A DNA stretch of 64,000 bases from a bacterium. Lineage in GTDB: Bacteria > Patescibacteriota > Minisyncoccia > UBA6257 > 02-FULL-45-10c. The stretch is from positions 16,648 through 80,647 of the forward strand of contig JAUYKI010000010.1 in NCBI GenBank assembly GCA_030700025.1, in the 5' to 3' direction. The notes under the pieces were generated by a model. It was not told the DNA's origin, searched no databases, and saw nothing but the letters and a program-made list of their open reading frames with translations. Shown here one piece after another: positions 1-64,000 of the stretch. Position numbers and translations under genes: made by a program. How positions within the stretch are numbered: position 1 is the first letter of the stretch; the number at the start of each line of letters is the position of its first letter.

Positions 1-107
1 AGCGGCGCTGGGCCTGGGGATCAGAAAATGTTCCTTATCTTTTAACTGGTTTTTGGAAAAATAAAAAAATTCCTTGGCGTTCCAAAATATATTGGTCATT
101 TAATTTA

Positions 108-473
108 GTGGAGGGCTATCACTCGTGGGCAACAAATGTGCTGATTATTTTCGCGCTGGGCTGGCTGCCGGTTTTAATCGGCGGGGGCGGATTTAACGCC
201 ACGATTCTTTCTTACCAACTGCCTAAAATTACCCGCGATATCATCGGCCTGTCCAGCATTGGCATTGTGAGCGCGGCAATTTTAAGCACTGTTTTGCTGC
301 CGCCCCGCCCGGGAATCCGGCTCCGGCAATACGCCTGGTATATTCTCCAATGGGCGTTAATGCCGGTTACTTTAATAATTTTTGGCGCCATTCCGGCGCT
401 GGAAGCCCAAACTCGCTTACTGCTCGGCGGAAAATGGCGATTAGGTTTTTGGGTTACGCCCAAAAGCCGATAA
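108..473 (+). CDS. hypothetical multi-pass membrane protein (GTG start; may be the tail of a longer gene)
   Basis: ORF with several hydrophobic helices; no recognisable motif. Confidence 0.3.
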   Translation: MEGYHSWATNVLIIFALGWLPVLIGGGGFNATILSYQLPKITRDIIGLSSIGIVSAAILSTVLLPPRPGIRLRQYAWYILQWALMPVTLIIFGAIPALEAQTRLLLGGKWRLGFWVTPKSR

Positions 474-782
474 AAAAAGTCCGCCTTTGGCGGACTAAAA
501 CCTATTACATTCCGGAAAGCGGATCAGTGTAGATAATTTCGGTCAGTTCGATTAAAACCTCGCCGACCTGAATTCCCAGCCAATAGCCGGCTTCTCTCAT
601 CAAAAGCCACAAACAAATCAGAGCCGCAATGCCGCCCAGAGCCAGCACTACATACACCCATGCTTTCATTGGCGCGCCTCCCTAGATCAATCCCAAAAGA
701 TTGATCGCAAACTGGCTTTATTTTAACTGAAAAATATTCAAAAGTCAATTATCGCGGTTGGAAGATATTGTTGAAAGAGGTT

Positions 783-2930
783 CTATTCTAAATGCACTCG
801 TTTTTGGAATTGCTGGAATCTGGCCGCCAAAAGCGGATAACTTTTCATTTCTAAGTCATTGGAGATAATTTTTTGCGCTGAAGCCCGCGCCGCTTTTACT
901 AATTCAATGTCCCGCAATGCTTCCATGGCAATATCCGGAAGCCCGCTCTGGCTTTCGCCCATAAATTGGCCCGGACCGCGGACTAATAAATCTTTTTCCG
1001 CGAGTTCAAAGCCATTCTTAGCGGTCATCAGAAAGTTCAGCCTCTGCTGAACATTAGCCGAATCCGATTCGGTAAACAACAAACAAAAAGACTGGTGCTC
1101 GCCTCGGCCAACCCGCCCGCGGAACTGGTAAAGCTGGGCTAATCCGAATCTATCCGCTCCCTCCACCATCATAATAGTGGCATTCGGAACATCCACGCCT
1201 ACTTCAATTACCGAAGTAGATACCAAAATATGATATTTCTTGCCGGAAAAATCTTTCATAATCTGGTCCTTTTCCCTTCCTTTCATTTTTCCGTGCAGCA
1301 TCGCCACTTTCAGATCCGGAAAAATCTTAGTGGATAATTTTTCAAATTCTTCGGTAACCGACTTTAATTCCAGGGCTTTCTTCTTGGCCTCCGATAAAAC
1401 CTCGCCTTCCTTTACCGCGCCCGGCGTAATGCGCGGGCAAATCACAAATGCCTGCCTGCCCTTTTTAATCTGTTCTCGGATAAAGTCATAAGCCTTGGGC
1501 CGGTTTTCCGGAGCCACGATTTTGGTGATGATTTCTTTCCGGCCGGCCGGCAATTCCGTAATCAAGGAAACATCCAAGTCTCCGAAAATTGTAAGCGATA
1601 ACGTCCGCGGAATCGGGGTGGCGGACATAGAAAGAAAATGCGGTAAAAATCCGCCTTGCGCCTGGGAAAGCGCTGCCCGCTGTTCCACGCCGAAACGGTG
1701 CTGTTCATCCACGATTGCCAAGCCTAATTTCGGAAAGCGAACTCCTTTTTGAATAATCGCGTGAGTGCCGATAACAATTTTTACCTTGCCGTCCAAAATT
1801 TCCTTCAATAATTTCTGGCGGGAAATTTTAATCTGCGAGCCGTCGCCATAAGAAAGCTCCGCGGCATTCGCGGTAAATAAAGCTACTCCGCCGGATAATC
1901 CGCCCATTGGCGAATTAAATAATTTGGTAATGGTGCGGTAATGCTGGCCAGCCAAAACTTCCGTCGGCGCCAAAAAAGCCGCCTGCAAATCATTTTGCGC
2001 CGCTAAGATGGCGGCAATAGCCGCGATCACGGTTTTTCCGGAACCCACATCTCCCTGCAACAGCCGATTCATCGGCCTAGGCCTTTGTAAATCTTTCAAA
2101 ATTTCCGAAAGCGATTCTTTTTGGGAACTAGTCAGAATAAACGGCAATTTTTCAATTAAGGCGCCGACTTTCGCTTCGTCCACTTTTAAAGCCACTGCCC
2201 TTTCTTCCGCCAGACGGGATTTAATTTTTAAATTATTCAGCTGAAGCAAGAATAAATCTTCAAAAGCAAAGCGCCGTTTCGCCAAATCCGCCTCTTCCAT
2301 TTTTAAAGGAAAATGGATTTTCTTTAATGCCACATTAATATCCGGAAATTTATTTTCTTTCAACGCTTCTTCCGGAAGCCAGTCTTCCACGCGTTCCAGG
2401 CTTTTTAAAATCGGCTTAATTAAAAACCGCAATCCCTTGGAGGTCAGCCCGCGGGTTTCCGGATAAATCGGAATTAATCCGGCGGTATGCTTCGGGCCAA
2501 AACTACTGCTTGCCAAACTCCGGCTATTGGTCACTTCATAGGCCGGGCTGGATAAATAAATTTCCCGCTGGGACTGCATTAATTTTCCGGCAAAATTAGC
2601 GCGCGTTCCCGGGCGCAAAATCTGGGCGATGTACGGCTGATTAAACCAAACCGCCTTTACGCCCCCGGTTTCATCCATAATCACCGCCTCAATAATCGTT
2701 AGGTGCTTTTTCCAGGTGCGGCGAAGATTAACTTTCTGGACTACGCCATGGACTGTGGCCGGCTGATCTAAAACCAGTTCGCTAATCGGAATAATCTTGG
2801 AAAAATCCTCGTAACGGAACGGGAAATGCGTCAAAAGATCACGGACAGTTTTAATTTTTAGCTGAATAAGCTTAGTAATAAACTTAGAGCCAATTTCCGA
2901 AATTTTTACTAGCTCGGTGTCTAAAGTCAT
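783..2930 (-). CDS. recG: ATP-dependent DNA helicase RecG
   Basis: 715 aa; GDVGSGKT Walker A, DEQHRFG helicase motif, RecG-like N-terminal wedge region. Confidence 0.9.
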   Translation of the reverse strand: MTLDTELVKISEIGSKFITKLIQLKIKTVRDLLTHFPFRYEDFSKIIPISELVLDQPATVHGVVQKVNLRRTWKKHLTIIEAVIMDETGGVKAVWFNQPYIAQILRPGTRANFAGKLMQSQREIYLSSPAYEVTNSRSLASSSFGPKHTAGLIPIYPETRGLTSKGLRFLIKPILKSLERVEDWLPEEALKENKFPDINVALKKIHFPLKMEEADLAKRRFAFEDLFLLQLNNLKIKSRLAEERAVALKVDEAKVGALIEKLPFILTSSQKESLSEILKDLQRPRPMNRLLQGDVGSGKTVIAAIAAILAAQNDLQAAFLAPTEVLAGQHYRTITKLFNSPMGGLSGGVALFTANAAELSYGDGSQIKISRQKLLKEILDGKVKIVIGTHAIIQKGVRFPKLGLAIVDEQHRFGVEQRAALSQAQGGFLPHFLSMSATPIPRTLSLTIFGDLDVSLITELPAGRKEIITKIVAPENRPKAYDFIREQIKKGRQAFVICPRITPGAVKEGEVLSEAKKKALELKSVTEEFEKLSTKIFPDLKVAMLHGKMKGREKDQIMKDFSGKKYHILVSTSVIEVGVDVPNATIMMVEGADRFGLAQLYQFRGRVGRGEHQSFCLLFTESDSANVQQRLNFLMTAKNGFELAEKDLLVRGPGQFMGESQSGLPDIAMEALRDIELVKAARASAQKIISNDLEMKSYPLLAARFQQFQKRVHLE

Positions 2931-2937
2931 TGGATGT

Positions 2938-3061
2938 ATCCCGTTAGAGACAACTTAAATTTTTATAAAAAGGCAAAGTGGAGTTAAAAAATATAAAACA
3001 TAGATTATTAATTAAATCGGTCTTTTACGACCATCTAAAGATGGTCTGCCTCTAACGGGAT
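2938..3061 (-). repeat. family A inverted-repeat (MITE-like) element E1
   Basis: terminal inverted repeats ATCCCGTTAGAG...CCTCTAACGGGAT, internal 7-bp hairpin next to one end, AT-rich interior; homologous to E2/E3/E4. Confidence 0.6.
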
Positions 3062-3233
3062 GGATATATTATACCAAATAATAGAAATTCGCAATAATCT
3101 ATAGTGTTAATAACCTCTTGGGAGACGTTGTGCTTTCCCTGCTTTTAATATTGACAAAAAACTAATTTGAATATAAAATATTTCCGAGCTTGGTTCTCTA
3201 AGAACCTGGCAAAAATAAGGAGGTGCTATAGCC

Positions 3234-3440
3234 ATGGCTGATTGCAATCACTGTTCCTTGCAACGCATTCGCAGCAGAGCCAAGCAAGAAAAAAAGAAGG
3301 TAACTCTGCGAGGCGATCGCGGCGGAACGAGCGTTTACGTCCATCCCCGCAATGTGAAAATTAACCGGCTGAGCGATGCCGAAAGGGAAAGATACCGCGC
3401 GTCCTGGATGATGGAACTTTCCGACCACTGTTGTTGCTGA
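3234..3440 (+). CDS. small Cys-rich hypothetical protein (68 aa)
   Basis: AAGGAGG RBS 9 nt upstream; promoter-like TTGACA/TATAAA upstream; CxxC at N-terminus and CCC at C-terminus. Confidence 0.45.
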   Translation: MADCNHCSLQRIRSRAKQEKKKVTLRGDRGGTSVYVHPRNVKINRLSDAERERYRASWMMELSDHCCC

Positions 3441-3447
3441 ATATCGC

Positions 3448-3478
3448 GCGGTCGCCTAAAGCGACCGCTTTTATTTTT
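3448..3478 (+). terminator. rho-independent terminator
   Basis: GCGGTCGC-CTAAA-GCGACCGC hairpin followed by a T-run. Confidence 0.7.
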
Positions 3479-3519
3479 AATTGACGAAGCGCCTCTAAAA
3501 ATTTATTATTCTAACAAAC

Positions 3520-3592
3520 GCACCCATAGCTCAGTTGGTAGAGCAACTCCCTCTTAAGGAGATGGTCGTAGGTTCGATCCCTACTGGGTGCA
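3520..3592 (+). tRNA. tRNA-Lys(CTT), no encoded CCA
   Basis: cloverleaf: acceptor gcaccca/tgggtgc, D arm gctc/gagc, anticodon loop ctCTTaa, T arm gtagg-ttcgatc-cctac. Confidence 0.85.
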
Positions 3593-3676
3593 CACTTCGG
3601 CAGGGCTCAGCGCAAGCACTTCAACAGTTCGGCATAAGCCCAATAAAAAATTCCCTTGCGTTACGCCGGGGAATTT

Positions 3677-4423
3677 TTATTCAGGCAATAAAGTTCCGAT
3701 TAACCAAATACTAAAAATACCTAAGATCATAATTAGAATATGCGCGAATTCCCGAACGCCAGTTTTGTGGCGCAACTCCGGAATTAAATCCGAAATAGAA
3801 ATATAAATAAAAGATCCGGCGGTAATGCTAAGCACTATCGGAATATACGGCTCAAGAGCGCTCCGAAAGATATAACCTAATATCGCTCCGGCCGGCGTCA
3901 TTAAGGCCGCCGCCAAATTATATTTCAAGATTTTCCATCGAGGATATCCATTATGAAGCAAGATGCCAAAATCGCTGATTTCTTGCGGAACCTCGTGGAA
4001 AAATACCGCTACCGTAGTCGCAATGCCCGTAGGAATAGAAATTAAAAAACTTAAAGCAATAGCAATGCCATCCAAAAAATTATGCAAAGCATCGCCGATA
4101 ATAACCGTTAAGCTAAAATCATGGATGTCGCATTTTTCCTGATCGTGGCAATGATAAAAATTTAAAAGCTTTTCTAAAATATAAAAAAGTATAATGCCGG
4201 TTACAAAAGCAATAAAAATGGCTGATTCGGAAACATTCCCGGCTAAACTTTCCGGCAAAAGTTCAAAAATCGCCGCGGCCATCAAAGAGCCGGCGGCAAA
4301 ACTCAAAAGATAAATAGAAAGCCTCTTGGCTAATGCCTCATTAATAAGGAGCAGTATCCCGCCCAGCATCGCTACCACGCTTCCCACCAAGCTCGCTATT
4401 AAAATAATCAGAAAAAGCGTCAT
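3677..4423 (-). CDS. zupT: ZIP-family zinc/iron permease (ZupT-like)
   Basis: 248 aa, 8 TM helices; HEVPQEISDFGILL ZIP signature. Confidence 0.8.
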   Translation of the reverse strand: MTLFLIILIASLVGSVVAMLGGILLLINEALAKRLSIYLLSFAAGSLMAAAIFELLPESLAGNVSESAIFIAFVTGIILFYILEKLLNFYHCHDQEKCDIHDFSLTVIIGDALHNFLDGIAIALSFLISIPTGIATTVAVFFHEVPQEISDFGILLHNGYPRWKILKYNLAAALMTPAGAILGYIFRSALEPYIPIVLSITAGSFIYISISDLIPELRHKTGVREFAHILIMILGIFSIWLIGTLLPE

Positions 4424-4466
4424 TAAACCTAATTATAACGGTAAAATTCCGATTAGCAATTTTTAA

Positions 4467-4495
4467 TTGACTTTTTGTCTATTTAGGAGTAATAT
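4467..4495 (+). promoter_or_regulatory. sigma70-like promoter for the acyl-CoA dehydrogenase gene
   Basis: TTGACT - 17 nt - TAATAT; ATTCGTT-GAAAA-CGAATAC hairpin in the leader. Confidence 0.45.
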
Positions 4496-4577
4496 ATAGG
4501 CGAAGTTCCTTGAAAAAGCCGAATCATTCGTTGAAAACGAATACTCGGCCGAACAAACGGATCAGGGGAGGATAGCC

Positions 4578-6488
4578 ATGGGCATGGACGTAGGAAAGCT
4601 CGGCAAAGGACTGGCAATCGCGGAAGAACAGCGGGACAAGCGCCGGCACAACAGTTTCGTCGGCGACTGCTTTCTCGGTATAGCAAATTTTTCGCGGTTC
4701 CTGGAATGCGCGGAAGAAATTCCCGTTGAAGAACAGCGGATCGCGGACGATCTTCTCTATAATTTGAAAGGGTATCTCTGCCGAAATGTGGATCCGGAAA
4801 AAGTGGACGCAACCAATGAATTGCCCGAAGGGGTGATTGAATGGCTTTGCGAAAACGGATATTTCGGACTGAAAATTCCGCGCGAATATGGAGGCATGGG
4901 CTTGCATCAGACTGCTTATTCCCGAGTTTTGGGAGTGGCGGCCAGCTGGTCCGGCGGTTTAGCGGCTCCGCTTTCCGCGGCCAACACTATCGGCCTTAGC
5001 TATCCGATTTTAAATTACGGCGCTGAAGAACAGAAGAAAAAGTGGCTGCCGATTGTTGCCAAAGTCGTAACGGGCTTTGCCTTTACGGAAGACGAAGCTG
5101 GTTCCGATCCGGCAAACATGAAAACTACTGCCACCCGCGTCAAGGGCGGTTATCTCTTAAACGGCACGAAGTGGTGGACCACCAACGGCCCGATGAGCGA
5201 TACCAAATTCTTGTCGCCTCTGTTGTGCGTTATTGCCAAGACCGTTGATTCGCCCGATGAACTGCAGGCCAGAGCCGATGACAAGACTTACAAACCCAGT
5301 TTCAGCGCGCTGATCGTTCCGACTGACGCTCCGGGAATCCGGATTGTCCAGCGGTGCGATTTCGCCGGACTGAAAGGGATTTACAACGGCATTACGGAAT
5401 TCAAGAATGTTTTCGTTCCAGCTGATCAGCTGATCGGCAAGGAAGGACTGGGATTTCGGATCGCCATTGAAGCGCTGAACACCGGCCGGCTTTCAATTGC
5501 CAGCCTGTGCATCGCGGCGGTCAAGCAAGTTTTACTCATCGGAAATTGGTACGGCCGGAAGCGGAAGCAGTGGGCAACCAAGTCCGCTCCTTCCATCGGC
5601 TATCACGAAATGGTCGGCAGCGGATTTCTGGCAAAGGGCGCGGCTAATACTTTAGCGGCGGAAGCGATGGTTTATTTTGCCTCGCTTCGTGTTGACAACG
5701 GATTAGACGCTCGGCTGGAAGCAGCGGTTTGCAAAGTATTCTCTTCCGAACGCGGATGGGAAACCATTGATGACATGATGCAAGTCCGTGGCGGACGCGG
5801 TTATGAAACTGCGGTCTCGCTGGCTAAGCGCGGAGAACCGGCTTTGCCGTTGGAAAGAATTTGGCGCGACTTCCGGATCAACCGGATCTTTGAAGGCGCC
5901 AGTGAAATTCTTATTCTCTGGCTGTTGCGCGAAGGCAGTGATGAGTATAAAAAGCGCGGTGATGTTTTCTTCGGTCCCGGCAATTGGTGGAAAAAGTTCA
6001 CTACTGCCATGGGATTCGCCTGGGATATCCTGAGGCTGCAAAGCCGACAGCAGATTCCCGACGAAGTTTTGGACAGGATTGATCCGCGGCTCCACTCTCA
6101 TCTGTACTTCGTGGAAAAGCACATCCGCAAACTGGCCCTGTCCATGATTTTGATTTCGGCGAAGTATCGCGACAAGCTGATTCATAAACAGCTGATCTTT
6201 AAGAGGCTATTCTGGATCGCCAGCGAACTTTACGCCATGAGCGCGATTTGTTTCTATACTTCCCCGAAACGGCCCGAAGGATATGTCGTTGCCGATGACC
6301 GCAATCTGGATTTGGCCGACCTCTACTGCAAAGAGGCCCGAGCCAGAATTAAGAGCGCTCTTCAGTCGTTGAATCACAATACAGATTCGGAAGCCCGCGC
6401 GGTAGCCAAGCGGCTGCTCGCCGGCGAAGATGACGAATGGCTCAAGAGAGACATTGTCCCGATCGTTGATCATCTTGGATTAAAGTAA
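4578..6488 (+). CDS. acyl-CoA dehydrogenase family protein (long, 636 aa)
   Basis: ACAD core motifs (FAFTEDEAGSDPANMKTTA, GTKWWTTNGPMSD); C-terminal extension; higher GC than neighbours. Confidence 0.8.
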   Translation: MGMDVGKLGKGLAIAEEQRDKRRHNSFVGDCFLGIANFSRFLECAEEIPVEEQRIADDLLYNLKGYLCRNVDPEKVDATNELPEGVIEWLCENGYFGLKIPREYGGMGLHQTAYSRVLGVAASWSGGLAAPLSAANTIGLSYPILNYGAEEQKKKWLPIVAKVVTGFAFTEDEAGSDPANMKTTATRVKGGYLLNGTKWWTTNGPMSDTKFLSPLLCVIAKTVDSPDELQARADDKTYKPSFSALIVPTDAPGIRIVQRCDFAGLKGIYNGITEFKNVFVPADQLIGKEGLGFRIAIEALNTGRLSIASLCIAAVKQVLLIGNWYGRKRKQWATKSAPSIGYHEMVGSGFLAKGAANTLAAEAMVYFASLRVDNGLDARLEAAVCKVFSSERGWETIDDMMQVRGGRGYETAVSLAKRGEPALPLERIWRDFRINRIFEGASEILILWLLREGSDEYKKRGDVFFGPGNWWKKFTTAMGFAWDILRLQSRQQIPDEVLDRIDPRLHSHLYFVEKHIRKLALSMILISAKYRDKLIHKQLIFKRLFWIASELYAMSAICFYTSPKRPEGYVVADDRNLDLADLYCKEARARIKSALQSLNHNTDSEARAVAKRLLAGEDDEWLKRDIVPIVDHLGLK

Positions 6489-6492
6489 AAAA

Positions 6493-6516
6493 ATACCCCG
6501 CTAGCGGGGTTTTTAA
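6493..6516. terminator. bidirectional terminator between the ACAD gene and aceA
   Basis: ACCCCG-CTAG-CGGGGT hairpin with A/T runs on both sides. Confidence 0.6.
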
Positions 6517-7779
6517 TTATTTAAATTGATCTTTTTCAGTTGAGCCGTCCATTGCGGAAGTGGAGGTCTCACCGCCAGAGGCCGTCTGCGCTACTTCATC
6601 AAAGTAACCGGTACCGACCAATTCCTGGTGCTTCACTCCGGGATAGCCGTCTTTCTCTTTGGCGAATTCTTCCGTCTGAAGGTCCACGTACGCCGGCATT
6701 CCGCGTTTCGCGAAATCCTGCGCCAGCTTAAAAGTCGCCAGCATCAGCGCGTGGACTCCCGCCAATGTTACAAACTGGAACTTATAGCCCAGCTTGCCCA
6801 GTTCATCCTGGAAATTCGCCACTGCTTCTTGAGGCAGTTTCGTCCAGTTAAACGACGGAGACAGGTTATAGGCCAAAAGTTTTCCAGGAAATTCCTTGTG
6901 AATCGCTTCTGCAAATTGCCTCGCTTCCGCCAAATCCGGATTAGAGGTTTCATACCAAAGCAAATCCGCGTAAGGCGCGTAAGCCAAAGAGCGCGCAATC
7001 GCGCAATCCATGCCGCCGCGCATCCGGTAAAAACCTTCGGGCGTTCTTTCGCCGGTCAAAAACGGCTTATCGCGGTCATCAATATCGTTGTTCACCAGAT
7101 AAGCGCCGTGCGCGTCAGTCCTGGCAATGATAACCGTGGGAACTCCCAGAACATCCGCCGCCTCCCGCGCCGAACTCAAGGTCCAGATAAACTGGCTAGT
7201 GGAAACTAGAACTTTTCCGCCCAAATGGCCGCACTTTTTTTCCGAACCCAGCTGGTCTTCAAAATGCACTGCCGACGCGCCGGCTCTAATCATCTTCTTC
7301 ATCAATTCAAAAGTATGATCTTTACCCCCGCCAGATTCACCATCAGCCACAATCGGCGCAAACCAATCCCGCTGTTCCCGATTCTTCAAACGCTGTTTCT
7401 CATCTTCCCGCTTAAAAGCGTTGTTAATCCGCTGAACAACATCCGGAACGCTGCGCACCGAATACAAACTCATATCCGGGTAAGTTTCCAAATCGCTGTT
7501 AGCATCAGCCGCGACTTGCCAACCGCTCATGTAAATCGCTTTTTGGCCGGCCGCCACCATGGCCACTGCCATTAATCCGGTATAAGCGCCCAGCGCCTTG
7601 ATGTAAGGTTCGGTATTCAGCATGTGCCAGAATTTTTCCGCGCCTAATCGCGCCAGAGTATGTTCCACCAAAACCGTTCCGCGCAAACGCAAAACCTGTT
7701 CCGGCGCATAATTCCTCTGAACGCCGTTCCATCTCCCGCCGAAAGCCCATTCGTCCCGCAAACGCCCCGCTTCGTTCAT
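6517..7779 (-). CDS. aceA: isocitrate lyase
   Basis: 420 aa; KKCGHLGGKVLV active-site signature; full-length colinearity with AceA. Confidence 0.9.
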   Translation of the reverse strand: MNEAGRLRDEWAFGGRWNGVQRNYAPEQVLRLRGTVLVEHTLARLGAEKFWHMLNTEPYIKALGAYTGLMAVAMVAAGQKAIYMSGWQVAADANSDLETYPDMSLYSVRSVPDVVQRINNAFKREDEKQRLKNREQRDWFAPIVADGESGGGKDHTFELMKKMIRAGASAVHFEDQLGSEKKCGHLGGKVLVSTSQFIWTLSSAREAADVLGVPTVIIARTDAHGAYLVNNDIDDRDKPFLTGERTPEGFYRMRGGMDCAIARSLAYAPYADLLWYETSNPDLAEARQFAEAIHKEFPGKLLAYNLSPSFNWTKLPQEAVANFQDELGKLGYKFQFVTLAGVHALMLATFKLAQDFAKRGMPAYVDLQTEEFAKEKDGYPGVKHQELVGTGYFDEVAQTASGGETSTSAMDGSTEKDQFK

Positions 7780-7896
7780 GTCTGTCCTCCTGCCTAGAGT
7801 TTCGAAGTGCTGGGGAGAATTATAACAATAAAAATTATTCTCGTCAATAGCTTTTAAAAAATAAAAATCCCCCGACCAAAGTCAGGGGTATTTTTT

Positions 7897-9516
7897 TTAA
7901 TTATGCTTCAAATGCTCGTAAGCGGGAAGAGTCAAAAATTCAGTGAAATCTTTGCTGAAAATAATGCGCGCGAACAATTCAGTCGCTAAATCCAGCTTGC
8001 TGGCGGCGTATTTTTCCGCGCCCATTTCTTCCTGAATCTTATCAAATTCTCCACGAATCATCATAGCAACAAATTCTCCGGTAACTGTCTGGCCGTCAGC
8101 CAAAACCGCTTTATGATTCAACCACTGCCAAACTTGCGACCGGGAAATTTCTGCCGTAGCGGCATCTTCCATCAAATTGTAAAGCGGAACACAGCCAATG
8201 CCTCGCAACCAAGCCTCCAAATACTGGATGCCAACGCTGATGTTGGTGCGCAAGCCCGCTTCGGTAATTTCGCCTGAATGCGGCCTCAATAAATCAAATT
8301 CCGTAACCACTACATCTTCCCGCATAACTTCCAGCTGGTTCGGCTTATCGCCTAGAACCTCGTCAAAGGGCTGGCGCGCAATCGCGACCGTGCCCGGATG
8401 AGGAACCCAAGTGCCGTCATGGCCCGCTTCCACTTCTCTCCGCTTATCCGCCAAGATTTTTTCCGTAACCTTTTTATTGGCTTCTGGATCCTTCAAGGGA
8501 ATCTGAGCCGCCATTCCGCCCATGGCATGAGCGCCGCGCTTGTGGCAAACCTGAATCAATTTAACGCAATACGCTTTCAGGAAATCTCTGTCCATCGTCA
8601 CTTGCGCCCGGTCCGGAAGAATAAACCCCGGATGTTTCCGGAATTTCTTGATGTAGCTGAAAATATAATCCCAACGCCCGCAATTCAAACCCGCGGAATG
8701 ATTCTTCAAAGCGTAAAGAATTTCTTCCATTTCAAACGCCGCTAAAATCGTTTCAATCAAAACCGTTGCCCGGATTGTTCCCTGCGGAACACCCAATCTT
8801 CTCTGGGCAAAAACAAAGACATCATTCCAAAGCCTGGCTTCTTCGTAATTTTCCAGCTTCGGCAAATAGAAATAGGGTCCGCTTCCGCGCTCCATTAATT
8901 CTTTGGCGTTATGGAAAAAATATATTCCAAAATCAAACAGCGATGCGGACATCGGCCGGCCGTTTACCAAAATATTTTTTTCCAATAAATGCCAACCCCG
9001 AGGCCGGAACATCAGCGTGGCGATTTTGTCATTCAACTTATATTCCTTGCCAGTTTTCTCGTCCTTGAAATCAATTTGCCGGCGGACTAAGTCGTACATA
9101 TTCAATTGCCCCTGCAAAACATTGGACAAGGTCGGGCAATCGGAATCTTCCGCGTCCGCCATATAGCAATCGGCGCCGCTATTTTCCGCGTTAACCACCA
9201 TGCTCCGTTTGCTAGCCGGACCGGTAATTTCCACTTTCCGGCAGACTAAATCAGCGGGAATAGGCGCTACCCGCCAGAACTCGTCATATCGAATACTCAC
9301 GGTATCTTCACGAAAATGAGGCATTTTGCCAGCGTCAAAGCGTACTTGCTTATGCGTCCGTTCCGTTAAAAATTGTTCGCGATACATACCAAAGATACCT
9401 TGCAACTCCGCCACGAAAGCCAACGCCTCCGGACTTAAAATATGTTCAAATCTTTTCGGTTTTCCGTTGACCACTTCCCAGGTTATCATTGATTCTCTTC
9501 TCCCTTGCCCGTCCAT
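7897..9516 (-). CDS. aceB: malate synthase A
   Basis: 539 aa; LIETILAAFEMEEILYAL...HSAGLNCGRWDYIFS region typical of malate synthase A; directly upstream of aceA. Confidence 0.85.
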   Translation of the reverse strand: MDGQGRRESMITWEVVNGKPKRFEHILSPEALAFVAELQGIFGMYREQFLTERTHKQVRFDAGKMPHFREDTVSIRYDEFWRVAPIPADLVCRKVEITGPASKRSMVVNAENSGADCYMADAEDSDCPTLSNVLQGQLNMYDLVRRQIDFKDEKTGKEYKLNDKIATLMFRPRGWHLLEKNILVNGRPMSASLFDFGIYFFHNAKELMERGSGPYFYLPKLENYEEARLWNDVFVFAQRRLGVPQGTIRATVLIETILAAFEMEEILYALKNHSAGLNCGRWDYIFSYIKKFRKHPGFILPDRAQVTMDRDFLKAYCVKLIQVCHKRGAHAMGGMAAQIPLKDPEANKKVTEKILADKRREVEAGHDGTWVPHPGTVAIARQPFDEVLGDKPNQLEVMREDVVVTEFDLLRPHSGEITEAGLRTNISVGIQYLEAWLRGIGCVPLYNLMEDAATAEISRSQVWQWLNHKAVLADGQTVTGEFVAMMIRGEFDKIQEEMGAEKYAASKLDLATELFARIIFSKDFTEFLTLPAYEHLKHN

Positions 9517-9593
9517 AGCTTTACGCGAAGGAGGGCTTGCCTGTTTTCAAACAGCGTATATTAATTTAAGAGATTTCGAGCCTTAAGTCAAAT

Positions 9594-9616
9594 AAAAAAT
9601 CCGCCATAGGCGGATT
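9594..9616 (-). terminator. rho-independent terminator of clpP1
   Basis: AATCCGCC-TATG-GCGGATT hairpin plus T-run on the minus strand. Confidence 0.65.
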
Positions 9617-9643
9617 CACTTTCACAAAAGTGAGAAGCGGGGC

Positions 9644-10276
9644 TTACAGAGATTTAGTCGTAGCAACAATTTCGTCAATCACTCCATATTCTTTGGCTTC
9701 TTCGGGACTCAAGAAAAAGTCGCGATCTGCGTCCTTCGTGATTTTTTCCAGCGACTGGCCAGTGTGCAAAGCTAAAATTTCCATCAGTTTCGTCTTACTT
9801 TTCCCGATTTCCGCGGCCTGAATTTGAATATCTGAAGCTTGGCCCTGAACGCCACCAAGCGGCTGATGAAGAAGTATCCGGGAATTCGGCAAAGATTTTC
9901 TCATTCCCTTAGTTCCCGCCGCTAACAGCACTGCTCCCATAGAAGCCGCCTGTCCAACGCAAATAGTGGAAATTGGAGCATTTACAAAACGCATAGTGTC
10001 ATAAATGGCCAAGCCCGCAGTAACTACTCCGCCCGGACTGTTAATAAAAATCTTGATCGGCTTTTCCTGATCCTCATTATTCAATTGCAGCAACTGAGCC
10101 ACAATCAAATTCGCCGCCATGTCATAAATTGGATAACCGATAACAATGATTCTGTCCTTAAAAAGACGGGAATAAATATCGTAAACCCGTTCCGTTCGGC
10201 CAATGCGCTCAATTACCATCGGCATCGGAATCGAAAACGGTTCCGGCCCCTGGTCAGCTCTCAGATCTCCTTTCAT
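9644..10276 (-). CDS. clpP: ATP-dependent Clp protease proteolytic subunit (copy 1)
   Basis: 210 aa; [14 protein letters not shown] active-site Ser region, His/Asp triad context. Confidence 0.9.
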
Positions 10277-10381
10277 GATTTCCTCCTTAGCTATTTCACA
10301 GAACTGCCTTGAGTTTATAAGATTTCCGGAAAATCGTCAACTCTCAATAAAAAGGCGCCCAATGCCCGGAGCGCCTTAATT

Positions 10382-10455
10382 TGGAGCGGGATACCGGAAT
10401 CGAACCGGCGCCATTACCTTGGCAAGGTAGCGTACTGCCACTATACTAATCCCGC
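10382..10455 (-). tRNA. tRNA-Gly(GCC) with encoded CCA
   Basis: reverse complement folds as a cloverleaf: acceptor gcgggat/atcccgc, anticodon loop ttGCCaa, T arm gccgg-ttcgatt-ccggt, 3' CCA. Confidence 0.8.
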
Positions 10456-10504
10456 AATACTCAAAGAGTATAATAATTCTAATTTTAAAAATCAAATAGC
10501 TTAT

Positions 10505-11008
10505 TTAAGCTAAGAAAACTATTTTTTTGATTTGTTCAATTACGTCTTGATCGCCGGCGTCCGAAAAACTAATAGTCTGATGCGCGTAGGTTTGGTAAAG
10601 GTAATGCCTTTCCGTAAATAATCCTTCTAATCCCCAGCGCGCTAAACCGATAATCCCCCGCTCCAAAGGCTTGGGTCCCAAACGCTTTTTAACTTCTTCC
10701 AGCGGCAAATCCAAATAAAAAATTTGAGTTTCGGATTTTAATTTATTCATTGCCCGCGTGGAATAAATAATACTGCCGCCCGGAGCAAAAACCGTTTCCG
10801 CCAAATTCAAATCCAAAGACAATTCTTCTTCCAGTTCTAAAAATGCGGTGTCGCCGTTTTTGCCGATAAATTCCGCCGGCGCCAGGCCGGTTTTTTCTTG
10901 GATTAAAATATCCAGGTCCAGAAACTTCCAGCCCAAGCTATCGGCTAATTTTTTGCCGATAGTAGATTTTCCGGCGCCGGGCATGCCGATTAGGGTTATT
11001 CCCTTCAT
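10505..11008 (-). CDS. aroK: shikimate kinase
   Basis: 167 aa; GMPGAGKSTIGKKLA P-loop; start codon preceded by the TAGTATATTAGCATTTC motif. Confidence 0.8.
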   Translation of the reverse strand: MKGITLIGMPGAGKSTIGKKLADSLGWKFLDLDILIQEKTGLAPAEFIGKNGDTAFLELEEELSLDLNLAETVFAPGGSIIYSTRAMNKLKSETQIFYLDLPLEEVKKRLGPKPLERGIIGLARWGLEGLFTERHYLYQTYAHQTISFSDAGDQDVIEQIKKIVFLA

Positions 11009-11116
11009 GAAATGCTAATATACTAATTCATACTAATTATACTAATATTCGTATGTGCCTATTCGTTAAGGCATTCGCATACTATTATTCGCATGTATTA
11101 GTATATTGGTATCGCA
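11009..11116. repeat. PR-family intergenic repeat R1
   Basis: tandem TACTAAT units plus 36-bp core ATTCGTATGTGCCTATTCGTTAAGGCATTCGCATAC, near-identical to 36504-36610. Confidence 0.7.
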
Positions 11117-12256
11117 TTACTTTAACTTCAAAAATCTCTTTTTACCAACTTGCAACAACGTTTCTTTTTCTATTTTTATATTTTTATTCAAATCCGATTG
11201 CGTTTCGCCGTTGATTTTAACTCCTCCCTGCTCAATTAACCGCCGCGCTTCGCTTTTACTTGATGCCAGTCCGACTTTCACAATTAAGTCTACTAGATTC
11301 CAGATTCTACTTTCTAGTTTCTTGACCGGTATATCCGTTGGCGCTTCGTGTTTGGAAAACACCCTGATAAATTCTTCCTTGGCTTCTTCCGCGGCTTTGG
11401 CGCTATGATACATGCCAACAATAATTTTTCCCAATTCTAATTTCGCTTCCCGCGGATCACCGATGGTTCTTTTTCCATCCGTGCAAAGTTCATAATATTG
11501 GCCGATCAGTTCATCGGGGACCGACATAATTTTACCGAACATCGCATTTGGCGCTTCGGTAATGCCGATATAATTTCCCAAAGACTTGGACATTTTTTTC
11601 ACGCCATCCAAGCCTACTAAAAGCGGGAGCATAACTACGTCTTGTTCGGCTTGATCGTATTTTCTTTGTAAACGCCGTCCCATCAAAAGATTAAATTTCT
11701 GATCCACGCCGCCAACTTCTATGTCGGCCTTAACCGCCACCGAATCATATCCCTGCAAAATCGGATAAAGCGCTTCAATCATGGTCACCTCCTGGCCGGC
11801 CTTAATTCTTTTTTGGAAGTCCTCCCGCTCCATAACTCTTTCCATAGATACATTTCCCATCAGCTCTAAAAGCAACTTCCATTTGCCTTCAAACCACTCG
11901 CTGTTATAGCGGATTTCTGTTTTTTTAATATCCAATACTTTTTTCGCCTGGTCTAAATAGGTTTTTAAATTTTGCTTAATTTCTTTATCAGAAAGCTGGG
12001 GGCGGGTTTTATCGCGGCCCGAAGGATCTCCGATTTTTGCGGTAAAATCGCCGATGATTAAAACGGCCTTGTGTCCGGCGTCCTGAAACTGGCGCAGTTT
12101 CCTTAACGGAACCGTATGGCCCAAATGCAAATCCGGCGCCGTTGGATCCACGCCCAATTTCACCCGCAGTTTCTTTCCGGACTTTAGCGCCTTTTCCAAA
12201 TGCTCCTTTTCTATGGCTTCTTCTACCCCTCGTTCCAAAAGATTCTTAATATCCAT
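11117..12256 (-). CDS. tyrS: tyrosyl-tRNA synthetase
   Basis: HLGH and KMSKS class I motifs; C-terminal S4 domain (SEARRLIEQGGVKING). Confidence 0.8.
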   Translation of the reverse strand: MDIKNLLERGVEEAIEKEHLEKALKSGKKLRVKLGVDPTAPDLHLGHTVPLRKLRQFQDAGHKAVLIIGDFTAKIGDPSGRDKTRPQLSDKEIKQNLKTYLDQAKKVLDIKKTEIRYNSEWFEGKWKLLLELMGNVSMERVMEREDFQKRIKAGQEVTMIEALYPILQGYDSVAVKADIEVGGVDQKFNLLMGRRLQRKYDQAEQDVVMLPLLVGLDGVKKMSKSLGNYIGITEAPNAMFGKIMSVPDELIGQYYELCTDGKRTIGDPREAKLELGKIIVGMYHSAKAAEEAKEEFIRVFSKHEAPTDIPVKKLESRIWNLVDLIVKVGLASSKSEARRLIEQGGVKINGETQSDLNKNIKIEKETLLQVGKKRFLKLK

Positions 12257-12342
12257 TGTTCTTATTTTAACTTAAAATATAAAAAACGAAAAACCCGCAT
12301 TGGCGGGCTTTCCTATTTTGATTATTAGTTATTGATTCTTGA

Positions 12343-12939
12343 TTATTTCTTCCCCGTCTTGATAATCTCGTCCACTACTCCATAATCTTTAGCTTCCGCG
12401 GCGGTTAAATGAAAATCTCGGTCGGTATCTCGTTCTATTTTAGCCAGCGGCTGACCGGTATGCTTAGCCAAAATTTGGCTTAACCGCTCCTTAATCCGCA
12501 AGATATGCTTGGCGGCAATTTCAATTTCCACCGCCTGGCCTTCCGCCCCGCCCATTACCTGGTGAAGCAAAATTTCCGCGTTCGGCAAAGCCACCCGCTT
12601 TCCTTTTTTTCCGGACGCCAAAAGCACCGCGCCCATAGAAGCCGCCATGCCCACGCAAATCGTGGAAACGTCCGGCTTGATATATTGCATAGTATCGTAA
12701 ATCGCCATGCCAGCGGTTACCGAACCGCCCGGAGAATTAATATAAAGCTTGATATCCCTTTTCGGATCTTCGTGTTCCAAAAATAAAAGCTGGGCAATTA
12801 CCGTATTGGCAACGCCATCGCTAATCGGGCCCGACAAAAAAACAATCCGTTCTTTTAAAAGACGCGAATAAATATCATAAGCCCGCTCGCCATTTTGGGT
12901 TTTTTCTATAACCGTAGGGATAAGGTATTCGTTTTCCAT
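12343..12939 (-). CDS. clpP: ATP-dependent Clp protease proteolytic subunit (copy 2)
   Basis: 198 aa; [14 protein letters not shown]; its ATG lies inside the inverted repeat of element E2. Confidence 0.9.
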
Positions 12940-13049
12940 CCCGTTAGAGGCAGGTTGCCAAAGGCAACCGTAACTTGGCCGTTTTAATTACAATCGACAT
13001 ATTTATATTTTGAATTTTGATTATCATAATTTATTTTGTTTAGTTGCCT
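12938..13049 (+). repeat. family A inverted-repeat (MITE-like) element E2
   Basis: CCATCCCGTTAGAGGCAGG...TTGCCTCTAACGGGAT; internal GGTTGCC-AAA-GGCAACC hairpin; interior homologous to E4. Confidence 0.65.
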
Positions 13050-13276
13050 CTAACGGGATTCCATTCCTTTACTTTTTGTGCTGTCTTTTGGCAAATTCCT
13101 CTAATTCTTCCTCGGTTACCGGCGCGTCCGCTTCCCGGAATTTTTCAACTTTTTCCGGAGTCATTGCCGGATCAATAGTCGGCTTAACTTCTTTTGGTGA
13201 AAATTTTTCTGGCATAGTTTTATTTTAATTAATTTTTATAATTTCGTAGATTCGTACTCTTTCGTATTTAGTAGCT

Positions 13277-14533
13277 TTATTTTAATGACCCTAGATATTC
13301 AAAAACTTTTCTATTCTGAATTATACCATAAATATAGTCATAAAGCCGCTGGAGGTCAATTTGTTTTTCGGCCGACTTCCGGTTTAACTGCGAGCGCGCT
13401 AAAAATTTATCGGATTCGGCTTTGACTTCTTCGGGGGTCGGGTCCAACCTCTCTTCTTTGGCAATTTGATAAAGGATTAAATTATCCTTTACGTTAATTT
13501 CCGCGGCCTCTTGGAGATGCTGGCGGATTTCTTCTTTGTTTTTCGTGGCTCCGGCCATGGCCTGGTATTCCGCCGCCATATTATCCATAGTTTTATCCAC
13601 CATAATCCGGGGCAAATCAAAAGCTGAGCTCTTCCGGATTTCTTCCAAAACTTTCAATTGGGATTTTTCTTTTTCTTTTGCCTCTTTTTCTTTTTGCAAT
13701 CCGGTCCGGATGCTTTTTTTCAAATCTTCCACATTTTCAAATTTCCCCAAACTTTTCGCGAACTCATCGGTTAACTCCGGTAATTCCCGGGCAAACACTC
13801 CTTTGATTGTCACTTTAAAATCCACTTTTTGATCCCGCAGGCTTTCTTCCCAATAATCTTTTGGAAAAGTAACGGAAAATTCCACGCTCTCGCCCTCTTT
13901 ATGTCCCGCGATATTTTCTTCAAATCCAGGAATAAATTTTCCTTCGCCTAAAATAAATTTGTCGTTTTCGTTACTCATTTGATCTACCACTTTCCCGTCC
14001 CGCAAGCCGATATATTCCATTTCCACCACATCTCCTTTTTGAGCCGGCCGGTCAGCCAGGACTTCCTTCGCCCGGGAATTCAAAATCCACTTCAAAGAAT
14101 CTTCCGCTTCCTGGTCACTGACTACCACCGGTTTTTGATTTTTTAAAACATTTTCAGCGATCTTTTTATAATTTCCCAAATTTATTTCCGGAAAAACCGT
14201 TAACGTCGCCTTAAATTTTAAGCCGGCAGGATTTTTCGGATCCTCAATAACTTCAATTTTCGGCTGGTCAATCAGCTTCCAGTCATTTTCTTTGGTAAGC
14301 TCCTGCAGTTTTTCCCGGACAATCTGATTTACGGCTTCTTCAAAAACTTTTTCCTGATTAACTGCCTGGCTCGCCATTTCTTTTGGCGCGGCGCCCGGCC
14401 GGAATCCTTTTAGATGGACAGAATTAAGCGCCTGATCATAAATCGGCTGATAATATTCCACAAACTCTTTTTGGTCTAAAACCACTTCCAGCTCAATTTG
14501 GGAATTGGGAAGTTTCTTAAATGAGTGCTTCAT
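13277..14533 (-). CDS. tig: trigger factor
   Basis: 418 aa; N-terminal ribosome-binding region with GFRPGAAP motif, PPIase-like middle domain. Confidence 0.85.
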   Translation of the reverse strand: MKHSFKKLPNSQIELEVVLDQKEFVEYYQPIYDQALNSVHLKGFRPGAAPKEMASQAVNQEKVFEEAVNQIVREKLQELTKENDWKLIDQPKIEVIEDPKNPAGLKFKATLTVFPEINLGNYKKIAENVLKNQKPVVVSDQEAEDSLKWILNSRAKEVLADRPAQKGDVVEMEYIGLRDGKVVDQMSNENDKFILGEGKFIPGFEENIAGHKEGESVEFSVTFPKDYWEESLRDQKVDFKVTIKGVFARELPELTDEFAKSLGKFENVEDLKKSIRTGLQKEKEAKEKEKSQLKVLEEIRKSSAFDLPRIMVDKTMDNMAAEYQAMAGATKNKEEIRQHLQEAAEINVKDNLILYQIAKEERLDPTPEEVKAESDKFLARSQLNRKSAEKQIDLQRLYDYIYGIIQNRKVFEYLGSLK

Positions 14534-14539
14534 GATAGA

Positions 14540-14785
14540 TTAGTTTTCTTTTTTCTCAAGAAGTTTTTGATCTTCTGGCAATTGTTTCCTTTTTTCTGCT
14601 TTTCTTTCAATCTTCTTTATAGGTAATTCTTCCAATGCTAAGGGTCGTACTCCCGCTTTTTCCATTTCTTTCATAATTTCTTCTACCGTCATCGGCTTTG
14701 TAGGACGCCATATTTCTATGTCCTCTGGATTAACCACCTTTTTCTTTTCAAATTCTTTTTTTCTTGGAACGGGTAAATTTTCCAT
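14540..14785 (-). CDS. hypothetical Lys/Glu-rich small protein (81 aa)
   Basis: ORF between hppA and tig on the same strand; no known motif. Confidence 0.35.
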
Positions 14786-14794
14786 AAGTAGTTT

Positions 14795-16768
14795 TTACAA
14801 AAACGGAACAATTAAAAGCGCAACGATGTTGATTACCTTAATCAGCGGATTAATTGCCGGACCGGCAGTGTCCTTATACGGATCGCCGACAGTGTCGCCG
14901 GTAACCGCGGCTTTATGGGCGTCTGATCCCTTTCCGCCGAAATTTCCGTCTTCAATATATTTTTTGGCATTATCCCAGGCAGCTCCGCCGGCAGTCATGG
15001 AGAGCGCGATAAATAATCCGCCGACAATGGTGCCGATCAAAAATCCTCCCAATGCCTTAGGTCCCAATAACAAACCCACCGCCAATACCGAAATAATCGG
15101 AATTAAAGCCGGCACAATCATTTCTTTTAAAGCTGCCTTAGTGACAATATCCACTGCCCGGCCGTAATCCGGCTTGGCTTTATATTCCATAATTCCAGGA
15201 ATTTCCCTGAATTGCCGACGAACTTCCTCCACTACCGCGCCCGCCGCCTTTCCTACCGCCTTAATAGATATAGAAGCGAACCAGTAAGGAACCGCTGCTC
15301 CCAAAATCAAACCAACCAAAACTAATGGATTTTGAAGCTCAAAGGCCACGTCCTTGCTTAACTTGGTCAATTCATCCACATAACTGGAAAATAAAACTAA
15401 AGCGGCTAAACCCGCGGAAGCAATCGCGTATCCTTTAGTAACCGCTTTCGTGGTATTGCCGACTGCGTCCAAAGAATCGGTAATTTTCCGGACTTCTTCC
15501 GGAGCATTAGTCATTTCCGCGATACCGCCGGCGTTATCCGTAATCGGGCCGAAAGAATCAATGGCCACCACCATTCCCGCGACTGAAAGCATTGCGGTTG
15601 CCGCCATGGCCACGCCATAAATCCCCGCTAAATAAAAACTGCCTAAAATTGCTCCAACAATTATCAAAGCCGGAACTAAAGTAGATTCCATGCCAACCGA
15701 AATTCCCATAATAATATTAGTGCCGTGTCCGGAGCGCGATGCTTCCGCGATGGATTTCACCGGCCGGAAAGATTTGGAAGTATAATAATCAGTTATCAAA
15801 ACCATCAGAACCGTGGTAACCAATCCAACTAACGCGCTCAAATAAATGCTCCAGGTATTATCCGGAAAATAATATTTAGTCGCCGGATAAAACAACACGG
15901 CCGAAAGTCCCAAAGAAACCGCCAATCCTTTATAAAGCGCGCCCATGATATTTTTACCGGAACCGATTTTTACAAACCAGCTTCCGATTAACGAAGAAAT
16001 AATCGCCAAACCGCCTAAAATTAAAGGAAAAATTACTTGCGGGCTCTGCAAACTGCCGGACTGTAAATATCCCAAAAGCATCGTGGCGGTTAAAGTTACC
16101 GCGTAAGTTTCAAAAAGGTCCGCGGCCATGCCCGCGCAATCTCCGACATTGTCTCCGACATTATCGGCAATCACTCCGGGATTTCTCGGATCGTCTTCCG
16201 GAATGCCGGCTTCCACCTTGCCGACTAAATCCGTTCCGACGTCGGCAGCTTTAGTAAAAATTCCGCCTCCCAGCCGGGCGAAAATAGAAATCAAACTGGC
16301 GCCAAATCCCAAACCAATTAAACCGCGCACGTCTTGCGTCAAAATATAAAATCCGGCCACCGATAAAAGTCCCAAAGAAACTACCAAAAAGCCGGTAACC
16401 GCGCCGGATTTAAACGCCAGCGATAAAGCGGCGTTCAAGCCGGACTTGGCTGCCTCCGCGGTTTTGGAATTAGCGCGCACCGCCACATTCATGCCGATAT
16501 AACCGGCAACCGCCGAAGCAATAGCGCCGACTAAAAATCCGACTGCCGATAAAACTCCCAGCCAATAATAAATCGCCAAAGCCAAAACAACGGCAACTAC
16601 GGCAACAGTTTTATACTGCCGATTCAAATATGCCTGTGATCCGGCTTGAATGGCTTTAGAAATTTCCACCATTTTTTCATTGCCGCTAGATTGGCCCTTG
16701 AGCCAAATCATGACGTAAAAACTATAAATAATTGATAAGAAAACTGGTCCGAAAATTAAATAATTCAT
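14795..16768 (-). CDS. hppA: membrane-bound proton-translocating pyrophosphatase
   Basis: 657 aa; [18 protein letters not shown] and [14 protein letters not shown]-PPase signatures. Confidence 0.9.
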
Positions 16769-16810
16769 ATTTTAGAAATTAGAGATTAGTAATTAATAAT
16801 TTTATGACTT

Positions 16811-18055
16811 TCATTCTTCGGATTTTTCTTTATCTTCCGAAGCTTCTTTGGCTTCCTTTTCTATTGCTGCCGCGACTCCGCCTTCCTGAACTTCTTCCGG
16901 ACGAGCCTGCGAACGGACATCAATTTTCCAACCGGTTAATTTAGCGGCTAAACGGACATTCTGCCCGCCCCGGCCGATTGCCAAACTCAATTGGTCTTCC
17001 GGAATAAAAACTTTAGCGTCCCGGCGCGGAGAAATTTCCACGGATTTTACTTTTGCCGGAGATAAAGAATTGGAAATAAATTTTTCCGCATCGTCCGACC
17101 ATTCAATAATATCAATTTTTTCCTGTCCCAGCTCATTACTGACGGACATTACCCGCGTGCCTCTTTGGCCGACGCAAGATCCAACCGGATCCACTCCGTC
17201 CGCGGTAGAAGCTACCGCGATTTTTGTCCGGCTTCCCGGCTCTCTGGCAATACCTTTAATTTCTACGATTCCTTCGGCAATTTCCGGAACTTCCAATTCA
17301 AAAAGCTTGCTGACGAATTTCGGATGCGACCGGGAAAGAATAATGCCCGGCACTTTGCTGTCTTCCTGAACCGCCACGATATAAAACCGCATCCGGTCTC
17401 CGGATTTATAATGTTCGCCGGGGATGGATTCGTTATAAAACATAACGCCGGTGGCTCTTCCTAAGTCAACAAAAACATTTCCGCGGTCAAACCGCTGGAT
17501 TACGCCGCTGATAATTTCTCCTTCCTTGCTTTGAAATTCATGGATTACCGAAATCCGTTCCGCTTCCCGCAATTTCTGTAAAACTACCTGTTTGGCAGTT
17601 TGCGCGGCAATCCGGCCGAAGTCATCGTGAGTTTCCAAAGGAAATTCCAATTCTTCTTCTAAAGCAACGCCTTTCTTAATTTTCTTAGCTTCTTCCAGAA
17701 AAAGATGGCGATCCGGATTATAACGGGGCAATTTGCCTTCTTCGTCTTCAAAAGATTCCGGCGCTTCCCGTTCTACACGCTTGGAAACTGCTCCAACTTC
17801 TTCCACCGGCACTTCTTCCGTCTCTTCTACTATTCTTACTGTAGATTCATCCACCACGGTCTTTACCTGCCAAAACTTAAGGCTGCCGGTTTTTAAATCA
17901 AACTTGCATTTAATAATTTCTCCTTTTTTGCCGTATTCCTTTTTATAAGCAGCGGCAATAGACGATTCAATCGCCTCTAAAATCTGATTGGGCTCAATGC
18001 CTTTTTCTTCGGCAATCTGCTCAATCGCTTTTTTTAATGTTTTTAAATCAAACAT
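16811..18055 (-). CDS. nusA: transcription termination/antitermination factor NusA
   Basis: 414 aa; N-terminal domain, S1 domain and two KH domains in NusA order. Confidence 0.9.
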   Translation of the reverse strand: MFDLKTLKKAIEQIAEEKGIEPNQILEAIESSIAAAYKKEYGKKGEIIKCKFDLKTGSLKFWQVKTVVDESTVRIVEETEEVPVEEVGAVSKRVEREAPESFEDEEGKLPRYNPDRHLFLEEAKKIKKGVALEEELEFPLETHDDFGRIAAQTAKQVVLQKLREAERISVIHEFQSKEGEIISGVIQRFDRGNVFVDLGRATGVMFYNESIPGEHYKSGDRMRFYIVAVQEDSKVPGIILSRSHPKFVSKLFELEVPEIAEGIVEIKGIAREPGSRTKIAVASTADGVDPVGSCVGQRGTRVMSVSNELGQEKIDIIEWSDDAEKFISNSLSPAKVKSVEISPRRDAKVFIPEDQLSLAIGRGGQNVRLAAKLTGWKIDVRSQARPEEVQEGGVAAAIEKEAKEASEDKEKSEE

Positions 18056-18107
18056 ACGCTATAAATTAATAAAATGTCCGCTCGACAGCGGACTTCAATC
18101 TGTTTCC

Positions 18108-18135
18108 AGTATATAGGATAAGTAAGGGCTTGTCA
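18108..18135 (-). promoter_or_regulatory. sigma70-like promoter of nusA directly abutting element A
   Basis: minus strand TTGACA - 16 nt - TATACT; element A ends 1 nt before the -35 box. Confidence 0.45.
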
Positions 18136-18136
18136 A

Positions 18137-18415
18137 TGGTCTCGGTTATATCTCTTTACGGAAACAGAATAACTGCTTCGCCGAATCTCTTTCCTCAACC
18201 TCTCATTCGGAAAACCTTATTCTCCCGCTACCGTTCGTCCTCCCAGCGTGAGGACTCACTGGCTCGTCGGCCTCGCTCTGTCCCGCTTCGCGGGACAACC
18301 ATGCCCGCTCGGCCTCCGGCCGCGCTACGGAGAATAAGGATTTCCTCATTTTTATTATTTTATTAACCGAGCTAATCGGTTCGCTTGGGTTTCGGTAAAG
18401 AGATATCGGCCTTCG
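18137..18415 (-). repeat. mosaic GC-rich structured element A (candidate ncRNA)
   Basis: 19-bp long-range helix joins the ends (18140-18165 with 18392-18415); internal CCTTATTCTCC/GGAGAATAAGG helix; UUCG-capped hairpin GTCCCGC-TTCG-GCGGGAC; related to 25398-25592 and 40655-40800. Confidence 0.5.
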
Positions 18416-18542
18416 CTTTAAAATAGTTTGTATATAATTGCGGGATGTTCCCTTAAAGGGGTATAACCTCGACTTTGGATTTTAAAACGTGGGGCTAATC
18501 CCCATAAAAAAATTCCCCTCGATTTTCATCGAGGGGGGTAGT

Positions 18543-18680
18543 TCACCCACAGGAACGGGGGCCGGTCATGGTCAGGACAAAGGGCAGGGCAATGAGCAGA
18601 AGGATCATCGCGCCCATCACGCCCACCATCACCCAGGCGACTTTCTGGCTCACCTTCTTCTTGTTCAGATACCTCAGCAT
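18543..18680 (-). CDS. small hydrophobic protein (45 aa, 1 TM)
   Basis: ATG preceded by AAGGAGG on the minus strand; immediately downstream of the 69-aa membrane ORF. Confidence 0.35.
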   Translation of the reverse strand: MLRYLNKKKVSQKVAWVMVGVMGAMILLLIALPFVLTMTGPRSCG

Positions 18681-18699
18681 GTGCAGCCTCCTTGTTAGC

Positions 18700-18909
18700 T
18701 TACTTTGGGCCCGAGACTGATGAGCTCGGACATTTCTTGAGGTCGTGTGACACAAGACCGACCAAAAGACCGATCAGATATCCGAGGAAAGAACAGATGC
18801 CCATTGCCGCAAACGATTCATTAGGAGTTATCGGAAATCTGAACACGTAGGGCAAAAACATGGCAACTATCAATCCGATACCGTACTTAAGCATGGTAAT
18901 CCTCCTCAC
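18700..18909 (-). CDS. small membrane protein (69 aa, 2 TM)
   Basis: GAGGAGG RBS upstream; two hydrophobic helices. Confidence 0.4.
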   Translation of the reverse strand: MRRITMLKYGIGLIVAMFLPYVFRFPITPNESFAAMGICSFLGYLIGLLVGLVSHDLKKCPSSSVSGPK

Positions 18910-19020
18910 ACTTTTAAGTTACTATATCTAGTATAGCATACTATATCAGTCTTGTCAATAGCACCTTAGGCCCGCCCCCTAAAACCCATCCCTTCTCCCC
19001 ACAAAATATAAAACCCCCGT

Positions 19021-19380
19021 TTAGTTGGGGGCTGGGGATTTCGTAACCAGGTTGGTAATATAAAACTTCAAAATCTCTTTTTGCTGGTCGCTCAATTTAG
19101 CCCAAAGCGTATCCTCCAGGAACAAAACTTCTTCTTCCGACAGGTCGTCAAACAGAAAATGCAGGGCCTCATGAAGCAGAACCTTAGCCAAGGCGTCTGG
19201 GCTTTGATTACGCGAGGTGCTTAAATAGATTTCGTCATCTTTTAATAATCCACAAAGATCCACTCCGTCGTCCTGGACCCTCTCTTGAAGATGAATCTCG
19301 TCTATATCCTCGTTTAGGGCTTCAATAACTTTTTTAAAGAACCAGTCGACTAACTTGTCCCCAGTCGCTATGTTTTTCAA
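19021..19380 (-). CDS. small HExxH-motif protein (119 aa), putative minimal metallopeptidase-like
   Basis: LLHEALHFLF (HExxH) motif; terminator hairpin CCCCCAACTAAACGGGGG overlaps the stop. Confidence 0.4.
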   Translation of the reverse strand: MKNIATGDKLVDWFFKKVIEALNEDIDEIHLQERVQDDGVDLCGLLKDDEIYLSTSRNQSPDALAKVLLHEALHFLFDDLSEEEVLFLEDTLWAKLSDQQKEILKFYITNLVTKSPAPN

Positions 19381-19463
19381 TTTATCCTCCCGAATCCCAA
19401 TCTTTAACTAAAGATTGCAACAAAACCCCCAAAAAGACAATATGCAGACTTCTATAATTAAAA

Positions 19464-19844
19464 CTAAAGATTTTCAAAATACTTAATTAACGGCTCTTTG
19501 CCGTTAATTAAAGTAATAGCGATTAAATCTATGCGCCATCCCCTTTCGTCGTTTACGAGATTGGGATTCTGGTTAGCATACAAAATGGCGGTTCTTTGTA
19601 ATTTTTGTAATTTGGCGGCAGTAAGATTGTCTTCCGGATTTAATTCGGCAATTGCCGGATTGCCGGATTCTTTCATGGTTTTTACTTCAACAATGACTAA
19701 TGTCTTGTCTGGCGCCATAGCAATGACGTCCAACTCGCCCCATGGCTTTCTAAAATTCCGTTCAATAACCGTGAAACAATGTTTCACAAGGTATTCACAA
19801 GCAAGATCTTCTCCAAATTTTCCAACTTCGGATTTATGCGTCAT
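19464..19844 (-). CDS. yraN: YraN-family (UPF0102) endonuclease
   Basis: GEDLACEYL...GELDVIAM..VIVEVKT motifs typical of YraN. Confidence 0.75.
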   Translation of the reverse strand: MTHKSEVGKFGEDLACEYLVKHCFTVIERNFRKPWGELDVIAMAPDKTLVIVEVKTMKESGNPAIAELNPEDNLTAAKLQKLQRTAILYANQNPNLVNDERGWRIDLIAITLINGKEPLIKYFENL

Positions 19845-19868
19845 TGACCAAATGTTAAACAAAAACAC

Positions 19869-20509
19869 AGTGTTTTACAAATAAAATTGTTTCACGTGTT
19901 ACAAAATTATCTAAATAGGCTCAAATCTTTACAGATGTTTCACATTTAGTGTGAAACATTGGTAATGAAATAAGCCTAAAGTATCAAAATTGTTTCGCGT
20001 GAAACTTTTTCACTCAGCCGAACCACCTCTCCTCAACCCGCTTCGCTCGTCCAGCGACTCGCTCGCTTGTACTCGCCGCCTTGCCGTTCAAGGAGTTTAC
20101 GCCCCATAACGAACGGACCCTGCCAAGGCGGCTGCGTGGGTATCGGATAAGTGGTGTCGGCATCGCCCTGTGATTAAAAATTAGGATCGCTTATCAAATC
20201 AAAAGTTTCACGTATTACAAAATTACCCAAATAGGCTCAAGTCTAGCACCAATGTTTCACGCTTTTAGTGTGAAACATTATTTTAGTACCCAAAATAAGG
20301 CAATTTGGCCTAATCCGGCAAGACGAATGTTTCACAAAAGTGTTTCACGCCGACACACCTCCTTCTATCTATATCAACCGATAACACCCTTTCCAACGAA
20401 GAAGAGAGGGTTTTTCTATATTGACATTTAATCCTAAATATGATATCATCATATTTAGTTCAGATTTAGTTCAGACTTGATAGTTAAATAACTGCTAGGA
20501 GGAACTGCA
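19869..20509. promoter_or_regulatory. dense regulatory intergenic region with TGTTTCAC palindromes
   Basis: about 12 TGTTTCAC/GTGAAACA sites; two ~110-bp direct repeats (19889-19960, 20205-20281) flank a GC-rich hairpin-rich core (20030-20170); promoter TTGACA-17-TATCAT overlapped by an 11-bp perfect palindrome (20434-20458); tandem ATTTAGTTCAG x2. Confidence 0.55.
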
Positions 20510-20950
20510 ATGGACAAGGCGATTCTGTACGCGTTGGTTGCGGCAATCTGCTACGGCCTGGGAAGTCCGCTTTTCAAAATGGCGTCCAACAACGGCGCTT
20601 CCGGATCTGGTGTTTCGCTGATGTACGGAATCGCGGCAACGCTTCTCTGCTACTTCGGCGGACAAACCACATTCTTCGGAACCGGCAAGGGTTTTGCTTT
20701 TGCCGGCATGACCGGACTGGCTTTCGGCGTCGCGCTCTTTGCAATCAGTAAGGCAGTGGCAATGCCAACGGGCTATGTTTCGCTCATCGGAGTAATCGTG
20801 GCTGCGTATCCGCTGATCAGTACGGCGATCGGATTGATCTTTCTCGGCGAAGCCGACAAGTTCAAGCTCACGCCCCTGCTGATCGGTTCCGCGTTAGTAG
20901 TGGCCGGCCTCGCGCTTATCACCATGAGCGCCAAAGAGGGAAGCCACTAG
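20510..20950 (+). CDS. small 5-TM membrane protein, single EamA/DMT-like domain
   Basis: AGGAGG RBS at 20497; five hydrophobic helices; terminator ACCGTCC..GGACGGTTTTTT downstream. Confidence 0.5.
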   Translation: MDKAILYALVAAICYGLGSPLFKMASNNGASGSGVSLMYGIAATLLCYFGGQTTFFGTGKGFAFAGMTGLAFGVALFAISKAVAMPTGYVSLIGVIVAAYPLISTAIGLIFLGEADKFKLTPLLIGSALVVAGLALITMSAKEGSH

Positions 20951-21005
20951 AATTCCGAACCGTCCGATTGGAGAGATCCGAAAGGACGGTTTTTTATTAT
21001 TCGTG

Positions 21006-21077
21006 TGCCCTTGCTAGGAATTGAACCTAGAGCTCGACGTTCGAAGCGTCGCGTGATATCCATTTCACTACAAGGGC
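21006..21077 (-). tRNA. tRNA-Arg(TCG), no encoded CCA
   Basis: reverse complement: acceptor gcccttg/caagggc, anticodon arm cgacg-ctTCGaa-cgtcg, T arm ctagg-ttcaatt-cctag. Confidence 0.8.
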
Positions 21078-21092
21078 AATTTTAATGTAACT

Positions 21093-21770
21093 TTATTTGA
21101 TTTGCAGAGTTTTTACAAATAATTTTTGCCAACCTAAAATCTTTCTTAAATGATTTATTCCACCGACATATAATCTTAAACACCCCTTATAATCAGGTAT
21201 TTTTTTAAAATTATATGGGGTAAATTTATACACCGTTGACTGAAATTGATTTAAACTAATTTTTAACCCTTGAGACCAATATTTTTCTAATTTTTCATCG
21301 GCGTATGGTTTGTGTATGTATAATCTGAATTTCATCTTTTCCCTGGGTATATCCAAAAACTTATTAAACCAATTAATCATTATTTTAATAATCATTGGGT
21401 CGGAATTTATTATTTCCGTGTTACCCCCTCTTTTACTTCCTTCGGCCCAGTACAAAGATAGCCCGATTATAAACAAAGGATTAGTAATAAATCCGGCCAA
21501 ACTCGAAGAAGCTTCTTTAAAAATTGCTTTTGTTCTTTGAATGCGTTTTTTTCTATTGGATATAGCGGCTTTAAATCTCGCTTTATCCATTTTTGAATTT
21601 ATTCGTTTTTCTAAATTATTTAATTGGCCCGGCGTAAGGCTAATATATTTTAACCACCCGGATAGCGTGCCCTTAGAAAGGTTTGGTATGCGACTCCTTA
21701 TTTCATTATATGACCGGCCGCTCTTTCTTAATTTTATAGCCAATTGTTTTTCAATAATTCTTTCTTTCAT
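21093..21770 (-). CDS. AT-rich HTH-domain protein with LAGLIDADG-like motif (possible homing-endonuclease-like gene)
   Basis: N-terminal HTH (RKSGRSYNEIRSRI); FIIGLSLYWAEGSK resembles LAGLIDADG/AEGS motif; about 30% GC versus about 46% background; adjacent to tRNA-Arg. Confidence 0.35.
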   Translation of the reverse strand: MKERIIEKQLAIKLRKSGRSYNEIRSRIPNLSKGTLSGWLKYISLTPGQLNNLEKRINSKMDKARFKAAISNRKKRIQRTKAIFKEASSSLAGFITNPLFIIGLSLYWAEGSKRGGNTEIINSDPMIIKIMINWFNKFLDIPREKMKFRLYIHKPYADEKLEKYWSQGLKISLNQFQSTVYKFTPYNFKKIPDYKGCLRLYVGGINHLRKILGWQKLFVKTLQIK

Positions 21771-21894
21771 ATCTTAATGGTATATTTACCATTATATCAT
21801 AGTACGGATGACTTTTCAACTAAGAAGTTTTAAGCTATCTTAAACGTGAATGGAACATTTCCCTAAATTTCGAGATAATGAGAAGGAACGAGCT

Positions 21895-23340
21895 ATGGAA
21901 ATACCAAAAGCAGTAATTGAAGTAGCCAAGGGTTTGAAAGAAGCGGGCTTTGAAGCTTATTTAGTCGGCGGTTGTGTCCGGGATTTTTTGCTAAACAAAG
22001 AACCGAACGATTGGGATTTAACTACTAATGCCCGGCCGGAACAAATCCAGGAAGTTTTTCCGGATAGCGTTTATGAAAATTCTTTCGGTACCGTCGGAGT
22101 AAAAACCCGATCCGGAGAATCGGATACCGCATTAGTAGAAGCCACCACTTACCGCCTGGAAGGAAAATATACGGATAAGCGGCATCCGGATGAAATTACT
22201 TTCGCGAAAACTATTGAGGAAGATTTAGCGCGCCGGGATTTTACCATCAACGCGCTGGCAATGGATTTGAACCATAAAATCGTGGATCCGTTCGGCGGGC
22301 AGGAAGATTTAAAAAATAAAATGATCCGCGCCGTCGGCGATCCGGAAGCCAGATTCCAAGAAGACGCCTTGCGCTTGATGCGGGCTGTGCGCTTTATGGC
22401 GAAGTTAAATTTCCAGATTGATCCGGAAACAGAATCGGCAATTAAAAAACACGCCGGACTTTTAGAATTCATCGCCAAAGAAAGAGTCCGCGATGAACTT
22501 TCTAAAATGCTGATGGCGACCGACGCCGCCAGTGGAATCCGAAAAATGCAGGAGTCCGGATTATTAAAATTTGTTATGCCGGAATTAGAAGAGGGGGTAG
22601 GCTGCGGCCAAAACAAACATCATATCTATGATGTCTTTGAACACATTGTCCGCGCCTTAGATTATTCCGCCAGAAAAAATCATCCCTTTGAAGTCCGCTT
22701 AGCCGCGCTGTTGCACGACGTGGGAAAACCGCGAAGCAAAGAAGGCGATGGTCCGGATAGCCATTTTTACGCCCATCAAACGATCGGAGAAAAAATGGCC
22801 CTGAAAATGCTGGATCGGCTTCATTTTTCCAGAGATGTAATTGAACGAGTGGCGTTATTAGTTAAAGAACACATGTTTGTTTATGATCCGGAATCCGTTA
22901 CTCCGGCGGGCGTCCGCCGGCTGGTAAGGCGAGTAGGGCCGGAAAATATGGATAATTTGCTTTTACTTAGAGAAGCGGACCGGATCGGCTCCGGCGTTCC
23001 CAAAGCCCAGCCTTATCGCTTACGGCATCTTAAATTCTTAATCGAAAAAGTCAGTAAAGATCCGATTAGCGTAAAAATGCTGAAAGTAGGCGGCCAAGAC
23101 ATCTTACAGGAAGCCGGAATGGAACCCGGTCCGAAAGTAGGCAGTATCCTTTCTATCTTATTGGAAGAAGTGTTAGACGACCCGTCTTTAAATGACCGGG
23201 GCCTTTTGCTTATCCGGATAAAAGATTTGGCGCAAATGGAAAGTAAGAAATTGGAGGAAATGGCAAAATTCGCCAAAAAATCCGCCAATGAAGCGCAAAA
23301 TAGAATTGACGAGGAAATTAAGAAAAAATACTTTGTTTAA
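21895..23340 (+). CDS. cca: CCA-adding tRNA nucleotidyltransferase with HD domain
   Basis: AYLVGGCVRDFLL..DWDLTT head motif; HD motif LLHDVGKP; alternative upstream start at 21850. Confidence 0.85.
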   Translation: MEIPKAVIEVAKGLKEAGFEAYLVGGCVRDFLLNKEPNDWDLTTNARPEQIQEVFPDSVYENSFGTVGVKTRSGESDTALVEATTYRLEGKYTDKRHPDEITFAKTIEEDLARRDFTINALAMDLNHKIVDPFGGQEDLKNKMIRAVGDPEARFQEDALRLMRAVRFMAKLNFQIDPETESAIKKHAGLLEFIAKERVRDELSKMLMATDAASGIRKMQESGLLKFVMPELEEGVGCGQNKHHIYDVFEHIVRALDYSARKNHPFEVRLAALLHDVGKPRSKEGDGPDSHFYAHQTIGEKMALKMLDRLHFSRDVIERVALLVKEHMFVYDPESVTPAGVRRLVRRVGPENMDNLLLLREADRIGSGVPKAQPYRLRHLKFLIEKVSKDPISVKMLKVGGQDILQEAGMEPGPKVGSILSILLEEVLDDPSLNDRGLLLIRIKDLAQMESKKLEEMAKFAKKSANEAQNRIDEEIKKKYFV

Positions 23341-23380
23341 AAAATAGGCCCCTGCTAACCAAGTTAACAAGGGCTTTGTA

Positions 23381-23647
23381 CTACCTATGAGTAGCTTTCT
23401 TAGCCGCTCCTGCTTCACTACTAGTTCCAGTAAGAGCTACTAGCCAAGCGATGACACAAAGAACGGGATTCGTGTGCCAGTAATACGTCGTTGCCAGAAT
23501 TGCCACTGTCAGGTGTGGGGCAAAAATAAACCCCAACCAACCAAGCAAACCAAACGAACTTACCGTTCCTACGACTAGCATCGTAATGCGGGGGAAAAAC
23601 GCAATCGCAACCAAAAACCAAACTGTGTGAATTTGCCAGAAATCCAT
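23381..23647 (-). CDS. small membrane protein (88 aa)
   Basis: AGGAGGG RBS upstream; three hydrophobic segments. Confidence 0.4.
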   Translation of the reverse strand: MDFWQIHTVWFLVAIAFFPRITMLVVGTVSSFGLLGWLGFIFAPHLTVAILATTYYWHTNPVLCVIAWLVALTGTSSEAGAAKKATHR

Positions 23648-23779
23648 TTCTCCCTCCTTTTTCGACTCAAAAAACTATATATAGTATATATTATTTAGTC
23701 CTCCTTGTCAAGGAGTCTATATTATTTAACAGAAATCCGGCCTTAGCCGGATTCTTATTTTCATTATTCGTTTTTAATC

Positions 23780-24493
23780 CTAAACCGTCCTCTGATACGC
23801 CTCCCAGATATTCAATCCACAAAAAATAATTTCTATGATTATCAGGCTTTGGCCGATGGTAATTAAAATCGGCAGCGGCCAGATTAAAAACGCCAACAAA
23901 AAAATATAACCCAGCACCCAGGAGAAGAATTGGGTGCGCCCGATAACCGAAGCCTGTAAATTATCCAAAGCGAGTTCATCCGTCAAAGCTTTTTCTTCTT
24001 CTTCAGAAAGTCCGCGCAAATAACGGATTAAATAATCTTTTAAAATAATCCAGATTAAAATTATTTCCAATCCCAAAGCCACCATCAGCCACTCAACCGC
24101 CAGAAGCCGGGATTGATAAATAAGAAGGGTGGCGAAGATAACTATGAACCCGTCCCGGATATGATCCAGCCAAGTTCCTAAAATAGTTACATTATCGTTA
24201 TTTCTGGCAGTCGGTCCGTCAATGCCATCCGAAAGAAAAGCTAAAACTAGAAATAATAATTGCCATTTAACCGGATATTCTAAAAGGTTAAGCGTGAATC
24301 CGATGGCAATTAAAATAAATCCCAAATAAGTAATATAATTGGCGATAATTCCAATTTTATCAAAAAGGCTGGTTAAGGGGCGTAAAGCCCAGTCCCGCCA
24401 ATTTTTTTCCAAAGCAGTCAGGAAATCATCCTTTCTTTTAATAACCATGCCCCGGATTTTACGGCGCGGACTTGGCTTCAATTCTGATGTCAT
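23780..24493 (-). CDS. CDP-alcohol phosphatidyltransferase family protein
   Basis: DGIDGPTARNNDNVTILGTWLDHIRD matches D-G-x2-A-R-x8-G-x3-D-x3-D signature; multi-TM. Confidence 0.75.
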   Translation of the reverse strand: MTSELKPSPRRKIRGMVIKRKDDFLTALEKNWRDWALRPLTSLFDKIGIIANYITYLGFILIAIGFTLNLLEYPVKWQLLFLVLAFLSDGIDGPTARNNDNVTILGTWLDHIRDGFIVIFATLLIYQSRLLAVEWLMVALGLEIILIWIILKDYLIRYLRGLSEEEEKALTDELALDNLQASVIGRTQFFSWVLGYIFLLAFLIWPLPILITIGQSLIIIEIIFCGLNIWEAYQRTV

Positions 24494-24539
24494 ATACTAT
24501 ATAGTAGCAATATAATCGGGCTGTAGTATACCGGTAGTA

Positions 24540-24647
24540 TCCCTCACCCTTTGTTATAACGGAGTGTCGTATAGTGGTAGTATACACGCTTCGGGTGTGT
24601 GTGGTCTGGGTTCGATTCCCAGCACTCCGACAAGAAAGGGTGAGGGA
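24540..24647 (+). repeat. family B paired inverted repeat F1 enclosing the inner tRNA
   Basis: TCCCTCACCCTTT (24540-24552) perfectly complementary to AAAGGGTGAGGGA (24635-24647). Confidence 0.65.
24560..24630 (+). tRNA. tRNA-Pro(CGG)-like (inner copy), no encoded CCA
   Basis: acceptor cggagtg/cactccg; anticodon arm cacgc-ttCGGgt-gtgtg; T arm ctggg-ttcgatt-cccag; D arm non-canonical (uaua/uaua), needs tRNAscan-SE. Confidence 0.55.
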
Positions 24648-24710
24648 CGCTTCGGGTGCGTGAGTACTGGGTTCGATTCCCAGCAGCCCGACCAAATTAA
24701 AATTAAATAT

Positions 24711-24782
24711 GCGCGCTTAGCTCAGTGGTAGAGCATCTCTTTTACACAGAGAGGGTCGGGGGTTCGATCCCCTCAGCGCGCA
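24711..24782 (+). tRNA. tRNA-Val(TAC), no encoded CCA
   Basis: acceptor gcgcgct/agcgcgc; D arm gctc-agtggta-gagc; anticodon arm tctct-ttTACac-agaga; T arm ggggg-ttcgatc-ccctc. Confidence 0.85.
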
Positions 24783-24910
24783 CAAAATATATAGCCGCAT
24801 TAGTGGCTATATTTATTATGAGGAGACGAACGGGAAGGGGGTTGACTAAATCACAAAAAAGAGTTACTATCTCTAAAGTTCCTGGCATTCAACTCGAGGA
24901 GGATCAAGCC

Positions 24911-25315
24911 ATGACCGACGAATATTTCGTGGGACAGCTTTGTCGGAAGATGGGTGAAACCGCGCCTTACGGAATTGAATGGGCCGAGCATCCGGAAGGC
25001 GGACTGATGGCAGAAATTAACGGGGTGTATTTAAGAATTGGGGGGGGCCAAGATTCGCCGATCTTTTTGGAAATTTCTTCGGGAATAAACACGCACATCA
25101 TTCGAGAGCCCAGATTGCCGCAAGCGCCAGCCAGAAAAGTTCTAAATTGGCTGGGCCGAAATTCCGAACAGGATGCGAATAAGCAAAAACTGCGGACTGA
25201 TTTAGAAACTCTGCTTAATCACGCTCTGAAACAATGCCTGAACCGCCGGCAAGATCCAGATCATCAAGAAAAAGTTAAGCAAATGCTCTTTGGACAAATT
25301 ATCGGAAAATTGTAA
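24911..25315 (+). CDS. hypothetical protein (134 aa)
   Basis: GAGGAGG RBS at 24895-24901, 9 nt before the ATG; the longer tracked ORF overlaps tRNA-Val and is rejected; terminator AATCCGCC-AACC-GGCGGATTTTTTTT follows. Confidence 0.5.
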   Translation: MTDEYFVGQLCRKMGETAPYGIEWAEHPEGGLMAEINGVYLRIGGGQDSPIFLEISSGINTHIIREPRLPQAPARKVLNWLGRNSEQDANKQKLRTDLETLLNHALKQCLNRRQDPDHQEKVKQMLFGQIIGKL

Positions 25316-25397
25316 AAAGAATTTAATCCGCCAACCGGCGGATTTTTTTTATATTTTAAAAACTGCCACAGACTTCCGCCCGTGATTTTAGTAAGAT

Positions 25398-25592
25398 ACT
25401 TTAGCATATAAAGCCGAGGTTATTTCTCTTGAAGGAACATCCCGCCACGCCCCGCCAAAGGCGAGGCTCCGCTTACAGCGGGGCCGGGGGCAGGCGTATT
25501 TTGCTTGGACCACAAAATACGCCGAGGGCGAAGAAAGTTTTATCGCTGGAATAAAACTATTCTGTTTCCGCAAAGAGATATAGCCGAGACCC
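25398..25592 (+). repeat. mosaic GC-rich structured element B
   Basis: 3' end TATTCTGTTTCCGCAAAGAGATATAGCCGAGACC is near-identical (2 mismatches) to the reverse complement of 18137-18170; the ends pair; abuts the rpsA promoter. Confidence 0.5.
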
Positions 25593-25621
25593 TTGACCCC
25601 TCTTTTTTTATTATCTATACT
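25593..25621 (+). promoter_or_regulatory. sigma70-like promoter of the S1 gene
   Basis: TTGACC - 17 nt - TATACT; ATG at 25629 only 8 nt after the -10 box, so the transcript is leaderless or nearly so. Confidence 0.45.
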
Positions 25622-25628
25622 ACTTCTC

Positions 25629-26717
25629 ATGACTATTGCTATCAAAAAGGAGTCAGCCATCGCCCAATTGCTTAAATCTTCGCCGGACTTGTTCGGCATT
25701 GTTAAAGAAGGGGATTTAGTGGATGCCAAATTGCTGAAAAGAATGCCGCGCGCGGTTTATTTTGATTTAGGAAAATTCGGCACCGGCGTAGTTTATGGCT
25801 TAGAACTTTTAAACGCCAAAGAAGTATTAAAAAATCTTAAAGAAGGCGATCCCATCTCCGCTAAAGTAGTGGAGGCGGAAAATGAAAACGGTTACGTGGA
25901 GCTTTCTTTGGTAGAAGCCGGAAAGCAAAAATCCTGGCAAACTGTCCGCGATTTGCGGGAAAGCGGAATGGAAACTTTGGTAAAAATAACCAATGTTAAT
26001 TCCGGAGGATTAATGGCCGAAATCGACGGCTTAAAAGCTTTCTTGCCGGTTTCCCAGCTTTCCAACGAACACTATCCCCGGGTAGATGACGGCAACCGGA
26101 CTAAAATTCTGGAAGAATTAAAAAAGTTTGTCGGCCAAGAACTAAACGTTAAAGTCATTGATGCTAATCCCCGCAATGACAAGCTGATTATTTCCGAAAA
26201 GGAAATTACCTCCCAAGACGTAAAAGAATATCTCGCCAAATATAAAGTCGGCGATGTTATTGACGGCATTATTTCCGGCGTAGCGGATTTCGGAGCTTTT
26301 ATGCGCTTTGCCGATAATCCGAAAATAGAGGGGTTAATCCACATATCCGAATTAAGCCACCGCTTAATTGAAAATCCGAAAGATATTATCAAAGTAGACG
26401 AATCCGTTAAGGCCAAAATCCTGGATATCAAAGACGGACGGGTAACCCTTTCCTTAAAAGCATTAAAAGAGGATCCGTGGCTGAAAGCCGAGGAAAGATA
26501 CCAAGCCAATCAGGAAGTTCCGGGAACTGTCCTCAAATTCAATCCCTTTGGCGCCTTTATCGGCTTGGACGCCGACATCCAGGGCCTGATCCACATCTCC
26601 GAATTCGGCAGCGCCGAAGAGATGTCCAAGCAATTAGCCATCGGAAAAACTTATACCTTTACCATTACCTCCGTTAAGCCTGCCGAAAAAAGAATTATCT
26701 TGAAATTGAAAAAATAG
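25629..26717 (+). CDS. rpsA: 30S ribosomal protein S1-like (four S1 domains)
   Basis: four repeats of the S1 OB-fold pattern (GDVIDGIISGVADFGAFMRF, GTVLKFNPFGAFIGL..); alternative TTG start at 25593. Confidence 0.75.
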   Translation: MTIAIKKESAIAQLLKSSPDLFGIVKEGDLVDAKLLKRMPRAVYFDLGKFGTGVVYGLELLNAKEVLKNLKEGDPISAKVVEAENENGYVELSLVEAGKQKSWQTVRDLRESGMETLVKITNVNSGGLMAEIDGLKAFLPVSQLSNEHYPRVDDGNRTKILEELKKFVGQELNVKVIDANPRNDKLIISEKEITSQDVKEYLAKYKVGDVIDGIISGVADFGAFMRFADNPKIEGLIHISELSHRLIENPKDIIKVDESVKAKILDIKDGRVTLSLKALKEDPWLKAEERYQANQEVPGTVLKFNPFGAFIGLDADIQGLIHISEFGSAEEMSKQLAIGKTYTFTITSVKPAEKRIILKLKK

Positions 26718-26748
26718 TTCTGATGCCTCATAATTAGGGGTAATAACT

Positions 26749-28584
26749 ATGCAGACTTTTTATAAAAGCATCCTTTGGGCTACTTTAGTTTTATTTTTGC
26801 TTTCGCTGGCTTTTTCTTTTCTTTTTGACACTCAAGCTAAGCCGGAAGTTCTTAGCCTTAACCAACTAACCGCCAGAATCAACTCCGGCGAGATAACTAA
26901 AATCACCGTTCAAGGCGATAATCTTAAAATTTCCCTGAAAGACGGAAAAGAAGCCGTTGCTCAAAAAGAAACAGAATCCGGTTTAAGCGAAACTCTGAAA
27001 AATTACGGCGTAAAAACTGACGCCCTGAATCAAGTGGCGATAGAAATCCAAGACGAATCCGGTTTTCAATTTTGGATGGGCATTCTTCTGCCGACGCTTC
27101 TGCCATTAATCGCCATGGTGGTTATTTTCTGGTTTATTTTCCGGCAGGCAAAAACCGGCGCTAACCAGGCTTTTACTTTCGGCCGTTCCAGTCTCCGGCT
27201 TTATGGTAATTTTAAAGACCGTCCAACCTTTAAAGACGTAGCCGGCCTGAAAGAAGCCAAACACGAATTGGAAGAGGTGGTGGATTTCCTGAAAAATCCA
27301 AAAAAGTTTTTGGACATGGGCGCCCGTATTCCGCGCGGAGTTTTATTGATGGGCTCGCCAGGCACCGGAAAAACTTTATTAGCAAGATCCGTAGCCGGTG
27401 AAAGCGGAGTTCCATTCTTTTTCATTTCCGCTTCAGAATTCGTAGAAATGTTCGTGGGTGTTGGCGCTTCCCGAACCCGCGATGCTTTTGCCACCGCCAA
27501 AAAAGCCGCTCCTTCTATCTTATTTATTGACGAGATTGACGCGATTGGCCGGGAACGCGGCGCCGGAGTGGGAGGCGGACACGACGAACGGGAACAAACC
27601 CTAAACCAAATCTTAGTGGAAATGGACGGCTTTGAACGGGACAATAATGTAATAGTTTTAGCCGCTACCAACCGGCCGGATATTTTGGACCGGGCTCTTT
27701 TGCGGCCAGGCCGTTTTGACCGCAGAGTTTGGCTGGACTTGCCGGACATCAACGACCGCGAGGCGATTTTAAAACTCCACGCGAAAGACAAACCATTAGC
27801 CAAAAATACCGATTTGCGGCAAATCGCGATCCGCACGCCTGGATTTTCCGGAGCGGATTTAGCCAACTTAATGAATGAATCGGCGATTTTAGCCGCCCAT
27901 CATAACCGAAAAGAAGTTATTCAAAATGATCTTTATGATTCCATTGAAAAAGTAATGCTCGGCCCCCAAAGAAAGGGGCGGGCTATCAGTCAAAAAGAAA
28001 AAGAAATTACCGCCTATCACGAAGCCGGCCACGCCTTGGTCGCTGCCAGCTTAAAAGACGCTGATCCGGTGCATAAAATTTCTATAATCAGCCGCGGCCG
28101 GGCCGGCGGTTACACTTTAAAATTGCCGTTGGAAGAACAACGGTTGCGGACTCGTTCCCAATTTTTAGCGGAAGTAGCAGTGGCCCTGGGCGGTTACGTG
28201 GCTGAGCAAGAAATTTTCGGGGAAATGAGCACCGGCGCATCCAGTGATTTACGCGAAGCTTCCAAAGTTACCCGGGCGCTAGTAACCCAATTCGGCATGA
28301 GCGAAGCTATCGGCCCGCAAACTTTCGGCGAATCGCACGATCTTATGTTTTTAGGAAAAGAAATTACCAGCGAACGGAATTATTCCGAAGCCACCGCGGA
28401 TAAAATTGACATAGAAGTAAAAAAATTCACTGAACGCTCTTATACGGCGGCAAAAAAAATAATTTCTTCCCGCCGGCAAATATTAAAAGCGGTTGCCCAA
28501 GCCCTGATAGAAAAAGAAGAATTGGAAAAAGAAGCTTTTGACAAAATTATCAGCAGTTTTAAACTAAAGCCGTTGTCGATTTAG
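26749..28584 (+). CDS. ftsH: ATP-dependent zinc metalloprotease FtsH
   Basis: 611 aa; N-terminal TM helices, AAA Walker A GSPGTGKT, HEAGHALVA zinc site. Confidence 0.9.
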   Translation: MQTFYKSILWATLVLFLLSLAFSFLFDTQAKPEVLSLNQLTARINSGEITKITVQGDNLKISLKDGKEAVAQKETESGLSETLKNYGVKTDALNQVAIEIQDESGFQFWMGILLPTLLPLIAMVVIFWFIFRQAKTGANQAFTFGRSSLRLYGNFKDRPTFKDVAGLKEAKHELEEVVDFLKNPKKFLDMGARIPRGVLLMGSPGTGKTLLARSVAGESGVPFFFISASEFVEMFVGVGASRTRDAFATAKKAAPSILFIDEIDAIGRERGAGVGGGHDEREQTLNQILVEMDGFERDNNVIVLAATNRPDILDRALLRPGRFDRRVWLDLPDINDREAILKLHAKDKPLAKNTDLRQIAIRTPGFSGADLANLMNESAILAAHHNRKEVIQNDLYDSIEKVMLGPQRKGRAISQKEKEITAYHEAGHALVAASLKDADPVHKISIISRGRAGGYTLKLPLEEQRLRTRSQFLAEVAVALGGYVAEQEIFGEMSTGASSDLREASKVTRALVTQFGMSEAIGPQTFGESHDLMFLGKEITSERNYSEATADKIDIEVKKFTERSYTAAKKIISSRRQILKAVAQALIEKEELEKEAFDKIISSFKLKPLSI

Positions 28585-28656
28585 GGCATATAGCTCAATG
28601 GTTAGAGTACCGAGCTTATACCTCGGCGGTTCTTGGTTCGAATCCAAGTATGCCCA
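28584..28656 (+). tRNA. tRNA-Ile(TAT) candidate, no encoded CCA
   Basis: acceptor gggcata/tatgccc; D arm gctc-aatggtta-gagt; anticodon arm ccgag-ctTATac-ctcgg (perfect); T arm cttgg-ttcgaat-ccaag; starts at the last base of the ftsH stop codon. Confidence 0.7.
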
Positions 28657-28682
28657 CCCTTAAAAAGAAAAAACACCAGCAG

Positions 28683-28712
28683 GGATTTTTATAAGAAAAA
28701 ACCCTGCTATAA
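28683..28712. terminator. bidirectional terminator
   Basis: AACCCTGCT-ATAA-AGCAGGGTT hairpin with A/T runs on both sides. Confidence 0.6.
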
Positions 28713-29438
28713 AGCAGGGTTGAAACGCTTGCAACTTTCAATAAAGGTCTGAATCTCATCCCGGTTGGGAAACTGGACGCCGCGCTCCAGCAGAACCTGG
28801 AAAGCCCTCGGCAAATAGAAGAACTTGTGCGAGTGGTACATGGTCGTCGCCCGCTCCACATCTTCCTTATTTTCCTCGGCTTCCTTGTCGCTCATCCGGA
28901 AATTTTCAGGGGAAACCCATTCGGTTTCCTTGATTTCCTGGCTTTCCCTTTTGAGCCGACCAGCCTCCACCTTCAGCGTACGGCAAACCACCAGTTTGTG
29001 CATCCGGTCGGGCGACGGAAACTCCGACACCACTTCCGGCCAAATCAGCAAACCAGTTTCTTCCAGCTCTTCCCGAATCGCGGTCAAAAGAATTTTTACG
29101 GTTTCGGAATTCGGATCCCAATCCTGAACCAGGCCAGGATTCAGCTTCCGCTCTCCCTCGTAATTTCCCGAAAACCACTTCCGGAAATCGAAGATTCTCT
29201 GAATCTTGGGGATGCCTTCGTCCAACACCTGGCCGACTTGCGCCCAGGTAATGTCCGAGCCCTTGCTCTGAAGCCGGGCGATCAAATTTTCCATATCCAT
29301 CAGCGCTTCTTCCAGAGTCTTCTCGCCGGAAACCGGCTTAGTCTCCATGTAACGCTCGTGAACCAGAAGCACCCGCCCCTCTTCGTCCATGGTCAAATTC
29401 TTGACCGTAATGCTCGGCTTGTTTGGAAATTCCATCCG
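28707..29438 (-). CDS. Nudix-family hydrolase
   Basis: Nudix box TAIREELEETGLLI (REx2EExG); likely start at MEFPNK (29438); the longer TTG-start ORF runs into element E3. Confidence 0.65.
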   Translation of the reverse strand, partial: RMEFPNKPSITVKNLTMDEEGRVLLVHERYMETKPVSGEKTLEEALMDMENLIARLQSKGSDITWAQVGQVLDEGIPKIQRIFDFRKWFSGNYEGERKLNPGLVQDWDPNSETVKILLTAIREELEETGLLIWPEVVSEFPSPDRMHKLVVCRTLKVEAGRLKRESQEIKETEWVSPENFRMSDKEAEENKEDVERATTMYHSHKFFYLPRAFQVLLERGVQFPNRDEIQTFIESCKRFNPAL

Positions 29439-29606
29439 GCCGCCGCTCAATCCCCAGCCCTCGCGCTTACTGGAAAGCTGTCTCACGGTTAAATCCTCCC
29501 TTGCCCGTCCGTAGTCTCGCGAAGCGAGACGTAGGCGGGTTTGAATTTTCAAGCTGGCTATTCCCAGCACTGGTGGCAGGATACCATAAAAATAAATCTT
29601 TGTCAA

Positions 29607-29678
29607 ACCCCGTTAGAAGCCGCCCTCGCTAAAGCGAGTGGCTACGGCCACCTAGGGGCGGTCTGCTTCTAACGGGGT
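29607..29678 (-). repeat. family A inverted-repeat element E3 (short, GC-rich interior)
   Basis: CCCCGTTAGAAGC...GCTTCTAACGGGG 13-bp terminal inverted repeats; nested hairpins inside. Confidence 0.55.
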
Positions 29679-29725
29679 CAAATTTACCCAATTCCCAAGG
29701 TGGAGTATCATGAGTATATAAACCC

Positions 29726-30745
29726 ATGCATAAAATCACATCTTTCATAATCGCTGAAACCGTCAAGGCCAAGCGAGGCAAGGAAGCGCCGGTCGCGGCG
29801 CCGGTTAAAAGCGCTCCGCATTATTTTGAGAAAACCGTTCCTTCCCAGTTTATTTTAAAACAAGAAACGGCGACTTTAGACAGCGCCTCCATTGAACTGG
29901 TAGCTAAAACTTATCCGCCGGATATTATTTTGGTGGAAGGCACCATTGAGGTGCCGGATGTTTTTGCCGAGGGAACTTTGGAATTGAAAGATAAACTGCT
30001 GGCGGCTTGCTATGAGTTCGCCAAAAAAAACGGCGCCAAAGAAGAACCGGCGGAAGAATATACCGTTTACCAAGTTTATGGCTACCCGGGCGACCCCGAA
30101 GCGATTCTGAAAGAAAGTGGAAAGAAAATGGCGGGTCTGCTGAAATCGGAAAAATTAGAGCTGGACGAAAATGAAGTAAAATATACGCTTTCTTTCCAGT
30201 TAAAATACGCTAAAGACGATTTGGCGATTGTGGATTGGGACGGCGCGTTTTTATTTGACCGGGAAGGGGAATTCGGAGAAACTATTGAATTATTGGAATT
30301 AGCGAACTTCCAGCTGCTCCGCTATCGGATTTTAGACCATGATTTAGACGACCGTTTGCAAAAAATTTCCAAGCTTACCCAGCAGGAAGGCAGCAGCCGG
30401 TGGTTCCGGACCAAAGAAGTGGCGCAAGCGTTCAAAGAAGTGATTAAAGTACGCTCCCAGTCTATTTCAGAATTTGAAGCGCTGGACCGGGACATTAAGC
30501 TAATCGGCGACTGGTATTCGGCCCGGCTTTATGAATTAATGTTTAAAAAATTCCGGATGGACGCCTGGTCTCTGACCATTAAAGAAAAACTGGAGTCTTT
30601 GGAAGACTCTTACGATATCGTGTCGGAGAACCTGGGAATGTCCCGGATGCAACTTTTGGAATTCATCCAAATCGGCGCTTTCTTTATTTTGCAAATCGGC
30701 TGGTTTGCCCTTATTATTCTTGAATTTTTCTATTTTACGCGATAA
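29726..30745 (+). CDS. hypothetical protein with C-terminal TM helix (339 aa)
   Basis: long ORF, consistent codon usage; no recognisable motif. Confidence 0.5.
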   Translation: MHKITSFIIAETVKAKRGKEAPVAAPVKSAPHYFEKTVPSQFILKQETATLDSASIELVAKTYPPDIILVEGTIEVPDVFAEGTLELKDKLLAACYEFAKKNGAKEEPAEEYTVYQVYGYPGDPEAILKESGKKMAGLLKSEKLELDENEVKYTLSFQLKYAKDDLAIVDWDGAFLFDREGEFGETIELLELANFQLLRYRILDHDLDDRLQKISKLTQQEGSSRWFRTKEVAQAFKEVIKVRSQSISEFEALDRDIKLIGDWYSARLYELMFKKFRMDAWSLTIKEKLESLEDSYDIVSENLGMSRMQLLEFIQIGAFFILQIGWFALIILEFFYFTR

Positions 30746-30823
30746 TCTGATTACGACTAAACCAATCGAAAATTAATTTTCGATTGGTCGCCCGATCAAA
30801 TTTATAATATAAATTTGATTTAG

Positions 30824-30857
30824 GGGCCTATGGTATAGTGGCAGAATGCGGCATTCG
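30824..30857 (+). pseudogene. diverged copy of the tRNA-Ala 5' half
   Basis: gggcctatggtatagtggcagaatgcggcattcg aligns with gggctcatagtaaagtggtattacgcagcattcg of the intact tRNA-Ala 300 bp downstream. Confidence 0.45.
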
Positions 30858-30858
30858 T

Positions 30859-31158
30859 CCCGATGTATAAATTTTGAAATGTTCTATACATATATTTTAA
30901 AATCATATAAAGAAGGTTCCTATTACATAGGTAGTTGTGAGAATGTAGACAAAAGATTACGATTACACAATCAAGGTTTTGTGACATCAACTAAACGATA
31001 TAAGCCATGGCAATTAGTATATAGTGAGAAGTTTGATAATTTAATTGGCGCGCGACGTCGAGAAGCTCAGATAAAATCGTTGAAGAAAAGAAGCGCGGTA
31101 GAAAAACTGATAAGAACATTTCAAAATTTATACATCGTGGATCCGCGATAACTTTGGT
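30859..31158 (+). mobile_element. AT-rich GIY-YIG cassette bounded by 24-bp perfect inverted repeats
   Basis: CGATGTATAAATTTTGAAATGTTC at 30861-30884 and its exact reverse complement at 31114-31137; sits between a tRNA-Ala 5'-half copy and the intact tRNA-Ala. Confidence 0.5.
30879..31151 (+). CDS. small GIY-YIG nuclease (YhbQ/UPF0213-like)
   Basis: YTYILKSYKEGSYYIGSCENVDKRLRLHNQG matches GIY-x10-YIG...R...H...N; about 30% GC; alternative start at 30846. Confidence 0.7.
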   Translation: MFYTYILKSYKEGSYYIGSCENVDKRLRLHNQGFVTSTKRYKPWQLVYSEKFDNLIGARRREAQIKSLKKRSAVEKLIRTFQNLYIVDPR

Positions 31159-31229
31159 GGGCTCATAGTAAAGTGGTATTACGCAGCATTCGCATTGCTG
31201 AGGCTCGGGTTCGATTCCCGATGGGTCCA
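31159..31229 (+). tRNA. tRNA-Ala(CGC), no encoded CCA
   Basis: acceptor gggctca/tgggtcc with G3:U70 identity pair; D arm gtaa-agtggta-ttac; anticodon arm cagca-ttCGCat-tgctg; T arm tcggg-ttcgatt-cccga. Confidence 0.8.
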
Positions 31230-31524
31230 CATGAGTCCACCAAAGTTATCGGGACATTGCCAAGGCGCGAGTTTCCCGACTTTCATTAAAGCTACCGAAA
31301 GAAGTCGAGGATCCTCGATGGCTTTGCCATCGGGACGATTCCGCCTAGGTCCACCACAAACGAATACGCCACCCGGGTGGCGTATTGAATTTGACAAATA
31401 ATTACTAAGGGTGTATTATATGAAATAATTCCTATCTGTATGGATAGGTCGCTCCGCAAGGGGTCAGGCGGTAAGAATCCTGCCGCAACTTAGGGTTCAC
31501 AGCACATTGAAAAGGAGGTGCCGT

Positions 31525-32019
31525 ATGGCACGCCCAAGCGAAGAGACAGAGTTTGTAATTCGACAAGGTCCCTCGAAGCTTGACCTGATACTTGCCCTGT
31601 TTGACACCGACATGGGTATAAGAACCGTGAGGTTCCAGGAGGCCAGTCCAGGGTCCGTAAAATACTATCAAGATTGGTTGGTTCAGATCGTTTCCGTAAG
31701 GAGACGGCATACTGCGACAACTTGGGAAATTGAAGGGATCGTGGAAACGAGCGGCGAAAGAGAGCGAGTTTCAATCTACTATTGTACTGCGACGCGCGAA
31801 GGTCGTATGAGGTTCGTGGAGAACCTCCAAATCAACGACAGCGTAGAAGCGTCAAATGACGCCAAGAGGGCATCAGCTCTCATGACCGTCATTGAAAGAA
31901 TGGTGTCCAGCCATAGCTCGGAGATTCACTGCCGGTTTTTCCAACTTTTCGAAAAAGCGAAGCTCATCTCTCGCGCCAAAGATTCCATTTCCCTTGCCGA
32001 AGCGATTAGGGACATCTGA
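31525..32019 (+). CDS. hypothetical protein (164 aa)
   Basis: AAAGGAGG RBS 8 nt upstream; GC-rich structured leader at 31430-31510. Confidence 0.5.
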   Translation: MARPSEETEFVIRQGPSKLDLILALFDTDMGIRTVRFQEASPGSVKYYQDWLVQIVSVRRRHTATTWEIEGIVETSGERERVSIYYCTATREGRMRFVENLQINDSVEASNDAKRASALMTVIERMVSSHSSEIHCRFFQLFEKAKLISRAKDSISLAEAIRDI

Positions 32020-32142
32020 AACAACAAACTTTAACTCAAGCCCCGCGTGGAAAAAATTCTGCGTGGGGCTCTCATTTTTATATTCACATAAACTGCCCTA
32101 AAGCAGTTTTTTATTTTACCGAAAATATTCTAAAATAAACTC

Positions 32143-32712
32143 ATGGATGAATTTCAGCTTTTCGCGCAACCGTGGTGGGTTAATCTTTTGGTTCTGGTTC
32201 CGTTTTTAGCTTATTATTTCTGGCGGAAAAACTCGCTGGAAATTCCTAAATTTATTTTGGTGGTTTCCGCCGTGTTCGGAATTGCTTTTGGATTTGTAGA
32301 AGCAGCCGTAGTAGTTTATCTGCGGGGCGCGGTCGGACTGCTCACCGATTACGCTGGCGCGGATATTTACCAGCAAGCCCAGATTCTCGGCGAACTGCCG
32401 AAAAACTTATGGGTAATAGAATTTTTCCGGGAAGTAGCGACCATAGTAATGCTGGTGAGCATTGCTTTATTGGCCGTAAAATCTTTACGGGAACGATGGG
32501 CAATATTCCTTTGGGTTTTCGCCTGGTGGGATATTTTTTACTATGCCGGCTTACGGGCGACCGTGCGCTGGCCGTCGTCATTATTAAGCCCTGATGTTTT
32601 ATTTCTAATTCCGGTTCCGTGGTTTTCCCAGGTCTGGTTTCCAATCCTCGTCAGCGCCCTTACCATTGGAGCGGTGATTCTAACCACAAAATCCGGCGAA
32701 AAAAATCCATAG
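32143..32712 (+). CDS. hypothetical integral membrane protein (189 aa)
   Basis: five or six hydrophobic helices, Trp-rich. Confidence 0.5.
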   Translation: MDEFQLFAQPWWVNLLVLVPFLAYYFWRKNSLEIPKFILVVSAVFGIAFGFVEAAVVVYLRGAVGLLTDYAGADIYQQAQILGELPKNLWVIEFFREVATIVMLVSIALLAVKSLRERWAIFLWVFAWWDIFYYAGLRATVRWPSSLLSPDVLFLIPVPWFSQVWFPILVSALTIGAVILTTKSGEKNP

Positions 32713-32732
32713 CTTAATTCCCGCCTATCTTA

Positions 32733-33296
32733 ATGGAAAACAGCCAAAAGTTAAGTAATCTATTAAATGATAATCTCTCAAAAAATGAGGTTTATCTTGA
32801 AGCGCTTCGCATTATTAGAAAAAATAGCAACGGCGCAATATGGCTCATCGGCAGCGGAGTTTATAAAACTCTTTTAAATCTGCTATATAACAATCATTAT
32901 GTCATCAAGGATTGGGATTTTATTGTAGAAAAAATAACCACGCCGCTTAAGCTGGAAAATGGCTGGGTAGCCGGAGAAACCAAACATGGCAATCCTAAAC
33001 TAAAAAAAGATGGCTTAGTTATGGATTTAATTGCGCTGAATAATATACACAGCATCACAAAAAGAGGCTTGGAGCCGGATATAAAACACTATCTCAGCGG
33101 CGTGCCCCTAACCATACAATCTATTGCTTTTAACGTAGATCAAAAAATACTTATAGGCGAAGCGGGAATAGAAAGTCTACTTAATAAAACAATAGGGATT
33201 AATAATCTTGATGAATATACCTACGCTGAAAGCATTTATGGCGATCGCTATACCACTCAACATTTCGCCAGCGTTTTGGGGTTTCAAAAAATATAA
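32733..33296 (+). CDS. putative nucleotidyltransferase-fold protein
   Basis: IWLIGSGVYKT...KDWDFIV resembles the hG[GS]x9-13 DxD minimal nucleotidyltransferase motif; AT-rich. Confidence 0.4.
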   Translation: MENSQKLSNLLNDNLSKNEVYLEALRIIRKNSNGAIWLIGSGVYKTLLNLLYNNHYVIKDWDFIVEKITTPLKLENGWVAGETKHGNPKLKKDGLVMDLIALNNIHSITKRGLEPDIKHYLSGVPLTIQSIAFNVDQKILIGEAGIESLLNKTIGINNLDEYTYAESIYGDRYTTQHFASVLGFQKI

Positions 33297-33332
33297 TTGT
33301 TATAACTAAAAACTGCCCCCAAGGGGCAGTTT

Positions 33333-34274
33333 TTACTTTTCAATCTTTTCGCTCAGTTGCCGGAAGGACCCTTTGCCATAAGTTTTTTCTACCAGCCGGG
33401 CTATTGGCAAAAGCCGGCCGGTTAAAACTGCTTTCGCGAATAAATCAAAAACTTCTTCCTCCGATTGAAAATCAGGCTGATTTTTTTCATACAATTCCGC
33501 GATTAATTTTTGTAAGTGCCGCCTCTCTTCCGGATAACTATAAAAATGCAGAACCGCTTTTGCTTGTCCGCCTTGTTCAGCAAAAGAAATAAAAGCCACA
33601 TCGCCAATCGAACGGATTAAGTCAATTTTTTCCACTTCATTTACTTCTCCCAAGTCTTTTTGGAGAACCGGCAAGTTTTTAAGCGTTTCTCGGCAAAACC
33701 GCCTGGTCAGCTCTTCCACAATCGCTTCATCCGCGTCTTTAAAATGCGCTTCTTTTTTATCACCGGTTTTATAAAGCTTAAATCCTTCCCGCCGCGGACG
33801 CACAAACTTCGGCCGGCCTTCTTTTGTGGTCGCTTCTACCGATTGGAAAGAATTCAAATGCAGTAATTCATGGACTAATCCTTTGGCAAAAGCCAAATTA
33901 GGCTTAGTCTTCGCGGCATTAAACCAAATGCTCTGCAAAGCGGCATAATAATGCCCGCCGACATTTTCTCCGAAATATTGTTCCGGCAAAATATGGACTT
34001 TGTCTTCGGAAATAACCAGCGGCTGTCCGCCATAGCGCTCCAAAAATTTCGGCAGTTCTTGATTAATAAAATCAATAACCATTCTCTGCTCCAGCGTTTT
34101 TTCCAGCTCTCCTTCTTTTTGTTCCTGTTCTTGATCAAAAAGAAATCCGCCCAATGCCAGAGCTTCCTGTTCCTTATCTTCTTCCAAGCCTACTATCCGG
34201 ACCAATCCGGATTTTCTGTCCCACTTAATTTCCGGGCTGGCTTCGGGCGGTTGTCTTTTAGGAAACTTTTCCAT
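33333..34274 (-). CDS. hypothetical HExxH-motif protein (313 aa)
   Basis: GLVHELLHL motif; ATG embedded in the family B inverted repeat (GGGTGAGGG-ATG). Confidence 0.5.
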   Translation of the reverse strand: MEKFPKRQPPEASPEIKWDRKSGLVRIVGLEEDKEQEALALGGFLFDQEQEQKEGELEKTLEQRMVIDFINQELPKFLERYGGQPLVISEDKVHILPEQYFGENVGGHYYAALQSIWFNAAKTKPNLAFAKGLVHELLHLNSFQSVEATTKEGRPKFVRPRREGFKLYKTGDKKEAHFKDADEAIVEELTRRFCRETLKNLPVLQKDLGEVNEVEKIDLIRSIGDVAFISFAEQGGQAKAVLHFYSYPEERRHLQKLIAELYEKNQPDFQSEEEVFDLFAKAVLTGRLLPIARLVEKTYGKGSFRQLSEKIEK

Positions 34275-34404
34275 CCCTCACCCTTGAAGGGCCTAACGCG
34301 TTTCCGCGTTTTTGTTTCAAGATTAATTTAAGATTAAGCTCAATCGACATTTTAAATAATAAACTAATTATGGGCAATCTCACAGCCCTTCCAAGGTGAG
34401 GGAT
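34273..34404. repeat. family B paired inverted repeat F2
   Basis: ATCCCTCACCCTTG...CAAGGTGAGGGAT flank 105 bp of AT-rich sequence; abuts the xerC stop. Confidence 0.6.
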
Positions 34405-35300
34405 TAATTTCGTCTACGGCCGTGAAATGCCCTATGGACTTCCCGCAATTCTTTATTAGTTAAATGAGTGTAAACCTGGGTGGTGGCAATATTGCTGTGG
34501 CCAAGCATTTCCTGCACCGCCCGCAAATCCGCGCCGTTTACCAGCAAATCCGTGGCAAACTGGTGGCGGAGCTGATGCGGAGTAATTTTTTTGGTAATGC
34601 CCGCTTTCCGCCGGTAAAACTCCACCAGGCGCTGAACCGAGCGCGGAGTAATTTTTCCGATAATTTTCGGATTTGGCCCCTTTGATAAACTAACGAACAT
34701 GACTCCTTCGGCATCACCGCGTTTCGCCAGATAATTTTTCAAAGCGGTTCGGGCGCGATCCGAAATAAACACTATCCGCAATTTTTCGCCCTTGCCCCGG
34801 ACCGTAATTTCTCCGCGGTCCAAATTAAGATAACGGTCTAATTTGCAAAGCTCCGAAAGCCGGAGTCCGGTAGAAAATAAAGTTTCTAAAATCGCTTTGT
34901 CCCGCAAGCCCCGCAAATTATCTGTTTTGGGAGAATTTAAAAATCTTTCCAAATCCGCGTATTCCACAATTTCAATCTGCCGGCGGGGAATTTTCGGAAG
35001 TTCAATTTTATCCGGCGACAAAACTTCGTAATCTTTTTTAATCAGATATTTTAAAAAGTTCCGGATAGCAATTACGTAAAAAGACTGGGTAATTCTTTTT
35101 AACGGCTTGCCGCGCGCCAACTGAAGGCGGAATTGAATGACTTTTTCCGCGGTAATTTCTTCCGGCTTTTTAACTTTTGCGAAAGCTAAAAACGCCTTTA
35201 AATAACGCTCATAATTTTCCCGGGTTTTAATAGAGCGGTTTTTTTCCACTTCTAAATAATCCAGATAGTTTTGCAAAGCATCTTGAACGCTAGCCATGCC
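34404..35300 (-). CDS. xerC: tyrosine recombinase XerC/XerD family
   Basis: C-terminal R..HxxR..Y catalytic region (RHQFATDLL...LGHSNIATTQVYTHL); ORF extends to 35393 but MASVQD is the likely start. Confidence 0.85.
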   Translation of the reverse strand, partial: GMASVQDALQNYLDYLEVEKNRSIKTRENYERYLKAFLAFAKVKKPEEITAEKVIQFRLQLARGKPLKRITQSFYVIAIRNFLKYLIKKDYEVLSPDKIELPKIPRRQIEIVEYADLERFLNSPKTDNLRGLRDKAILETLFSTGLRLSELCKLDRYLNLDRGEITVRGKGEKLRIVFISDRARTALKNYLAKRGDAEGVMFVSLSKGPNPKIIGKITPRSVQRLVEFYRRKAGITKKITPHQLRHQFATDLLVNGADLRAVQEMLGHSNIATTQVYTHLTNKELREVHRAFHGRRRN

Positions 35301-35341
35301 TTTATTATAACCTGTCGCACAATATTTTTTAACCACGCAAA

Positions 35342-35478
35342 ATCCCTCACTTTTGAAGCACCGAAACGTCCAGGCGATTTCCTTAGAGGACACTAATCAT
35401 TTACAAGTAGGGTCTGGAGTTAGAAAACAACGTAGTAAGACAAACGCTTAAAAATCGCAGCGCTTCAAGAGTGAGGGA
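35342..35478. repeat. family B paired inverted repeat F3
   Basis: ATCCCTCACTTTTGAAGC...GCTTCAAGAGTGAGGGA, 17-bp arms. Confidence 0.6.
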
Positions 35479-35493
35479 CAAATAAAAAACCAC

Positions 35494-35811
35494 CTAAAAG
35501 GTGGCTACTACTCTTACCTGGCTTTCAACCAAGTCATAAATTTCTTTCACTTCTGGACTTCCATCAAGGCCCCGATGGGTCATTGATCGATCCTTATCAA
35601 CATAGGAAAATCCGAAACAGCTGATACTTCCGACAAAAATACTAAGAGTGAAGTAGGTGCCGGCATCCGGTCCCACGAACCGAATCGCCCGATTCAAAAC
35701 AAAATGCTGAAGGCCGTTATCCGCGAAATACTGGTCCGGGCCTACTTTCTGCCATTTCAATTTCTTGGTCCGCGTTAACTGAATCGCCGAGTTCAGTAGC
35801 CGTGTGTGCAC
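35494..35811 (-). CDS. hypothetical protein (105 aa, GTG start)
   Basis: AAGGAGG 10 nt upstream of the GTG; terminator CCACCTTTTAGGTGG downstream. Confidence 0.4.
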   Translation of the reverse strand: MHTRLLNSAIQLTRTKKLKWQKVGPDQYFADNGLQHFVLNRAIRFVGPDAGTYFTLSIFVGSISCFGFSYVDKDRSMTHRGLDGSPEVKEIYDLVESQVRVVATF

Positions 35812-35873
35812 GTTGCTGGTTTCCTCCTTGGTTTTTAGATTCTAAATCCGATTTGGTTCGTATCCTGCCCTCC

Positions 35874-36119
35874 CTAGGAACTTAGATAATACGCCAAACT
35901 TGAACACTTGTCAACTGAATTAATTTTTCTAATCCCGTGATGTTTATAAGCATAGCTTCCGAAAAGCCATAAAAGCCTCAAACTGCACAAAGCGCTGGGG
36001 ATAAAAAACCACCAGGATTTAAAAAATACTCCGGTAATCGCGAAAAAAGTGGTCCATCCCAGCCAAAAAAGCATTAACCGGCCGATGCCAACCGATTCAT
36101 TCCGTTCTTCTTGAGTCAT
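35874..36119 (-). CDS. small membrane protein (81 aa)
   Basis: GGAGGA RBS; two Trp-rich hydrophobic helices. Confidence 0.4.
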   Translation of the reverse strand: MTQEERNESVGIGRLMLFWLGWTTFFAITGVFFKSWWFFIPSALCSLRLLWLFGSYAYKHHGIRKINSVDKCSSLAYYLSS

Positions 36120-36227
36120 TTCGCTCCTCCGCTACTGTCAAAAAGCTATAAATTATATATCACGGATAAAGCCCCAAAACAAGAACCCTGCTTGTAATTT
36201 TTTTTAAATTAGACTATAATAGATACC

Positions 36228-36494
36228 ATGTTAACTAAAAGGCAAAAACTCAATATCGTAAAAGAACACGGCCGGCACGAAACCGATACCGGCTCAACCG
36301 AATCCCAAGTCGGACTTTTGACCAAGCGAATTGAGGAATTAACTGCTCACCTGAAAAAACACCGCAAGGATAATCTGTCCCGGCGCGGGCTTTTACAAAT
36401 GGTCGGAAAAAGAAAAAAATTATTGGACTACCTTTCTAAAAAACAGCCGAAGGCTTACAGCGCGGTTATTAAAAAGTTAGGATTAAAAAAATAA
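36228..36494 (+). CDS. rpsO: 30S ribosomal protein S15
   Basis: 88 aa; HRKDNLSRRGLLQMVGKRKKLLDYL conserved S15 region. Confidence 0.9.
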   Translation: MLTKRQKLNIVKEHGRHETDTGSTESQVGLLTKRIEELTAHLKKHRKDNLSRRGLLQMVGKRKKLLDYLSKKQPKAYSAVIKKLGLKK

Positions 36495-36503
36495 CAAAGC
36501 TGA

Positions 36504-36610
36504 AATACTAATATACTAATTCATACTAATATTCGTATGTGCCTATTCGTTAAGGCATTCGCATACTATTATTCGCATGCATTCGTATATTGGCATTACA
36601 GAATAGCTAA
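36504..36610. repeat. PR-family intergenic repeat R2
   Basis: near-identical to 11009-11116 over about 100 bp, including the 36-bp core and TCGTATATTGGCATTAC. Confidence 0.7.
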
Positions 36611-36613
36611 TTA

Positions 36614-37117
36614 ATGAAACGAAAGGATCAGCGGGTGGGAATCTTTATTGATATCCAGAATCTTTACCACTCCGCCAAAAATTTATACCATTCCCGAGTT
36701 AACTACAAAGAACTTCTGAAAGAACTGGTAGACGGACGGCCGCTTATTAACGCCATGGCCTACGTTGTAAAGTCTGAAGCTACTGCGGAAGCGGCTTTTT
36801 TTGACGCCTTGAAAAAAAGCGGATTGGAATTACGCAGTAAAGAACTTCAAATTTTTCCAGGGGGGATGAAAAAAGCCGATTGGGACGTCGGCATGGCGGT
36901 AGACGCCATCCGAATGTCCGATCCGCTGGACGTCGTAATCTTAGTAACTGGCGACGGAGACTTTATTCCATTAGTAGAATTTTTAAAATGGGGCAAAGGA
37001 CGGACGGTAGAGGTGGCAGCTTTCAGTCGGAGCGCTTCGGCCAAGTTAAAAGAAGCGGCGGATGAATTTATTGATATAGACAAATTGCCGAGAGTTTTAT
37101 TAAGAATTAGAGAATAA
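36614..37117 (+). CDS. NYN-domain (LabA-like) protein
   Basis: VGIFIDIQN..DVVILVTGDGDF pattern of NYN/PIN-like ribonuclease domain; lies between rpsO and pnp. Confidence 0.75.
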   Translation: MKRKDQRVGIFIDIQNLYHSAKNLYHSRVNYKELLKELVDGRPLINAMAYVVKSEATAEAAFFDALKKSGLELRSKELQIFPGGMKKADWDVGMAVDAIRMSDPLDVVILVTGDGDFIPLVEFLKWGKGRTVEVAAFSRSASAKLKEAADEFIDIDKLPRVLLRIRE

Positions 37118-37185
37118 CCCTTCGGCAAGCTCAGGACAAGCTCCTTCAACAGACTCAAAATAATAATAAAAATATAAAAAATAAA

Positions 37186-39234
37186 ATGGACTTACAACGA
37201 AAACAATTTAAAACAGAATTTAACGGAAAACCATTAACTTTGGAGGTTTCCCAATTAGCCGGACAAGCCAATGCCGCGGTAATGGGAACTTACGGCGACA
37301 CCACAGTTTTAGTAACCGCGGTCATGAGCAAAAAGGACAAACCTGGGGATTATTTCCCATTAATGGTCAATTACGAAGAAAAGCACTATGCCGTTGGCAA
37401 AATTTTAGGCAGCCGCTTTATGAAACGCGAAAGCCGGCCTTCGGACGAAGCAGTTTTAACCGGCCGTTTAATCGACCGGACTATCCGTCCGCTTTTTGAT
37501 CAAAGAACCCGCCGGGAAGTCCAGGTGGTAATAACCGTGCTTTCTTACGACGGAGAAAATGATCCGGATTTTATCGGACTTTTAACTTCTTCGGTCGCGC
37601 TGGCCACTTCTTCTATTCCCTGGAACGGCCCGGTAGCCGGAGTACGAATTACCAACGGCGACCAATTAAATACTTTTGTAGCCGGCACCGCCGATAAAAT
37701 CAACATGGTGGAATTTGAAGGCAATGAAGTCGCGGAAAGCGAAGCCGTCCAAGCCTTTACCCAAGCCCAGGTCCAGATTAAAGAATTAGTTTCCTGGCAG
37801 AAAAAAATTATTTCGGAAATTGGAAAGCCGAAATCCGAAATTAAACTCAATGAGCCAAAAGCGGAACTGCTGGCAGCTGCTAAAGATTTCTTAAAAGGAA
37901 GATTGGAAAAAGCGGTTTATAATCCGAGCAAAGCAGCGATGTATGAAAACTTAGATTCGCTTAAAGAAGAATTGAAAACCGCGCTCACGGAAAAAGAATT
38001 TTCCGAAGGCGACATTTCCGCGGTAGACGCTATTTTAGAAGAAGAAGTAAACCAATTAGTACACGAAAAGATATTAAAAGAGGAAAAGCGGCCGGATGGG
38101 CGGAAATTAAACCAGTTGCGCGAATTACACGCCGAAGCCGGAATCTTAAAACGACTTCACGGCTCCGCTTTATTCGTCCGGGGCAACACCCAATCTTTGG
38201 CTGTAACTACTTTAGGCGCTCCCGGAGACCAACAGCTTCTGGAAACCATGGAATTTTCCGGAAAGAAAAGATTCATGCTTCATTATAATTTTCCGCCATT
38301 TTCCACCGGAGAAGTGGGCAGAATGGGCGCTCCGGGCCGGAGAGAAATCGGCCACGGCGCTCTAGCGGAAAAAGCTTTGCGCCCGCTTATTCCGACTCAA
38401 GAAGAATTCCCTTATACCATCCGGGTAGTTTCCGAAATTCTCTCCTCTAATGGATCTTCTTCTATGGCTTCAGTTTGCGCCGGCAGTTTATCTCTGATGG
38501 ATGCCGGAGTGCCGATCCGCCGGCCAGCCGCCGGAATCGCCATGGGATTAATTCTGGATGAATCGGGAAAACAATTTAAGGTTCTCACCGACATCCAAGG
38601 GCCGGAAGACCACCACGGCGATATGGATTTCAAAGCTGCCGGAACGGAAAACGGAGTTACCGCAATCCAAATGGACGTAAAAGTTAACGGCGTTACCGTG
38701 GAAATTTTGGAAAAAACTTTGATACAGGCCAAAGAAGCCCGGCTCCAGATTTTAAAAACTATTACCGGAGCGCTTCCGGCGCCGCGCGCGGAACTTTCTC
38801 CGTTCGCGCCCCGGATTATCACTTGGAAAATTAATCCGGAAAAAATCGGCGAACTCATCGGCCCCGGCGGAAAAAATATCAACGGCATTATTGATGAAAC
38901 CGGCGTAACCGCGATTGATATTGAAGATGACGGCTTGGTGCTGATTACTTCTGTTGATGCCGCGGCCGCGGAAAAAGCTTTAGCCCGCGTTAAAGCTAGC
39001 ACTAAAGAATTCCAAATCGGGGATATTGTTGAAGGCAACATTGTAAAAATTCTGGAATTCGGCGCTATCGTGGAATTTGACGGCCGCGACGGCATGATCC
39101 ACGTTTCCGAACTTAAGGAAGGATTTGTTAAAAAAGTTGAGGACGTGGTTAAGCTGGGAGATTTTGTCCGGGCAAAAATCGTGAAAATGGATAACGGAAA
39201 AATCGGGCTTTCAATAAAACAACTCAACAAATAA
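37186..39234 (+). CDS. pnp: polynucleotide phosphorylase
   Basis: 682 aa; two RNase PH domains, KH (GPGGKNINGI) and S1 (GDIVEGNIVKILEFGA) domains. Confidence 0.9.
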   Translation: MDLQRKQFKTEFNGKPLTLEVSQLAGQANAAVMGTYGDTTVLVTAVMSKKDKPGDYFPLMVNYEEKHYAVGKILGSRFMKRESRPSDEAVLTGRLIDRTIRPLFDQRTRREVQVVITVLSYDGENDPDFIGLLTSSVALATSSIPWNGPVAGVRITNGDQLNTFVAGTADKINMVEFEGNEVAESEAVQAFTQAQVQIKELVSWQKKIISEIGKPKSEIKLNEPKAELLAAAKDFLKGRLEKAVYNPSKAAMYENLDSLKEELKTALTEKEFSEGDISAVDAILEEEVNQLVHEKILKEEKRPDGRKLNQLRELHAEAGILKRLHGSALFVRGNTQSLAVTTLGAPGDQQLLETMEFSGKKRFMLHYNFPPFSTGEVGRMGAPGRREIGHGALAEKALRPLIPTQEEFPYTIRVVSEILSSNGSSSMASVCAGSLSLMDAGVPIRRPAAGIAMGLILDESGKQFKVLTDIQGPEDHHGDMDFKAAGTENGVTAIQMDVKVNGVTVEILEKTLIQAKEARLQILKTITGALPAPRAELSPFAPRIITWKINPEKIGELIGPGGKNINGIIDETGVTAIDIEDDGLVLITSVDAAAAEKALARVKASTKEFQIGDIVEGNIVKILEFGAIVEFDGRDGMIHVSELKEGFVKKVEDVVKLGDFVRAKIVKMDNGKIGLSIKQLNK

Positions 39235-39367
39235 TCCCTCACCCTTGCGAAAGCTAACCCCGCCTTAAGGCGGGGTTTTTGCTTCAACAAAAAATAATTG
39301 CGCTAAAAATTACGATTTCTAATTAAATTATGGATTATATAATAATACTTTCGCAAAGGTGAGGGAT
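39234..39367. repeat. family B paired inverted repeat F4 (contains the pnp terminator)
   Basis: ATCCCTCACCCTTGCGAAAG...CTTTCGCAAAGGTGAGGGAT; interior holds AACCCCGCC-TTAA-GGCGGGGTTTTT. Confidence 0.6.
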
Positions 39368-39412
39368 TTTGTTTTCCACCATTCCGTTGTTCCCATATGA
39401 TATACTAAAAAT

Positions 39413-40648
39413 ATGGACGATAAACTTCAGGGAAATCAATTGCCGGCTAATCTGCCGATGACGATAGAGCCGGAAACTCCTAAACCATTAACCAATCAAC
39501 CCCAATCCGGCGGATTTTCCCGGCCTACGCCTCCGTCTTTGCCCGCTGAACCGCGTCCGCGAGAAAGCATAGCGCTTCCGCCTTTGCCCGTCCGAAGTCC
39601 CGCAATACAAGACGAAGAAGGGCGCTTCCCAAGGCCAATGACCCCTCCAACTCCGCCTCGACCGGTTTCTTTCACTCCGCCAATGCCGACAATGCCTTCC
39701 CGGCCAATACCCACACCGCCATTGCCCGTCCATAACTTTAGTGAAAGAGGGCTTCCGCCTAAATCTAATTCATCCGACATTTCCGTCCGAACTTTGCAAT
39801 CCGATTTAGAAGCTCTGAAAAAATCTCCAGCCGCTGTGCCAACGCCAAGACCCATTGTTCCGGCATCCGGAACGAGCCCAATTAAAGTAGAAGCGCCAAA
39901 AGCAAAATCCAAATTATTATTCATAATCATAGGGGTTTTAGTTTTGGGTGTTATTGTAGCGCTCGCCGGTTATTTTATAATTTTCCCGTATTTCTTCCCG
40001 ACCCAAACTCCGCCGCCGCCAATCACTAATGTTCCGGCCGCCAATTTAACTCCCTCCGCTCCAACCACTCCGTCTGGAAGCCAAACCGCGCCGCATCAAT
40101 CGCTTTTGACAGCGCCGGCAAATTCCCAAGCTCCGATAACTTTGGCGGGCCTGGATTCTTTCAGCGTTCAGCAAAATTTATTTTCTGAAGCCAGCAACCG
40201 GCCGGCCGGAAATGATATTCTAAAAGAAGTAGTTATTTCTAATGCTAACGGCCAAGTGGCTTTTGCGGATTTCTTCCCGCTTTTCTTGCCTGAATTCACC
40301 AATGCCCAATTAAATACTCTTTTTGAAAATGATTTCACCGTTTTAATGTATTATGACGCCAATGGTTTTTGGCCGATCTATGTTTCTAAATTAAAATCCG
40401 GCGCGGATCTGGCTTCGGCCAAAAATTTAATCAAAGGATTGGAAACTTCTTCCAATTTAACCAATCTTTATCTGGAAACTCCGGGAACTCCAACGGGAAG
40501 TTTCAAATCCGGATCCATTAGCGGTATTGCCACCCGCTATCTGCCATATTCCAAAACCGGCGCTTCGCTGAACTATGCCTGGGTTGGGGATAAACTGGTA
40601 ATAACTACTTCTTTCAACGGGCTTAAAAGGGTTCTGCCTGCCCTATAA
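39413..40648 (+). CDS. proline-rich membrane-anchored hypothetical protein
   Basis: about 150 aa Pro-rich N-terminal region, single TM helix (LLFIIIGVLVLGVIVALAGYFII), 220-aa C-terminal domain. Confidence 0.55.
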   Translation: MDDKLQGNQLPANLPMTIEPETPKPLTNQPQSGGFSRPTPPSLPAEPRPRESIALPPLPVRSPAIQDEEGRFPRPMTPPTPPRPVSFTPPMPTMPSRPIPTPPLPVHNFSERGLPPKSNSSDISVRTLQSDLEALKKSPAAVPTPRPIVPASGTSPIKVEAPKAKSKLLFIIIGVLVLGVIVALAGYFIIFPYFFPTQTPPPPITNVPAANLTPSAPTTPSGSQTAPHQSLLTAPANSQAPITLAGLDSFSVQQNLFSEASNRPAGNDILKEVVISNANGQVAFADFFPLFLPEFTNAQLNTLFENDFTVLMYYDANGFWPIYVSKLKSGADLASAKNLIKGLETSSNLTNLYLETPGTPTGSFKSGSISGIATRYLPYSKTGASLNYAWVGDKLVITTSFNGLKRVLPAL

Positions 40649-40654
40649 ACTAAG

Positions 40655-40800
40655 CTCAGCCGTACCACATCTCCTCTACCGCTCAAACTCCCGGCGAGAA
40701 TTTTCACTGGGTCTCGGGCTTCGCTCTTTCTACCTATTGGCGGAAAGCCCTGCCCGCTCAGCCTTCAGCCCGTGCTACGGAGAATAAGGCTTTCTCGCTT
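40655..40800 (-). repeat. mosaic GC-rich element C (partial homolog of element A interior)
   Basis: TGCCCGCTCAGCCTTCAGCCCGTGCTACGGAGAATAAGGCTTTC parallels 18296-18345; lacks the terminal helix and promoter. Confidence 0.45.
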
Positions 40801-40984
40801 AAATATTACGCGGGTATCGGAAGCAAGAATATTTTGCCTCTAAAAAATAAAGGTCTATCTTTTTCGGCCTTGATTAGACGGATTTAATAGCCTAGTCTAA
40901 GCAGTTGGAAAAAATCATTAACGCTTCCATTTGTATTATTTTTTTCTTGCATATGCTATAATAGTTATATAAATCAGTATTTTA

Positions 40985-41146
40985 AAAAATAGAGGATTGG
41001 AAACCCTCTTATAAGTACCTCTGGCAGTAAACCTGCCCTTACTTCAGCGTAGGGATTCCCTAAAAAGTTTCCATACGCCAAAAGCGTATTCCCGTAAAAA
41101 GGAGGTACGCCCTACGTTGAAGCAAGTGCAGGTTTTTTGTTTGAAA
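40985..41146 (+). ncRNA. candidate structured small RNA with intrinsic terminator
   Basis: 24-bp interrupted closing helix (41031-41054 with 41110-41133) followed by TTTTTT; internal ATACGC-CAAAA-GCGTAT hairpin; exposed AAGGAGG; no adjacent ORF. Confidence 0.35.
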
Positions 41147-41660
41147 TAAAAAAACACCCCTTTTCAGGGGCGGTAGTAGGAAGATAGTGGAGCGGTTAAC
41201 TCTGGGGATTTATATAGTCCCCCAAAGGATTTTAGCTAAATCCTTAGACGTATTACGTAATACGCATTTATCTATCAATCTATTAGTGCTTCTGGGAAAG
41301 GGTGTTTTTTGATTAACTTATATTCTATTCTAAAAGAATTTTCAAGTCAATACCAACCGCTTGATATACTACTTTTATAGTATCACAATCCTTAACGGCA
41401 CTGTTAATAAGTTGTTAATACTTATTTAGTGTATTTTCCTAAATCTTTTTGAATTTTTTTCTCTTGAGCTTCTATTTCAAATTGAATTTCTTCTCCATTA
41501 ACTCATAATTCCCATAAACTCCAGTTCCCAACGGACCATCTCTTGAGATAACGTCTATAAACATTTCCGTCATCGCAAACCACATATTCAAAATCGCCAT
41601 TTTTACTTCTAAAGAAATTTATTATTTTCATAATTTTATTATGACAAATTATTCTTTTAA

Positions 41661-42149
41661 TTAAAAACTTAATCTATCTTTAATAAAGTTTAAAAATGGT
41701 TGCCAAATAGGGCTTGTAATAATTGTTCCGATTATAGTAAGTAAAACAATTTTTAAATCTCCAAATTCCTCTGGAAGATATTTAAAATAAAAATATGATT
41801 TTCTTAGAAGCTTCTTGCCCTTACTAGTTAAATATAAATACTGTCCAGTAACTATTTTAACCCCATCTTCGTCTGAAGAAGTGAGGGCGCCATTAGTTTC
41901 CGTAACTCTTTCTATTAAATATCCATCTTCTAAGCATTCGTCTACTAAATATCTTATCTTTTTCCATTCTTCTCTATTAGTTTCTAAAATTTTTCTTATA
42001 TCTAGTCCGTATTTCTTTTTACCAACATACGCAAAAAAATTTCCTCTTTCAACACCCTCTTTGATGGCATCAATTTTTGTTTGATGCCCCAATTCGGGAG
42101 AAGAATGATAATCTCGTAAATAACTGACTATTTCTCTTTCTTCCCACAT
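41661..42149 (-). CDS. AT-rich hypothetical protein with C-terminal TM helix (162 aa)
   Basis: about 30% GC; no known motif. Confidence 0.45.
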   Translation of the reverse strand: MWEEREIVSYLRDYHSSPELGHQTKIDAIKEGVERGNFFAYVGKKKYGLDIRKILETNREEWKKIRYLVDECLEDGYLIERVTETNGALTSSDEDGVKIVTGQYLYLTSKGKKLLRKSYFYFKYLPEEFGDLKIVLLTIIGTIITSPIWQPFLNFIKDRLSF

Positions 42150-42227
42150 ACGCCTTATTTTACTCCAAAATACGCTTTTTTCAATTTTTTAGTATTAGTA
42201 TTCGCTTGTTTTTTAAGAAATAGGTAC

Positions 42228-43805
42228 CTAACTATTCTCCCGCAAACGATACTGGAACGCCTCGGCTAAATGCCCGGCGGTTATATTTTTGGCTTCTTCC
42301 AGGTCCGCGATAGTCTGGGCGGTTTTTAAAACGCGGTAATAACTGCGCGCGGATAAAAGCGATTTTTCAAACATATCTTTTACAAAATTATCCGCTTCTT
42401 TATCCAATTTAATAATTTCATCACAGGCCTTAGAACTCATTTCCGAATTGGTGAAAAACGGCAGGCCTAGTTTTTTAAAACGTTCCCGCTGAGCTTCTCT
42501 GGCTTGAATAATTTTTTTCCGCATTACATCCGCTGATTTCACGTCCCGGTTTTTATTCTGCAATTCTTCCACTTTTACCCGCGGGACATTAATCTGTAAA
42601 TCAATCCGGTCCAACAACGGCCCGGAAATTTTCTTTTGATAGCGGAACACCTCAAACGCCGAACAACGGCATTCTTTTTCCGGATCGCCGTAATAACCGC
42701 ACGGGCAGGGGTTCATAGCCGCTACCAGCATAAATTGCGCTGGAAAAGTTAAGTGTCCCTTAGCGCGCGAAACTAAAACTTTTCCGCTTTCAATCGGCTG
42801 GCGAAGCGCTTCCAGCAAATCCCGCCGAAATTCCGGCAATTCGTCCAGAAATAAAACTCCACGATGCGCCAAGCTGATTTCTCCCGGACGGGGATTTTGC
42901 CCGCCGCCGATTATCGCCGGAAGCGACGCGGTTTGGTGCGGCGCCCGGAACGGACGCCAATTAATAAAATAATTTTTCTCCAGCATTCCGGCGGCGCTGT
43001 ACACCTTGGTAATTTCCAAAATTTCTTCTTCGCCGGGCGCCGGTAAAATGGAATTCAGCGCTTGCGCCAGCATGGATTTTCCCGCTCCCGGACTGCCCTG
43101 CATTAAAAGATTATGCCCGCCGGCCGCGGCAATCATTAAAGCCCGCTTGGCATTTTCCTGGCCTTTAATATCCGCGATATCCACCATAGAATGCTCGGAA
43201 GATAATGACGGCTGGATTGGAGTTCTTGGCTGGTGGGCGATTACATTCCGATTTTCCAAATGGTTGATAATTTCTAAAAGATTATTAACCGGAATAACTT
43301 TTACTTTATCCGCCATCGCCGCTTCCACCGCGTTTTCTTTGGGAACAAATAATTCGGCAAAGCCCTCCTCTTTTGCCATCTGGGAAATATTTAAAACTCC
43401 GCTTACCGGACGAAGCGCTCCGTCCAGCGCCAGTTCGCCGATAAAAAGTTTAGTGGCGCTTTCAAAATCTTTAATTTGCTTGGTCGCCAAAAGATAACCG
43501 ACGGCGATTGCTAAATCGTAATGCGATCCGGTTTTTTTCAAATCTGCCGGCGCGAGATTAACCACGATTTTCCGATTTTCTTTAGATGGCGGTTTTACAC
43601 CGCTATTTTTTAAAGCCGAGCTGACCCGCTCTTTGGCTTCCGAAAGCGATTTATCCGCCAATCCGACAATATTAAAACTATGGAGACCGACATTTATGTC
43701 GGTCTCCACTTCAATTAAATTCGCTTCAATTCCGTCAATTGAAGCCGAGAAGACCTTAGATAGGTTCATTCCTAATATATTAGAGGCAAAAGAATTAAAA
43801 ATCAA
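42228..43805 (-). CDS. comM: Mg-chelatase-like AAA ATPase ComM/YifB family
   Basis: N-terminal Lon-like domain, AAA core (GSPGAGKSMLA), C-terminal ChlI-like region. Confidence 0.85.
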   Translation of the reverse strand: MIFNSFASNILGMNLSKVFSASIDGIEANLIEVETDINVGLHSFNIVGLADKSLSEAKERVSSALKNSGVKPPSKENRKIVVNLAPADLKKTGSHYDLAIAVGYLLATKQIKDFESATKLFIGELALDGALRPVSGVLNISQMAKEEGFAELFVPKENAVEAAMADKVKVIPVNNLLEIINHLENRNVIAHQPRTPIQPSLSSEHSMVDIADIKGQENAKRALMIAAAGGHNLLMQGSPGAGKSMLAQALNSILPAPGEEEILEITKVYSAAGMLEKNYFINWRPFRAPHQTASLPAIIGGGQNPRPGEISLAHRGVLFLDELPEFRRDLLEALRQPIESGKVLVSRAKGHLTFPAQFMLVAAMNPCPCGYYGDPEKECRCSAFEVFRYQKKISGPLLDRIDLQINVPRVKVEELQNKNRDVKSADVMRKKIIQAREAQRERFKKLGLPFFTNSEMSSKACDEIIKLDKEADNFVKDMFEKSLLSARSYYRVLKTAQTIADLEEAKNITAGHLAEAFQYRLRENS

Positions 43806-43854
43806 TAATCAAAAAATAAAGCCCCGCAAGGCGGGGCAATATTTTAGTTCTTAG

Positions 43855-44190
43855 TTATTTATTTTTACAGTCCTTGCAAAAGCGGGACTCCGGATTTACC
43901 CGCAGAACCTCCATCGAAATTTCCATGCTGCACTTCTCACATTTACCATAATTTCCCCGGACAATTTTTTCTATCGCGTTTTCTACGTCGCCCAGCCGTT
44001 CCTTTAAAGCTTGCTGAACACCCAACTGCAATCCTTCTTCTTCAGCTTCGTCCGCTTCTTCTTCAAATACTCCGCCTTCCGTGTCACTGCCAAAATCCGG
44101 AGACTTTTTGGCGTCTTTTATTTCCACCTCCAGCTCACCAGCGGTTTTTTCTAATTGTTCTTTTAAATCTTGTAATATTTTTGAGTCCAT
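43855..44190 (-). CDS. DksA/TraR-family C4 zinc-finger protein
   Basis: CEKCSMEIS...CKDCKNK C4 finger after an acidic coiled-coil. Confidence 0.7.
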   Translation of the reverse strand: MDSKILQDLKEQLEKTAGELEVEIKDAKKSPDFGSDTEGGVFEEEADEAEEEGLQLGVQQALKERLGDVENAIEKIVRGNYGKCEKCSMEISMEVLRVNPESRFCKDCKNK

Positions 44191-44307
44191 AAATAAAATG
44201 TTACTACACCTGCTCGATTTAGCAAGCCACTTTACAAATAAATAGCTTCGTGGTACAATACGCGCAGTTCTCTAAAACTGAATTAAAACTGTCTGAAGGA
44301 GGCAACC

Positions 44308-44934
44308 ATGGCCCAGCGATTCTATCCGCTTTTGGAAGAAGCTCTGGAAGTTGGTTTGGAAACAACGGTTCTCGCCGAAGACGCAAATGGCATCAGCTTG
44401 CCGGAGGGATTTCTGGTTCGGAATCCCAATGACCGGGGAAATAAGCCAAACGCGAAAACTGTTTCTCTGACCCATCCAGGTACGGTGATCCATCACGTTC
44501 CGAACGTAATGGCCGAACTGCTAATTCCGACAACCGAAGCCCAAATTTTGCGGGTAATTCATTTCCATCACATTCCTCCGGGAATCAAAATCCAATTTCA
44601 AAGATTAAATTTCCGGCAGTCGCCGAATCGCGACTTCACGGGATTGATTTGCGGAAGATCCGGAGAAGCGCAAGCTTTTCCAATCCGCCAGCGGGATAAC
44701 AGTCCCTATGCGAATCTGGATTTCTTTTCCAAAACTAAAGAATGGAATCCGCTTTTCGTGAAATACCGGCGGCAAACGCCGCTTAAAGACGCGGAGTTCG
44801 GTTATTTGGAAATTCAGGCGGGAAGAATTCCGCCGAAAATGAAAAATACCGAGGATTCGTATGTCATTGTGGCGCGAGTCCCGGAATCTGCGGTTCCGGA
44901 ATTTCTGCGAACGGCTCAAACTTTTCCAAAATAA
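44308..44934 (+). CDS. hypothetical protein (208 aa)
   Basis: GGAGG RBS; terminator hairpin 44945-44984. Confidence 0.5.
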   Translation: MAQRFYPLLEEALEVGLETTVLAEDANGISLPEGFLVRNPNDRGNKPNAKTVSLTHPGTVIHHVPNVMAELLIPTTEAQILRVIHFHHIPPGIKIQFQRLNFRQSPNRDFTGLICGRSGEAQAFPIRQRDNSPYANLDFFSKTKEWNPLFVKYRRQTPLKDAEFGYLEIQAGRIPPKMKNTEDSYVIVARVPESAVPEFLRTAQTFPK

Positions 44935-44985
44935 TTCTGGATGGTGTCCCACGCCAAACTCATTCTTATTTGTTTGGCGTGGGGC

Positions 44986-45014
44986 TTGACAACGGCTTCG
45001 TTCTATGGTAGTAT
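44986..45014 (+). promoter_or_regulatory. sigma70-like promoter
   Basis: TTGACA - 17 nt - TAGTAT upstream of the 45101 gene. Confidence 0.4.
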
Positions 45015-45100
45015 TTACCATAGACCTTTGAAGCTGGGGAATCCGAAAGGAAACCCCAAAACCAAGCCCCTGTGGGCAATTCCCAAGGAGGACAACGACC

Positions 45101-45871
45101 ATGGAACGATTGACGCCGGAACAGAAGGATCAGAAGTACGGACCGGTCGCGCAGCTGTGCATCGCGGCGTGCCGGGCGCACGGAGAGATCCACAAGGCCA
45201 ACGGCAAGAACAAGGAGAAGCCGGGAACGGTTTCTCCCGAGACGATTCAGGAGCTGGTGACCGGGGCCCGGGCGGCTGACGAAGCCATTCGGAACGCCAC
45301 GGCCAGCTACACGCAGGACGACATTCGGCTGATGGCTGCCTACCTCGAGCAGGCGGTGGTGCGCGTTGCGCTCACCCCCGGCGAGAGCGGCGGACTGACG
45401 TTCGATGTCGGCGTGGCTCGCGGGGTGGTGAATGCCATCCAGAGCCTGCGCCACATGCCTGGGGTGGCGGAGAACTTCGTTCGCTACCACCTCCAGCGGA
45501 CTGGGACGTTCCTGGATCTGTGCGACGTGACCGGTTCCGTGCCGAAGTACGGCATGAACACCGCGAGCGTTCGCTACAGTCTGGAACGGCTCGCCAGCAA
45601 GATCGCCGAGGCTCGCAAGAGCTACGAGACGGCCAAGACTGAGGGTCGGCTTCTCGAGGCGGGAAACCTGGGTGTCGCGGTCGCGAATCTGAACGGGCTC
45701 AACAGCCGGGCCAGCTCGCTCTTCGAGCGGTGGCTCACTGAGCGGCAGCCGGCCACGGCCAACGCTTCCATCGGGGAGCAGGTCGGACCGGAAGTGCAGT
45801 CGGCGGTGGCGGTGGCGGAGACGACTCCGACGCCCGCTCCGGCACGGCGGCCCGCGCGTTCGCGTCGGTAA
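45101..45871 (+). CDS. hypothetical protein, GC-rich (about 62% GC), basic C-terminal tail
   Basis: AAGGAGG RBS 11 nt upstream; composition far from the window background. Confidence 0.5.
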   Translation: MERLTPEQKDQKYGPVAQLCIAACRAHGEIHKANGKNKEKPGTVSPETIQELVTGARAADEAIRNATASYTQDDIRLMAAYLEQAVVRVALTPGESGGLTFDVGVARGVVNAIQSLRHMPGVAENFVRYHLQRTGTFLDLCDVTGSVPKYGMNTASVRYSLERLASKIAEARKSYETAKTEGRLLEAGNLGVAVANLNGLNSRASSLFERWLTERQPATANASIGEQVGPEVQSAVAVAETTPTPAPARRPARSRR

Positions 45872-45962
45872 TCCTTCGGTCATCTCAGGCCGAGGGCAGT
45901 AACTGAGTTCCGGGAGCTCACACATTCGAAAGAATGTGTGAGCCCCGGGCTCACATTTTTTT

Positions 45963-45998
45963 GTATGCGAATGCCTTAACGAATAGGCACATACGAAT
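45963..45998 (-). repeat. PR-family core copy R3 (reverse orientation)
   Basis: exact reverse complement of the 36-bp core ATTCGTATGTGCCTATTCGTTAAGGCATTCGCATAC. Confidence 0.65.
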
Positions 45999-46200
45999 TT
46001 TTATAGAATTTATTTTTCACTCTTAGAATCTCTTTTTAATAATTGGATTCAGCCTCAAACTAAGAGTGAAAAATAAGTTCTTTAAGAAAAGCAATATCTG
46101 TACCAATATTTTTTACTAAAAATTATTTTGGGGAAATATTGGTGCAGAGATTGCACAAACTTGTGTCCGCAAGGCCACAAAATACAGGAAGGAGATACAG

Positions 46201-46992
46201 ATGATGAATCGACCGCCTCGACCGGATGATTTTCTCCGAGCGATTTCCATGCCTACGGCGCGCATTCCGGATCCGACCAAGGACTTCGGCATGTACGGCC
46301 GGATGGATGGAGCTTTTCAGGGAATTCACGAGTACCTGGATAGCCTCCGCAGCAGATACGGGCGGGTGGGCTATTCCGGCCAGAACCTGATGAGCGACCT
46401 GACCAAGGATTTCATCACCGCGGTTCAACACGGAGATGACGAAGAGGCAGCTCACATTCAGGTCGGCATTCGCCAGCTCAGCGCTGGTTTCGAGGAATCG
46501 GTCCAGGATGGCGCTCTGCCGGAAAGCCCGAATAACTTCAGCCGTACCATGTGGCAAGAGCACATGGAGGCCGAACTCTTTGGGAGGATCTGGCCCGTCA
46601 TCAACGGAAAGTCGGAAACCGTTCCCGAACTCACGAACTGGAAGGACTTCAAGGGAAACGTGCAGGCCTACCTGTATGGCTACCTGGATGTCGTCAGCGA
46701 GCTGGGCAAGTCGGTGACCGACGAACTGGCGAAGCCCGACATCACGACGGAGTACGAGTTCGCGGTTTTCGAGCGCTTTCTCGCCATCGCGGATTCGATC
46801 ACGCTTCGGCTTTCAGCCGAACGGCACATTCCGAATTACGTCATCAGCAACGGCTATGGCCGCTGGATGGCGTTCTCCAACAAGCTCCGGACTGCCTATG
46901 GCACCATCGCTCATGTTCGCCGCGAGTACAGCCTGCGGCGCAGCATGCAACGCATGATCCAGAACTCAGTCAAGTCCACCCAGACGGCCTAA
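46201..46992 (+). CDS. hypothetical protein, GC-rich (263 aa)
   Basis: GGAAGGAG RBS; GNRA-capped terminator CCCCGTTACG-GAAA-CGTAGCGGGG-TTTTTT at 47003-47034. Confidence 0.5.
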   Translation: MMNRPPRPDDFLRAISMPTARIPDPTKDFGMYGRMDGAFQGIHEYLDSLRSRYGRVGYSGQNLMSDLTKDFITAVQHGDDEEAAHIQVGIRQLSAGFEESVQDGALPESPNNFSRTMWQEHMEAELFGRIWPVINGKSETVPELTNWKDFKGNVQAYLYGYLDVVSELGKSVTDELAKPDITTEYEFAVFERFLAIADSITLRLSAERHIPNYVISNGYGRWMAFSNKLRTAYGTIAHVRREYSLRRSMQRMIQNSVKSTQTA

Positions 46993-47126
46993 GTAAGCCG
47001 GTCTGGAACCCCGTTACGGAAACGTAGCGGGGTTTTTTCTTTTATGTTTTCATATCGTGTATAAAATTGATTATCTACTAACGTGACGGTCGTCTAGTTA
47101 GTAGATAAAGTAAAATAAGAAATAAA

Positions 47127-48212
47127 CTACTTAGCGAATGGATTCTTCGCGTTCCTAACCTCAAAGTGAAGATGACACCCGGTTGGGCCGTGAACATTTC
47201 CGGTATTGCCGATATAACCAATGGAATCTCCCTTTAATACATAATCGCCCGGCGAAACAACATTTCTTTGATTGTGGGAATATTTCGTGAAAGTGCCATT
47301 GGAGTGCTCGATTAAAATATAATTTCCGTAACCATCGTTCCAGCCGTTATTGGAAACTGATTCTAAAATTAATCCTTCGGCCGCGGCATAAATCGGCGTT
47401 CCGCAAGCATTGGCAATGTCTACGGCATTATAATTGTGAAGACGGCCCCAATTCCAGCCGGTAGTCGGAATTGCGAAATAACCGGATAAGTCGGGCAAAC
47501 TCGCCAACGATGCCAGCCGGGAACTTTGAACCGGCTTAGCGTCCGGAATAATAATATTAGAACCAACCACCAATTCCTGCCGAGCGCTAAGATTCAGCTG
47601 TAAAATTCTTTGAACATCAATGGAATAAAGATTAGCGATGGATTCCAAAGTTTCACCGGCCTGCACTTGGTGCAACACTCCGGACACCGGTAAAATCATT
47701 ATTTCCTGCCCCGGCGATAATAAGCGCGCTTTTACGCTCGGATTCGCCCAAAAAATCGTATTTAAAGAAATGCCGAAATTCGCGGCAATTTTGGATAAAT
47801 TATCTCCTGATTGGACTTTATAAATCAACAATCCATCCCTCGTCGGCAAAACATTACTCAGCGGATTGCCCGAATTCAGCAAGGCGTCGCTATCCACGAT
47901 AATAAAATTAATTCCGCCCTCGCCGCTGAATGACCCGCTATCTATCGGGAAAAAACTTTCCACGCTGGCGGTATTGCCGACAACCAGAATATTTTCCGCG
48001 CCGAAAGCCAGCGAATAAAAGCGTTCGCTGTCTATGGGTTGCCGAGAGTAGAACAAAAGGAGTAGATTAGTAACAGACGCAACCAAAACTAAAACAACCG
48101 GCATAGCGGTTGTCAGATTCTCTCTAAACCAGGATAAAATTTTACCCAATTTATTTTTCAACCCTATCATTATAACAATGAGCCGTCCGAAACTCAATCC
48201 CACACATAACAA
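47127..48212 (-). CDS. LysM-domain M23-family peptidase
   Basis: two LysM repeats (YKVQSGDNLSKIA, HQVQAGETLESIA); C-terminal M23 motifs (HNQRNVVSPGDYV, GCHLHFEV). Confidence 0.8.
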   Translation of the reverse strand: MLCVGLSFGRLIVIMIGLKNKLGKILSWFRENLTTAMPVVLVLVASVTNLLLLFYSRQPIDSERFYSLAFGAENILVVGNTASVESFFPIDSGSFSGEGGINFIIVDSDALLNSGNPLSNVLPTRDGLLIYKVQSGDNLSKIAANFGISLNTIFWANPSVKARLLSPGQEIMILPVSGVLHQVQAGETLESIANLYSIDVQRILQLNLSARQELVVGSNIIIPDAKPVQSSRLASLASLPDLSGYFAIPTTGWNWGRLHNYNAVDIANACGTPIYAAAEGLILESVSNNGWNDGYGNYILIEHSNGTFTKYSHNQRNVVSPGDYVLKGDSIGYIGNTGNVHGPTGCHLHFEVRNAKNPFAK

Positions 48213-48310
48213 AGACCGTAAGATAATTGAACTATAACCATGATATTAAAATCAAAATGTCGCATTAAATTAAAAACTGAAGAATTGCGAAAAACTTCGC
48301 AGTCTTTGTT

Positions 48311-50110
48311 ATGGGTGGGATCAATCCATTAAATAATTTATCCGAACAGCAAAAAAAAGCTGTCCAGCATCCCGCCGGGCCGATTTTGATTGCCGCCGGC
48401 GCCGGATCCGGAAAAACCCACACCCTCACCAGCCGTTTGGCGCATTTATTAAAATCCGGGGTTCGGCCGGAAAATATTATTGCCATTACTTTTACCAATA
48501 AGGCGGCCAAAGAAATGCGGAGCCGGGTTAATGGTCAGGGGTCAATAGTTAATAGTCTGTTCATCGGGACCTTCCACTCGCTCGGCGTTCAAATTTTGAA
48601 AAATGAAGCTGGGCTGGTTAATCGAAGCCGGAATTTTACTATTTTTGACGAAGACGATTCCCAAAGCCTGCTCAAAAATATTTTGAAAGAGTTAAATCTT
48701 GCCAAAGAAAAATTCAATCCCATGAAAGTTTCCAACCGGATTTCCCAGATTAAAAATGAGGTTTTAGACGATGATGAATTAAAGCCAGAGAATAGTTATG
48801 AAAAAATTATTTTATCGGTTTACGCGAAATACGAAGAAGCGCTCAAACAATATAATGCTTTTGATTTTGACGATTTAATTGAAAAGGTGGTGCGGATTTT
48901 CCGGAATCATCCGGAGATTTTAGAAAAATACCAAAACCGCTGGCAGCAAATCTTGGTGGATGAGTATCAGGACGTTAACACCAGCCAATATCTTTTGATA
49001 AGAATGCTGGCGCAAAAACACCAAAATCTTTTTGTTATCGGCGACGACGCTCAAAGCATTTATTCTTTCCGCGGTTCCGATTTCCGCAATTTCCTGAATT
49101 TTGACACCGACTGGCCAACCGCCGCCGTAATTAAACTGGAAGAAAATTACCGCTCCACTAAAAATATCATAGCTTCGGCTTCGGCCCTGATTCAAAATAA
49201 TAAGCTGCAAAAGCCGAAAGGCCTTTGGACCCAGAATCAAGAAGGATCGCTAATCCGCGTCAGCGCTTACCAGAGTCCGGAGGAAGAAGCCTGGAGCATT
49301 GCCGAAAAAATTCGGGAATTGCTCAAGGCCGGAGAAAATATCAAAGATATCGCGATTCTTTACCGCACCAATGCCCAGTCCCGCGCCCTGGAACAGGCAA
49401 TGATCCAAAACCAAATTCCTTATGAAATTTTCGGGGGGTTAAAATTCTATGCCCGGAAAGAAATCAAGGACTTAATCGCCGGTTTGCGATACGCCACTAA
49501 CCCCAAAGACAGCCTAAGCGCGGAACGGATAGTGAAGAATTTCACCAAAACCCAAAGCAAAGCGCTACTGGAAGAACTCCCTCGATTAGCCGGAGAATTA
49601 TCCATAATTGAGCTATTAAATTATATTTTGACCAACACGAATTATTTTGAATACCTGGAGACCCACTTTAAAAATCCGGATGAACGGCGGGAAAACATTA
49701 AAGAATTGATTCATTTCGCTTCCGGATTTAAAAACGCCCAGGAATTTTTGGAACAAATCGCCTTGGTATCCAGCCTGGATGGCCGGCCCAAGCTGGAAGA
49801 AAATGCCGTTAAGTTTATGTCTATTCATTTAGCCAAGGGGCTGGAATTTAATAATATTTTTATTGCCGGCGCCAACGAAGGATTGTTGCCGCACGAAAGA
49901 TCGCTGGGCAACAATGACGACTTGGAAGAAGAACGGCGTTTAATGTATGTGGCCATGACCCGCGCCAAAAAAAATCTTTTTATCGGCTTTTATGATTTGC
50001 CGTCCCGTTTTTTAGGAGAATTGCCGCCGGAACTGATTGAATTCCAAAAGACCACCAGTTACGGAACCGAGAACCGAGATTGGGACGACGAGACAATTTA
50101 TCTGGAATAA
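48311..50110 (+). CDS. pcrA: UvrD/PcrA-family DNA helicase
   Basis: AGAGSGKTHTLTSR Walker A, DEYQDVN motif II, helicase motifs through VI; short 599-aa form. Confidence 0.85.
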   Translation: MGGINPLNNLSEQQKKAVQHPAGPILIAAGAGSGKTHTLTSRLAHLLKSGVRPENIIAITFTNKAAKEMRSRVNGQGSIVNSLFIGTFHSLGVQILKNEAGLVNRSRNFTIFDEDDSQSLLKNILKELNLAKEKFNPMKVSNRISQIKNEVLDDDELKPENSYEKIILSVYAKYEEALKQYNAFDFDDLIEKVVRIFRNHPEILEKYQNRWQQILVDEYQDVNTSQYLLIRMLAQKHQNLFVIGDDAQSIYSFRGSDFRNFLNFDTDWPTAAVIKLEENYRSTKNIIASASALIQNNKLQKPKGLWTQNQEGSLIRVSAYQSPEEEAWSIAEKIRELLKAGENIKDIAILYRTNAQSRALEQAMIQNQIPYEIFGGLKFYARKEIKDLIAGLRYATNPKDSLSAERIVKNFTKTQSKALLEELPRLAGELSIIELLNYILTNTNYFEYLETHFKNPDERRENIKELIHFASGFKNAQEFLEQIALVSSLDGRPKLEENAVKFMSIHLAKGLEFNNIFIAGANEGLLPHERSLGNNDDLEEERRLMYVAMTRAKKNLFIGFYDLPSRFLGELPPELIEFQKTTSYGTENRDWDDETIYLE

Positions 50111-50121
50111 AAGATATTCTT

Positions 50122-50940
50122 ATGCGGCAAAAACTTGGGCAACACTTTTTAATCAATAAATCCGCTATTCAAAAAATAGTGGCGGCTTTAAATTTACAGC
50201 CCAACGATACGGTTATTGAAATTGGCCCGGGCAAGGGCTCGCTGACTCTTCCTCTGATAAAAATCTGCCGAGAAATAAATTGCCAATTGATTGCGGTAGA
50301 AAAAGACCCCACGCTCGCCAAGGAACTTGGCGAGAATATCCAAATTACAAATCACAAATTACAAATTATTGAGGGCGATGCGCTTAAAGTTTTGTCCGGC
50401 ATCATTCCTAATTCCTTATTCAAAATTCAAAAATATAAAGTTGTCGGCAACATTCCTTATTACATCACGGGAAAATTACTGCGGGTTTTAAGCGAATTGG
50501 AAAACAAGCCGGAATTAACTATTCTCATGATCCAAAGAGAAGTGGCGGAGAGAGTTTGCGCCCAACAGCCGAAAATGAATTTACTTGCCGCCGCTGTCCA
50601 ATTTTGGGCCAATCCCGCTATGCTTTTTACTCTACAACCTAGCGACTTTAGCCCCCCGCCCCAAGTGGAGTCGGCGGTGATAAAGCTGGCCTTACGGACC
50701 GCCGCCAATAGCTCCCAGCCCGATAACTATTACCGGCTAATTCGGGCTGTTTATAAACAACCCCGCAAAACCCTGTTCAATAACCTCCGATCCGGACTGG
50801 AGATAAGGGAAAATGAGCTTAAAACCGCCCTCAAAACCCTCAAAATTGACCCCGAAAGCCGGCCCCAAAATCTCTCCCTTGCCCAACTAGAGTTACTAAC
50901 TAATCTTCTATTTGTTTCTCTCGGAAAAAAAGAGTTATAA
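50122..50940 (+). CDS. rsmA: 16S rRNA (adenine1518/1519-N6)-dimethyltransferase
   Basis: LGQHFL start motif, VIEIGPGKGSLT SAM-binding motif, NIPYYIT motif. Confidence 0.85.
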   Translation: MRQKLGQHFLINKSAIQKIVAALNLQPNDTVIEIGPGKGSLTLPLIKICREINCQLIAVEKDPTLAKELGENIQITNHKLQIIEGDALKVLSGIIPNSLFKIQKYKVVGNIPYYITGKLLRVLSELENKPELTILMIQREVAERVCAQQPKMNLLAAAVQFWANPAMLFTLQPSDFSPPPQVESAVIKLALRTAANSSQPDNYYRLIRAVYKQPRKTLFNNLRSGLEIRENELKTALKTLKIDPESRPQNLSLAQLELLTNLLFVSLGKKEL

Positions 50941-50973
50941 TAATAACAGATACTTATAATAAAGTATCTCAAA

Positions 50974-51888
50974 ATGTTCCGTATTTTTCTCTCAACTGCA
51001 ATTATCAGCCTGGGGCTTGCCGGCGGTTTTTACTTTGTTACCAGCTATCATTTGCCAACTGCTCCCCAAAGCCAACCAACTGCTTTAACGCTTAACAACA
51101 ATCCTGTTTCCAACCAGCCATTAGTGGAACAGTTAATGCCCCCATCTTTAGAAAATTATTTGGCTGGCGGCTTGCTGGCAGAATCTTCTTGGACCGAAGG
51201 CGGCTTAGCCAGCGAAATTTCAGGGGACCTGGCCCAATTCTTAATTGAAAATAATCCGGAAGAGCCCGACGTTTCCGGCGGTAAACAATTTATCCAAGTT
51301 CCAACGGAGCAAGATGTCTTAAACAGTATCTTAGCTAAAAGTTCTGACAAATTAAATGATTTGCGGCCAATCATCAGCGATGCCGATTTAAATATTTCCG
51401 CTTCCGTTGCCAATGAAGATCTGAAAAATTACAGCAGCCGCGTAAAAAATCTTTTGGCCGGGTACCGCTCTGGATTAACTACTGCTTTCAACCAGCAACA
51501 GGCCGATATCGCCAAGCTTTACCAAGCCGATAGCGGCCAATTTTTAAATAATCTGGCCAGTCCCGAGAGCTCGATAAACAACCCCGAGGTTCAAAAACAA
51601 TATCTCGGCCTGATGTTTTTAAACTATAAATATTTTTCCAATTTAATACTACTTTTGAGCGGTTTAGAGGGTAAATTATATGCCGTTTCTGTTCCTCGGC
51701 CGGCAATAGAACTTCATAAAAATCTGCTTTCTTTAGTAATTGCCAGAAAAAATATCCTAACCGAAATCCAAACTCCGAAAACCAGGGATCCATTAACCAC
51801 GCTTTTGAACCAGCAAATGCTGCAAACTATTGATTCGGAATTTGCCCATTGGATGGAAGTTTTGCCTAATCTAAGCGCAGAATCTTAA
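50974..51888 (+). CDS. hypothetical membrane-anchored protein
   Basis: N-terminal TM/signal anchor; no motif. Confidence 0.45.
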   Translation: MFRIFLSTAIISLGLAGGFYFVTSYHLPTAPQSQPTALTLNNNPVSNQPLVEQLMPPSLENYLAGGLLAESSWTEGGLASEISGDLAQFLIENNPEEPDVSGGKQFIQVPTEQDVLNSILAKSSDKLNDLRPIISDADLNISASVANEDLKNYSSRVKNLLAGYRSGLTTAFNQQQADIAKLYQADSGQFLNNLASPESSINNPEVQKQYLGLMFLNYKYFSNLILLLSGLEGKLYAVSVPRPAIELHKNLLSLVIARKNILTEIQTPKTRDPLTTLLNQQMLQTIDSEFAHWMEVLPNLSAES

Positions 51889-51891
51889 ACT

Positions 51892-53067
51892 ATGGCGACT
51901 AAACTTAGTTCAAAAATTATTATAACGGTGTTAATCTTAGCCATTATTTTGACGCCTTTTAATCGGGGTTTGCAACTGCAAAAAACTAATGCCAGCTGGC
52001 TCTCGGAAGCCATTGATGCGTTGGATCCCACCAATGTAGAAATAAATTTTGATGCCGAAAAGTTTAAACAAGATTGTTATGCCGCTGGGGTTCCCCACGA
52101 CCAATGCGATCAGGCAGCGGCAGACCAGCAAGCGGCAGTGGACGAAGCTAACGCAGAAGACGATGGAGGGTTTTTAGATTTTCTAGATGCGCTTAGCATT
52201 GGTGAAGTAACCGTCGCCGCCTTAGGCGTATTTTATCTAGCCGTTTGTCTGCCCACCACCCAAGTCCCAGTAGCTACCGGCGTCGGAGCTGCGGGTATTG
52301 CTACCGCAGCCGGCACTGGCCTTGGCCCCGGTCCCGCGGCAGCCGTTCCTTTTATCACCAGCGTTTGCGATTCCATTAAAAAAGCGCTAAATCAAGCCTT
52401 TAAACAGCAAATTCTCCAAGCCCTAGTCAACGATATTACCGCTTGGATTAAAAGAGGATACAAAGGAAAAGTTATTGTTACCGATTGGAGGGAATTGGTA
52501 TCCAATGCCGGCCAAGCCGCGGTCGGTGAATTCGCCCAATCCATCGGCGCGGGATTTTTATGTTCACCATTTAATTTCCAAATCCAATTTTTGTTAACCG
52601 AGCATCCAGATTTTGATACTAAAGCAAGGTGCACTTTAGACGATATTGTCGGCAACATTGATAATTTTTATACCGATTTCCGGCAGGGCGGCTGGATTGC
52701 TTACCAGACATCCTGGGCTCCGCAGAATAATTTTTACGGCGCCACCTTGCTGGCTATCCGCGAAGCCAACCGAGTGCATGATGAAGCCGCCGATGCCGCC
52801 AAAAATGAAGGCATCGCCAACCAAGGATTCCTTTCTCAAAAAAATTGCGTAACTGTCGCGCTTCCCGGCGGCGGAACCAAAGAGCAATGCACCACAACCA
52901 ACCCCGGCAGTCTCATTGGCAATGCCGCCGCCGAAGTTTTGGTGAAAACCCCGATTGGAGCGGTTATTGGCGCGGATGAATTGGGCGGATACTTAAAAGT
53001 TATTATTGATACCGCCCTTAATGAACTAATTAAAAAGCAGGTTGATGACGTGAAACAAGGATTTTAG
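51892..53067 (+). CDS. hypothetical membrane-anchored Cys-containing protein
   Basis: N-terminal TM; Gly/Ala-rich linker; 4-nt spacing to the previous gene suggests an operon. Confidence 0.45.
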   Translation: MATKLSSKIIITVLILAIILTPFNRGLQLQKTNASWLSEAIDALDPTNVEINFDAEKFKQDCYAAGVPHDQCDQAAADQQAAVDEANAEDDGGFLDFLDALSIGEVTVAALGVFYLAVCLPTTQVPVATGVGAAGIATAAGTGLGPGPAAAVPFITSVCDSIKKALNQAFKQQILQALVNDITAWIKRGYKGKVIVTDWRELVSNAGQAAVGEFAQSIGAGFLCSPFNFQIQFLLTEHPDFDTKARCTLDDIVGNIDNFYTDFRQGGWIAYQTSWAPQNNFYGATLLAIREANRVHDEAADAAKNEGIANQGFLSQKNCVTVALPGGGTKEQCTTTNPGSLIGNAAAEVLVKTPIGAVIGADELGGYLKVIIDTALNELIKKQVDDVKQGF

Positions 53068-53073
53068 AAAATT

Positions 53074-54954
53074 ATGTTTAAGAATACTTATTTTAAAGTT
53101 TTACTTTTCGCGGTTCTGATTTTAATTATTTATTTCGGACAAACTCACACCGCGGAAGCGGCGTGGTGGAATCCTCTTTCTTGGATCGCTCCAGACCTTA
53201 ACACCGCCCTCGCGGGTTTACTAGGATTAGCCGGACAGGTAGCTGGAGCTTTCCTGGGCATAGCCGGAGCTTTGGCCAATTGGTCTCTTCAGTTCAACCA
53301 AAGCCTGCTCAGCAGCCCGCTGGTACAAAACGGCTGGCTGATTACCCGCGATTTAGCCAACCTGGGCTTTGTCCTCGCCATCATTGTTATTGCTTTTGCC
53401 ACTATTCTTCGGCTGGAAAGTTATGAAATGAAAAAAACTATTGGCCGTTTGATTATCGCGGCCTTACTCGTGAATTTCAGCTTGGTTATTGCCGGAGTGT
53501 TTTTGGATTTTTCCGCCATTTTAACCAACTTTTTTATTACCCGGGCGGGCGGAAATGATTTTGGCGCCGCCATTGCTTCCAGCTTTAAAGTAAATGCCCT
53601 ATTGCAAACCGAAGCCAGCGCCGCTCAAGCGGTAGCCCAAGATTTTGGAATTTTTATTATGGCTCTGGTGTTTATTACGGTTCTCACCATTGTGGCCGCA
53701 GTCGCTCTCTTGGCCCTGGCCGGAATGCTGATTACCCGGGCCTTAGCGCTGATGTTGCTTTTAATCACCGCGCCTCTTGCTTGGTTAGCCTGGGTCATTC
53801 CGGATTTTCAAAGCCACTGGAATGAGTGGTGGAATAAATTCTTTAAATGGGTTTGGTTCGCGCCAATGGCCGCTTTTTTCATTTATCTCGCGGTGGTTAT
53901 CGGACCGACGGCCGTTATTACGATGGATATTAAAAATGCCGGGGCTTTAACCTCGCTGATTAAAAATTTGGGCGCTGTTCTCGCGCAAATGATTACGGTG
54001 ATCGGAATCCTGCTGGGCGGATTAAAAGTTTCCTCGGACATGGGAAGTAAATTAGCCGGAGCCACTATTACCAAAGTTAATAGCTGGAAAGATAGAGCCG
54101 TGGCCGCTCCGGGAAAAACATTCCAAAGAGTTTTGCGCACCGGAGGTTATCAATCCGAACAGCGGGATGAGCGGGGCAATATCCTGAGGCCCGGAGGCAG
54201 CTCGCTTCAAAGAATCACTGCTAAGTTTACTGGCGTTCCGGTTGTCGGAGGAGCAGTCAGAGCAGTTAACCAATGGGCAGCGGCCGGAACCGAAGAACGA
54301 AAAACTAATTTGGATAAAGAGCTGGCCAGCATGGCTAAATCTGATCCGGTGGCATTTGCCAATGCCGGAAAATTGGGGGCCGGAAGCCGGATGAATGACC
54401 CGGTCTTTGCTTCTACATTCATGAAAGCCGCCACCGAAAATAACCGCGTTAAAGACCTTCAGCAATTAAACCCGGCCGGTTTAATCGCGGGCATGCAAAA
54501 AGTTCGCGAACAAAAAGGCGAAAAAGACCTGTATAAGAAAAATCCGCTCCTGGCTAAGCTCGGCCGGACTGATGATAACGGAAAAGTCTTGAAAGAATTT
54601 GAAGATGTTGTCAGCGCGGAAATGACCACCGCCATCAGCAAGATGGCGCCGAAAGACCTGGAAAATATTTCGCCGGAAGCTTTTGAAACTCCGGAAATTA
54701 TCTTTAATTTCACCCAGCCGCAATTTAAATTTTTATCCAACAACGCCAGCGGCGACCAATTAACCAAAATGACCGAGGCGCTGAATAAGTGGCAAGAATC
54801 CTACACCAGCGGTTCCGAAGAGTGGAAAGCTTTAGCCCGGGGAAATAAAGTAAGAGAAGACCAATTAACGCGCGGATTGGATAATTTAGATAAATTCCTG
54901 ACGGAAAATCCTTCCGCCCAAGTATTACAAGCGCAATTCCAAGCTACCGCTTAA
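53074..54954 (+). CDS. polytopic membrane protein, VirB6/TrbL-like putative T4SS channel component
   Basis: signal peptide then at least 6 TM helices, large C-terminal soluble domain; operon context with the VirB4 gene. Confidence 0.4.
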   Translation: MFKNTYFKVLLFAVLILIIYFGQTHTAEAAWWNPLSWIAPDLNTALAGLLGLAGQVAGAFLGIAGALANWSLQFNQSLLSSPLVQNGWLITRDLANLGFVLAIIVIAFATILRLESYEMKKTIGRLIIAALLVNFSLVIAGVFLDFSAILTNFFITRAGGNDFGAAIASSFKVNALLQTEASAAQAVAQDFGIFIMALVFITVLTIVAAVALLALAGMLITRALALMLLLITAPLAWLAWVIPDFQSHWNEWWNKFFKWVWFAPMAAFFIYLAVVIGPTAVITMDIKNAGALTSLIKNLGAVLAQMITVIGILLGGLKVSSDMGSKLAGATITKVNSWKDRAVAAPGKTFQRVLRTGGYQSEQRDERGNILRPGGSSLQRITAKFTGVPVVGGAVRAVNQWAAAGTEERKTNLDKELASMAKSDPVAFANAGKLGAGSRMNDPVFASTFMKAATENNRVKDLQQLNPAGLIAGMQKVREQKGEKDLYKKNPLLAKLGRTDDNGKVLKEFEDVVSAEMTTAISKMAPKDLENISPEAFETPEIIFNFTQPQFKFLSNNASGDQLTKMTEALNKWQESYTSGSEEWKALARGNKVREDQLTRGLDNLDKFLTENPSAQVLQAQFQATA

Positions 54955-54969
54955 ATAAATTAATAAACT

Positions 54970-55875
54970 ATGGCCGACATCATACAATTAAAACCATCTA
55001 TCGCCGATTCTTTTAAGGCCTTGCCCGAAAGCATTAAGGACTGGCTGGGTTCGGATTTAATCACTAATTATATTTCCGATATTAATAAGAAACTGGGAAT
55101 TAAAGGAAAAAAGCGCTCTATTATTCCCCGGCTAATAGTTCGATTAGTAACTAAGGATTTATTGCCGGCCGATTTTATCGGCGAACTGGCTAAAACATTA
55201 AATGCTCCGCCAGCCGCCGCTAAAGCAATTGCCCAGGAAATTTTTGATAAAACTCTTCAGCCGATTGAAATCGGGTTGCGCCGAGATATCGGTATAGATG
55301 TCAAAACTATTTTCTTTGGAAAGCCCAGGGAGGTTAAAGAGGGGGGATTAAACCCATTAGAAGCGATGGAATTAGATGCCGCTCCCGCGCCGTTAGCCTT
55401 TGAAGAAAAACCAGCCGAATTAAAACCAACTGTGCCCGTTAAAACAATCGTTGAAACTCCGACCTTTTCGCGGAGCGTTGAGAAAGAAACCTCCGCCAAC
55501 GGAGAAACTCCTATACTTATATATAAGGAAGGCACGGTCGGCCGGATTCCCATAGCCAAGCCGGAAATTACTCTTAAACCGAGAATGGTCCCGCCTTTGC
55601 CCTCCGAAGCCTTGCGCGAAGGAGGGTCCTTGCCTGCTAGTAGCCCTGCCTACCGGCAGGCAGGTTCACGCGAAGGCACGGCGCCATTACCCGCCCGCAA
55701 TCCATTAACACAAGCTTCTTCCCAGCCATCAACGGCCAATGAACCAAAGATCGCCCGAGTGGTTCATTACAGCGACTTCTTTACTCCGCTCAACAACTTT
55801 GGCCTGGATAAAAATCCCAAACAAACTGATTCCGCCTTCGTGGACGGCAATGTCGTTGATTTAAGATTTATTTAA
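54970..55875 (+). CDS. hypothetical protein (301 aa)
   Basis: no motif; Pro/Ala-rich middle. Confidence 0.45.
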   Translation: MADIIQLKPSIADSFKALPESIKDWLGSDLITNYISDINKKLGIKGKKRSIIPRLIVRLVTKDLLPADFIGELAKTLNAPPAAAKAIAQEIFDKTLQPIEIGLRRDIGIDVKTIFFGKPREVKEGGLNPLEAMELDAAPAPLAFEEKPAELKPTVPVKTIVETPTFSRSVEKETSANGETPILIYKEGTVGRIPIAKPEITLKPRMVPPLPSEALREGGSLPASSPAYRQAGSREGTAPLPARNPLTQASSQPSTANEPKIARVVHYSDFFTPLNNFGLDKNPKQTDSAFVDGNVVDLRFI

Positions 55876-56002
55876 AATAATAATGAGATACTAATATACC
55901 AATGCATGCGAATAATACTAATAAAATACGAATATGTAAAAATTAGTATATTATTCGTATAATTAGTACCATTCGTATATTGGCATCATTTAGTGTAAAC
56001 AT
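55876..56002. repeat. PR-family repeat R5 (rearranged, inverted-arm duplication)
   Basis: contains CCAATGCATGCGAATAATA (reverse complement of the R2 arm) and ATTCGTATATTGGCAT ending 8 nt... before the 56003 ATG (24 nt from TATATT). Confidence 0.6.
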
Positions 56003-56491
56003 ATGCAATTTCAAGTTCCACAATTTATAGAAACCGAGGATAAAATTATTGGTCCGCTGACTCTGAAGCAGTTTTTATATTTTGTAGCGGTGGGCGGAAT
56101 CAGTTTTATTTTATTTTTCTTTTTAAAAACCGTTATTTGGCTGATCCTTACTATTTTCATGGCAGTGTTCGCGGCCGCTTTGGCGTTTATAAAAATCAAC
56201 GGCCGGCCGCTTCCGAAAGTATTAATAGCGGCGTTATTTTTCTACATGAAACCGCGGTTATTCTTATGGCAAAGAGAAACTAAGCCGGCCGCGGAGGCCC
56301 CGGCAGAAGAAGGAACGGCCTTGGGGAATCTTTGGCAAAAACTGAATACCAGCACCGCGCCGATTTCCAAAAGAGAAAAAACTTTGTCTAGGCCGTCTAT
56401 GGTAACGCGCGCCAAAGGCAAGGAGGGATTTGAAACTCTGCGAAAGATTACCGGCGAAAAAGAAGAGGCCAAACGAGTAGATTTTAGATAG
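56003..56491 (+). CDS. two-TM small protein, VirB3/PrgI-like candidate
   Basis: two adjacent TM helices at the N-terminus then a charged tail; lies upstream of the VirB4-like gene. Confidence 0.35.
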   Translation: MQFQVPQFIETEDKIIGPLTLKQFLYFVAVGGISFILFFFLKTVIWLILTIFMAVFAAALAFIKINGRPLPKVLIAALFFYMKPRLFLWQRETKPAAEAPAEEGTALGNLWQKLNTSTAPISKREKTLSRPSMVTRAKGKEGFETLRKITGEKEEAKRVDFR

Positions 56492-56509
56492 CGTAATACC
56501 AATATACAA

Positions 56510-56920
56510 ATGCGTGCGAATAATACAAATACTAAATTAATTTATCCCGAGCTTTCTTATACAATCACTGGCATTTGCTTTGATACTCACAATACTATTG
56601 GCAGATATGGTCGGGAAAAACAATATTCGGATGAAATCGAAAAACGGCTTAAAGGAATAGCAATGCCTTATAAGAGAGAGTTTCCGATTGCTAATACCGG
56701 CAATATACTGGATTTTTTAATAGATAATAAAATTATTTTAGAATTGAAAACCAAAATAACCGTTGATCGCCAAGACTATTACCAAGTACAAAGGTACTTG
56801 CAAGCTTCAAATATAAAATTGGGTTTGTTGATAAATTTTCAAGCTAAATATCTTAAGCCATTAAGGATTGTCAGAATTGATACGGCGGCCAGAAGCAATT
56901 TTAATGATTTATTAGTATAA
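56510..56920 (+). CDS. AT-rich PD-(D/E)xK-like nuclease-fold protein (136 aa)
   Basis: [17 protein letters not shown] fits D...ExK; flanked by PR-family repeats R6 and R7; its ATG lies inside R6. Confidence 0.35.
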
Positions 56921-56960
56921 TTAGTATTATTAGTATGAATTAGTATATTAGCATTACATT

Positions 56961-59324
56961 ATGGCTAAACCAGGAACAACATCCACGCAACAATTCGTTG
57001 AAATTGAGTCTATTGCCAATGATATAGTCAAGTTAAAAAGCGGCGGCCTCCGTAAAATTTTGCTCGTCTCCGGAGTCAATTTTGATCTTAAGTCCGAAGA
57101 AGAACAGGGCCTGATTATTTACGCCTTTCAAGGGTTTTTAAACTCTTTGAGCTTTTCGGTTCAAGTTTTTATCCATTCCCGCAAATTAAACATTGAAGGC
57201 TATCTCCAAAAAATTGCTGAACGGGAAAGCCAAGAATCCAACGACTTATTAAAAAACCAGATAGCCGAGTATCGGGAATTCATCAAGACTTTTGTCAGCC
57301 AGAATGCCATCATGGATAAAACTTTTTTCATAACCGTTCCTTATGATCCTGTCGCTCTGCCTCAGTCCGGCGCCGGCGTTGCCGGAGCGCTAAGCGGGCT
57401 CTTTAAGAAAAAAACTGCGGCTGCCGAACCCGCTCCGGAAGACACCGAACAATTAAAAGCTAATCTAGAACAATTAAACCTCCGGGTAGATGAAGTAACG
57501 AACGGCTTAAATCAAATCGGCTTGCGGACTGTGCCGTTAAATAATGAGGAGTTGTTAGAATTGTTCTATAACATTTATAATCCGGCGTCCGTAGAAAAAC
57601 GAGGCTTGCCCGCCACCGCCGAAGAAGAAATTTCCGCGATTATTTCCCCGCCCGCCCTGGAAATTGATTCCAACTTCTTAAAATTAGGCGATAAGTTCGT
57701 TAAAACTCTTTTTGTTTTTTCCTATCCCCGTTATCTTTCCACCGGCTGGTTCTCCGGAGTAATTAATATGCCGGAACTTTTAGATGTTTCAATTTTCATC
57801 CATCCGGTAGAAACCGCGGCGGCTTTAAAAAATCTCCGGCGCAAAGCCGCCCAGGTGGAGTCCCAGCTGGCAGAACGCCAGCAAAAAGGAATGGTGCGCG
57901 ACCCTATGCTGGATACCGCTTTTCAAGATATTGAGAATTTAAGGGATTCTCTTCAACAAGCCCGGGAACAGCTTTTTAATGTCGGGGTTTATTTGACGCT
58001 CTATGCCAATAGCGCCGAAGAGTTAAAAAAGCTGGAGAGCAAAATAACTAATCTTCTGGAAAGCAGATTGATTTACGTCAAACCGGCGATTTTCCAGCAA
58101 TTGGAAGGCTTTAATTCTAATATTCCGATTAATTCCGACCGCCTGCTAATCCATTCACCGCTTAATTCCGGACCGCTTTCGTCCATCTTCCCATTCACCT
58201 CGGCCAACCTCACTTCAGATAACGGCATTATGTATGGCATTAACCGCCAGAATAACACCCTGGTTATTTTTGACCGGTTTTCTTTAGAAAATGCCAATAT
58301 GGTAATTTTTGCCAAATCCGGAAGCGGAAAAAGCTATTCCACCAAACTGGAAATTCTCCGGCTTCTTATGATGGGAATTGACGTCCTGGTCATTGATCCG
58401 GAAAACGAATACGAAAATCTGGCATCGGCTGTTGGAGGCAGTTTCTTTAAAATTTCACTGGCCTCCGAACACCATGTTAATCCTTTTGACATTCCACAGG
58501 TTCCGGAAGGAGAAGATCCAGCGGATGTCTTGCGGTCCCATATCGTCAATCTTGCCGGCCTTTTTAAGCTAATGCTGGGCCAAATCACTTCCGAAGAAGA
58601 CGCGATTTTGGACCGCGCTATTTCCGAAACTTTCGCTTCCCACGATATCGTGCCTGGAAAAGATTTCTCTACGGCAGTTCCTCCTTTATTGGAAGAGCTT
58701 CAAAAAATTCTGGAAAATATGGACGGGGGCCGGGGATTAGCGGAACGGCTTTATAAATTTACCAGCGGCAGCTATGCCGGATTTACTAATCAACAAACTA
58801 ATATTGATATTAAAAACCGTTTGATTGTTTTTTCTATCCGCGACTTGGAAGATCAGCTCCGCCCGATTGCCATGTATATCGTTCTTAACTTTATCTGGAA
58901 TCTGGTCAGGACCCAATTAAAAAAACGGGTGCTGATTATTGATGAGGCGTGGGTAATTATGAAATACGAGGACGGCGCTAATTTCTTGTTCGGATTAGTA
59001 AAGCGCTGCCGAAAATATTTCCTGGGCGTAACCACCATTACCCAAGACGTGGAAGACTTCCTGAAGTCGCCTTTTGGCCGCCCGATTATCACTAACTCTT
59101 CCATTCAACTTCTGCTGAAACAAGCGCCGGCTATGATTGATACTGTTCAAAAAGCTTTTGCCTTGACCGAAGGCGAAAAAGGACTGCTCTTAGCAGCCAA
59201 TGTCGGCGAAGGATTATTCTTTGCCGGATTAAACCATGTTTCCATCCAAATCATCGCTTCTTATCTGGAAGATAAAATCGTTACTACTAAACCGGAACAA
59301 ATTTTAGCCGGAAAAATAAAATAG
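56961..59324 (+). CDS. virB4: VirB4/TraC/TrbE-family conjugation ATPase
   Basis: 787 aa; Walker A FAKSGSGKSYSTK, Walker B LIIDEAWVIM; VirB4-like N-terminal domain. Confidence 0.85.
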   Translation: MAKPGTTSTQQFVEIESIANDIVKLKSGGLRKILLVSGVNFDLKSEEEQGLIIYAFQGFLNSLSFSVQVFIHSRKLNIEGYLQKIAERESQESNDLLKNQIAEYREFIKTFVSQNAIMDKTFFITVPYDPVALPQSGAGVAGALSGLFKKKTAAAEPAPEDTEQLKANLEQLNLRVDEVTNGLNQIGLRTVPLNNEELLELFYNIYNPASVEKRGLPATAEEEISAIISPPALEIDSNFLKLGDKFVKTLFVFSYPRYLSTGWFSGVINMPELLDVSIFIHPVETAAALKNLRRKAAQVESQLAERQQKGMVRDPMLDTAFQDIENLRDSLQQAREQLFNVGVYLTLYANSAEELKKLESKITNLLESRLIYVKPAIFQQLEGFNSNIPINSDRLLIHSPLNSGPLSSIFPFTSANLTSDNGIMYGINRQNNTLVIFDRFSLENANMVIFAKSGSGKSYSTKLEILRLLMMGIDVLVIDPENEYENLASAVGGSFFKISLASEHHVNPFDIPQVPEGEDPADVLRSHIVNLAGLFKLMLGQITSEEDAILDRAISETFASHDIVPGKDFSTAVPPLLEELQKILENMDGGRGLAERLYKFTSGSYAGFTNQQTNIDIKNRLIVFSIRDLEDQLRPIAMYIVLNFIWNLVRTQLKKRVLIIDEAWVIMKYEDGANFLFGLVKRCRKYFLGVTTITQDVEDFLKSPFGRPIITNSSIQLLLKQAPAMIDTVQKAFALTEGEKGLLLAANVGEGLFFAGLNHVSIQIIASYLEDKIVTTKPEQILAGKIK

Positions 59325-59333
59325 CCAAATACG

Positions 59334-59732
59334 ATGGAAAATAACGAAAGAAAAATTAGCACCGTGGAAGCAATTTTAGCCGTAATTTTTGTCGCTAGCG
59401 CGGATTTAATGGAGTTTTTAGCCAGCCTACTTGCCATTCCGATTCAGGTTATTCCGGTAGTCGGCCAAGGATTGGGCGCCGCATTAATGCTTTTTGCCTG
59501 GCTCTATGGCTTTACCGTAACCGCCCTAACCCTTACTTGGATTTATTTTAAGGGATTGAGTATGCGCTGGTTTTTGGGCGGCAGCGGCTTGGAGCTGATT
59601 CCAGGCATTAACGCGCTTCCTTTGCGCACCGCGGCTATTTTGGCGGTAATTGCCGAAGACCGGTTGCCACTGCTCAAAAAAGCTTCTGGTTTAGTTAAGC
59701 CAACAGCCAAATCAGCCGTAGCCACAAAATAA
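59334..59732 (+). CDS. small membrane protein (132 aa, 3-4 TM)
   Basis: 10 nt after the virB4 stop; hydrophobic. Confidence 0.45.
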   Translation: MENNERKISTVEAILAVIFVASADLMEFLASLLAIPIQVIPVVGQGLGAALMLFAWLYGFTVTALTLTWIYFKGLSMRWFLGGSGLELIPGINALPLRTAAILAVIAEDRLPLLKKASGLVKPTAKSAVATK

Positions 59733-59740
59733 AATCGGGT

Positions 59741-60493
59741 ATGAAATTACAAATCACAAATTATCCCGATTCTGCGGGAATCGAGGACTCTCGATTGCAA
59801 AGCAATCGGAGCAAATCACAAATCATTTCTCGAGGTGTTTTGTTTTTAATTATTGTTTTGATTTTTGGAAATTGGAGTTTAAGCGAAGCCCAGACCGCTC
59901 CGGAATTTATAATTTCCTGGCGGGCAATGAATTACGTTCCTTCCGGTTATCAGGGAAAAGCCTTGCCTATTAATTCAACGCCGATTGAAATCGGCTTGGA
60001 TATCGTAGAATCCGGGAAAATCGTTAGTTTAACTGCTAATGAAATCCGCTGGTTTTTCAACGGCGATTTATTGCGATCCGGCAACGGGCTAAAAACTATC
60101 CGGCTTAACAGCAAAAGCGCCAGCCAGCAAATCCGAGTCGTAGTCGCGAACTATAAAGGGGTGAATTTGGAAAAAATATTTATTATTCCAGCGCAAACTC
60201 CTAAACTGGTTATTGATACCCGCTTGCCTAATTCCAACGCCGGTTTAGGCAAATACCGTTTAGAGGCTCTGCCATATTTTTTCAACATCTTTTCGCTTCA
60301 AGAATTAAAGTTTGACTGGTCCGCTAATAATCAGCCGGTTAGCGGTGAAACAGGAGATCCGCAAATTTTGGATGTGGATTTCTCTTCTGAAAGCGCGCCG
60401 GCCGAAACTAATATCCGCATTTCTGCCATTGTTTCCAATCGTTTTAATCCGGTAGAATTAAGCAGTGGCGCAGTAGAATTAAATGTCCGATAA
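59741..60493 (+). CDS. hypothetical secreted/membrane-anchored protein
   Basis: N-terminal anchor (VLFLIIVLIFGNW); 1-nt gap to the next gene. Confidence 0.45.
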   Translation: MKLQITNYPDSAGIEDSRLQSNRSKSQIISRGVLFLIIVLIFGNWSLSEAQTAPEFIISWRAMNYVPSGYQGKALPINSTPIEIGLDIVESGKIVSLTANEIRWFFNGDLLRSGNGLKTIRLNSKSASQQIRVVVANYKGVNLEKIFIIPAQTPKLVIDTRLPNSNAGLGKYRLEALPYFFNIFSLQELKFDWSANNQPVSGETGDPQILDVDFSSESAPAETNIRISAIVSNRFNPVELSSGAVELNVR

Positions 60494-61219
60494 ATGCCTA
60501 AAAAAACATTTTTAACAATTTTCTTTTTACTAATAGCCGGTTCGGCATTTGCCGTCCAATTGTCCGTTCCGATTCCCTGTCAGAGCACTTCCCTGACTGG
60601 GCAATGCGCCGGCGGATCCGGAACCGATATTTCTGATCCCGCCACCTATGTTGCCAGGATTTACCAATTCGGCCTGTTGGCCGCCGGCGTTACCGCTTTA
60701 GGCGCTTTGGTTTTCGGCGCCACGAAATATATTCTCTCAGCCGGCAATGTCTTTGACCAAGGCGAAGCCAAAAACCAGATACTTAGCGCTATTTATGGCG
60801 TTCTTCTATTATTAGGCGCTTACTTGATTTTAAATACCATTAATCCGGATCTGGTGAGGCTGAAAAATCCTTCTTTAGGAGGAACTTTTAGGGCCCAAGG
60901 CGAATGCGTTACTACCAGTGGCCTTCCGGGGACATTCCAAAATGGCTCTTGCGTCGCTAGCGGGGAACGGACTGCCACTTCTGTTTGCCCGGCCGGACAG
61001 CATTTGGAAGTAAATAATATCGTAGGTAATAGCTGCGTGCCGGATTGCCCGGCCGGACAGCACTTGGTTGGCACTACTTGCCAGCCAATTCAGCCCTCGC
61101 AAGATCAGACCGGCGCGGGCGTTCCCGGCTCTACTGGACAGCCTTTAGGACCGGGGGGAATTCCTTGCCCGGGCGGAACAAATCCAGTGCAAGGCCCAAC
61201 GGGTTTAGAGTGCCGTTAA
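60494..61219 (+). CDS. pilin-like protein with Cys-rich repeat C-terminus (possible VirB2/TrbC-like)
   Basis: signal peptide, two hydrophobic segments (LLAAGVTALGALVFG, ILSAIYGVLLLLGAYLIL), then a duplicated CPAGQHL..C module. Confidence 0.35.
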   Translation: MPKKTFLTIFFLLIAGSAFAVQLSVPIPCQSTSLTGQCAGGSGTDISDPATYVARIYQFGLLAAGVTALGALVFGATKYILSAGNVFDQGEAKNQILSAIYGVLLLLGAYLILNTINPDLVRLKNPSLGGTFRAQGECVTTSGLPGTFQNGSCVASGERTATSVCPAGQHLEVNNIVGNSCVPDCPAGQHLVGTTCQPIQPSQDQTGAGVPGSTGQPLGPGGIPCPGGTNPVQGPTGLECR

Positions 61220-61244
61220 AGATAATTAAATTAAATGGGGATGG

Positions 61245-61363
61245 ATCCCGTTAGAGGCAACTAAACCTAAAATATTATGCCAATCAAAATTAAAAATATA
61301 AAAAGTCGGAAATATTTAATCGGCCTGCTACGGTCGCCTATGGCGACCTGCCTCTAACGGGAT
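61245..61363 (-). repeat. family A inverted-repeat (MITE-like) element E4
   Basis: ATCCCGTTAGAGGCAAC...CCTGCCTCTAACGGGAT; hairpin GGTCGCC-TAT-GGCGACC; interior homologous to E2; right inverted repeat contains the ATG of the 61362 gene. Confidence 0.65.
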
Positions 61364-62447
61364 GGACTGGAAACGAATTTTAAAAATATTTTTTGGAATT
61401 TTAACGCCCATTGCCGTAATTTGGGGGGGTTATTATATTTGGCAGACCCTGAACGCTCCGCCGGCCATTCCGGAACCTAACAATATTCCGACCCAAACCT
61501 TAGTGGATATTCCGACCACGCCATCTTTTTCTACGGTCATGGAAACCCCGATTTTTGATTATTGGATTAACTCTAAAACCGGAGCGGTTTATTATTTGGA
61601 TTTGTCCGGCCAGGTTTTTAAAGCCGGGGAATCCGACAAACCGGTTAATTCCCAAACCCTGAATAATCTGAACGGCATTCAAATTTCCGCGGACGGCACC
61701 TTGGCGCTGGCAAAATTTAATTATCCCGCGCTGGCGACCTTCAGTATTTTTAATACCGTTACCAATGCCTGGCAGCCGCTTCCGGAAGGAACTTCCGCCG
61801 CCGCCTGGGCCGCCAGCACTTCCCAGCTGGTTTATTTAGACGGCAAAGCCGGCAGTTTAAAAATTCTTAATGTTACCTCGCAAAAAACCCAGGAAGTAAT
61901 TAAATTAAATCAAAAAGACATAAAACTATATTGGGTTAATCCGTCAACGATTCTGGTCCAAATCTCCGCGCCATCCATAGAAATGCCGTCCTCCCTCTGG
62001 AGCTTAGATTTAAAAACCAAGCTGTTAAAGCCCCTATTCAGGGATGAGATCGGACTGGCCCTAAACTGGTCCCTGCTGGGAAATTACGGGCTGAAACTGG
62101 TTAATGTCAGCCGGGTTCCGCGAGTCTCATTGATTAATCAGGCCGGCGGTATTTTAAAAGACTTGTCTTTTGTTACTCTGCCGGAAAAATGCGCCTTTAG
62201 CGAAAGTAAAATTTATTGCGGAGTGCCTAGATTTATCCGCGACGGCATCCAACTACCCGATGATTATTATAAAAAAGCCGTCTATTTCCAAGACGACATT
62301 TATTCCATTGATTTAATATCCGGAGAATCTGCCTTATTGTTAAACGGAGACGAAATTTTAATTGATGCCTATCGCCTTTCTTTAGGCAACGGAAAATTGT
62401 ATTTCCTCAATCGCTACGATAACAAACTCTATAATTTGTCCTTATAA
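61362..62447 (+). CDS. hypothetical membrane-anchored protein (361 aa)
   Basis: N-terminal TM (ILKIFFGILTPIAVIWGGYYIW); beta-rich composition. Confidence 0.5.
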   Translation: MDWKRILKIFFGILTPIAVIWGGYYIWQTLNAPPAIPEPNNIPTQTLVDIPTTPSFSTVMETPIFDYWINSKTGAVYYLDLSGQVFKAGESDKPVNSQTLNNLNGIQISADGTLALAKFNYPALATFSIFNTVTNAWQPLPEGTSAAAWAASTSQLVYLDGKAGSLKILNVTSQKTQEVIKLNQKDIKLYWVNPSTILVQISAPSIEMPSSLWSLDLKTKLLKPLFRDEIGLALNWSLLGNYGLKLVNVSRVPRVSLINQAGGILKDLSFVTLPEKCAFSESKIYCGVPRFIRDGIQLPDDYYKKAVYFQDDIYSIDLISGESALLLNGDEILIDAYRLSLGNGKLYFLNRYDNKLYNLSL

Positions 62448-62873
62448 ACCGCTGGGAGAAACTATTACGTGGCGGTCTTTTCCTTCGCCGATGCTTTCGG
62501 TTTTAATATCCGGCCGGGAAGAAAGCTCTACGTGAATCAATCGCCGTTCATAAGCATTCATTGCCGGAAGGTCAATGTTTTGTTTATTTAACATTGCCTT
62601 GCGCGCCGCCGCTTTTGCCAGCTCAACGATCAATCGCTCCCTTTCCCGACGATAATTATTCACGTCTACTATCAAGCTCTCCATTTTCTTCTGCTTGGCG
62701 ATTAAATTTATCAAATGCTCCAAATCCCATATCAATCTTGGAAAGAAATCTTTTAAATCCATTTCGTAAATAAAAATAGAGGCTCTTTTTCCGTCCGGCT
62801 CAATTTCCACGGAAAAATCCTTAAATCCCGCTAAAGTAAAAATTTGTTGGATTGTTTCTTTAAGTTGTTCCAT
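62442..62873 (-). CDS. jag: Jag/SpoIIIJ-associated KH-R3H RNA-binding protein
   Basis: C-terminal R3H motif (YERRLIHVELS); overlaps the yidC-side gene by convention; ATG preceded by ATTCGTATATTAGTATTTC. Confidence 0.8.
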   Translation of the reverse strand: MEQLKETIQQIFTLAGFKDFSVEIEPDGKRASIFIYEMDLKDFFPRLIWDLEHLINLIAKQKKMESLIVDVNNYRRERERLIVELAKAAARKAMLNKQNIDLPAMNAYERRLIHVELSSRPDIKTESIGEGKDRHVIVSPSGL

Positions 62874-62992
62874 ACTTATGAAATACTAATATACGAATTC
62901 ATACTAATTATACTTATGAGATACTAATATACGAATTCATGCTAATGATACGAATATTGGTATGTGCCTATTCGTTAAGGCATTCGCATACT
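62874..62992. repeat. PR-family repeat R4
   Basis: TACTAAT/TACGAAT tandem units plus 36-bp core; core overlaps the yidC stop. Confidence 0.65.
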
Positions 62993-63638
62993 ATATTTTA
63001 ACTGTTTTATTAATGTAAATCTGCTGAATAATGGAGAAAACCGACGTCGCCAGCCAGTAAAGGCCGACAGCCGACGGCAGAGTAGTGAGGATAAATAGGG
63101 TGAAAACCGGGCCAAAATAGACCATATACCGCCCCATTTTCTCCGGCTGGGACAATTCCCTGCCTTTTACGGCAGGCGGCAAAGTCAGCACCCCTTGATA
63201 GTATTGAGCCAAAGCGGCTAAACCAACAATAAATATACTCTTAGTTTTCAGATTTATCAAGCCTAAAAATAAAGTGTTGATTCCCGAAAAATCTCCCGAC
63301 AAAATAACTTGGTAAAGAGCGATTAGAATCGGCAGTTGGATTAAGATTATCAAAAAACTGGAGAGGGGATTAACTTTATATTTTTTATAAAGCCCCATCA
63401 TTTCCTGGGCTTGTTTTTCTTTATTGTCCTTATGGTCATGCTGGATCTTTTGGATTTCCGGCTGGAGTTTTTGCAGAATCAGCTGGTTCTTCGCTCCTTT
63501 ATAAAAAAGCGGGAATAAAACCAGCCTTAATAAAAGAGTGAGTAAAATAATAGCGATGCCTAAATCGTGGAAGGCCCAGTTGTTGTAAAGAAAAATTACG
63601 AAATCGTAAATAGGATTATATAGGTAAGTTTTAAACAT
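62991..63638 (-). CDS. yidC: membrane protein insertase YidC (short form)
   Basis: 215 aa; 5 TM with conserved LxLLxRLxxxPL first-helix region. Confidence 0.85.
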   Translation of the reverse strand: MFKTYLYNPIYDFVIFLYNNWAFHDLGIAIILLTLLLRLVLFPLFYKGAKNQLILQKLQPEIQKIQHDHKDNKEKQAQEMMGLYKKYKVNPLSSFLIILIQLPILIALYQVILSGDFSGINTLFLGLINLKTKSIFIVGLAALAQYYQGVLTLPPAVKGRELSQPEKMGRYMVYFGPVFTLFILTTLPSAVGLYWLATSVFSIIQQIYINKTVKI

Positions 63639-63695
63639 AATACTATATTAATTTCTAATTCCTAATAGAATATCCAATGATTTTACTCTTAGGAA

Positions 63696-63998
63696 TTAAT
63701 AATTTTTAAATATTGCTTGAATTTCTTTTTTTAACTCTTCCGGGTTCAATGACGCGGCTTGGGGCGAGACAATAATTAAAAAATCTCTTTTATCATTGCT
63801 GCCATTTTTCACAAATTCCTTTAAGGAATTAAAAAGGGTTCTTTTAATTTTATTCCGAACTACCGCTCCTTTGGCTACTTTTTTACTGATTATAACGCCA
63901 ATCCGGTTAAACTCTAATTGATTGGGAAAAAATTTTAATAAAAAATAGCGGCTTCTTGCTGTTTGGCCGCTTTTTTTAACAACCGATTGGATTGGCAA
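63696..63998 (-). CDS. rnpA: RNase P protein component
   Basis: basic 100-aa ORF; RNR-like region (KIKRTLFNSLKEF) and conserved central segment; canonical position upstream of yidC. Confidence 0.75.
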   Translation of the reverse strand: MPIQSVVKKSGQTARSRYFLLKFFPNQLEFNRIGVIISKKVAKGAVVRNKIKRTLFNSLKEFVKNGSNDKRDFLIIVSPQAASLNPEELKKEIQAIFKNY

Positions 63999-64000
63999 AC

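Follow-up and report, generated by a model that had tools for sequence, protein, structure and literature searches.

The four inverted-repeat elements E1 to E4 found in the window, by which we mean the whole 64-kb stretch of DNA analyzed, are probably non-autonomous, MITE-like derivatives of tiny inverted-repeat elements of CPR bacteria/Patescibacteria, whose 275/278-bp form encodes only an approximately 94-aa GIY-YIG nuclease similar to UPF0213 and SLX1 proteins (we place this reading at a probability of about 0.7). The window copies were assigned as derivatives because full-length members with the same repeats carry the nuclease. In the searchable part of the literature, which was incomplete, there was no account of inverted-repeat-bounded GIY-YIG elements or of MITEs that regenerate start codons.

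When the window was searched with the 13-mer CCCGTTAGAGGCA at up to two mismatches, eight matches were obtained, forming four inverted pairs at 2940/3059 (E1), 12940/13057 (E2), 29609/29676 (E3), and 61247/61361 (E4), whereas shuffled sequences gave a mean of 1.23 and a maximum of 5 matches, and 0 of 100 shuffles reached eight. The inverted repeat common to the four elements was (T)CCCGTTAGARGC / GCYTCTAACGGG(A). All four copies folded into a long hairpin with a basal stem of 14–15 bp, and the hairpin energies ranged from -38.5 to -46.5 kcal/mol (z-scores of -4.1 to -6.2 against shuffles). These results confirmed that the four related elements proposed in the first-pass annotation are real. 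Its repeat length of 19 bp needed revision, as the conserved part was 12–13 bp, lengthened by the flanking T/A pair, and the end of E2, placed at 13049, was corrected to 13058/13059. The features were as follows.

2939..3060, + strand: E1, family A miniature element with the repeat TCCCGTTAGAGAC...GCCTCTAACGGGA (repeat match and fold)
2934-2939 and 3060-3065: hexamers flanking E1, ATGTAT and ATGGAT
3029-3046: subterminal hairpin of E1
12343..12939, - strand: clpP, host gene of E2 (Pfam CLP_protease, E = 1.9e-84)
12933..12939, - strand: downstream target copy of E2, ATGGAAA, which is the annotated clpP start and matches exactly that of L251, a relative free of the element (ATGGAAAACGAATACC)
12939..13058, - strand: E2, family A miniature element in the same orientation as clpP (repeat match and fold)
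12944..13027, - strand: candidate 27-codon small ORF in E2, running through the hairpin and the gene-proximal arm, with its TAA 4 nt before the clpP ATG
12953..12969, - strand: subterminal hairpin of E2, GGTTGCC-TTT-GGCAACC, beside the gene-proximal repeat
13058..13064, - strand: upstream target copy of E2, ATGGAAT, 4 nt past the stop of a conserved 48-codon ORF (13215-13069)
29608..29677, + strand: E3, diverged short family A copy of 70 nt with C...G tips (repeat match and fold)
29602-29608 and 29677-29683: repeats flanking E3, GTCAAAC and GTCAAAT
61246..61362, + strand: E4, family A miniature element (repeat match and fold)
61241-61246 and 61362-61367: repeats flanking E4, ATGGAT and ATGGAC, the latter being the start of ORF 61362
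61277..61357, + strand: candidate 26-codon small ORF in E4 (MPIKIKNIKSRKYLIGLLRSPMATCL, then stop), with its TAA 4 nt before the ORF 61362 ATG
61332-61348: subterminal hairpin of E4
61362..62447, + strand: hypothetical 361-aa protein, host gene of E4 (ORF 61362)

The window copies were 70–122 bp in size, their longest internal ORFs had 26–27 codons, and they contained no gene for a mobility protein, as is usual for MITEs. The 6–7-bp hairpin beside one end with an adjacent CGTA (TACG on the other strand), which had been noticed earlier, was present in E1, E2, and E4. Outside the window, 16 of 91 family members of other genomes had it too, with 14 different stem sequences, each after AC. The interiors of E2 and E4 were alignable, as had been claimed, with 80% identity as reciprocal best matches. 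E3 represented a short (68–70 nt) diverged subtype, a second 70-nt copy of which was found at L096:6941-7010. A 5'-proximal position had been claimed for all four copies; E2 and E4 lie at start codons (the last base of E2 is the A of the clpP ATG), E3 touches no start codon, and E1 lies between the recG TATAAT box and the recG ATG and points away from recG. Assemblies break inside the repeats, and Logan contig L001 ends within E2. The sequence TTAGAGGAA...TAAAGGAATGGAA upstream of E2 was considered as a decayed older element and rejected, because it is the end of the conserved 48-codon ORF and is kept in element-free relatives.

Element-free alleles were found in close relatives with host proteins of 86–96% identity. 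The E1 site in L122 (RecG at least 90% identical) read ...TATAATATATGCATCGCAATGACT with no element, the E2 site was empty in four relatives (L248, L249, L251, and L253; ClpP 89–96% identical), and the E4 site was empty in L254 (protein 86% identical; ...TTAAATTTATGGACTGGAAACG) and in L255. At the E3 site, L123 had a different family A element of approximately 113 nt. E1, E2, and E4 are recent insertions relative to these close relatives. The empty sites contained a single copy of the flanking repeat; in the relatives, clpP starts with ATGGAAAAC and ORF 61362 with ATGGACTGG. The occurrence of ATGGA(A) on both sides of the element in the window indicated that the start codons were duplicated, not invented, and no base of the downstream ATG other than its A can be credited to the repeat, whose outermost base pair is T...A. 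The ATGs of clpP and ORF 61362 do lie directly after ...CTAACGGG, as the first-pass annotation stated, and the NCBI annotation of the MAG uses both (198 aa and 361 aa). Its proposal that insertion created or captured these start codons was borne out for capture, by duplication, and not for creation, since the genes of the relatives already start with ATGGAA and ATGGAC. Programmed bypass by ribosomes from one ATGAA copy to the other was rejected because there is no stop codon after the take-off site; it was also unneeded, since the empty sites explain the ATGAA repeat as a duplication.

The duplication took the form of a 4–6-nt direct repeat, T-N-N-(N)-A, usually (A)TGAA or (A)TGGA, and its upstream copy persists as ATGRAT. 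Because the outermost pair is T...A, the downstream junction ...CTAACGGG-A-TGRA restores the ATG of the gene hit. The duplication could extend over 4–5 nt plus the T/A repeat tip, or over 6 nt; in subfamilies with T/A tips and in those with C/G tips alike, the base before it tended to match the last base of the element, a tendency absent from the family C empty site.

The family A repeat was found on at least 120 genome contigs, mostly of Patescibacteria, before unrelated genes, and it was absent from the leaders of close relatives. The contrary situation, in which only the window copies exist and relatives conserve them in their leaders, was checked, and the outcome favored MITE-like mobility as originally proposed. 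Of 132 copies, 94 had an ORF of at least 60 aa that began immediately after ...CTAACGGG, and in the 101 copies with a readable asymmetry the gene-side end was always the same asymmetric end, never the other. The 88 downstream proteins fell into 77 homology clusters, including PGK, RF-1, GlyRS, and ClpP. At least five of six flanking hexamer bases were identical in 65 of the 132 copies, compared with about 12 with shuffled partners, which supported the suspected target-site duplications; the consensus of the upstream flank was ATGAAT, and subfamilies retained their own flanks (ATGAAT, GTTGAC, GTTCAC). Interiors were more similar within a genome (median identity 0.74, up to 0.95) than between genomes (median 0.61), nested and tandem copies occurred, and the window itself had four family A copies in 64 kb. 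Across 91 copies, repeat pairing was 100% at 10 of 12 positions, position 10 covaried strictly (A-T 68, G-C 21, G-T 0), and the flanking tip pair was T-A in 87; a second stem or local hairpin was structurally conserved. The family thus showed the characteristics of MITEs, namely small size, terminal inverted repeats, flanking duplication, presence/absence polymorphism, multiple copies, and a longer element with the same ends. A search of 2.9 million viral contigs gave no match for the short or the long form, and so no evidence for phage carriage. ATGAA opens 23% of ordinary genes in these genomes; the association with start codons may therefore partly reflect an ATGAA preference together with the loss of harmful insertions.

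Full-length members of 275/278 bp, with the ends CCCGTTAGAGAY...RTCTCTAACGGG, were found on at least 120 metagenome contigs (for example, L055 and L074). Their product was a 94-aa GIY-YIG nuclease, the ORF of which runs through both repeats from the N-terminal MNPVRD to the C-terminal FLSLTG, with the repeats inside the coding sequence and its TGA overlapping the regenerated ATG (ATGA). In 98 intact long copies, ATGAAT was the commonest left flank, the TGA/ATG overlap occurred in 61, and a long ORF came next in 47; the long copy in L125 lies within an operon and has ATGAAT at both sides. In addition, 24 short copies were located on 19 of the 120 long-copy contigs. The short and long forms were shown to follow the same insertion rules.

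The nuclease was represented by 2296 protein clusters, in which MNPVRD was near-invariant among full-length sequences, as was FLSLTG before the stop codon among all sequences. A Pfam search of two of the nucleases detected PF01541 (GIY-YIG, E = 1e-16), PF10544 (T5orf172) just above the threshold for one of the two, and no transposase or recombinase family (DDE, DEDD, HUH, serine, or tyrosine). The only NCBIfam match was a group I intron endonuclease, below the threshold. Residues Y11, Y13, Y24, R32, H38, E70, and N84 were invariant, with Tyr, Arg, His, Glu, and Asn at the GIY-YIG catalytic positions. The 94-aa protein consists of the catalytic domain only, with no DNA-binding domain, and copies of its gene lie at many unrelated loci. 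The nearest solved structures were UPF0213 1zg2 (5e-11), 1ywl (1.4e-5), and SLX1 7wme (9e-4). No full-length family A copy was present within the 64-kb window; the following element of another repeat family was.

30861..31137, + strand: full-length GIY-YIG mini-element with 25-nt perfect inverted repeats CGATGTATAAATTTTGAAATGTTCT
30846-31151: nuclease ORF of this element (phmmer 2.5e-11 to the family A nuclease)
24541-24646: repeat-bounded unit with a complete tRNA-Pro gene
31146-31251: repeat-bounded unit with a complete tRNA-Ala gene

The element at 30861..31137 showed that the genome of the window hosts this class of element. Different GIY-YIG subfamilies carried different repeats (family A, the window element at 30861-31137, L073, and L110), and no full-length partners of repeat families B and C were found in the 1.68 Mb of fetched sequence. 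The superphylum-wide spread, the fixed orientation of element and gene, and the GIY-YIG-encoding full-length partner were not part of the first-pass annotation.

From these sequence comparisons we infer that the GIY-YIG nuclease may mobilize both the long and the short forms, probably recognizing a hairpin or cruciform formed by the repeats plus the subterminal hairpin; since the targets resemble the downstream junction of the element itself, copying may exploit microhomology. Expression of the host gene would be kept by translational coupling through the hairpin. Ribosomes could enter at the upstream ATG, at the ATG of the nuclease itself, or, in short copies, at a small ORF in the interior. 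They would traverse the 3' arm, opening the stem in which the AUG is sequestered, and would exit at the UAA 4 nt before the AUG, at the overlapping UGA, or by running in frame into the gene; post-termination ribosomes would then reinitiate at the host gene. The small ORFs in E2 and E4 are possibly coding: the frame ending at the TAA of the 3' arm was open for 28 codons on average and the other two frames for 14.6 and 10.9, a statistical indication from copies related by descent and with a weak codon-position signal. Ordinary gene starts of these genomes showed no G-rich Shine-Dalgarno peak, so that ribosome-binding arguments are not applicable, and a Shine-Dalgarno sequence bridged across the hairpin (G-rich bases 2–4 nt before the upstream ATGAAT) was rejected on this ground. 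A further reading, to which we would give not quite even odds, is that the 275-bp units are an unrecognized class of prokaryotic DNA transposon made harmless by start-codon insertion with ribosome hand-back, and that the tRNA-carrying shells do the equivalent. The autonomous element would then be a single 94-codon nuclease gene with the terminal inverted repeats serving as its first and last codons; its ORF would borrow the initiation site of the host, ribosomes would be returned to the regenerated ATG by the stop-start overlap, and related shells in tRNA genes would bring a replacement tRNA.

The tRNA-carrying shells of related design in the window also mean that the nuclease may itself be cargo. 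Movement of the MITEs by a transposase or recombinase of conventional type from another part of the genome, with the GIY-YIG gene as one of several cargos (nuclease, tRNA, filler), would account for the complete tRNA genes enclosed in the two window units, for the very different interiors within one 12-bp frame, and for a window that lacks a family A nuclease gene. However, the full-length unit is too small for another gene, the repeats sit within the nuclease coding sequence, and the GIY-YIG subfamilies are matched with distinct repeats, as in transposase-end pairs. The two forms also share insertion rules and co-occur on contigs, and no transposase was seen beside any copy in an unsystematic look; we consider a conventional transposase unlikely. 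Still less probable are site-specific cassettes, in which the joined ends ...CTAACGGG-ATGAAT-CCCGTTAG... form a core site (laid out as inverted repeat, 6-nt spacer, and inverted repeat) that a host Xer-like tyrosine recombinase swaps with look-alike ATGAA sites. In the flanking hexamers, position six is T at the left end and depends on the gene at the right end, which fits a crossover within a 5-nt core, and the subfamily-specific flanks and the likeness of the targets to the element's own right junction agree with it. The elements, however, neither encode nor accompany a recombinase, at the family C empty site the duplication is a simple one of 4–5 nt, with an extra A that does not match the target, and a nested insertion in L120 at the non-ATG site GCAGG shows relaxed targets.

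A stable conserved hairpin in which the AU of the AUG is sequestered, and subterminal hairpins that covary, would also be expected of a fixed cis-regulatory RNA leader (a riboswitch-like element, a thermometer, or an RNase III site) kept in front of particular genes. The same loci lack the element in the relatives compared above, 77 unrelated gene families lie downstream, flanking duplications are present, E1 is oriented away from its neighboring gene, and Rfam at the gathering score detected only seven tRNAs in the window and nothing at E1–E4. An RNA leader as the origin of the elements was refuted by these findings and is the most improbable explanation considered; a secondary regulatory effect on host genes is possible. 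Integron attC sites seem a poor fit: judged by eye, the repeat GTTAGAR/YTCTAAC agrees only in part with the RYYYAAC/GTTRRRY cores, and the host genes are housekeeping genes in mixed orientation.

If the GIY-YIG protein moves the elements described here, it would add a new catalytic class to the few enzymes driving prokaryotic DNA transposition, and the size of a minimal autonomous element would drop to approximately 275 bp; as unrecognized transposons, the units would rank with the smallest known autonomous mobile elements. The elements show how streamlined genomes of about 1 Mb can bear dense mobile DNA, insertions at the essential clpP, pgk, prfA, and glyS being non-destructive because the start codon is rebuilt. 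For annotation, start codons beside ...CTAACGGG are insertion products and the upstream ATGAAT is a relic. By sequestering the AUG of many genes, the 14–15-bp helix, along with any leader peptides, could couple or throttle the expression of a considerable fraction of CPR genes. The short conserved ends offer a simple probe for strain-level differences among uncultured Patescibacteria.

SLX1 cleaves branched as well as hairpin DNA, an activity that would suit an element with cruciform-forming ends. Among proteins of solved structure, the stand-alone GIY-YIG proteins of UPF0213/COG2827 and SLX1 are closest to the nuclease in sequence, and to our knowledge neither flanking repeats nor a part in mobile elements has been described for them. 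Family A resembles prokaryotic MITEs such as Correia/NEMIS, ERIC, and the Rickettsia palindromic elements (PMC10969869) in its size of approximately 70–125 bp, terminal inverted repeats, short flanking duplications, many copies per genome, hairpin-forming transcripts, position beside genes, and a 'type II' relation to the long form, with only the ends in common. It differs from them in that its long form encodes a GIY-YIG nuclease and not an IS transposase, insertion is orientation-specific and mostly exactly on a rebuilt start codon, and members across a whole superphylum have the same 12-bp ends; GIY-YIG and start codons are unmentioned in that review. With free-standing GIY-YIG homing endonuclease genes (T4 seg, I-TevI-type) it shares the nature of a selfish gene that makes only a GIY-YIG nuclease and is lodged in or between host genes with host function spared. 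Unlike these, its nuclease is the approximately 94-aa catalytic domain without a DNA-binding domain, its gene is bounded by inverted repeats and occurs at many non-allelic sites with abundant gene-less derivatives, and it was not found in the viral contigs. In REPIN-RAYT systems, a small nuclease gene is likewise flanked by inverted repeats that also form short hairpin elements, but RAYTs are HUH/Y1 transposases, and REPINs are intergenic, with neither a target duplication nor a start-codon junction. IS200/IS605 elements and their miniature derivatives also have subterminal hairpins and insert in an orientation-specific manner beside a short target motif resembling the sequence of the other end, whereas they use an HUH transposase and have no terminal inverted repeats and no duplication.

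As read from the sequence in four places, the family A miniature elements of the window, E1–E4, share one inverted repeat, with CCCGTTAGAGGCA as the left arm and its complement on the right. In three of them, a 7-bp hairpin that differs in sequence from copy to copy adjoins one arm.

2939–3060: E1, near recG; hairpin GACCATC/GATGGTC
12939–13058: E2, before clpP; hairpin GGTTGCC/GGCAACC
29608–29677: E3
61246–61362: E4, before ORF 61362 (361 aa); hairpin GGTCGCC/GGCGACC

A search of the window allowing up to two mismatches found exactly eight arms, all belonging to E1–E4, whereas shuffled sequence gave a mean of 1.2 matches and never eight. Each element was predicted to fold into a long hairpin with the repeat as its basal stem (−38.5 to −46.5 kcal/mol; z −4.1 to −6.2). 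The annotated genes at E2 and E4 have their ATG immediately after ...CTAACGGG, and the NCBI annotation of the MAG contig (113,948 nt, locus tags Q8P76_) places the starts at the same junction ATGs. The first-pass annotation, which proposed MITE-like elements supplying start codons, described these copies correctly overall, except that the right end of E2 lies at 13058/13059 and not at 13049. One degenerate copy of the repeat end, GCTTCTAATGGGTTTAA (55348–55364, three mismatches), stands alone within a coding region, has no partner arm and is probably a chance match. The sole other contig with the exact ClpP of the window (L001, a Logan contig from SRR13727534) terminates within E2, 67 nt upstream of the ATG, which is consistent with repeats breaking short-read assemblies.

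Close relatives of the window proteins were fetched with their flanks and compared site by site.

Occupied and element-free sites in the window and in relatives
E1 site: relative L122 (RecG at least 90%), TATAATATATGCATCGCAATGACT; window, TATAATATATCCAT[E1]ATACATCCAATGACT
E2 site: relatives L248, L249, L251 and L253 (ClpP 96, 94, 91 and 89%), no element, L251 reading AAAAAGTAATGGAAAACGAATACC; window, AAAAAGTAAAGGAATGGAAT[E2]ATGGAAAACGAATACC
E3 site: relative L123, same position taken by a different family A element (approximately 113 nt, interior unrelated)
E4 site: relative L254 (host protein 86%), TTAAATTTATGGACTGGAAACG; window, ATGGAT[E4]ATGGACTGGAAACG
E4 site: relative L255 (host protein 56%), no element

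Element-free alleles, sought in relatives for the clpP and recG upstream regions, were thus found for E1 in L122 and for E2 in four relatives. Because relatives lack the element at the E2 and E4 sites, both start codons predate the insertion and were duplicated by it; of the earlier suggestion that insertion created or captured these codons, only capture holds. Insertion is accompanied by a short duplication, and the downstream junction regenerates the ATG. Interiors from the same genome had a median identity of 0.74, compared with 0.61 between genomes (95th percentile 0.71); three copies in one MAG reached 0.88–0.95, and E2 and E4 0.80. Nested and tandem copies also occur (for example, in L120, L094 and L066), and in L120 an inner copy flanked by GCAGGC/GCAGGT interrupts a host element that can be reconstructed. 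Between tig and clpP, a 48-codon ORF, MPEKFSPKEVKPTIDPAMTPEKVEKFREADAPVTEEELEEFAKRQHKK (window 13069–13215, minus strand), is kept in L248 and L251; its stop lies 3 nt before the clpP ATG in L248, overlaps it in L251, and in the window precedes by 4 nt the upstream ATGGAAT that E2 left behind.

Copies are not limited to the four in the window. A scan for the short form (CCCGTTAGARGC-N70–100-GCYTCTAACGGG) in one genome per species placed it on at least 120 contigs; among the 80 matches listed, 62 were from CPR/Patescibacteria, 12 from entries named only 'bacterium', and 6 from other phyla (Planctomycetota, Elusimicrobia, Bdellovibrionales). The extracted copies had a constant 12-bp frame and a variable interior that fell into four subtypes.

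Subtype 1: common; second stem CGCGRTC/GAYCGCG
Subtype 2: the subtype of the window; local hairpin
Subtype 3: GC-rich, 99 nt
Subtype 4: 68–70 nt; includes E3

Across 91 copies the helix extends into the flanks, position −1/+1 being T-A in 87 and C-G in 3, and position −2/+2 A-T in 74 and G-T in 14. Position 10 of the repeat covaries strictly (A-T 68, G-C 21, G-T none), and 71% of the positions of a second stem across a 4-nt bulge are paired, against 17–32% in other registers. The local hairpin found in the window is present in 16 of the 91 copies, with 14 different stem sequences and AC before each. The GC-rich copies (98–103 nt; L013, L031, L053, L069, L095 and L109) have a conserved, apparently structured interior, ...GATGAATGC...GCGAACACGGGGTTTAATGCCCCGTGTGAGC, and flanks of GTTTAC, GTTCAC or GTAAAC with no adjacent start codon. 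Copies with C...G tips (L027, L061, L065, L066 and E3) are flanked by GTTGAC/GTTGAC or GTCAAC-like repeats, which contain the TTGAC of the −35 promoter box; the targets that this subfamily hits and restores may be promoter elements instead of start codons.

The base directly after CGGG is the first of an ORF of at least 60 codons in 94 of 132 copies. Element orientation is fixed wherever the asymmetry can be read: in all 101 such copies the ORF lies at the same asymmetric end, preceded by (C/T)CTGC, and none had an ORF diverging from the opposite end. The hexamer before the element has the consensus ATGAAT (A 71, T 65, G 61, A 59, A 75 and T 88 of 94) and that after it ATGAAa. The two agree at five or six of six positions in 65 of 132 copies, compared with approximately 12 when partners were shuffled, and other registers gave no signal. 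The 88 downstream proteins formed 77 clusters, including prephenate dehydratase, RF-1, GDP-mannose dehydratase, LigT, PGK, a class II tRNA synthetase, a glycosyltransferase and ClpP; since these genes are mutually unrelated, family A is not a regulon leader. Since 23% of the ordinary genes in these genomes also start with ATGAA, a plain preference for ATGAA combined with purifying selection may account for part of the start-codon association.

A long form with the same ends and the same insertion rules encodes only a nuclease. Units of 275 bp with ends CCCGTTAGAGAC...GTCTCTAACGGG were found at two loci, flanked on the left by ATGAAT (L055) or ATGGT (L074) and on the right by ATGAAA or ATGGAC, and each consists of a single ORF for a GIY-YIG nuclease (Pfam PF01541, E = 1e-16). 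A protein search gave 2296 clusters, the best 120 of which were approximately 94 aa long and 66–97% identical; no NCBIfam model names this nuclease. In an alignment of 29 sequences, the N-terminal MNPVRD was nearly invariant in those of full length and the C-terminal RFLSLTG throughout, and these two motifs are the translated terminal repeats of the long form. Tyr, Arg, His, Glu and Asn were invariant at the GIY-YIG catalytic positions, and the nearest solved structures were the UPF0213 proteins 1zg2 and 1ywl, and SLX1. A metagenome scan placed the long form on at least 120 contigs, 19 of which also carried short copies (24 in total). Among 98 intact long copies, the commonest left flank was ATGAAT (29) and the commonest right flanks were ATGAAA, ATGAAT and ATGAAG (together 43); the nuclease TGA overlapped the junction ATG in 61, and a long ORF followed the element in 47. 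The first in-frame ATG of the nuclease was the flanking ATG in 16 copies and lay 16–21 nt inside the element in most others. In L125 a long unit sits within an operon, in the order upstream stop, 4 nt, ATGAAT, element, ATGAAT, and the next gene overlaps by ATGA.

Elsewhere in the fetched loci, GIY-YIG genes are accompanied by yet other repeat sequences of their own, as expected if enzyme and ends co-evolve. One such mini-gene lies in the window beside tRNA-Ala sequences (region 30822–31251).

30822–30859: 5' fragment with homology to tRNA-Ala(CGC), ending in the anticodon loop
30861–31137: GIY-YIG mini-element with different repeats (25 nt, perfect), second in the region
31159–31230: complete tRNA-Ala(CGC), inside its own 21-nt inverted repeat (31146–31166/31231–31251)

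L073 has the matching order of 5' tRNA fragment, GIY-YIG mini-element and tRNA gene. Mini-genes are also inserted in tRNA genes in L085 (approximately 5.5–5.8 kb, minus strand), where 14 nt of the tRNA-Ser 5' end, GGAGAGGTGGCTGA, recur as a direct repeat on either side of the insert and the nuclease TGA lies in the tRNA, and in L086 (2983–3337), where the nuclease ORF extends into a complete tRNA-Pro(TGG) downstream of a truncated tRNA.

A family B pair, CCCTCACCCTTTG...AAAGGGTGAGGG (24541–24646), encloses a complete tRNA-Pro(CGG) (24560–24631) and itself interrupts a second tRNA-Pro(CGG) gene, with the break between D-arm and anticodon stem (region 24516–24697). After in-silico removal of the insert, ARAGORN called tRNA-Pro(CGG) across the junction; the insertion looks as though it brought along a substitute for the disrupted tRNA. 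Two further family B copies, ATCCCTCACCCTTG...CAAGGTGAGGGAT, have a terminator-like GC hairpin followed by a T run; that at 34273–34404 forms the entire spacer from a stop (TAA-T-CCC) to the next start (GGG-ATG at 34274), and that at 39236–39368 comes after the stop codon at 39232. A family C element (48197–48321; ends ATCCCACACATAACAAAGAC/GTCTTTGTTATGGGTGGGAT) is located after codon 7 of a UvrD-like gene, within the coding region. In the empty site of L124, TCAAT occurs once and the gene (604 aa) starts ATG AGC CGC CCG AAA CTC AAT CCA. The annotated 599-aa protein of the window restarts at an in-frame ATG inside the family C repeat, MGGINPLNN replacing MSRPKLNPLNN, and here the start codon is supplied by the repeat itself. 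A further family, CCCCACACC...GGTGTGGGG, occurs in several genomes (L007:3623–3728, L064:5944–6021, L088:1308–1487, L092:2912–2974 and L192:1148–1213), some copies having flanking direct repeats, and other (A/T)CCC-tipped pairs were also observed. CPR genomes appear to host many such repeat families.

We infer that the GIY-YIG nuclease would mobilize both the short and the long forms. The kinship with SLX1, together with the strict Watson–Crick complementarity of the ends and the structurally conserved subterminal hairpin, suggests a structure-specific nuclease, whose site of action would be the base of a hairpin or cruciform. The final base of the left hexamer is the T of the element and that of the right hexamer is the gene's own, and the base before the duplication tends to match the last base of the element in T/A-tipped and C/G-tipped subfamilies alike. 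This pattern fits either a 4–5 nt staggered cut that would prefer targets resembling the element's own junction or copying that would be primed by junction-like microhomology; the family C empty site favours a duplication of 4–5 nt plus the T...A tip. Since related shells carry tRNAs, the nuclease could instead be cargo and not the engine.

The first two bases of the host AUG are paired within a predicted helix of 14–15 bp. All three frames through ...GCYTCTAACGGGATGA reach the AUG: one ends in TAA 4 nt before it, one in an overlapping TGA, and the third continues into the gene in frame. On average the TAA frame stays open for 28 codons, compared with 14.6 and 10.9 for the other two, and 38 of 94 copies have within it an ATG-initiated ORF of 19–28 codons, with putative products of 27 residues in E2 and MPIKIKNIKSRKYLIGLLRSPMATCL in E4; the codon-position signal of these small ORFs is weak. 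Translation of the nuclease or the small ORF would melt the helix, and ribosomes would then reinitiate at the host AUG, a plausible way of keeping the host gene expressed. At 312 ordinary gene starts (loci L002–L121 and the window), a G-rich Shine–Dalgarno peak was absent, and T occupied −12 in 46% and A −11 in 48%, a pattern that hints at many mRNAs being leaderless, with a −10 box directly before the ATG. If the mRNAs are leaderless, the nuclease ORF would naturally start at the upstream ATGAAT, which would also form the 5' end of the transcript.

All structural criteria class the window copies as MITEs, of the 'type II' kind that PMC10969869 describes. In the searchable literature, we found no description of a GIY-YIG-only autonomous partner of MITEs, of a coding sequence containing its own terminal repeats, of orientation-specific start-codon insertion that regenerates the ATG, or of a superphylum-wide spread of such elements. 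The long form may, with substantial probability, represent a new transposon class. The nearest analogies are free-standing GIY-YIG homing endonuclease genes, which have the enzyme fold in common but are without repeats and miniature derivatives, and REPIN–RAYT pairs, which have the population structure in common but a different enzyme.

What the first reader, a model, noticed from the sequence alone, without database searches (positions are those of the whole stretch)
4467..9616. Glyoxylate-shunt pair (malate synthase A, isocitrate lyase) plus a long acyl-CoA dehydrogenase form a higher-GC block in an otherwise reduced, CPR-like gene set
aceB and aceA are full length with intact catalytic signatures (KKCGH in the lyase, HSAGLNCGRWDYIFS in the synthase). 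They sit as an aceB-aceA operon convergent with a 636-aa ACAD driven by a textbook TTGACT-17-TAATAT promoter. Local GC (about 52-57%) exceeds that of flanking zupT, clpP and recG (about 38-47%). If the host is really a minimal-metabolism CPR-type organism, a fatty-acid/acetate assimilation module would be unexpected and suggests horizontal acquisition. A near-palindrome CTGTTTGAAAACAG sits in the aceB upstream region, a possible IclR-type operator.
Basis: partly seen in the sequence, partly recalled or inferred. Interest (0 to 1): 0.7.

Follow-up and report, generated by a model that had tools for sequence, protein, structure and literature searches.

The report
Glyoxylate-shunt and acyl-CoA dehydrogenase genes in CPR
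A tiny-genome "candidate phyla radiation" bacterium carries intact genes for isocitrate lyase, malate synthase and a long acyl-CoA dehydrogenase, and relatives share them at the same chromosomal spot, so this is an old, inherited metabolic add-on of one lineage and not a fresh foreign insertion or an assembly error.

Summary
The three genes are real, full length and keep their catalytic motifs. They are ACAD 4578-6488 (+), aceA 6517-7779 (-) and aceB 7897-9489 (-). The aceB start is 9489, not 9516. The host is a CPR/Patescibacteria bacterium near Ca. Harrisonbacteria, so "CPR-like" holds.

The GC claim is overstated. ACAD and aceA are 52.5% GC and aceB 47.8%, against 44.7% for the window. Only ACAD and aceA are compositional outliers.

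The recent-transfer reading is not supported:
- An identical second assembly spans both junctions.
- Two relatives from other samples keep the same backbone. One has ACAD-aceA-aceB and one has ACAD only.
- AceA, AceB and ACAD each form lineage-specific clades with 92-100% NJ bootstrap.
- The same GC excess recurs in every relative, whatever its genome GC.
- There is no integrase or att repeat.

Sister lineages carry a conserved thiolase-FadB-ACAD operon.

aceB and aceA are probably not one operon. A terminator and a near-consensus promoter, both conserved in a relative, lie between them. The palindrome is at chance level and is not conserved.

Most likely this is an anciently acquired, vertically kept fatty-acyl-CoA/acetyl-CoA assimilation module. 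Its metabolic completeness (ETF, citrate synthase, aconitase) could not be tested.

The parts
3520..3593 (+). tRNA-Lys(CUU), left backbone marker
   Evidence: ARAGORN and Rfam. The same tRNA sits between recG and ACAD in relative L005.
3677..4423 (-). ZIP-family metal transporter ('zupT'-like), left flank
   Evidence: PF02535. The NF003243 ZupT model scores only 65 bits against a cut-off of 252. GC is 40.2%.
4467..4495 (+). promoter-like site TTGACT-17-TAATAT upstream of ACAD
   Evidence: It matches 9 of 12 positions and is not significant on its own. Its position, 83 nt upstream of the ATG in the intergenic spacer, fits a promoter.
4526..4542 (+). 7+7 inverted repeat ATTCGTT-GAA-AACGAAT in the ACAD leader
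   Evidence: It shares the core TTGAAAAC with the aceB leader palindrome. That 8-mer occurs at chance frequency in the window.
4578..6488 (+). VLCAD/ACAD9-like acyl-CoA dehydrogenase, 636 aa
   Evidence: Pfam Acyl-CoA_dh_N, _M and _1 plus PF21343. The best PDB matches are human ACAD9 and VLCAD over residues 47-612, E about 1e-55. The FEG catalytic-Glu motif is invariant in the 24-sequence clade alignment. NCBI lists it as MDP3999391.1.
6495..6510 (.). bidirectional intrinsic-terminator hairpin ACCCCGCTAGCGGGGT between the convergent ACAD and aceA
   Evidence: One search reports it on both strands, with an A-run and a T-run on either side.
6517..7779 (-). isocitrate lyase AceA, 420 aa
   Evidence: NF011645 scores 646 bits against a cut-off of 562. 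It aligns end to end with PDB 7cmx, and KKCGH is present. NCBI lists it as MDP3999392.1.
7819..7847 (-). aceA promoter TTGACG-17-(TG)TATAAT
   Evidence: It is the best match in the region at 11 of 12. Nearly the same sequence lies upstream of aceA in L003.
7869..7888 (-). terminator-like hairpin just after the aceB stop codon
   Evidence: An equivalent hairpin lies after aceB in L003.
7897..9489 (-). malate synthase A AceB, 530 aa (start 9489, not 9516)
   Evidence: TIGR01344 scores 759 bits against a cut-off of 594.5. The best PDB match is 3cux. The motifs RPRGWH, GLNCGRWDY and EDAATAEI are present. The start follows NCBI MDP3999393.1 and the Logan gene call, and agrees with the L003 alignment.
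9541..9554 (.). 6+6 palindrome CTGTTT-GA-AAACAG in the aceB leader
   Evidence: It is not conserved in L003. Several palindromes of this size occur in every spacer.
9563..9591 (-). promoter-like site TTGACT-17-TAAATT upstream of aceB
   Evidence: 9 of 12. L003 has TTGACT-17-TATACT at the equivalent place.
9597..9617 (-). intrinsic terminator of the upstream clpP
   Evidence: An equivalent hairpin exists in L003.
9644..10276 (-). ClpP paralogue, right flank
   Evidence: NF001368 scores 301 bits. It is also adjacent to the block in L003 and L005.
10382..10455 (-). tRNA-Gly(GCC), right backbone marker
   Evidence: The same tRNA sits at the equivalent place in L005.

Best explanation
The block is a stable, lineage-specific metabolic module of a subgroup of Paceibacteria-type CPR bacteria related to Ca. 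Harrisonbacteria. It is not a recent island.

It consists of three separately transcribed genes: a VLCAD/ACAD9-like acyl-CoA dehydrogenase, isocitrate lyase and malate synthase A.

The ACAD belongs to a clade-specific family. In sister lineages this family sits in a conserved AAA_28-thiolase-FadB-ACAD beta-oxidation operon. In the window's sub-lineage it lies between recG/tRNA-Lys and clpP/tRNA-Gly. There, aceA and aceB lie between it and clpP.

Inferred function: fatty acyl-CoA, probably from scavenged host or environmental lipid, is oxidised towards acetyl-CoA. Isocitrate lyase makes glyoxylate and succinate. Malate synthase condenses glyoxylate with acetyl-CoA to give malate. The cell thereby gains C4 acids for biosynthesis.

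Shown: gene integrity, CPR host, conserved synteny, lineage-specific clades, conserved promoter and terminator layout, and a gene-specific GC excess that recurs in relatives.

Inferred: an ancient acquisition from non-CPR bacteria, the direction of flux, and the lipid source.
For: - Enzyme identity and motifs.
- CPR host.
- No chimera: the Logan contig L001 equals window 3548-10409 with 0 mismatches of 6862 and spans both junctions.
- Synteny with L003: nusA-PPase-tig-clpP-ACAD-aceA-aceB-clpP.
- Synteny with L005: recG-tRNA-Lys-ACAD-clpP-clpP-tRNA-Gly-SKI-tyrS, without aceAB.
- Divergence between window and L003 is similar for block and flank proteins. ACAD is 61%, AceA 65% and AceB 67% identical. 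Tig is 60%, PPase 74%, NusA 84% and ClpP 89%.
- NJ bootstrap supports the clades. The AceA lineage clade gets 92%, the ACAD clade 100% and the AceB pair window+L003 99.5%.
- The thiolase-FadB-ACAD operon occurs in five loci with conserved alr-serS-aspS-greA context.
- GC and GC3 excess of these genes over their own flanks occurs in all seven genomes, whose locus GC ranges from 44 to 55%.
- In the window, the GC excess is split between amino-acid composition and codon choice.
- The aceA promoter and the terminators are conserved in L003.
Against: - Only 64 kb of the genome was visible. No acyl-CoA synthetase, thiolase, FadB, ETF, citrate synthase, aconitase or malate dehydrogenase is encoded in the window or in the 10 kb beyond its right end. 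A working pathway is therefore not demonstrated.
- CPR bacteria normally lack quinones and respiratory chains, so the electron acceptor of the ACAD is unknown.
- L005 keeps the ACAD without aceAB, so the three genes are not an obligatory unit.
- The CPR identity of the thiolase-FadB-ACAD loci is inferred from the ACAD tree and gene content only. No taxonomic names could be obtained.
- The trees are neighbour-joining on limited samples.
Confidence: 0.62

Rival explanations
1. The block is a recently acquired genomic island from a higher-GC donor, inserted into a minimal CPR genome.
For: - ACAD and aceA are about 8 GC points above the window mean and are tetranucleotide outliers with z 2.1-2.6.
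- Their synonymous codon choice is GC-shifted, with z 3.5 and 2.1.
- The block lies between two tRNA genes.
- No named CPR protein appears among the closest AceA homologues.
Against: - The same tRNA-bounded backbone, with the ACAD, is present in L005. The full three-gene block is present in L003. Protein divergence there is as deep as for the housekeeping flanks.
- All three proteins form lineage-specific clades.
- No close non-CPR donor exists. The best are at most 66% for AceA and at most 39% for ACAD.
- The GC excess recurs in relatives whose backgrounds range from 44 to 55%.
- No integrase lies within 25 kb and there are no att-like repeats.
- aceB is not a compositional outlier.
Confidence: 0.05
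2. The block results from mis-assembly or mis-binning. The metabolic genes would belong to another organism and were joined to CPR sequence.
For: - The source is a metagenome-assembled genome labelled only 'bacterium'.
- Composition shifts at the block.
Against: - A separate Logan assembly of run SRR13727534 gives an identical 6.9-kb contig running from the ZIP gene through ACAD, aceA and aceB into clpP.
- Independent samples give the same adjacency to CPR housekeeping genes. These are JGI 3300054704, SRR35626463 and GCA_040961635.1.
Confidence: 0.02
3. The genes are genuine and inherited, but they do not run a canonical beta-oxidation plus glyoxylate cycle. There are two variants:
- The ACAD, with thiolase and FadB in sister lineages, works reductively as an enoyl-CoA reductase in a butyrate-type fermentation.
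- ICL and MS act as an open, host-dependent shunt or as a glyoxylate sink. Imported isocitrate or glyoxylate would be converted to malate and succinate without a TCA cycle.
For: - CPR bacteria are generally fermentative and lack respiratory chains. The published CPR case was itself discussed as a possible butyrate producer (PMC5220378).
- No ETF, citrate synthase or aconitase is seen in the sequence available.
- L005 has the ACAD without aceAB.
- The three genes are separate transcription units.
Against: - The ACAD is of the long-chain VLCAD/ACAD9 type with the extra C-terminal domain. It is not the butyryl-CoA dehydrogenase type that pairs with bifurcating EtfAB.
- ICL and MS next to an ACAD is the classical fatty-acid assimilation combination. 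This point rests on established pathway knowledge, not on a test made here.
Confidence: 0.28

Closest known systems
Escherichia coli aceBAK glyoxylate-shunt operon (IclR/FadR-regulated)
   Same: It has the same two enzymes, malate synthase A and isocitrate lyase, in the same order (aceB then aceA) on one strand. Both window proteins pass the NCBIfam equivalog cut-offs. The physiological link to fatty-acid and acetate use is also shared.
   Different: - No aceK and no IclR-family gene was found among the ORFs scanned in the window.
- A terminator and an independent, conserved promoter lie between aceB and aceA, so they are probably monocistronic.
- The neighbour is an ACAD.
- The host is a CPR bacterium.
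Beta-oxidation cluster of Ca. Parcunitrobacter nitroensis (Parcubacteria; Castelle et al. 2017, PMC5220378)
   Same: It is a CPR/Parcubacteria genome with co-located acyl-CoA dehydrogenase, hydratase/dehydrogenase and thiolase genes. Their sequences are divergent from non-CPR organisms.
   Different: - There the ACADs are of the glutaryl-CoA and short/branched-chain types and sit with ETF genes. No isocitrate lyase or malate synthase is reported.
- Here the ACAD is VLCAD/ACAD9-like at 636 aa. No ETF is adjacent in any of the loci examined. ICL and MS are attached.
Mitochondrial VLCAD / ACAD9 and their roughly 630-aa bacterial homologues (Pfam PF21343-containing ACADs)
   Same: It has the same four-domain architecture. 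It aligns end to end with ACAD9 and VLCAD structures (8phe, 8ca1, 3b96). The catalytic FEG glutamate is present.
   Different: - Identity to the nearest non-CPR bacterial homologues (Thermoanaerobaculia and others) is only about 39%.
- It forms a separate clade with 100% support.
- It stays far below every NCBIfam FadE cut-off, with 166 bits against 600.
Bacillus-type ICL (PDB 7cmx) and malate synthase A (PDB 3cux, labelled here only 'Malate synthase')
   Same: These are the best solved-structure matches over the full length, and the active-site motifs are conserved.
   Different: The window's proteins group with the other CPR-context copies and not with these.

Membership tests
Isocitrate lyase (NCBIfam NF011645 / TIGR01346) | Full-length match above the curated cut-off | tested here: met
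   NF011645 scores 646.2 bits against a cut-off of 562, over residues 3-419 of 420. TIGR01346 scores 514.9 against 275.9.
Isocitrate lyase (NCBIfam NF011645 / TIGR01346) | Active-site loop KKCGH (methylisocitrate lyases carry KRCGH; this distinction is from general knowledge) | tested here: met
   KKCGH sits at residues 181-185. It is also present in all four other lineage copies. The PrpB models score only 81 bits against 354.
Malate synthase A (TIGR01344) | Full-length match above the curated cut-off, and not malate synthase G | tested here: met
   TIGR01344 scores 759.3 bits against a cut-off of 594.5. The malate synthase G models score 23-33 bits.
Malate synthase A (TIGR01344) | Conserved catalytic and Mg-binding motifs (Arg in RPRGWH, Glu in LIET, Asp in GRWDY, Asp in EDAATAE; the residue roles are recalled from the E. 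coli and B. anthracis structures) | tested here: met
   All the motifs are present in the window and in L003. The assignment of roles rests on memory and was not tested here.
Acyl-CoA dehydrogenase, VLCAD/ACAD9-like subfamily | N, middle and C ACAD domains plus the extra C-terminal domain PF21343 | tested here: met
   Precomputed Pfam hits. The alignment to ACAD9 and VLCAD covers residues 47-612.
Acyl-CoA dehydrogenase, VLCAD/ACAD9-like subfamily | Catalytic glutamate in the (I/T)FEG motif | tested here: met
   F438, E439 and G440 are invariant in 24 clade members. The sequence is RIFEGASE at residue 436.
Bacterial FadE equivalogs (NF058590, NF038187, NF007000) | Score above the curated cut-off | tested here: not met
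   The best score is 165.7 bits against a cut-off of 600. The protein is an ACAD but not a member of the named FadE equivalog families.
aceBAK-type glyoxylate operon | aceB and aceA co-transcribed, with aceK downstream | tested here: not met
   A terminator-like hairpin (7888-7869) and an 11-of-12 promoter (7847-7819) lie between them, and both are conserved in L003. The gene downstream of aceA is the convergent ACAD, so there is no aceK. The transcription units are predicted, not measured.
IclR-type regulation | An IclR-family regulator gene and a conserved operator palindrome upstream of aceB | tested here: not met
   None of the window ORFs scanned matched an IclR-family model. The palindrome at 9541-9554 is absent in L003. 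A regulator encoded elsewhere in the genome was not testable.
Recently integrated genomic island | An integrase or mobility gene, flanking direct repeats at a tRNA, and absence from close relatives | tested here: not met
   The only recombinase lies at 34.4-35.4 kb. There are no flanking repeats of more than 21 nt, and none match a tRNA end. The block or its ACAD is present at the same tRNA-Lys/tRNA-Gly-bounded site in relatives.
Complete glyoxylate cycle / beta-oxidation pathway | Citrate synthase, aconitase, MDH, acyl-CoA synthetase, thiolase, hydratase/dehydrogenase and ETF in the same genome | not testable with these tools
   Only the 64-kb window and 10 kb beyond its right end were readable, and none of these genes is there. 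The rest of the MAG could not be fetched.
Candidate Phyla Radiation / Patescibacteria (host) | Housekeeping proteins closest to CPR lineages, and CPR-typical gene content | tested here: met
   All but one of the named PNPase relatives at 59-71% identity are Ca. Harrisonbacteria, Wolfebacteria, Paceibacterota, 'Patescibacteria group' or unclassified 'bacterium'. The exception is one 'Spirochaetota bacterium' MAG. A PrgI plus VirB4-like cluster, a short YidC and many family-less ORFs are present. No rRNA or concatenated-marker phylogeny was possible.

The most novel reading that the evidence does not exclude
A family-level subgroup of Paceibacteria (CPR) has kept, over long evolutionary time, a working lipid-to-C4 route. 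It would consist of a clade-specific thiolase-FadB-VLCAD-like ACAD set plus, in one branch, isocitrate lyase and malate synthase.

These ultra-small bacteria would then burn or assimilate fatty acids, perhaps stripped from host membranes. They would also need an electron outlet for a flavoprotein dehydrogenase. Both points run against the picture of CPR as purely sugar- or amino-acid-fermenting symbionts with no fatty-acid metabolism.
Probability: 0.4. Interest if true: 0.7.

Novelty: new member of a known kind. Interest (0 to 1): 0.5.

Why it matters
CPR/Patescibacteria are described as lacking the TCA cycle, respiration and fatty-acid metabolism. How they obtain and turn over lipids is an open question.

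A conserved, lineage-specific set of beta-oxidation and glyoxylate-bypass genes marks a sub-lineage with a broader carbon metabolism. It also gives concrete targets:
- three well-assayable enzymes;
- a defined clade;
- a sequencing run (SRR13727534) whose assembly carries the block.

These could be used to test whether some CPR bacteria use host or environmental lipids.

The case also shows that a local GC excess is not evidence of recent transfer. The excess here is a persistent property of these genes across genomes of different GC.

Tried and rejected
- **Genome-contig scan with the ACAD.** It returned only a 27%-identical Thermodesulfobacteriota ACAD. The source MAG and its close relatives were not recovered from that collection.
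- **Metagenome-contig scan with the 24-sequence ACAD clade alignment.** The two patterns chosen were too general.
- **Fetching the rest of the 113,948-bp contig.** The RecG look-up found nothing. The YidC look-up gave only a Logan contig carrying rnpA-dnaA-dnaN-PBP-ruvC, with no metabolic genes.
- **Getting taxonomic names for the thiolase-FadB-ACAD loci.** Exact-sequence look-ups of 20 proteins gave only '[bacterium]' or no name.
- **AceB search against 50%-identity representatives.** It gave only a plateau at 57% or below. It served as an outgroup set for the tree but carried no names or contexts.
- **Shared operator idea.** TTGAAAAC-centred palindromes occur in the ACAD and aceB leaders. 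The 8-mer occurs 5 times in the window against 5.9 expected, and the palindromes are not conserved in L003. This stays a weak lead only.
- **dN/dS.** It was not attempted. The only DNA-level relatives are at 57-67% protein identity, where synonymous sites are saturated.
- **Literature.** No report was found of an ICL plus MS pair assigned to a CPR genome. One paper mentions ICL without MS in pooled groundwater CPR MAGs (PMC12114108).

Full report
**What is in the sequence**

Between a tRNA-Lys (3520-3593) and a tRNA-Gly (10382-10455), the window encodes these genes in order:
- a ZIP-family transporter (3677-4423, -);
- a 636-aa acyl-CoA dehydrogenase (4578-6488, +);
- isocitrate lyase (6517-7779, -);
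- malate synthase A (7897-9489, -);
- a ClpP paralogue (9644-10276, -).

Isocitrate lyase and malate synthase A both pass NCBIfam's curated equivalog cut-offs, with 646 against 562 bits and 759 against 594.5 bits. They align end to end with solved structures (7cmx, 3cux).

The ACAD has the three canonical domains plus the ACAD9/VLCAD C-terminal domain PF21343. Its best solved relatives are human ACAD9 and VLCAD over residues 47-612. It stays far below every FadE equivalog cut-off.

The aceB start is 9489 (530 aa). NCBI (MDP3999393.1) and Logan call it there, and the alignment with a relative supports it. The ATG at 9516 is not conserved.

**Composition**

The window is 44.7% GC. ACAD is 52.6%, aceA 52.4% and aceB 47.8%. 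The flanking genes are 40-47%.

In 2-kb windows, only 4.5-7.5 kb is a tetranucleotide outlier (z 2.1-2.6). A much stronger outlier lies at 44-47.5 kb (z up to 4.9).

I split the excess into an amino-acid part and a codon-choice part:

| Gene | From amino-acid composition | From codon choice |
|---|---|---|
| ACAD | 3.1 points | 4.6 points (z 3.5) |
| aceA | 4.9 points | 2.7 points (z 2.1) |
| aceB | within noise | within noise |

**Host**

The source is a 113,948-bp contig of an NCBI MAG labelled only 'bacterium'. Its PNPase has an unnamed 85% relative. Nearly all named relatives at 59-71% identity are Ca. Harrisonbacteria, Wolfebacteria, Paceibacterota or 'Patescibacteria group'. The window also holds a PrgI/VirB4-like cluster, a short YidC and many ORFs with no family match. 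'CPR-like' is therefore correct.

**Assembly**

A Logan assembly of run SRR13727534 contains a 6,862-bp contig identical to window 3548-10409, with 0 mismatches. It runs from the ZIP gene to clpP across both junctions. Independent samples show the same adjacency (see below). A chimera is very unlikely.

**Relatives**

AceA has one 70% relative and otherwise a flat 63-66% plateau. The named members of that plateau are Armatimonadota, Bacillota and Obscuribacterales.

The ACAD has a graded series of relatives at 94, 60, 59 and so on down to 41% identity. A sharp break then leads to the nearest other bacteria at about 39%.

Contexts of the graded series:
- **L003** (JGI 3300054704): nusA-PPase-tig-clpP-ACAD-aceA-aceB-clpP.
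- **L005** (GCA_040961635.1): recG-tRNA-Lys-HIT-ACAD-clpP-clpP-tRNA-Gly-SKI-tyrS. This is the window's backbone without aceAB, and only 49 bp separate ACAD and clpP.
- **L006, L008, L009, L010 and L092**: a conserved AAA_28-thiolase-FadB-ACAD operon beside alr-serS-aspS-greA.
- **L093** (Hainich groundwater, sample label '01um') and **L094**: the ACAD alone.

Between window and L003 the block proteins are 61-67% identical. This lies within the range of the flanking housekeeping proteins, 60-89%.

Neighbour-joining bootstraps:

| Clade | Support |
|---|---|
| AceA {window, P0133, L003, P0134, P0141} | 92% |
| Whole ACAD clade | 100% |
| ACAD, window+L003 subgroup | 100% |
| ACAD, operon-linked subgroup | 100% |
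| AceB, window+L003 | 99.5% |

An AceA (P0134) and an ACAD of the L005 subgroup (P0256) both come from Logan contigs of 4,633 bp. This suggests, but does not prove, that aceA is also linked to the ACAD in that subgroup and that L005 lost it.

**GC again**

In every relative, the ACAD, thiolase, FadB or ace genes exceed their own flanks by about 4-8 GC points and 5-15 GC3 points. This holds although the loci range from 44 to 55% GC. These genes have diverged to about 50% protein identity. A donor's synonymous-site signature could not persist in parallel across them. The excess is therefore a maintained, gene-specific property and says nothing about recent transfer. No integrase lies within 25 kb and no att-like repeats flank the block.

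**Transcription layout**

The consensus scan finds this layout on the minus strand:
- a terminator after clpP (9617-9597);
- a promoter-like site for aceB (9591-9563);
- a terminator-like hairpin right after aceB (7888-7869);
- the best promoter match of the region in front of aceA (7847-7819, TTGACG-17-TATAAT with an upstream TG, 11 of 12).

A bidirectional hairpin (6495-6510) lies between aceA and the convergent ACAD.

L003 has the same layout, and its aceA promoter is nearly identical in sequence. The three genes therefore look like three transcription units and not an aceBA operon.

The palindrome CTGTTT-GA-AAACAG (9541-9554) exists. It is one of several 6-nt inverted repeats per spacer and is not conserved in L003. 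It shares the core TTGAAAAC with a 7+7 inverted repeat in the ACAD leader (4526-4542). That 8-mer occurs at chance frequency in the window. No IclR-family gene was found among the ORFs scanned.

**Interpretation**

The evidence fits an old acquisition, or a series of acquisitions, by one Paceibacteria sub-lineage, followed by vertical inheritance.
- The ACAD is part of a lineage-specific beta-oxidation gene set.
- In the window's branch it sits next to isocitrate lyase and malate synthase.
- The natural reading is assimilation of acetyl-CoA derived from fatty acyl-CoA into malate and succinate.

This is inferred, not shown. The readable sequence holds no acyl-CoA synthetase, thiolase, FadB, ETF, citrate synthase, aconitase or MDH. 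The rest of the genome could not be fetched. An open, host-fed shunt or a reductive role for the ACAD therefore remains a serious alternative.

**Literature**

- A survey of freshwater CPR found no beta-oxidation in any group (PMC9166423).
- Ca. Parcunitrobacter is the reported exception. It uses short-chain and glutaryl-type ACADs with ETF and has no glyoxylate enzymes (PMC5220378).
- One paper lists ICL without MS in pooled groundwater CPR MAGs (PMC12114108).
- I found no description of an ICL plus MS pair or of a VLCAD-like ACAD clade in CPR. The library searched is incomplete.

**Verdict**

- The HGT-island interpretation is wrong in its recent form.
- What remains is a moderately interesting, apparently undescribed distribution of ordinary enzymes: a conserved lipid/acetyl-CoA assimilation module in a CPR sub-lineage.

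Noticed in passing
window 28584-28658 (+): ARAGORN calls a tRNA-Ile with anticodon UAU. Most bacteria instead read AUA with a lysidine-modified CAU tRNA made by TilS. This may say something about decoding in this lineage.
   Followed up: no
window 44000-47500: This is the strongest compositional outlier of the window, with GC up to 62.6% and tetranucleotide z up to 4.9. The ORF at 45101-45871 (+, 256 aa) has no Pfam match. The longer antisense ORF at 44966-45925 looks spurious because it is Arg/Pro-rich.
   Followed up: partly
window 28707-29606 (-): A 299-aa ORF with GC3 of 64.7% and no family match sits directly beside the tRNA-Ile(UAU). It is another local GC outlier.
   Followed up: no
L006 6493-12013; L008 5334-11959; L009 5263-12082; L010 5267-11986; L092 3012-9639: A conserved thiolase - FadB (ECH+3HCDH) - VLCAD-like ACAD operon, preceded by an AAA_28 gene in four of the five loci (not called in L006), lies beside alr-serS-aspS-greA in five CPR-looking contigs from different samples. 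No ETF genes are adjacent.
   Followed up: partly
window 4526-4542 and 9541-9554: The ACAD and aceB leaders each carry an inverted repeat centred on the same 8-mer, TTGAAAAC. The 8-mer is at chance frequency in the window and the repeats are not conserved in L003.
   Followed up: yes
window 9510-9535 (-) and L003 14770-14800 (-): The aceB leaders of the window and of L003 share the stretch GCCCTCCT, which is complementary to a Shine-Dalgarno sequence. It lies upstream of a purine-rich ribosome-binding site. It could be a translational control element.
   Followed up: no
window 9644-10276 and 12343-12939 (-): There are two ClpP paralogues downstream of trigger factor and no clpX in the window. 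L003 and L005 have the same pair.
   Followed up: partly
window 56003-59324 (+): A PrgI-family protein, a PD-(D/E)XK nuclease and a 787-aa VirB4/TraG-like ATPase sit within a run of ORFs that have no family match. This is a type IV secretion-like cluster.
   Followed up: no
window 62442-63638 and L011 (beyond the right end): Jag/R3H and YidC are followed, just outside the window, by rnpA, dnaA and dnaN. Cumulative GC skew falls across the whole window to a minimum near 62-63 kb. The replication origin is therefore close to the right end.
   Followed up: partly
window 10505-11008 (-): A shikimate-kinase-fold protein scores best against the 'homoserine kinase, Desulfo type' model NF040667, with 131 bits against a cut-off of 197. 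It scores lower against the AroK and AroL models.
   Followed up: no
proteins P0384, P0388, P0401: Some malate synthase A representatives are 970-1060 aa long. These may be fusions with another enzyme, perhaps isocitrate lyase.
   Followed up: no
window 34404-35393 (-): A tyrosine recombinase (phage-integrase family, XerC/D-like) lies here. It is 25 kb from the block and unrelated to it.
   Followed up: no

Follow-up and report, generated by a model that had tools for sequence, protein, structure and literature searches.

Probable lineage-specific mosaic palindromic repeats next to apparently pre-existing promoters in a Patescibacteria genome

The Correia repeats of Neisseria are bounded by inverted repeats of 20-30 bp, form long hairpins if transcribed, occur as subtypes with different interiors and are often found beside promoters or terminators. 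MITEs are defined as dispersed, non-coding sequences of 50-800 bp with terminal inverted repeats of at least 10-15 bp, a target-site duplication of 2-10 bp and a related autonomous element (PMC11602168). Putative mobile promoters are sequences of 50-100 nt that share at least 80% identity upstream of non-homologous genes (Matus-Garcia et al. 2012, PMC3488235). Little has been documented on small interspersed repeats in Patescibacteria, and a search of the literature on MITEs or structured RNAs in this group found nothing specific. In the window, the whole 64-kb stretch of DNA analysed here, we identified five elements; further copies are present in the related loci L121, L125, L126 and L137. 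The elements are non-coding, about 145-350 bp long and GC-rich in a genome of 45% GC, and all copies are intergenic. They are related to one another, fold back on themselves, are present or absent at orthologous sites and occur in either orientation and at non-orthologous loci. We consider it probable that elements A-D of the window represent a lineage-specific superfamily of MITE/BIME-like mosaic palindromic repeats that lie next to pre-existing promoters.

The elements, their parts and the neighbouring promoters are located as follows.

18136-18108, minus strand: nusA promoter TTGACA-17-TATACT, 11/12 to consensus, outside the element
18138..18171, minus strand: B-type right arm of the presumed composite A (3' module, 34 nt), 32/34 to B 25559-25592
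18172..18415, minus strand: A-inner, assigned to family 1 and apparently enclosed by the B-type arms; a separate terminal helix pairs about 18411-18390 with 18200-18176
18440..18486, minus strand: B-type left arm of the presumed composite A, 79% over 47 nt to B 25400-25445
20013..20172, minus strand: element D, assigned to family 1, inside a cluster of TGTTTCAC boxes
25400..25592, plus strand: element B, assigned to the B-type, with a terminal helix, GC-rich internal hairpins, a hairpin with a CGCUGGA loop and the 34-nt right arm
25593..25621, plus strand: S1 (rpsA-like) promoter TTGACC-17-TATACT, 10/12 to consensus, outside the element
40655..40872, minus strand: element C, assigned to family 1, arms degenerate, immediately behind the stop codon of a convergent gene of 411 aa

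The identities of NusA (16811-18055) and of the S1-domain protein were confirmed by Pfam. The first-pass annotation had described a near-identical 34-nt 3' end shared by A and B and ending 1 nt before a promoter, and both statements hold. The right arm reads TATTCTGTTTCCGTAAAGAGATATAACCGAGACC in A (18171-18138, minus strand) and TATTCTGTTTCCGCAAAGAGATATAGCCGAGACC in B (25559-25592), with 32 identical positions out of 34, and at nusA and S1 alike a single nucleotide separates it from the -35 hexamer of TTGACA-17-TATACT (A) or TTGACC-17-TATACT (B). The likeness of the two sites extends over 64 nt at 80% identity across both promoters (18108-18171 versus 25558-25621; E 8e-12). A 24-nt degenerate core of the module has two sites in the window, those of A and B only, compared with 0 in 100 shuffles. 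L125 and L126 have the module as well.

A second arm at 18440-18486 matches the 5' arm of B (25400-25445); thus A, which had been annotated as ending at 18415, reaches to 18486 and the B-type unit at nusA comprises 18138-18486. Likewise, C extends to about 40872, the elements themselves being real. The left arm 18440-18486 pairs with 18138-18166 in a duplex of 23 pairs (-26.4 kcal/mol), and in the minimum-energy fold of A the 3' module pairs with 18446-18473. The 19-bp long-range helix previously assigned to A has its complementarity, but at 17 of 18 positions, and the minimum-energy fold instead pairs that 5' arm with an internal copy at about 18177-18200. Between the B-type arms, A-inner closes with a terminal duplex of 25 pairs (-31 kcal/mol). 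Its core (18225-18344) is 73% identical over 122 nt to C (40673-40794; E 1.6e-16 in a within-window comparison) and CTACGGAGAATAAGG is exact in both, in agreement with the earlier observation that A shares its interior with C. The right-end region of A-inner is 85% identical to the elements of L121 and L137. Judged by these matches, A appears to be a composite in which a family-1 element is nested inside a B-type element. The only open reading frames within A encode 78 and 48 aa, both without a Pfam match.

The GC-rich core at 20030-20170, suspected in the first reading to be a fourth relative, corresponds to D, which is related to the other copies by its ends: 20013-20038 is 88% identical over 26 nt to 40655-40680 of C, and the right end of D is also related. 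The end motifs CTCAGCCGAAC...CTCAACC and GGGTTTCGG.AAG.GATATCGGC are common to A-inner, C, D and the copies in L121 and L137, while the interiors of these differ. The arms of C are degenerate, with 7 G·U pairs, and its end lies 6 nt from the stop of the convergent gene. By sequence, the copies can be divided into family 1 (A-inner, C, D, L121 and L137) and the B-type (the outer arms of A, B, L125 and L126). An alignment of 14 ends revealed that the arms of the two groups are related to each other, with the core motifs GCCGA..ATCTCTTT and AAAGAGAT..TCGGC or CCGAG. Terminal helices were found in all eight copies examined; they are imperfect, with 19-32 pairs and energies of -21 to -44 kcal/mol. 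All elements fold far more stably than shuffled sequences, with z-scores of -5 to -7.6 for A, B and the L126 copy. With their shared arms, swapped interiors and strong self-complementarity, the elements are non-random, related and mosaic, as had been proposed.

The sample amounts to about nine copies from the window and the fetched relative loci. Searched with an nhmmer profile of the 14 ends, neither the window nor about 100 kb of related loci revealed additional copies, and a metagenome scan yielded one true relative, L126. The 18-nt pattern GTTTCSGNAAAGAGATAT gave 119 chance matches across genome contigs, in unrelated phyla and none extending past the pattern. Viral contigs scanned with two patterns gave 0 matches, and blastn found no match to A or B in phage records or to A in plasmid records.

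The TGTTTCAC boxes that surround D are strongly clustered: 9 of the 11 copies in the window lie within 19771-20348, with about 1.2 expected for the whole window. Many form inverted pairs ATGTTTCAC-N-GTGAAACAT. D is flanked on either side by a direct repeat of about 110 nt (19885-20002 and 20200-20300), and the boxes lie inside these two repeats. L121 has this box cluster too, upstream of its UPF0102 gene (4370-4830). An oriC-like region and an operator array are both conceivable; genes change orientation near 21.8 kb, but no dnaA is nearby and the GC skew does not turn cleanly.

Homologues of NusA and S1 place the window within Patescibacteria, its neighbours being named Harrisonbacteria, Pacebacteria or Paceibacterota. 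We compared the syntenic loci L125 (NusA 95%), L137 (NusA 85%), L121 and L128 of one genome (NusA 84%, S1 78%), L124 and L127 of one contig (NusA 82%, S1 80%), and L126, L132 and L135, which have about 82% nucleotide or 82% S1 identity and of which L126 and L135 come from one JGI metagenome. Empty orthologous sites were found in L121, L124, L128, L127, L132 and L126. B is missing from the orthologous spacers of L128, L132/L135 and L127, and at the site of C the spacer measures 61 nt in L126, which has no C, compared with 1012 nt in the window. Conversely, the spacer that separates pnp from the adjacent gene in L126 contains a complete B-type copy (5577-5732) with no promoter after it, and the orthologous spacer of the window is devoid of one. 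In L137 a family-1 copy lies immediately upstream of the nusA -35 (...GCGGCCTCGCGCGCAG|TTGACA). This copy is 89% identical over 166 nt to that of L121, yet the two occupy different loci, the nusA -35 and the box cluster upstream of the UPF0102 gene. Furthermore, A-inner and the L137 copy have opposite orientations relative to nusA, and D is inverted relative to the L121 copy of the same intergenic region. The gap upstream of nusA was colonised independently by two different elements, in the lineage of the window and L125 and in L137. In addition, the Logan assemblies of the same organism (L001) and of the 95% relative (L125) break inside the element, and these breaks may reflect a repeat.

In L121 and L124, which have no element upstream of nusA, the -35 and -10 hexamers, the leader hairpin and the start codon are all conserved. 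There the terminator of the upstream gene is followed after 6-20 nt by TTGACA or TTGACT-17-TATACT, a terminator-like leader hairpin (GTCCGC...GCGGAC plus a U-run) and the ATG. The nusA promoter is conserved in L137 as well, and L125 has the 34-nt module at nusA in the same position as the window. Upstream of S1, where B is absent, L128 has TTGACG-17-TATACT overlapping the preceding terminator and L127 has TTGACT-17-TATACT, while L132/L135 have a short spacer without B. The occurrence of the same nusA and S1 promoters in element-free relatives suggests that the elements inserted upstream of pre-existing promoters, that is, that both promoters are ancestral and were probably not brought by the elements. 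The promoter-carrying modules of the first-pass annotation are not supported, in view of the nusA promoter in the element-free L121 and L124 and of the S1 promoter in the B-free L128 and L127. The same annotation had taken copies that lack any association with promoters as a sign of inert repeats, and such copies exist: no promoter adjoins C, which lies by the stop of a convergent gene, D and the L121 copy, both in the box cluster, or the L126 copy, whose 3' module is 7 nt from the pnp stop codon. TTGAC as a part of the element or as a duplicated core was ruled out, since no left flank contains it and the hexamer appears to be ancestral.

In the nusA leader of the window (18076-18093, minus strand), GTCCGCTGTCGAGCGGAC forms a hairpin that resembles a terminator and precedes a U-run. 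The hairpin is conserved, by way of compensatory changes, in L121, L124, L125 and L137; as a transcription attenuator it may serve NusA autoregulation. The ATG of S1 (25629) starts 7 nt past the -10 hexamer (25616-25621), and this distance suggests that the S1 mRNA is leaderless. A and B each have the downstream promoter on one side and a terminator on the other, in A the strong one that ends a small two-ORF operon and in B that of the gene before it. The compact two-gene operon (18500-18958, minus strand) is absent from L121 and L124 and has about 55% GC in the 45% GC genome. It has a promoter TTGACA-17-TATACT, a strong terminator (18536-18515) and two ORFs with GGAGG ribosome-binding sites, which encode small hydrophobic proteins of 64 aa (18894-18700) and 45 aa (18680-18543) without a Pfam match.

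The filled site of C was compared with the empty site of L126 (GCTCAG^CTT), which revealed 0-1 bp duplicated. At the remaining copies no consistent flanking direct repeats were found; the repeats AGCGA around the L121 copy and GCGAAG around A-inner may be parts of the elements themselves. Pfam and the gene tables revealed no transposase or autonomous element with matching ends in the window or the fetched loci, and the only recombinase in the window is an Xer-like tyrosine recombinase (34404-35393). The arms co-vary. The L137 and L121 elements, otherwise 89% identical, have CCGCTA/TAGCGG and CCAATA/TATTGG, respectively, and D differs again. The stem under the conserved CGCUGGA loop is fully exchanged between B and L126 by 6 compensatory pairs (10 of 42 pairs overall), and the L125 stem under this loop is that of L126. 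Arm co-variation and stem exchange imply that base-pairing itself is maintained, which is not predicted by a simple transposase-binding inverted repeat.

Such folding could be that of RNA, and the elements had been put forward as structured ncRNA genes. They would then be paralogous genes or cis-acting domains of a new structured RNA class, with the terminal helix and the hairpins as the functional fold, a reading that we consider unlikely. It draws on the z-scores, on the compensatory changes in the terminal arms and in the CGCUGGA-loop hairpin and on the non-complementary CCGAGG of both arms, which generates tandem G·A/A·G mismatches conserved in A, B and L126. However, cmscan of the whole window against Rfam 15 identified only 7 tRNAs at the gathering threshold, and no RNA family matched the elements even at E<=10 except for overlaps far below threshold: short raiA-hairpin, L13 leader and gyrA hits in B (12-16 bits versus gathering thresholds of 38-45) and gltS across the right part of C (19.6 bits versus 47.5, E 7). 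RNase P, 6S, tmRNA, SRP, OLE and HEARO were ruled out in the absence of a credible cmscan match on the elements, and the annotation had rightly refrained from claiming RNase P. Moreover, consensus scans revealed no sigma-70-like promoter upstream and no intrinsic terminator downstream that would belong to the elements, only those of flanking genes, and A and B are located behind strong terminators of preceding genes. The nominal sense strand, which is purine-rich, always folds better by 4-15 kcal/mol, which would favour an RNA, but the difference vanishes once composition is controlled, with similar z-scores on both strands and 34 versus 34 G·U pairs. Neither folding energy nor G·U counts can hence assign a strand, and the sense strand given earlier to the elements is not determinable. 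Orientation relative to neighbours varies (A-inner versus L137; D versus L121), orthologous loci of close relatives lack the elements, and the interiors are swapped and not conserved, all of which argues against an RNA gene.

The 34-nt module could instead be a shared upstream regulatory site for nusA and rpsA (activator or operator, or UP-like), recruited from or spread by the repeat as a mobile promoter. This we regard as quite improbable, although two genes of translation and transcription share 32 of 34 nt in the same orientation, ending 1 nt before the -35, the module has been kept at nusA in L125, the 95% relative, and 64 nt at 80% upstream of non-homologous genes agree with the definition of a mobile promoter (PMC3488235). 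The promoters of L121, L124, L128 and L127 lack the module, in L126 it abuts the pnp stop codon with no promoter after it, and L137 has a different element in the other orientation at the same position; besides, it precedes only 2 of about 55 genes of the window and is GC-rich, unlike UP elements. Elements that are relics or non-autonomous derivatives of a hairpin-moving or site-specifically recombining element (IS200/IS605-like PATEs, IS110-like, integron- or Xer-type sites) seem very unlikely. Movement as a single-strand hairpin or by site-specific recombination would explain why C has no target-site duplication, and it would be consistent with arms in which complementarity and not sequence is maintained, with the right arm of the B-type copies being better conserved than the left one and with the tyrosine recombinase gene of the window. 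The encoded recombinase, however, appears to be an ordinary Xer-type enzyme, 9-16 kb separate its gene from the nearest copies, no TnpA, TnpB, IS110-type or IntI protein was found near any copy, Rfam gave no match to HEARO or another omega-RNA, and true terminal inverted repeats are atypical of IS200/IS605. Further, a structure-dependent mobile element is conceivable but doubtful, in which arm pairing would be copied or selected (e.g. by a fold-back or single-strand hairpin route without target duplication) and which would home to terminator/-35 junctions of strong promoters, its copies perhaps acting as insulators or modulators of essential-gene promoters in the reduced genomes of Patescibacteria.

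According to the interpretation that we favour, mosaic palindromic repeats beside pre-existing promoters, the elements would have spread as selfish DNA. The sole places where copies would persist are the few bases that separate a terminator from the following -35 and the bases immediately behind stop codons, since insertions elsewhere in the compact spacers would not be tolerated; this constraint is proposed as the reason why element ends come to lie against -35 hexamers. If expression of nusA or rpsA were affected at all, the effect would be a secondary one. The two B-type ends 1 nt from a -35 and the repeated colonisation of nusA hint at site preference or selection over tolerance; with about nine copies, site preference and survival in the sole tolerated position are not separable.

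Further repetitive sequences are present in the window. A separate intergenic repeat family consists of TACTAAT-rich tracts beside the hairpin GTATGTGCCTATTCGTTAAGGCATTCGCATAC, in both orientations, at the following sites.

11007-11119, 36491-36603, 45963-46012, 55877-55935, 56485-56543, 56920-56964, 62872-63012: TACTAAT-rich/GTATGTGCCTATTCGTTAAGGCATTCGCATAC repeats

Another family, built around CTGCCTCTAACGGGATGGA and adjacent hairpins, is found at 3046-3064, 12935-13062 and 61245-61366 and includes a 58-nt inverted pair of 88% identity. At 39244-39262 and 39349-39368, where L126 has its B-type element, the pnp terminator lies inside a 19-bp inverted repeat (CCCTCACCCTTGCGAAAG...CTTTCGCAAAGGTGAGGG), which may be another small palindromic element. 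The sequence 40873-41660, part of the 1-kb spacer that measures 61 nt in L126, contains two long hairpins (41029-41135 and 41145-41314) with T-runs behind both, possibly further inserted elements or small RNA genes. Between tRNA-Pro (24586-24631) and tRNA-Val, 24647-24692 is an 87% copy of the 3' half of tRNA-Pro that was not called by ARAGORN or Rfam. Upstream of S1 in L127 (9520-9990), a tRNA gene precedes a unit of about 110 nt that is duplicated and contains the tRNA 3' end once more, resembling an integration scar at a tRNA. Regarding gene content, 4578-9516 encodes acyl-CoA dehydrogenase, isocitrate lyase and malate synthase, to which L121 adds thiolase and 3-hydroxyacyl-CoA dehydrogenase, metabolic content that is unusual for a genome of Patescibacteria.

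On present evidence the elements are neither a new RNA class nor a mobile promoter, and their interest is local, for the genome biology of Patescibacteria. Repeats in the few free bases between terminator and promoter bear on the question of how selfish DNA survives in small, compact genomes. They may also bear on breaks of short-read assemblies at such spots in these organisms. For annotation, GC-rich and well-folding islands should not be named ncRNA genes or mobile promoters from sequence alone.

In comparison with bacterial MITEs (PMC11602168; review PMC3184786), the elements are alike in small size, intergenic position, non-coding nature and presence or absence between related genomes. 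Their length of about 145-350 bp, terminal inverted repeats (19-32 pairs in 8/8 copies), dispersal, insertion polymorphism and non-orthologous copies all agree with the MITE definition (PMC11602168), while a target-site duplication of 2-10 bp is not seen. They resemble Correia elements in their inverted-repeat bounds, long hairpins, varied interiors and adjoining promoters or terminators. Unlike both Correia elements and MITEs, they have no detectable target-site duplication and no cognate transposase in the window or the fetched loci, their arms co-vary and have no one fixed sequence, and they are GC-rich in a 45% GC genome; unlike in Correia elements, the promoters by A and B appear to be ancestral and not created by an element end. 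The definition of putative mobile promoters (PMC3488235) covers the 64 nt at 80%, but the part that moved would be the sequence upstream, the -35/-10 boxes having probably been there before the repeat arrived; the occurrence of the same -35/-10 at the same spacing in repeat-free relatives argues against a mobile promoter. With the BIME/REP sequences of enterobacteria and BOX of Streptococcus pneumoniae (PMC3184786, PMC3049150) the elements share a mosaic of short motifs, an extragenic position near gene ends and a strong potential for structure. They differ from BIME/REP in having no 35-nt REP-type palindromic unit with a GTAG head and no RAYT gene seen: a REP/BIME (REPtron) test for the GT(A/G)G head on the 14 aligned ends revealed arms that are not self-palindromic and no GTAG head, and no Y1 transposase (RAYT) was among the scanned proteins. 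In contrast to boxA-boxB-boxC arrays, the modules are enclosed here by one long terminal helix. Taken by analogy, the Correia, ERIC, BOX and BIME repeats appear to be the closest documented analogues (PMC3184786, PMC3049150, PMC11602168).

Follow-up and report, generated by a model that had tools for sequence, protein, structure and literature searches.

A yraN-linked array of parS-type half-sites conserved in a lineage of Patescibacteria

The stretch of DNA analysed here (64 kb in full length, hereafter the window) carries a dense series of short, recurring sites that starts within yraN and extends far into the adjoining intergenic region (positions 19771–20350). Comparison with related loci, referred to below by their L numbers, shows this to be a conserved and evidently selected array of parS-type half-sites that is linked to yraN and homologous to canonical parS arrays of related genomes. 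The array goes with yraN and not with the gene for a small, exporter-like membrane protein on its other side. As to its function, it may be a centromere-like array in derived form, with a ParB-type protein as the putative binder, which may also repress yraN; to judge from sequence comparison, the arguments for and against this reading are about evenly balanced.

The yraN locus and its flanking genes

The intergenic region in question (19845–20509) lies between yraN and an EamA-like gene. The former (19464–19844, minus strand, ATG at 19844) encodes a UPF0102 protein of 126 aa, a PD-(D/E)XK nuclease (Pfam PF02021, 6e-19), that is identical to the NCBI protein P0001 and whose matches to the NCBIfam YraN families reach a top score of 81 bits, which is under the curated cut-offs. 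The latter (20510–20950, plus strand) encodes a small EamA/DMT-like membrane protein of 146 aa (Pfam EamA, 3.4e-6, just under the curated cut-off), for which a search of a set of 5.8 billion proteins returned just two homologues. YraN has been described as the D-loop endonuclease partner of the ComM helicase in natural transformation (preprint 10.1101/2024.02.06.579203), and a ComM/YifB gene is likewise present in the window (42228–43805).

Half-sites, palindromes and repeats in the window

The sequence TGTTTCAC occurs in 11 exact copies in the 64-kb window, nine of which fall within 19771–20348, while 1.19 copies are expected for the whole 64 kb and none of 100 shuffled sequences reached 11. 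Both remaining copies are located within ORFs, and an exact-copy search of the 64 kb revealed none near or upstream of comM (42228–43805) or in any other promoter of the window. Similarly, 11 of the 15 copies of the shorter GTTTCAC are found at 19771–20348, an interval in which the half-parS heptamer (GTTTCAC/GTTCCAC) is thus both present and over-represented. If one mismatch is tolerated, the number of half-sites in this interval rises to 15.

The array begins inside the 5′ coding part of yraN with a divergent pair, GTGAAACA-A-TGTTTCAC (19771–19787, from the scan for exact and one-mismatch sites), which is also present in L085, L090, L091, and L092; similar pairs, GTGAAAC-AAAT-GTTTCAC, stand at both borders of the array in L012. 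Upstream of the yraN start, a second divergent pair of variant half-sites, TGTTAAACA-N8-TGTTTTACA (19854–19878, one-mismatch sites), spans the palindrome AAAACAC-A-GTGTTTT (19862–19876). The pair also overlaps a putative core promoter of yraN on the minus strand, TTGTAA-17-TAACAT, a by-eye reading that agrees at 8 of 12 positions and was not called by the promoter scan. This block is kept in L085, L090, and L091, and a related element exists in L002, L003, L022, and L028.

Two modules make up the remainder of the array. Module 1 (19885–20010) contains the degenerate full site TGTTTCACGTGTTACA (19888–19903, 14 of 16 positions matching parS), the conserved block AAATAGGCTCAAAT (19913–19926), the split palindrome ATGTTTCAC (19935–19943)-N7-GTGAAACAT (19951–19959) and the degenerate full site TGTTTCGCGTGAAACT (19991–20006, again 14 of 16). 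Module 2 (20195–20350), which stands in direct repeat to module 1 and is kept in L085 and L090/L093, comprises the more degenerate site AGTTTCACGTATTACA (20204–20219, 12 of 16), the block AAATAGGCTCAAGT (20229–20242), the split palindrome ATGTTTCAC (20252–20260)-N9-GTGAAACAT (20270–20278) and, at its end, a tandem direct pair of TGTTTCAC separated by 5 nt (20328–20335 and 20341–20348). The repeated parts (19878–19960 and 20195–20279) share 82.6 % identity across 86 nt (E=2e-15), rising to 90 % in a 40-nt core, and in a self-similarity search of the 64 kb the modules match each other alone. The palindromes, direct repeats, promoter and tandem sites listed in the initial annotation of this region are all present, with coordinates that were off by about 1 nt. 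Two further features go beyond that annotation: the half-sites inside the yraN coding sequence (19771–19787) and the fact that 19884–20010 as a whole forms a 127-nt imperfect palindrome (fold z=−8.3). A possible promoter within the modules, TTGAGC-17-TAAYAC, was dismissed, as it lacks the −7 T, is inconsistent in relatives and is missing from the promoters called in the scan.

Related loci and the linkage to yraN

Related loci were collected in three ways. A YraN query against species-representative genomes yielded the 'Candidatus Saccharibacteria' MAG loci L002 and L003, an alignment of three YraN sequences run against metagenome contigs yielded 80 loci (L004–L083), and a protein collection contributed L085, L090, L091, and L092, with YraN identities of 75 %, 85 %, 81 %, and 72 %, respectively. 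Those YraN homologues that bear a name belong to Wolfebacteria or to the 'Patescibacteria group'.

Across 75 distinct loci, half-sites of the form TGTTT[ACT]AC amount to 2.96 per kb at −1000 to +300 of yraN as compared to 0.08 per kb in the other 346 kb. At least four half-sites were counted in 28 of the 64 loci with sufficient upstream sequence, and about half of the related loci are without a clear array. The 75 yraN-linked loci have many different neighbours, and the sole consistently linked gene is yraN itself. Among the relatives, half-sites are found upstream of, within and downstream of yraN, and a position-tolerant landing pad therefore fits these data better than a simple operator. 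The initial annotation had suggested looking for a nearby transcription factor, but no candidate regulator gene is conserved beside the array. Small CxxC proteins, considered as binder, are present in a few loci only, and a LAGLIDADG_1 gene, which divergently adjoins yraN in approximately 32 of 82 loci, was discarded as well, its presence not tracking that of the array; the window ORF at 21093–21770 is unrelated to this LAGLIDADG_1 gene.

Relation to canonical parS

Canonical parS, the near-universal centromere site of bacterial chromosomes, reads TGTTNCAC-GTGAAACA; TGTTTCAC is identical to one of its halves and agrees with the consensus TGTTNCACGTGAAACA at 8 of the 8 positions of the half. 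GTTTCAC, in turn, is the published half-parS that is bound by P. aeruginosa ParB (PMC7022226; PMC10419367). The initial annotation had observed that the TGTTTCAC-type motif is unlike LexA, CIRCE and CRP boxes and had left the motif unrecognised; it can now be assigned as the parS half-site. Within the 64-kb window itself, canonical 16-bp parS (a match to TGTTNCACGTGAAACA with at most one mismatch) is absent, the best agreement being 14 of 16 positions, which is reached twice.

By the same definition, canonical parS does occur at the same locus in the relatives L002, L008, L012, L073, L075, L078, and L080. L002 has two perfect copies of TGTTTCACGTGAAACA, one over the yraN start and the other just past the yraN stop, and L012 has seven strict matches, or eight GTTTCACGTGAAAC cores, within about 1 kb. 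Two to four strict matches by yraN were counted in each of L008, L073, L075, L078, and L080 (for example, three in L008 and four in L075), and one perfect parS of L008 even lies inside yraN, on a 66-nt in-frame insertion. When L008 is aligned with L004 and L020, perfect parS in L008 corresponds to a degenerate site or a half-site at the orthologous positions. Other lineages show variants at position 6, i. e., TGTTTAAC (L003, L028, L081), TGTTTTAC and TGTTTGCC. Given the exact 16-bp match to universal parS in several relatives, we judge it unlikely that the identity with parS is a coincidence.

Separated half-sites in the sub-lineage of the window

The sub-lineage to which the window belongs comprises L004, L005, L006, L007, L014, L018, L020, L085, L090, and L091. 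Contiguous palindromes are found in none of its members, and 5–14 half-sites are retained per locus. From 67 sites of this sub-clade, an extended unit emerges, AATGTTTCAC(A/G), i. e., AATGTTTCACR. The start-to-start distances of these half-sites fall into distinct classes (14–17 nt for inverted pairs, 12–13 nt and 48–49 nt for direct pairs), and the parS-type spacing of 8 nt never occurs among them. In L007, all seven half-sites point in the same orientation, which favours protein binding to DNA over the formation of RNA hairpins.

The two-module plan is common to the window, L085 and L090: site A is followed by a TAGGCTCAA block, site B, a gap of 7 nt (module 1) or 9 nt (module 2) and site C, and tandem sites close the plan at the far end. 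Across four relatives, 81 % of the half-site columns of module 1 are invariant as compared to 42 % of the other columns. In the orthologous intergenic regions, the comparison of which the initial annotation had proposed, the half-sites are indeed kept; their positions are retained in relatives while the intervening sequence diverges. The comparison thus supports the prediction that the half-sites are conserved and selected sites of a protein-binding type.

A candidate binder and a possible mechanism

The region 19771–20350 would, in our proposal, be this genome's copy of a lineage-wide site array for a parS-recognising (ParB-type) protein around yraN. The canonical 16-bp palindromes, which are found in many relatives, would have been replaced in the sub-lineage of the window by separated AATGTTTCACR half-sites. 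Dimers or open dimers of the binder may occupy the approximately 15 half-sites via their HTH domains and would thereby build a dense nucleoprotein complex, a landmark resembling a centromere or a 'landing pad' and comparable to ParB on half-parS in Pseudomonas. This complex would probably also damp the transcription of yraN, a role that is proposed because the two variant half-sites at 19854–19878 overlap the inferred yraN core promoter. KorB, a ParB-family regulator, offers a precedent for such repression. Another comes from S. pneumoniae, in which ParB is reported to affect competence genes (PMC4488948). We infer ParB as binder, a centromere role and the repression of yraN.

Several observations argue against a ParB-type binder. 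These include the absence of canonical 16-bp parS from the window as well as the split geometry of the sites, as inverted half-sites that are 7–9 nt apart do not fit the known geometry of a ParB dimer on parS. Nor did a ParB or ParA gene come to light: a Pfam search for ParB, ParA and DnaA among the approximately 50 proteins of the window and in L003 found none of the three, and tblastn searches with B. subtilis Spo0J and Soj and with E. coli DnaA gave no match in approximately 550 kb of related loci. Moreover, variation at position 6 affects a position that is conserved in canonical parS, the conserved AA flank and the resulting 11-bp unit are untypical for parS, and about half of the related loci are without a clear array. 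Finally, chromosomal parS is not usually tied so strictly to a single gene, which hints at gene-specific regulation.

More tentatively, and with the greater share of our expectation against it, we may be dealing with an ancient, dedicated centromere-like array that Patescibacteria keep in physical linkage with yraN, the gene of the competence nuclease, and that has switched in one sub-lineage from contiguous parS to ordered, separated half-sites. If this were true, either ParB would be able to assemble from half-sites or split sites, or an unknown protein would have taken over a former parS array and would link chromosome organisation to the control of transformation.

Promoter of the exporter gene and GC-rich insert

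The EamA-like gene has a promoter of its own, TTGACA-17-TATCAT with a TG extension (20421–20449, plus strand), that agrees with the consensus at 11 of 12 positions. Its −10 box is overlapped by a perfect palindrome with 11-bp arms (20434–20458), which is unique in the window, and a tandem of two ATTTAGTTCAG copies is found at 20453–20474. Part of this palindrome (ATGAT-ATCAT) is merely the extended −10 element. The final half-site of the array ends 72 nt upstream of the −35 box.

Between the two modules, a GC-rich insert (the 'core') with closing inverted-repeat ends extends over 20012–20190 and is not conserved in relatives. The GC content reaches 0.56–0.61 at 20010–20170 as compared to 0.25–0.33 in the flanks. 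The insert folds more stably than its shuffled counterparts (z scores −2.8 and −3.7), and searches with Rfam 15 (the entire window at the gathering threshold and 18000–20600 at E values of up to 10) returned tRNAs along with chance matches of microRNA type (E>1). The 5′ portion of the insert (about 45 nt) resembles a dispersed family of GC-rich elements of approximately 140 nt with closing inverted repeats, of which further members exist at 18206–18344 and 40666–40794 as well as in L019, L025, L070, and L085; the profile of this family does not reach the insert at E<0.01.

Alternative explanations

In the initial annotation, the sites were taken for operators that tightly regulate the small exporter, or the GC-rich core for an embedded small RNA gene. 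A strong promoter with an overlapping perfect palindrome upstream of the exporter, the better-than-shuffled folding of the core and the order yraN-array-EamA, which is retained in the closest relative, speak for this view. However, L085 has both modules next to a different neighbour and no EamA gene, even the closest relative (L090/L093) is unlike the window in the approximately 70 nt that separate the final half-site from the exporter promoter, and the linkage follows yraN; the sites thus neither co-occur consistently with the exporter nor overlap its promoter. Furthermore, the −10 palindrome is already degenerate at 92 % protein identity (two mismatches in L093) and lost at 58 % (L094, where TTGACA alone remains), and the tandem 11-mer is absent from L093 and specific to this window. 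A small RNA gene fares no better, since the inserts of the window, L090 and L085, while all GC-rich, are mostly unrelated to one another, part of the core resembles a dispersed repeat and there is no Rfam match. We consequently hold both versions of this explanation to be very improbable. The exporter promoter and the GC-rich insert are features independent of the array, and an annotation should not attribute the 'regulatory hotspot' to the exporter gene. Hardly more probable, and still unlikely in our estimation, is an origin as non-functional or selfish palindromes of the MITE or REP type, accompanied by local duplications in a recombination-prone region downstream of tRNA genes. That module 1 is a 127-nt palindrome, that the modules are duplicated with GC-rich inserts varying between them, that full sites decay in some lineages and that other repeat motifs appear at the same place elsewhere (AATCCTGCAA in 9–13 copies in L010 and L022) would all be consistent with such an origin. 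It is contradicted by the restriction of the motif to one locus, whether the 64-kb window or the flanking DNA of the relatives is considered, by the far better conservation of the half-sites relative to the intervening sequence and by the conserved spacing classes. Multiple dispersed copies, as expected of a MITE, were not found for the modules within the 64 kb, whereas the GC-rich element family is dispersed. A plasmid or phage origin was dismissed as well, blastn giving no matches in plasmids or phages, and a search for the split palindrome in viral contigs returned four isolated, unrelated matches.

A cluster of DnaA boxes, be it oriC or a DnaA-titrating locus like datA, would account for an arrangement in both orientations with variable spacing; in addition, TGTTTCACA differs from the relaxed box TTWTNCACA at position 2 only (our own reading), and genes diverge and the raw GC skew changes at about 20 kb, i. 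e., precisely here. Yet no TTATCCACA-like box with at most one mismatch exists in 19600–20600, dnaA and dnaN are absent from the window and from the approximately 550 kb of related loci, and the 16-bp palindromes and the variants TGTTTAAC and TGTTTGCC of the relatives break the invariant CACA. To the left and right of the array alike, the plus strand has a negative GC3 skew (minus-strand genes: −0.158 on the left, −0.163 on the right; the plus-strand genes to the right are also negative), which identifies the change in raw skew as an effect of gene orientation, and most relatives of 12–20 kb likewise keep one sign of the skew across the array. With neither TTATNCACA-type boxes nor adjacent dnaA/dnaN nor a switch in GC skew, an origin is largely refuted, and we attach next to no probability to this explanation. 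A far more serious contender, if still a somewhat doubtful one, is a set of operators for a protein other than ParB, namely a transcription factor or nucleoid-associated protein specific to the lineage, which would recognise the asymmetric 11-bp unit AATGTTTCACR, either as a monomer or as a flexible dimer, and control yraN, the likeness to parS being convergent or historical. This would agree with the strict linkage of array and yraN, with the variant half-sites over the inferred yraN core promoter, with direct repeats (seven in one orientation in L007) and variable spacing as for a monomeric binder, with conserved flanks that lengthen the unit past the parS half and with ParB not being found nearby, in the window or in related loci. 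On the other hand, 10–20 sites across 0.5–1 kb, some of them inside or downstream of coding sequence, go far beyond the needs of an operator, exact 16-bp parS in several relatives is unlikely to be a coincidence, no conserved regulator gene lies beside the array, and the motif is absent from the other promoters of the window, including the region upstream of comM. Among further candidates, Rex, CRP, dif and Ter sites were excluded by eye on spacing or orientation. TIGR arrays are characterised by tandem dual-repeat units of about 36 nt and an adjacent tas (Nop-domain) gene (PMC12045711). A TIGR array of this kind (TIGR-Tas) was rejected, given that there is no regular period and no tas gene among the neighbours.

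Comparison with known systems

If we return to the reading as a centromere-like array for a ParB-type protein, the closest parallels are chromosomal parS clusters, which encompass, for example, 10 sites in Corynebacterium glutamicum, 22 in Myxococcus xanthus and parS1–4 in Pseudomonas aeruginosa (PMC7022226). The half-site TGTTTCAC is identical, relatives of the locus have perfect TGTTTCACGTGAAACA and many sites within at most 1 kb, and sites are tolerated within coding sequence. However, the halves in the window are never contiguous (they are 5, 7, 9 or more nt apart), the unit comprises the longer AATGTTTCACR, neither a parAB operon nor an origin is near, and the array is tied to yraN throughout the lineage. 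In P. aeruginosa, hundreds of half-parS sites (GTTCCAC/GTTTCAC) are dispersed genome-wide and are thought to hold ParB without spreading (PMC5961200, PMC10419367). The window shares with them the same heptamer as isolated half-sites in either orientation, but packs about 15 copies into 580 bp at conserved distances from one another, and its remaining DNA has no dispersed copies.

Plasmid centromeres such as the omega heptads of pSM19035, F sopC and the RK2 KorB operators (OB) are likewise built from short units in direct or inverted orientation, and one protein both partitions the plasmid and represses adjacent promoters. The array resembles them in its short units and its mixture of direct and inverted orientation; it differs in being chromosomal, without similarity to plasmid or phage records and without adjoining partition genes. 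DnaA-box clusters (oriC, datA, and the DBCs of B. subtilis) consist of asymmetric 9–11-mers in both orientations in intergenic DNA, as does the present array for the most part, yet its motif differs, its relatives have 16-bp palindromes, and it comes with neither a skew switch nor dnaA.

In the literature searched, no link between parS and yraN was found and none between ParB/parS and Saccharibacteria or CPR chromosomes. Centromere arrays and half-parS binding are known; neither a lineage-wide parS-type array that is tied to yraN in Patescibacteria nor a sub-lineage with ordered half-sites in place of palindromes is described in that literature. If the array is a landing site of ParB, it would provide an easily spotted, yraN-linked marker, a natural series from perfect parS to split half-sites with which the dependence of ParB loading on the 16-bp palindrome could be tested, and a possible tie between ParB-type complexes and a gene of natural transformation. 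Should the binder be a protein other than ParB, the array would define the target of an unknown, widely conserved DNA-binding protein. Chromosome organisation in Patescibacteria/CPR is experimentally almost unexplored; the window itself has typical CPR features, for example, a type IV secretion cluster.

Repeats and neighbours of yraN

In the window, the 20-bp palindrome AATTCGGCAATTGCCGGATT is part of the coding sequence of yraN itself, namely the segment encoding NPAIAEL (19642-19669). Among the related loci, collected via YraN homologues or protein relatives, L010 and L022 carry the variant AATCCTGCAATTGCAGGATT within yraN (L010 886-905; L022 5949-5968) and also in 9-13 copies immediately upstream of the gene (L010 90-230; L022 5250-5330). 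The palindrome in the gene and the repeats preceding it thus vary together. In L011 and L024, arrays of TCGGCAAT/ATTGCCGA are found in place of AATCCTGCAATTGCAGGATT. The yraN frame of another related locus, L008, harbors a perfect parS (the palindromic ParB centromere site; core GTTTCACGTGAAAC, 2484-2499), which is carried by a 66-nt in-frame insertion.

In L007 (931-1362), L005 (517-936), L088 (9489-9920), and some 30 further related loci, a gene for a single-domain LAGLIDADG_1 protein of about 143 aa is oriented divergently from yraN and situated about 80-100 bp upstream of it. Of 82 related loci, about 32 have this gene. It is a conserved neighbor rather than a homing endonuclease of sporadic occurrence, and the window lacks it.

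Exporter promoter region

L093, whose exporter orthologue shares 92 % protein identity, has an imperfect version of the palindrome with 11-bp arms over the -10 box of the exporter promoter, and L094, with 58 % identity, has none. The tandem ATTTAGTTCAG x2 in the same region (within 20434-20474) is a window-specific duplication, opposite which the aligned L093 sequence has a gap of 12 nt.

GC-rich elements and tRNA genes

The window contains two copies of a GC-rich element of ~140 nt (18206-18344 and 40666-40794) as well as a partial relative between the two modules of the half-site array (20012-20161), and further copies occur in related loci (L070 1286-1421, L025 601-736, L019 3141-3262, and L085 1827-1964). 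In the folded elements, the 5' end is paired with the 3' end (fold z about -5.6), and no Rfam match was obtained for them. The intergenic positions that they occupy differ among related genomes; they could represent a structured RNA not yet described or a repeat of the MITE type. The intergenic stretch 41000-41140, 3' of the second window copy, has strong hairpin potential and ends in a T-run.

In several relatives, the array is preceded by a tRNA-Lys/tRNA-Val pair. Just upstream of the array in L003 (9469-9633) and L022 (about 5150-5240), the 23-nt 3' end of tRNA-Val is duplicated and flanks a GC-rich insert of ~120 nt, an arrangement that resembles a scar left by integration.

Other gene content of the window

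YraN, the type IV secretion genes, and the relatives of the window genome point to Patescibacteria. Genes for acyl-CoA dehydrogenase, isocitrate lyase, malate synthase, and H+-pyrophosphatase (4578-9516 and 14795-16768), which are syntenic in L085, represent a metabolic gene content unusual for this group. The type IV secretion-like cluster (50974-62447) encodes PrgI, a TraG/VirB4-type ATPase, and a T4SS pilin, and several of its ORFs have no match in Pfam. A tyrosine recombinase is encoded at 34404-35393.
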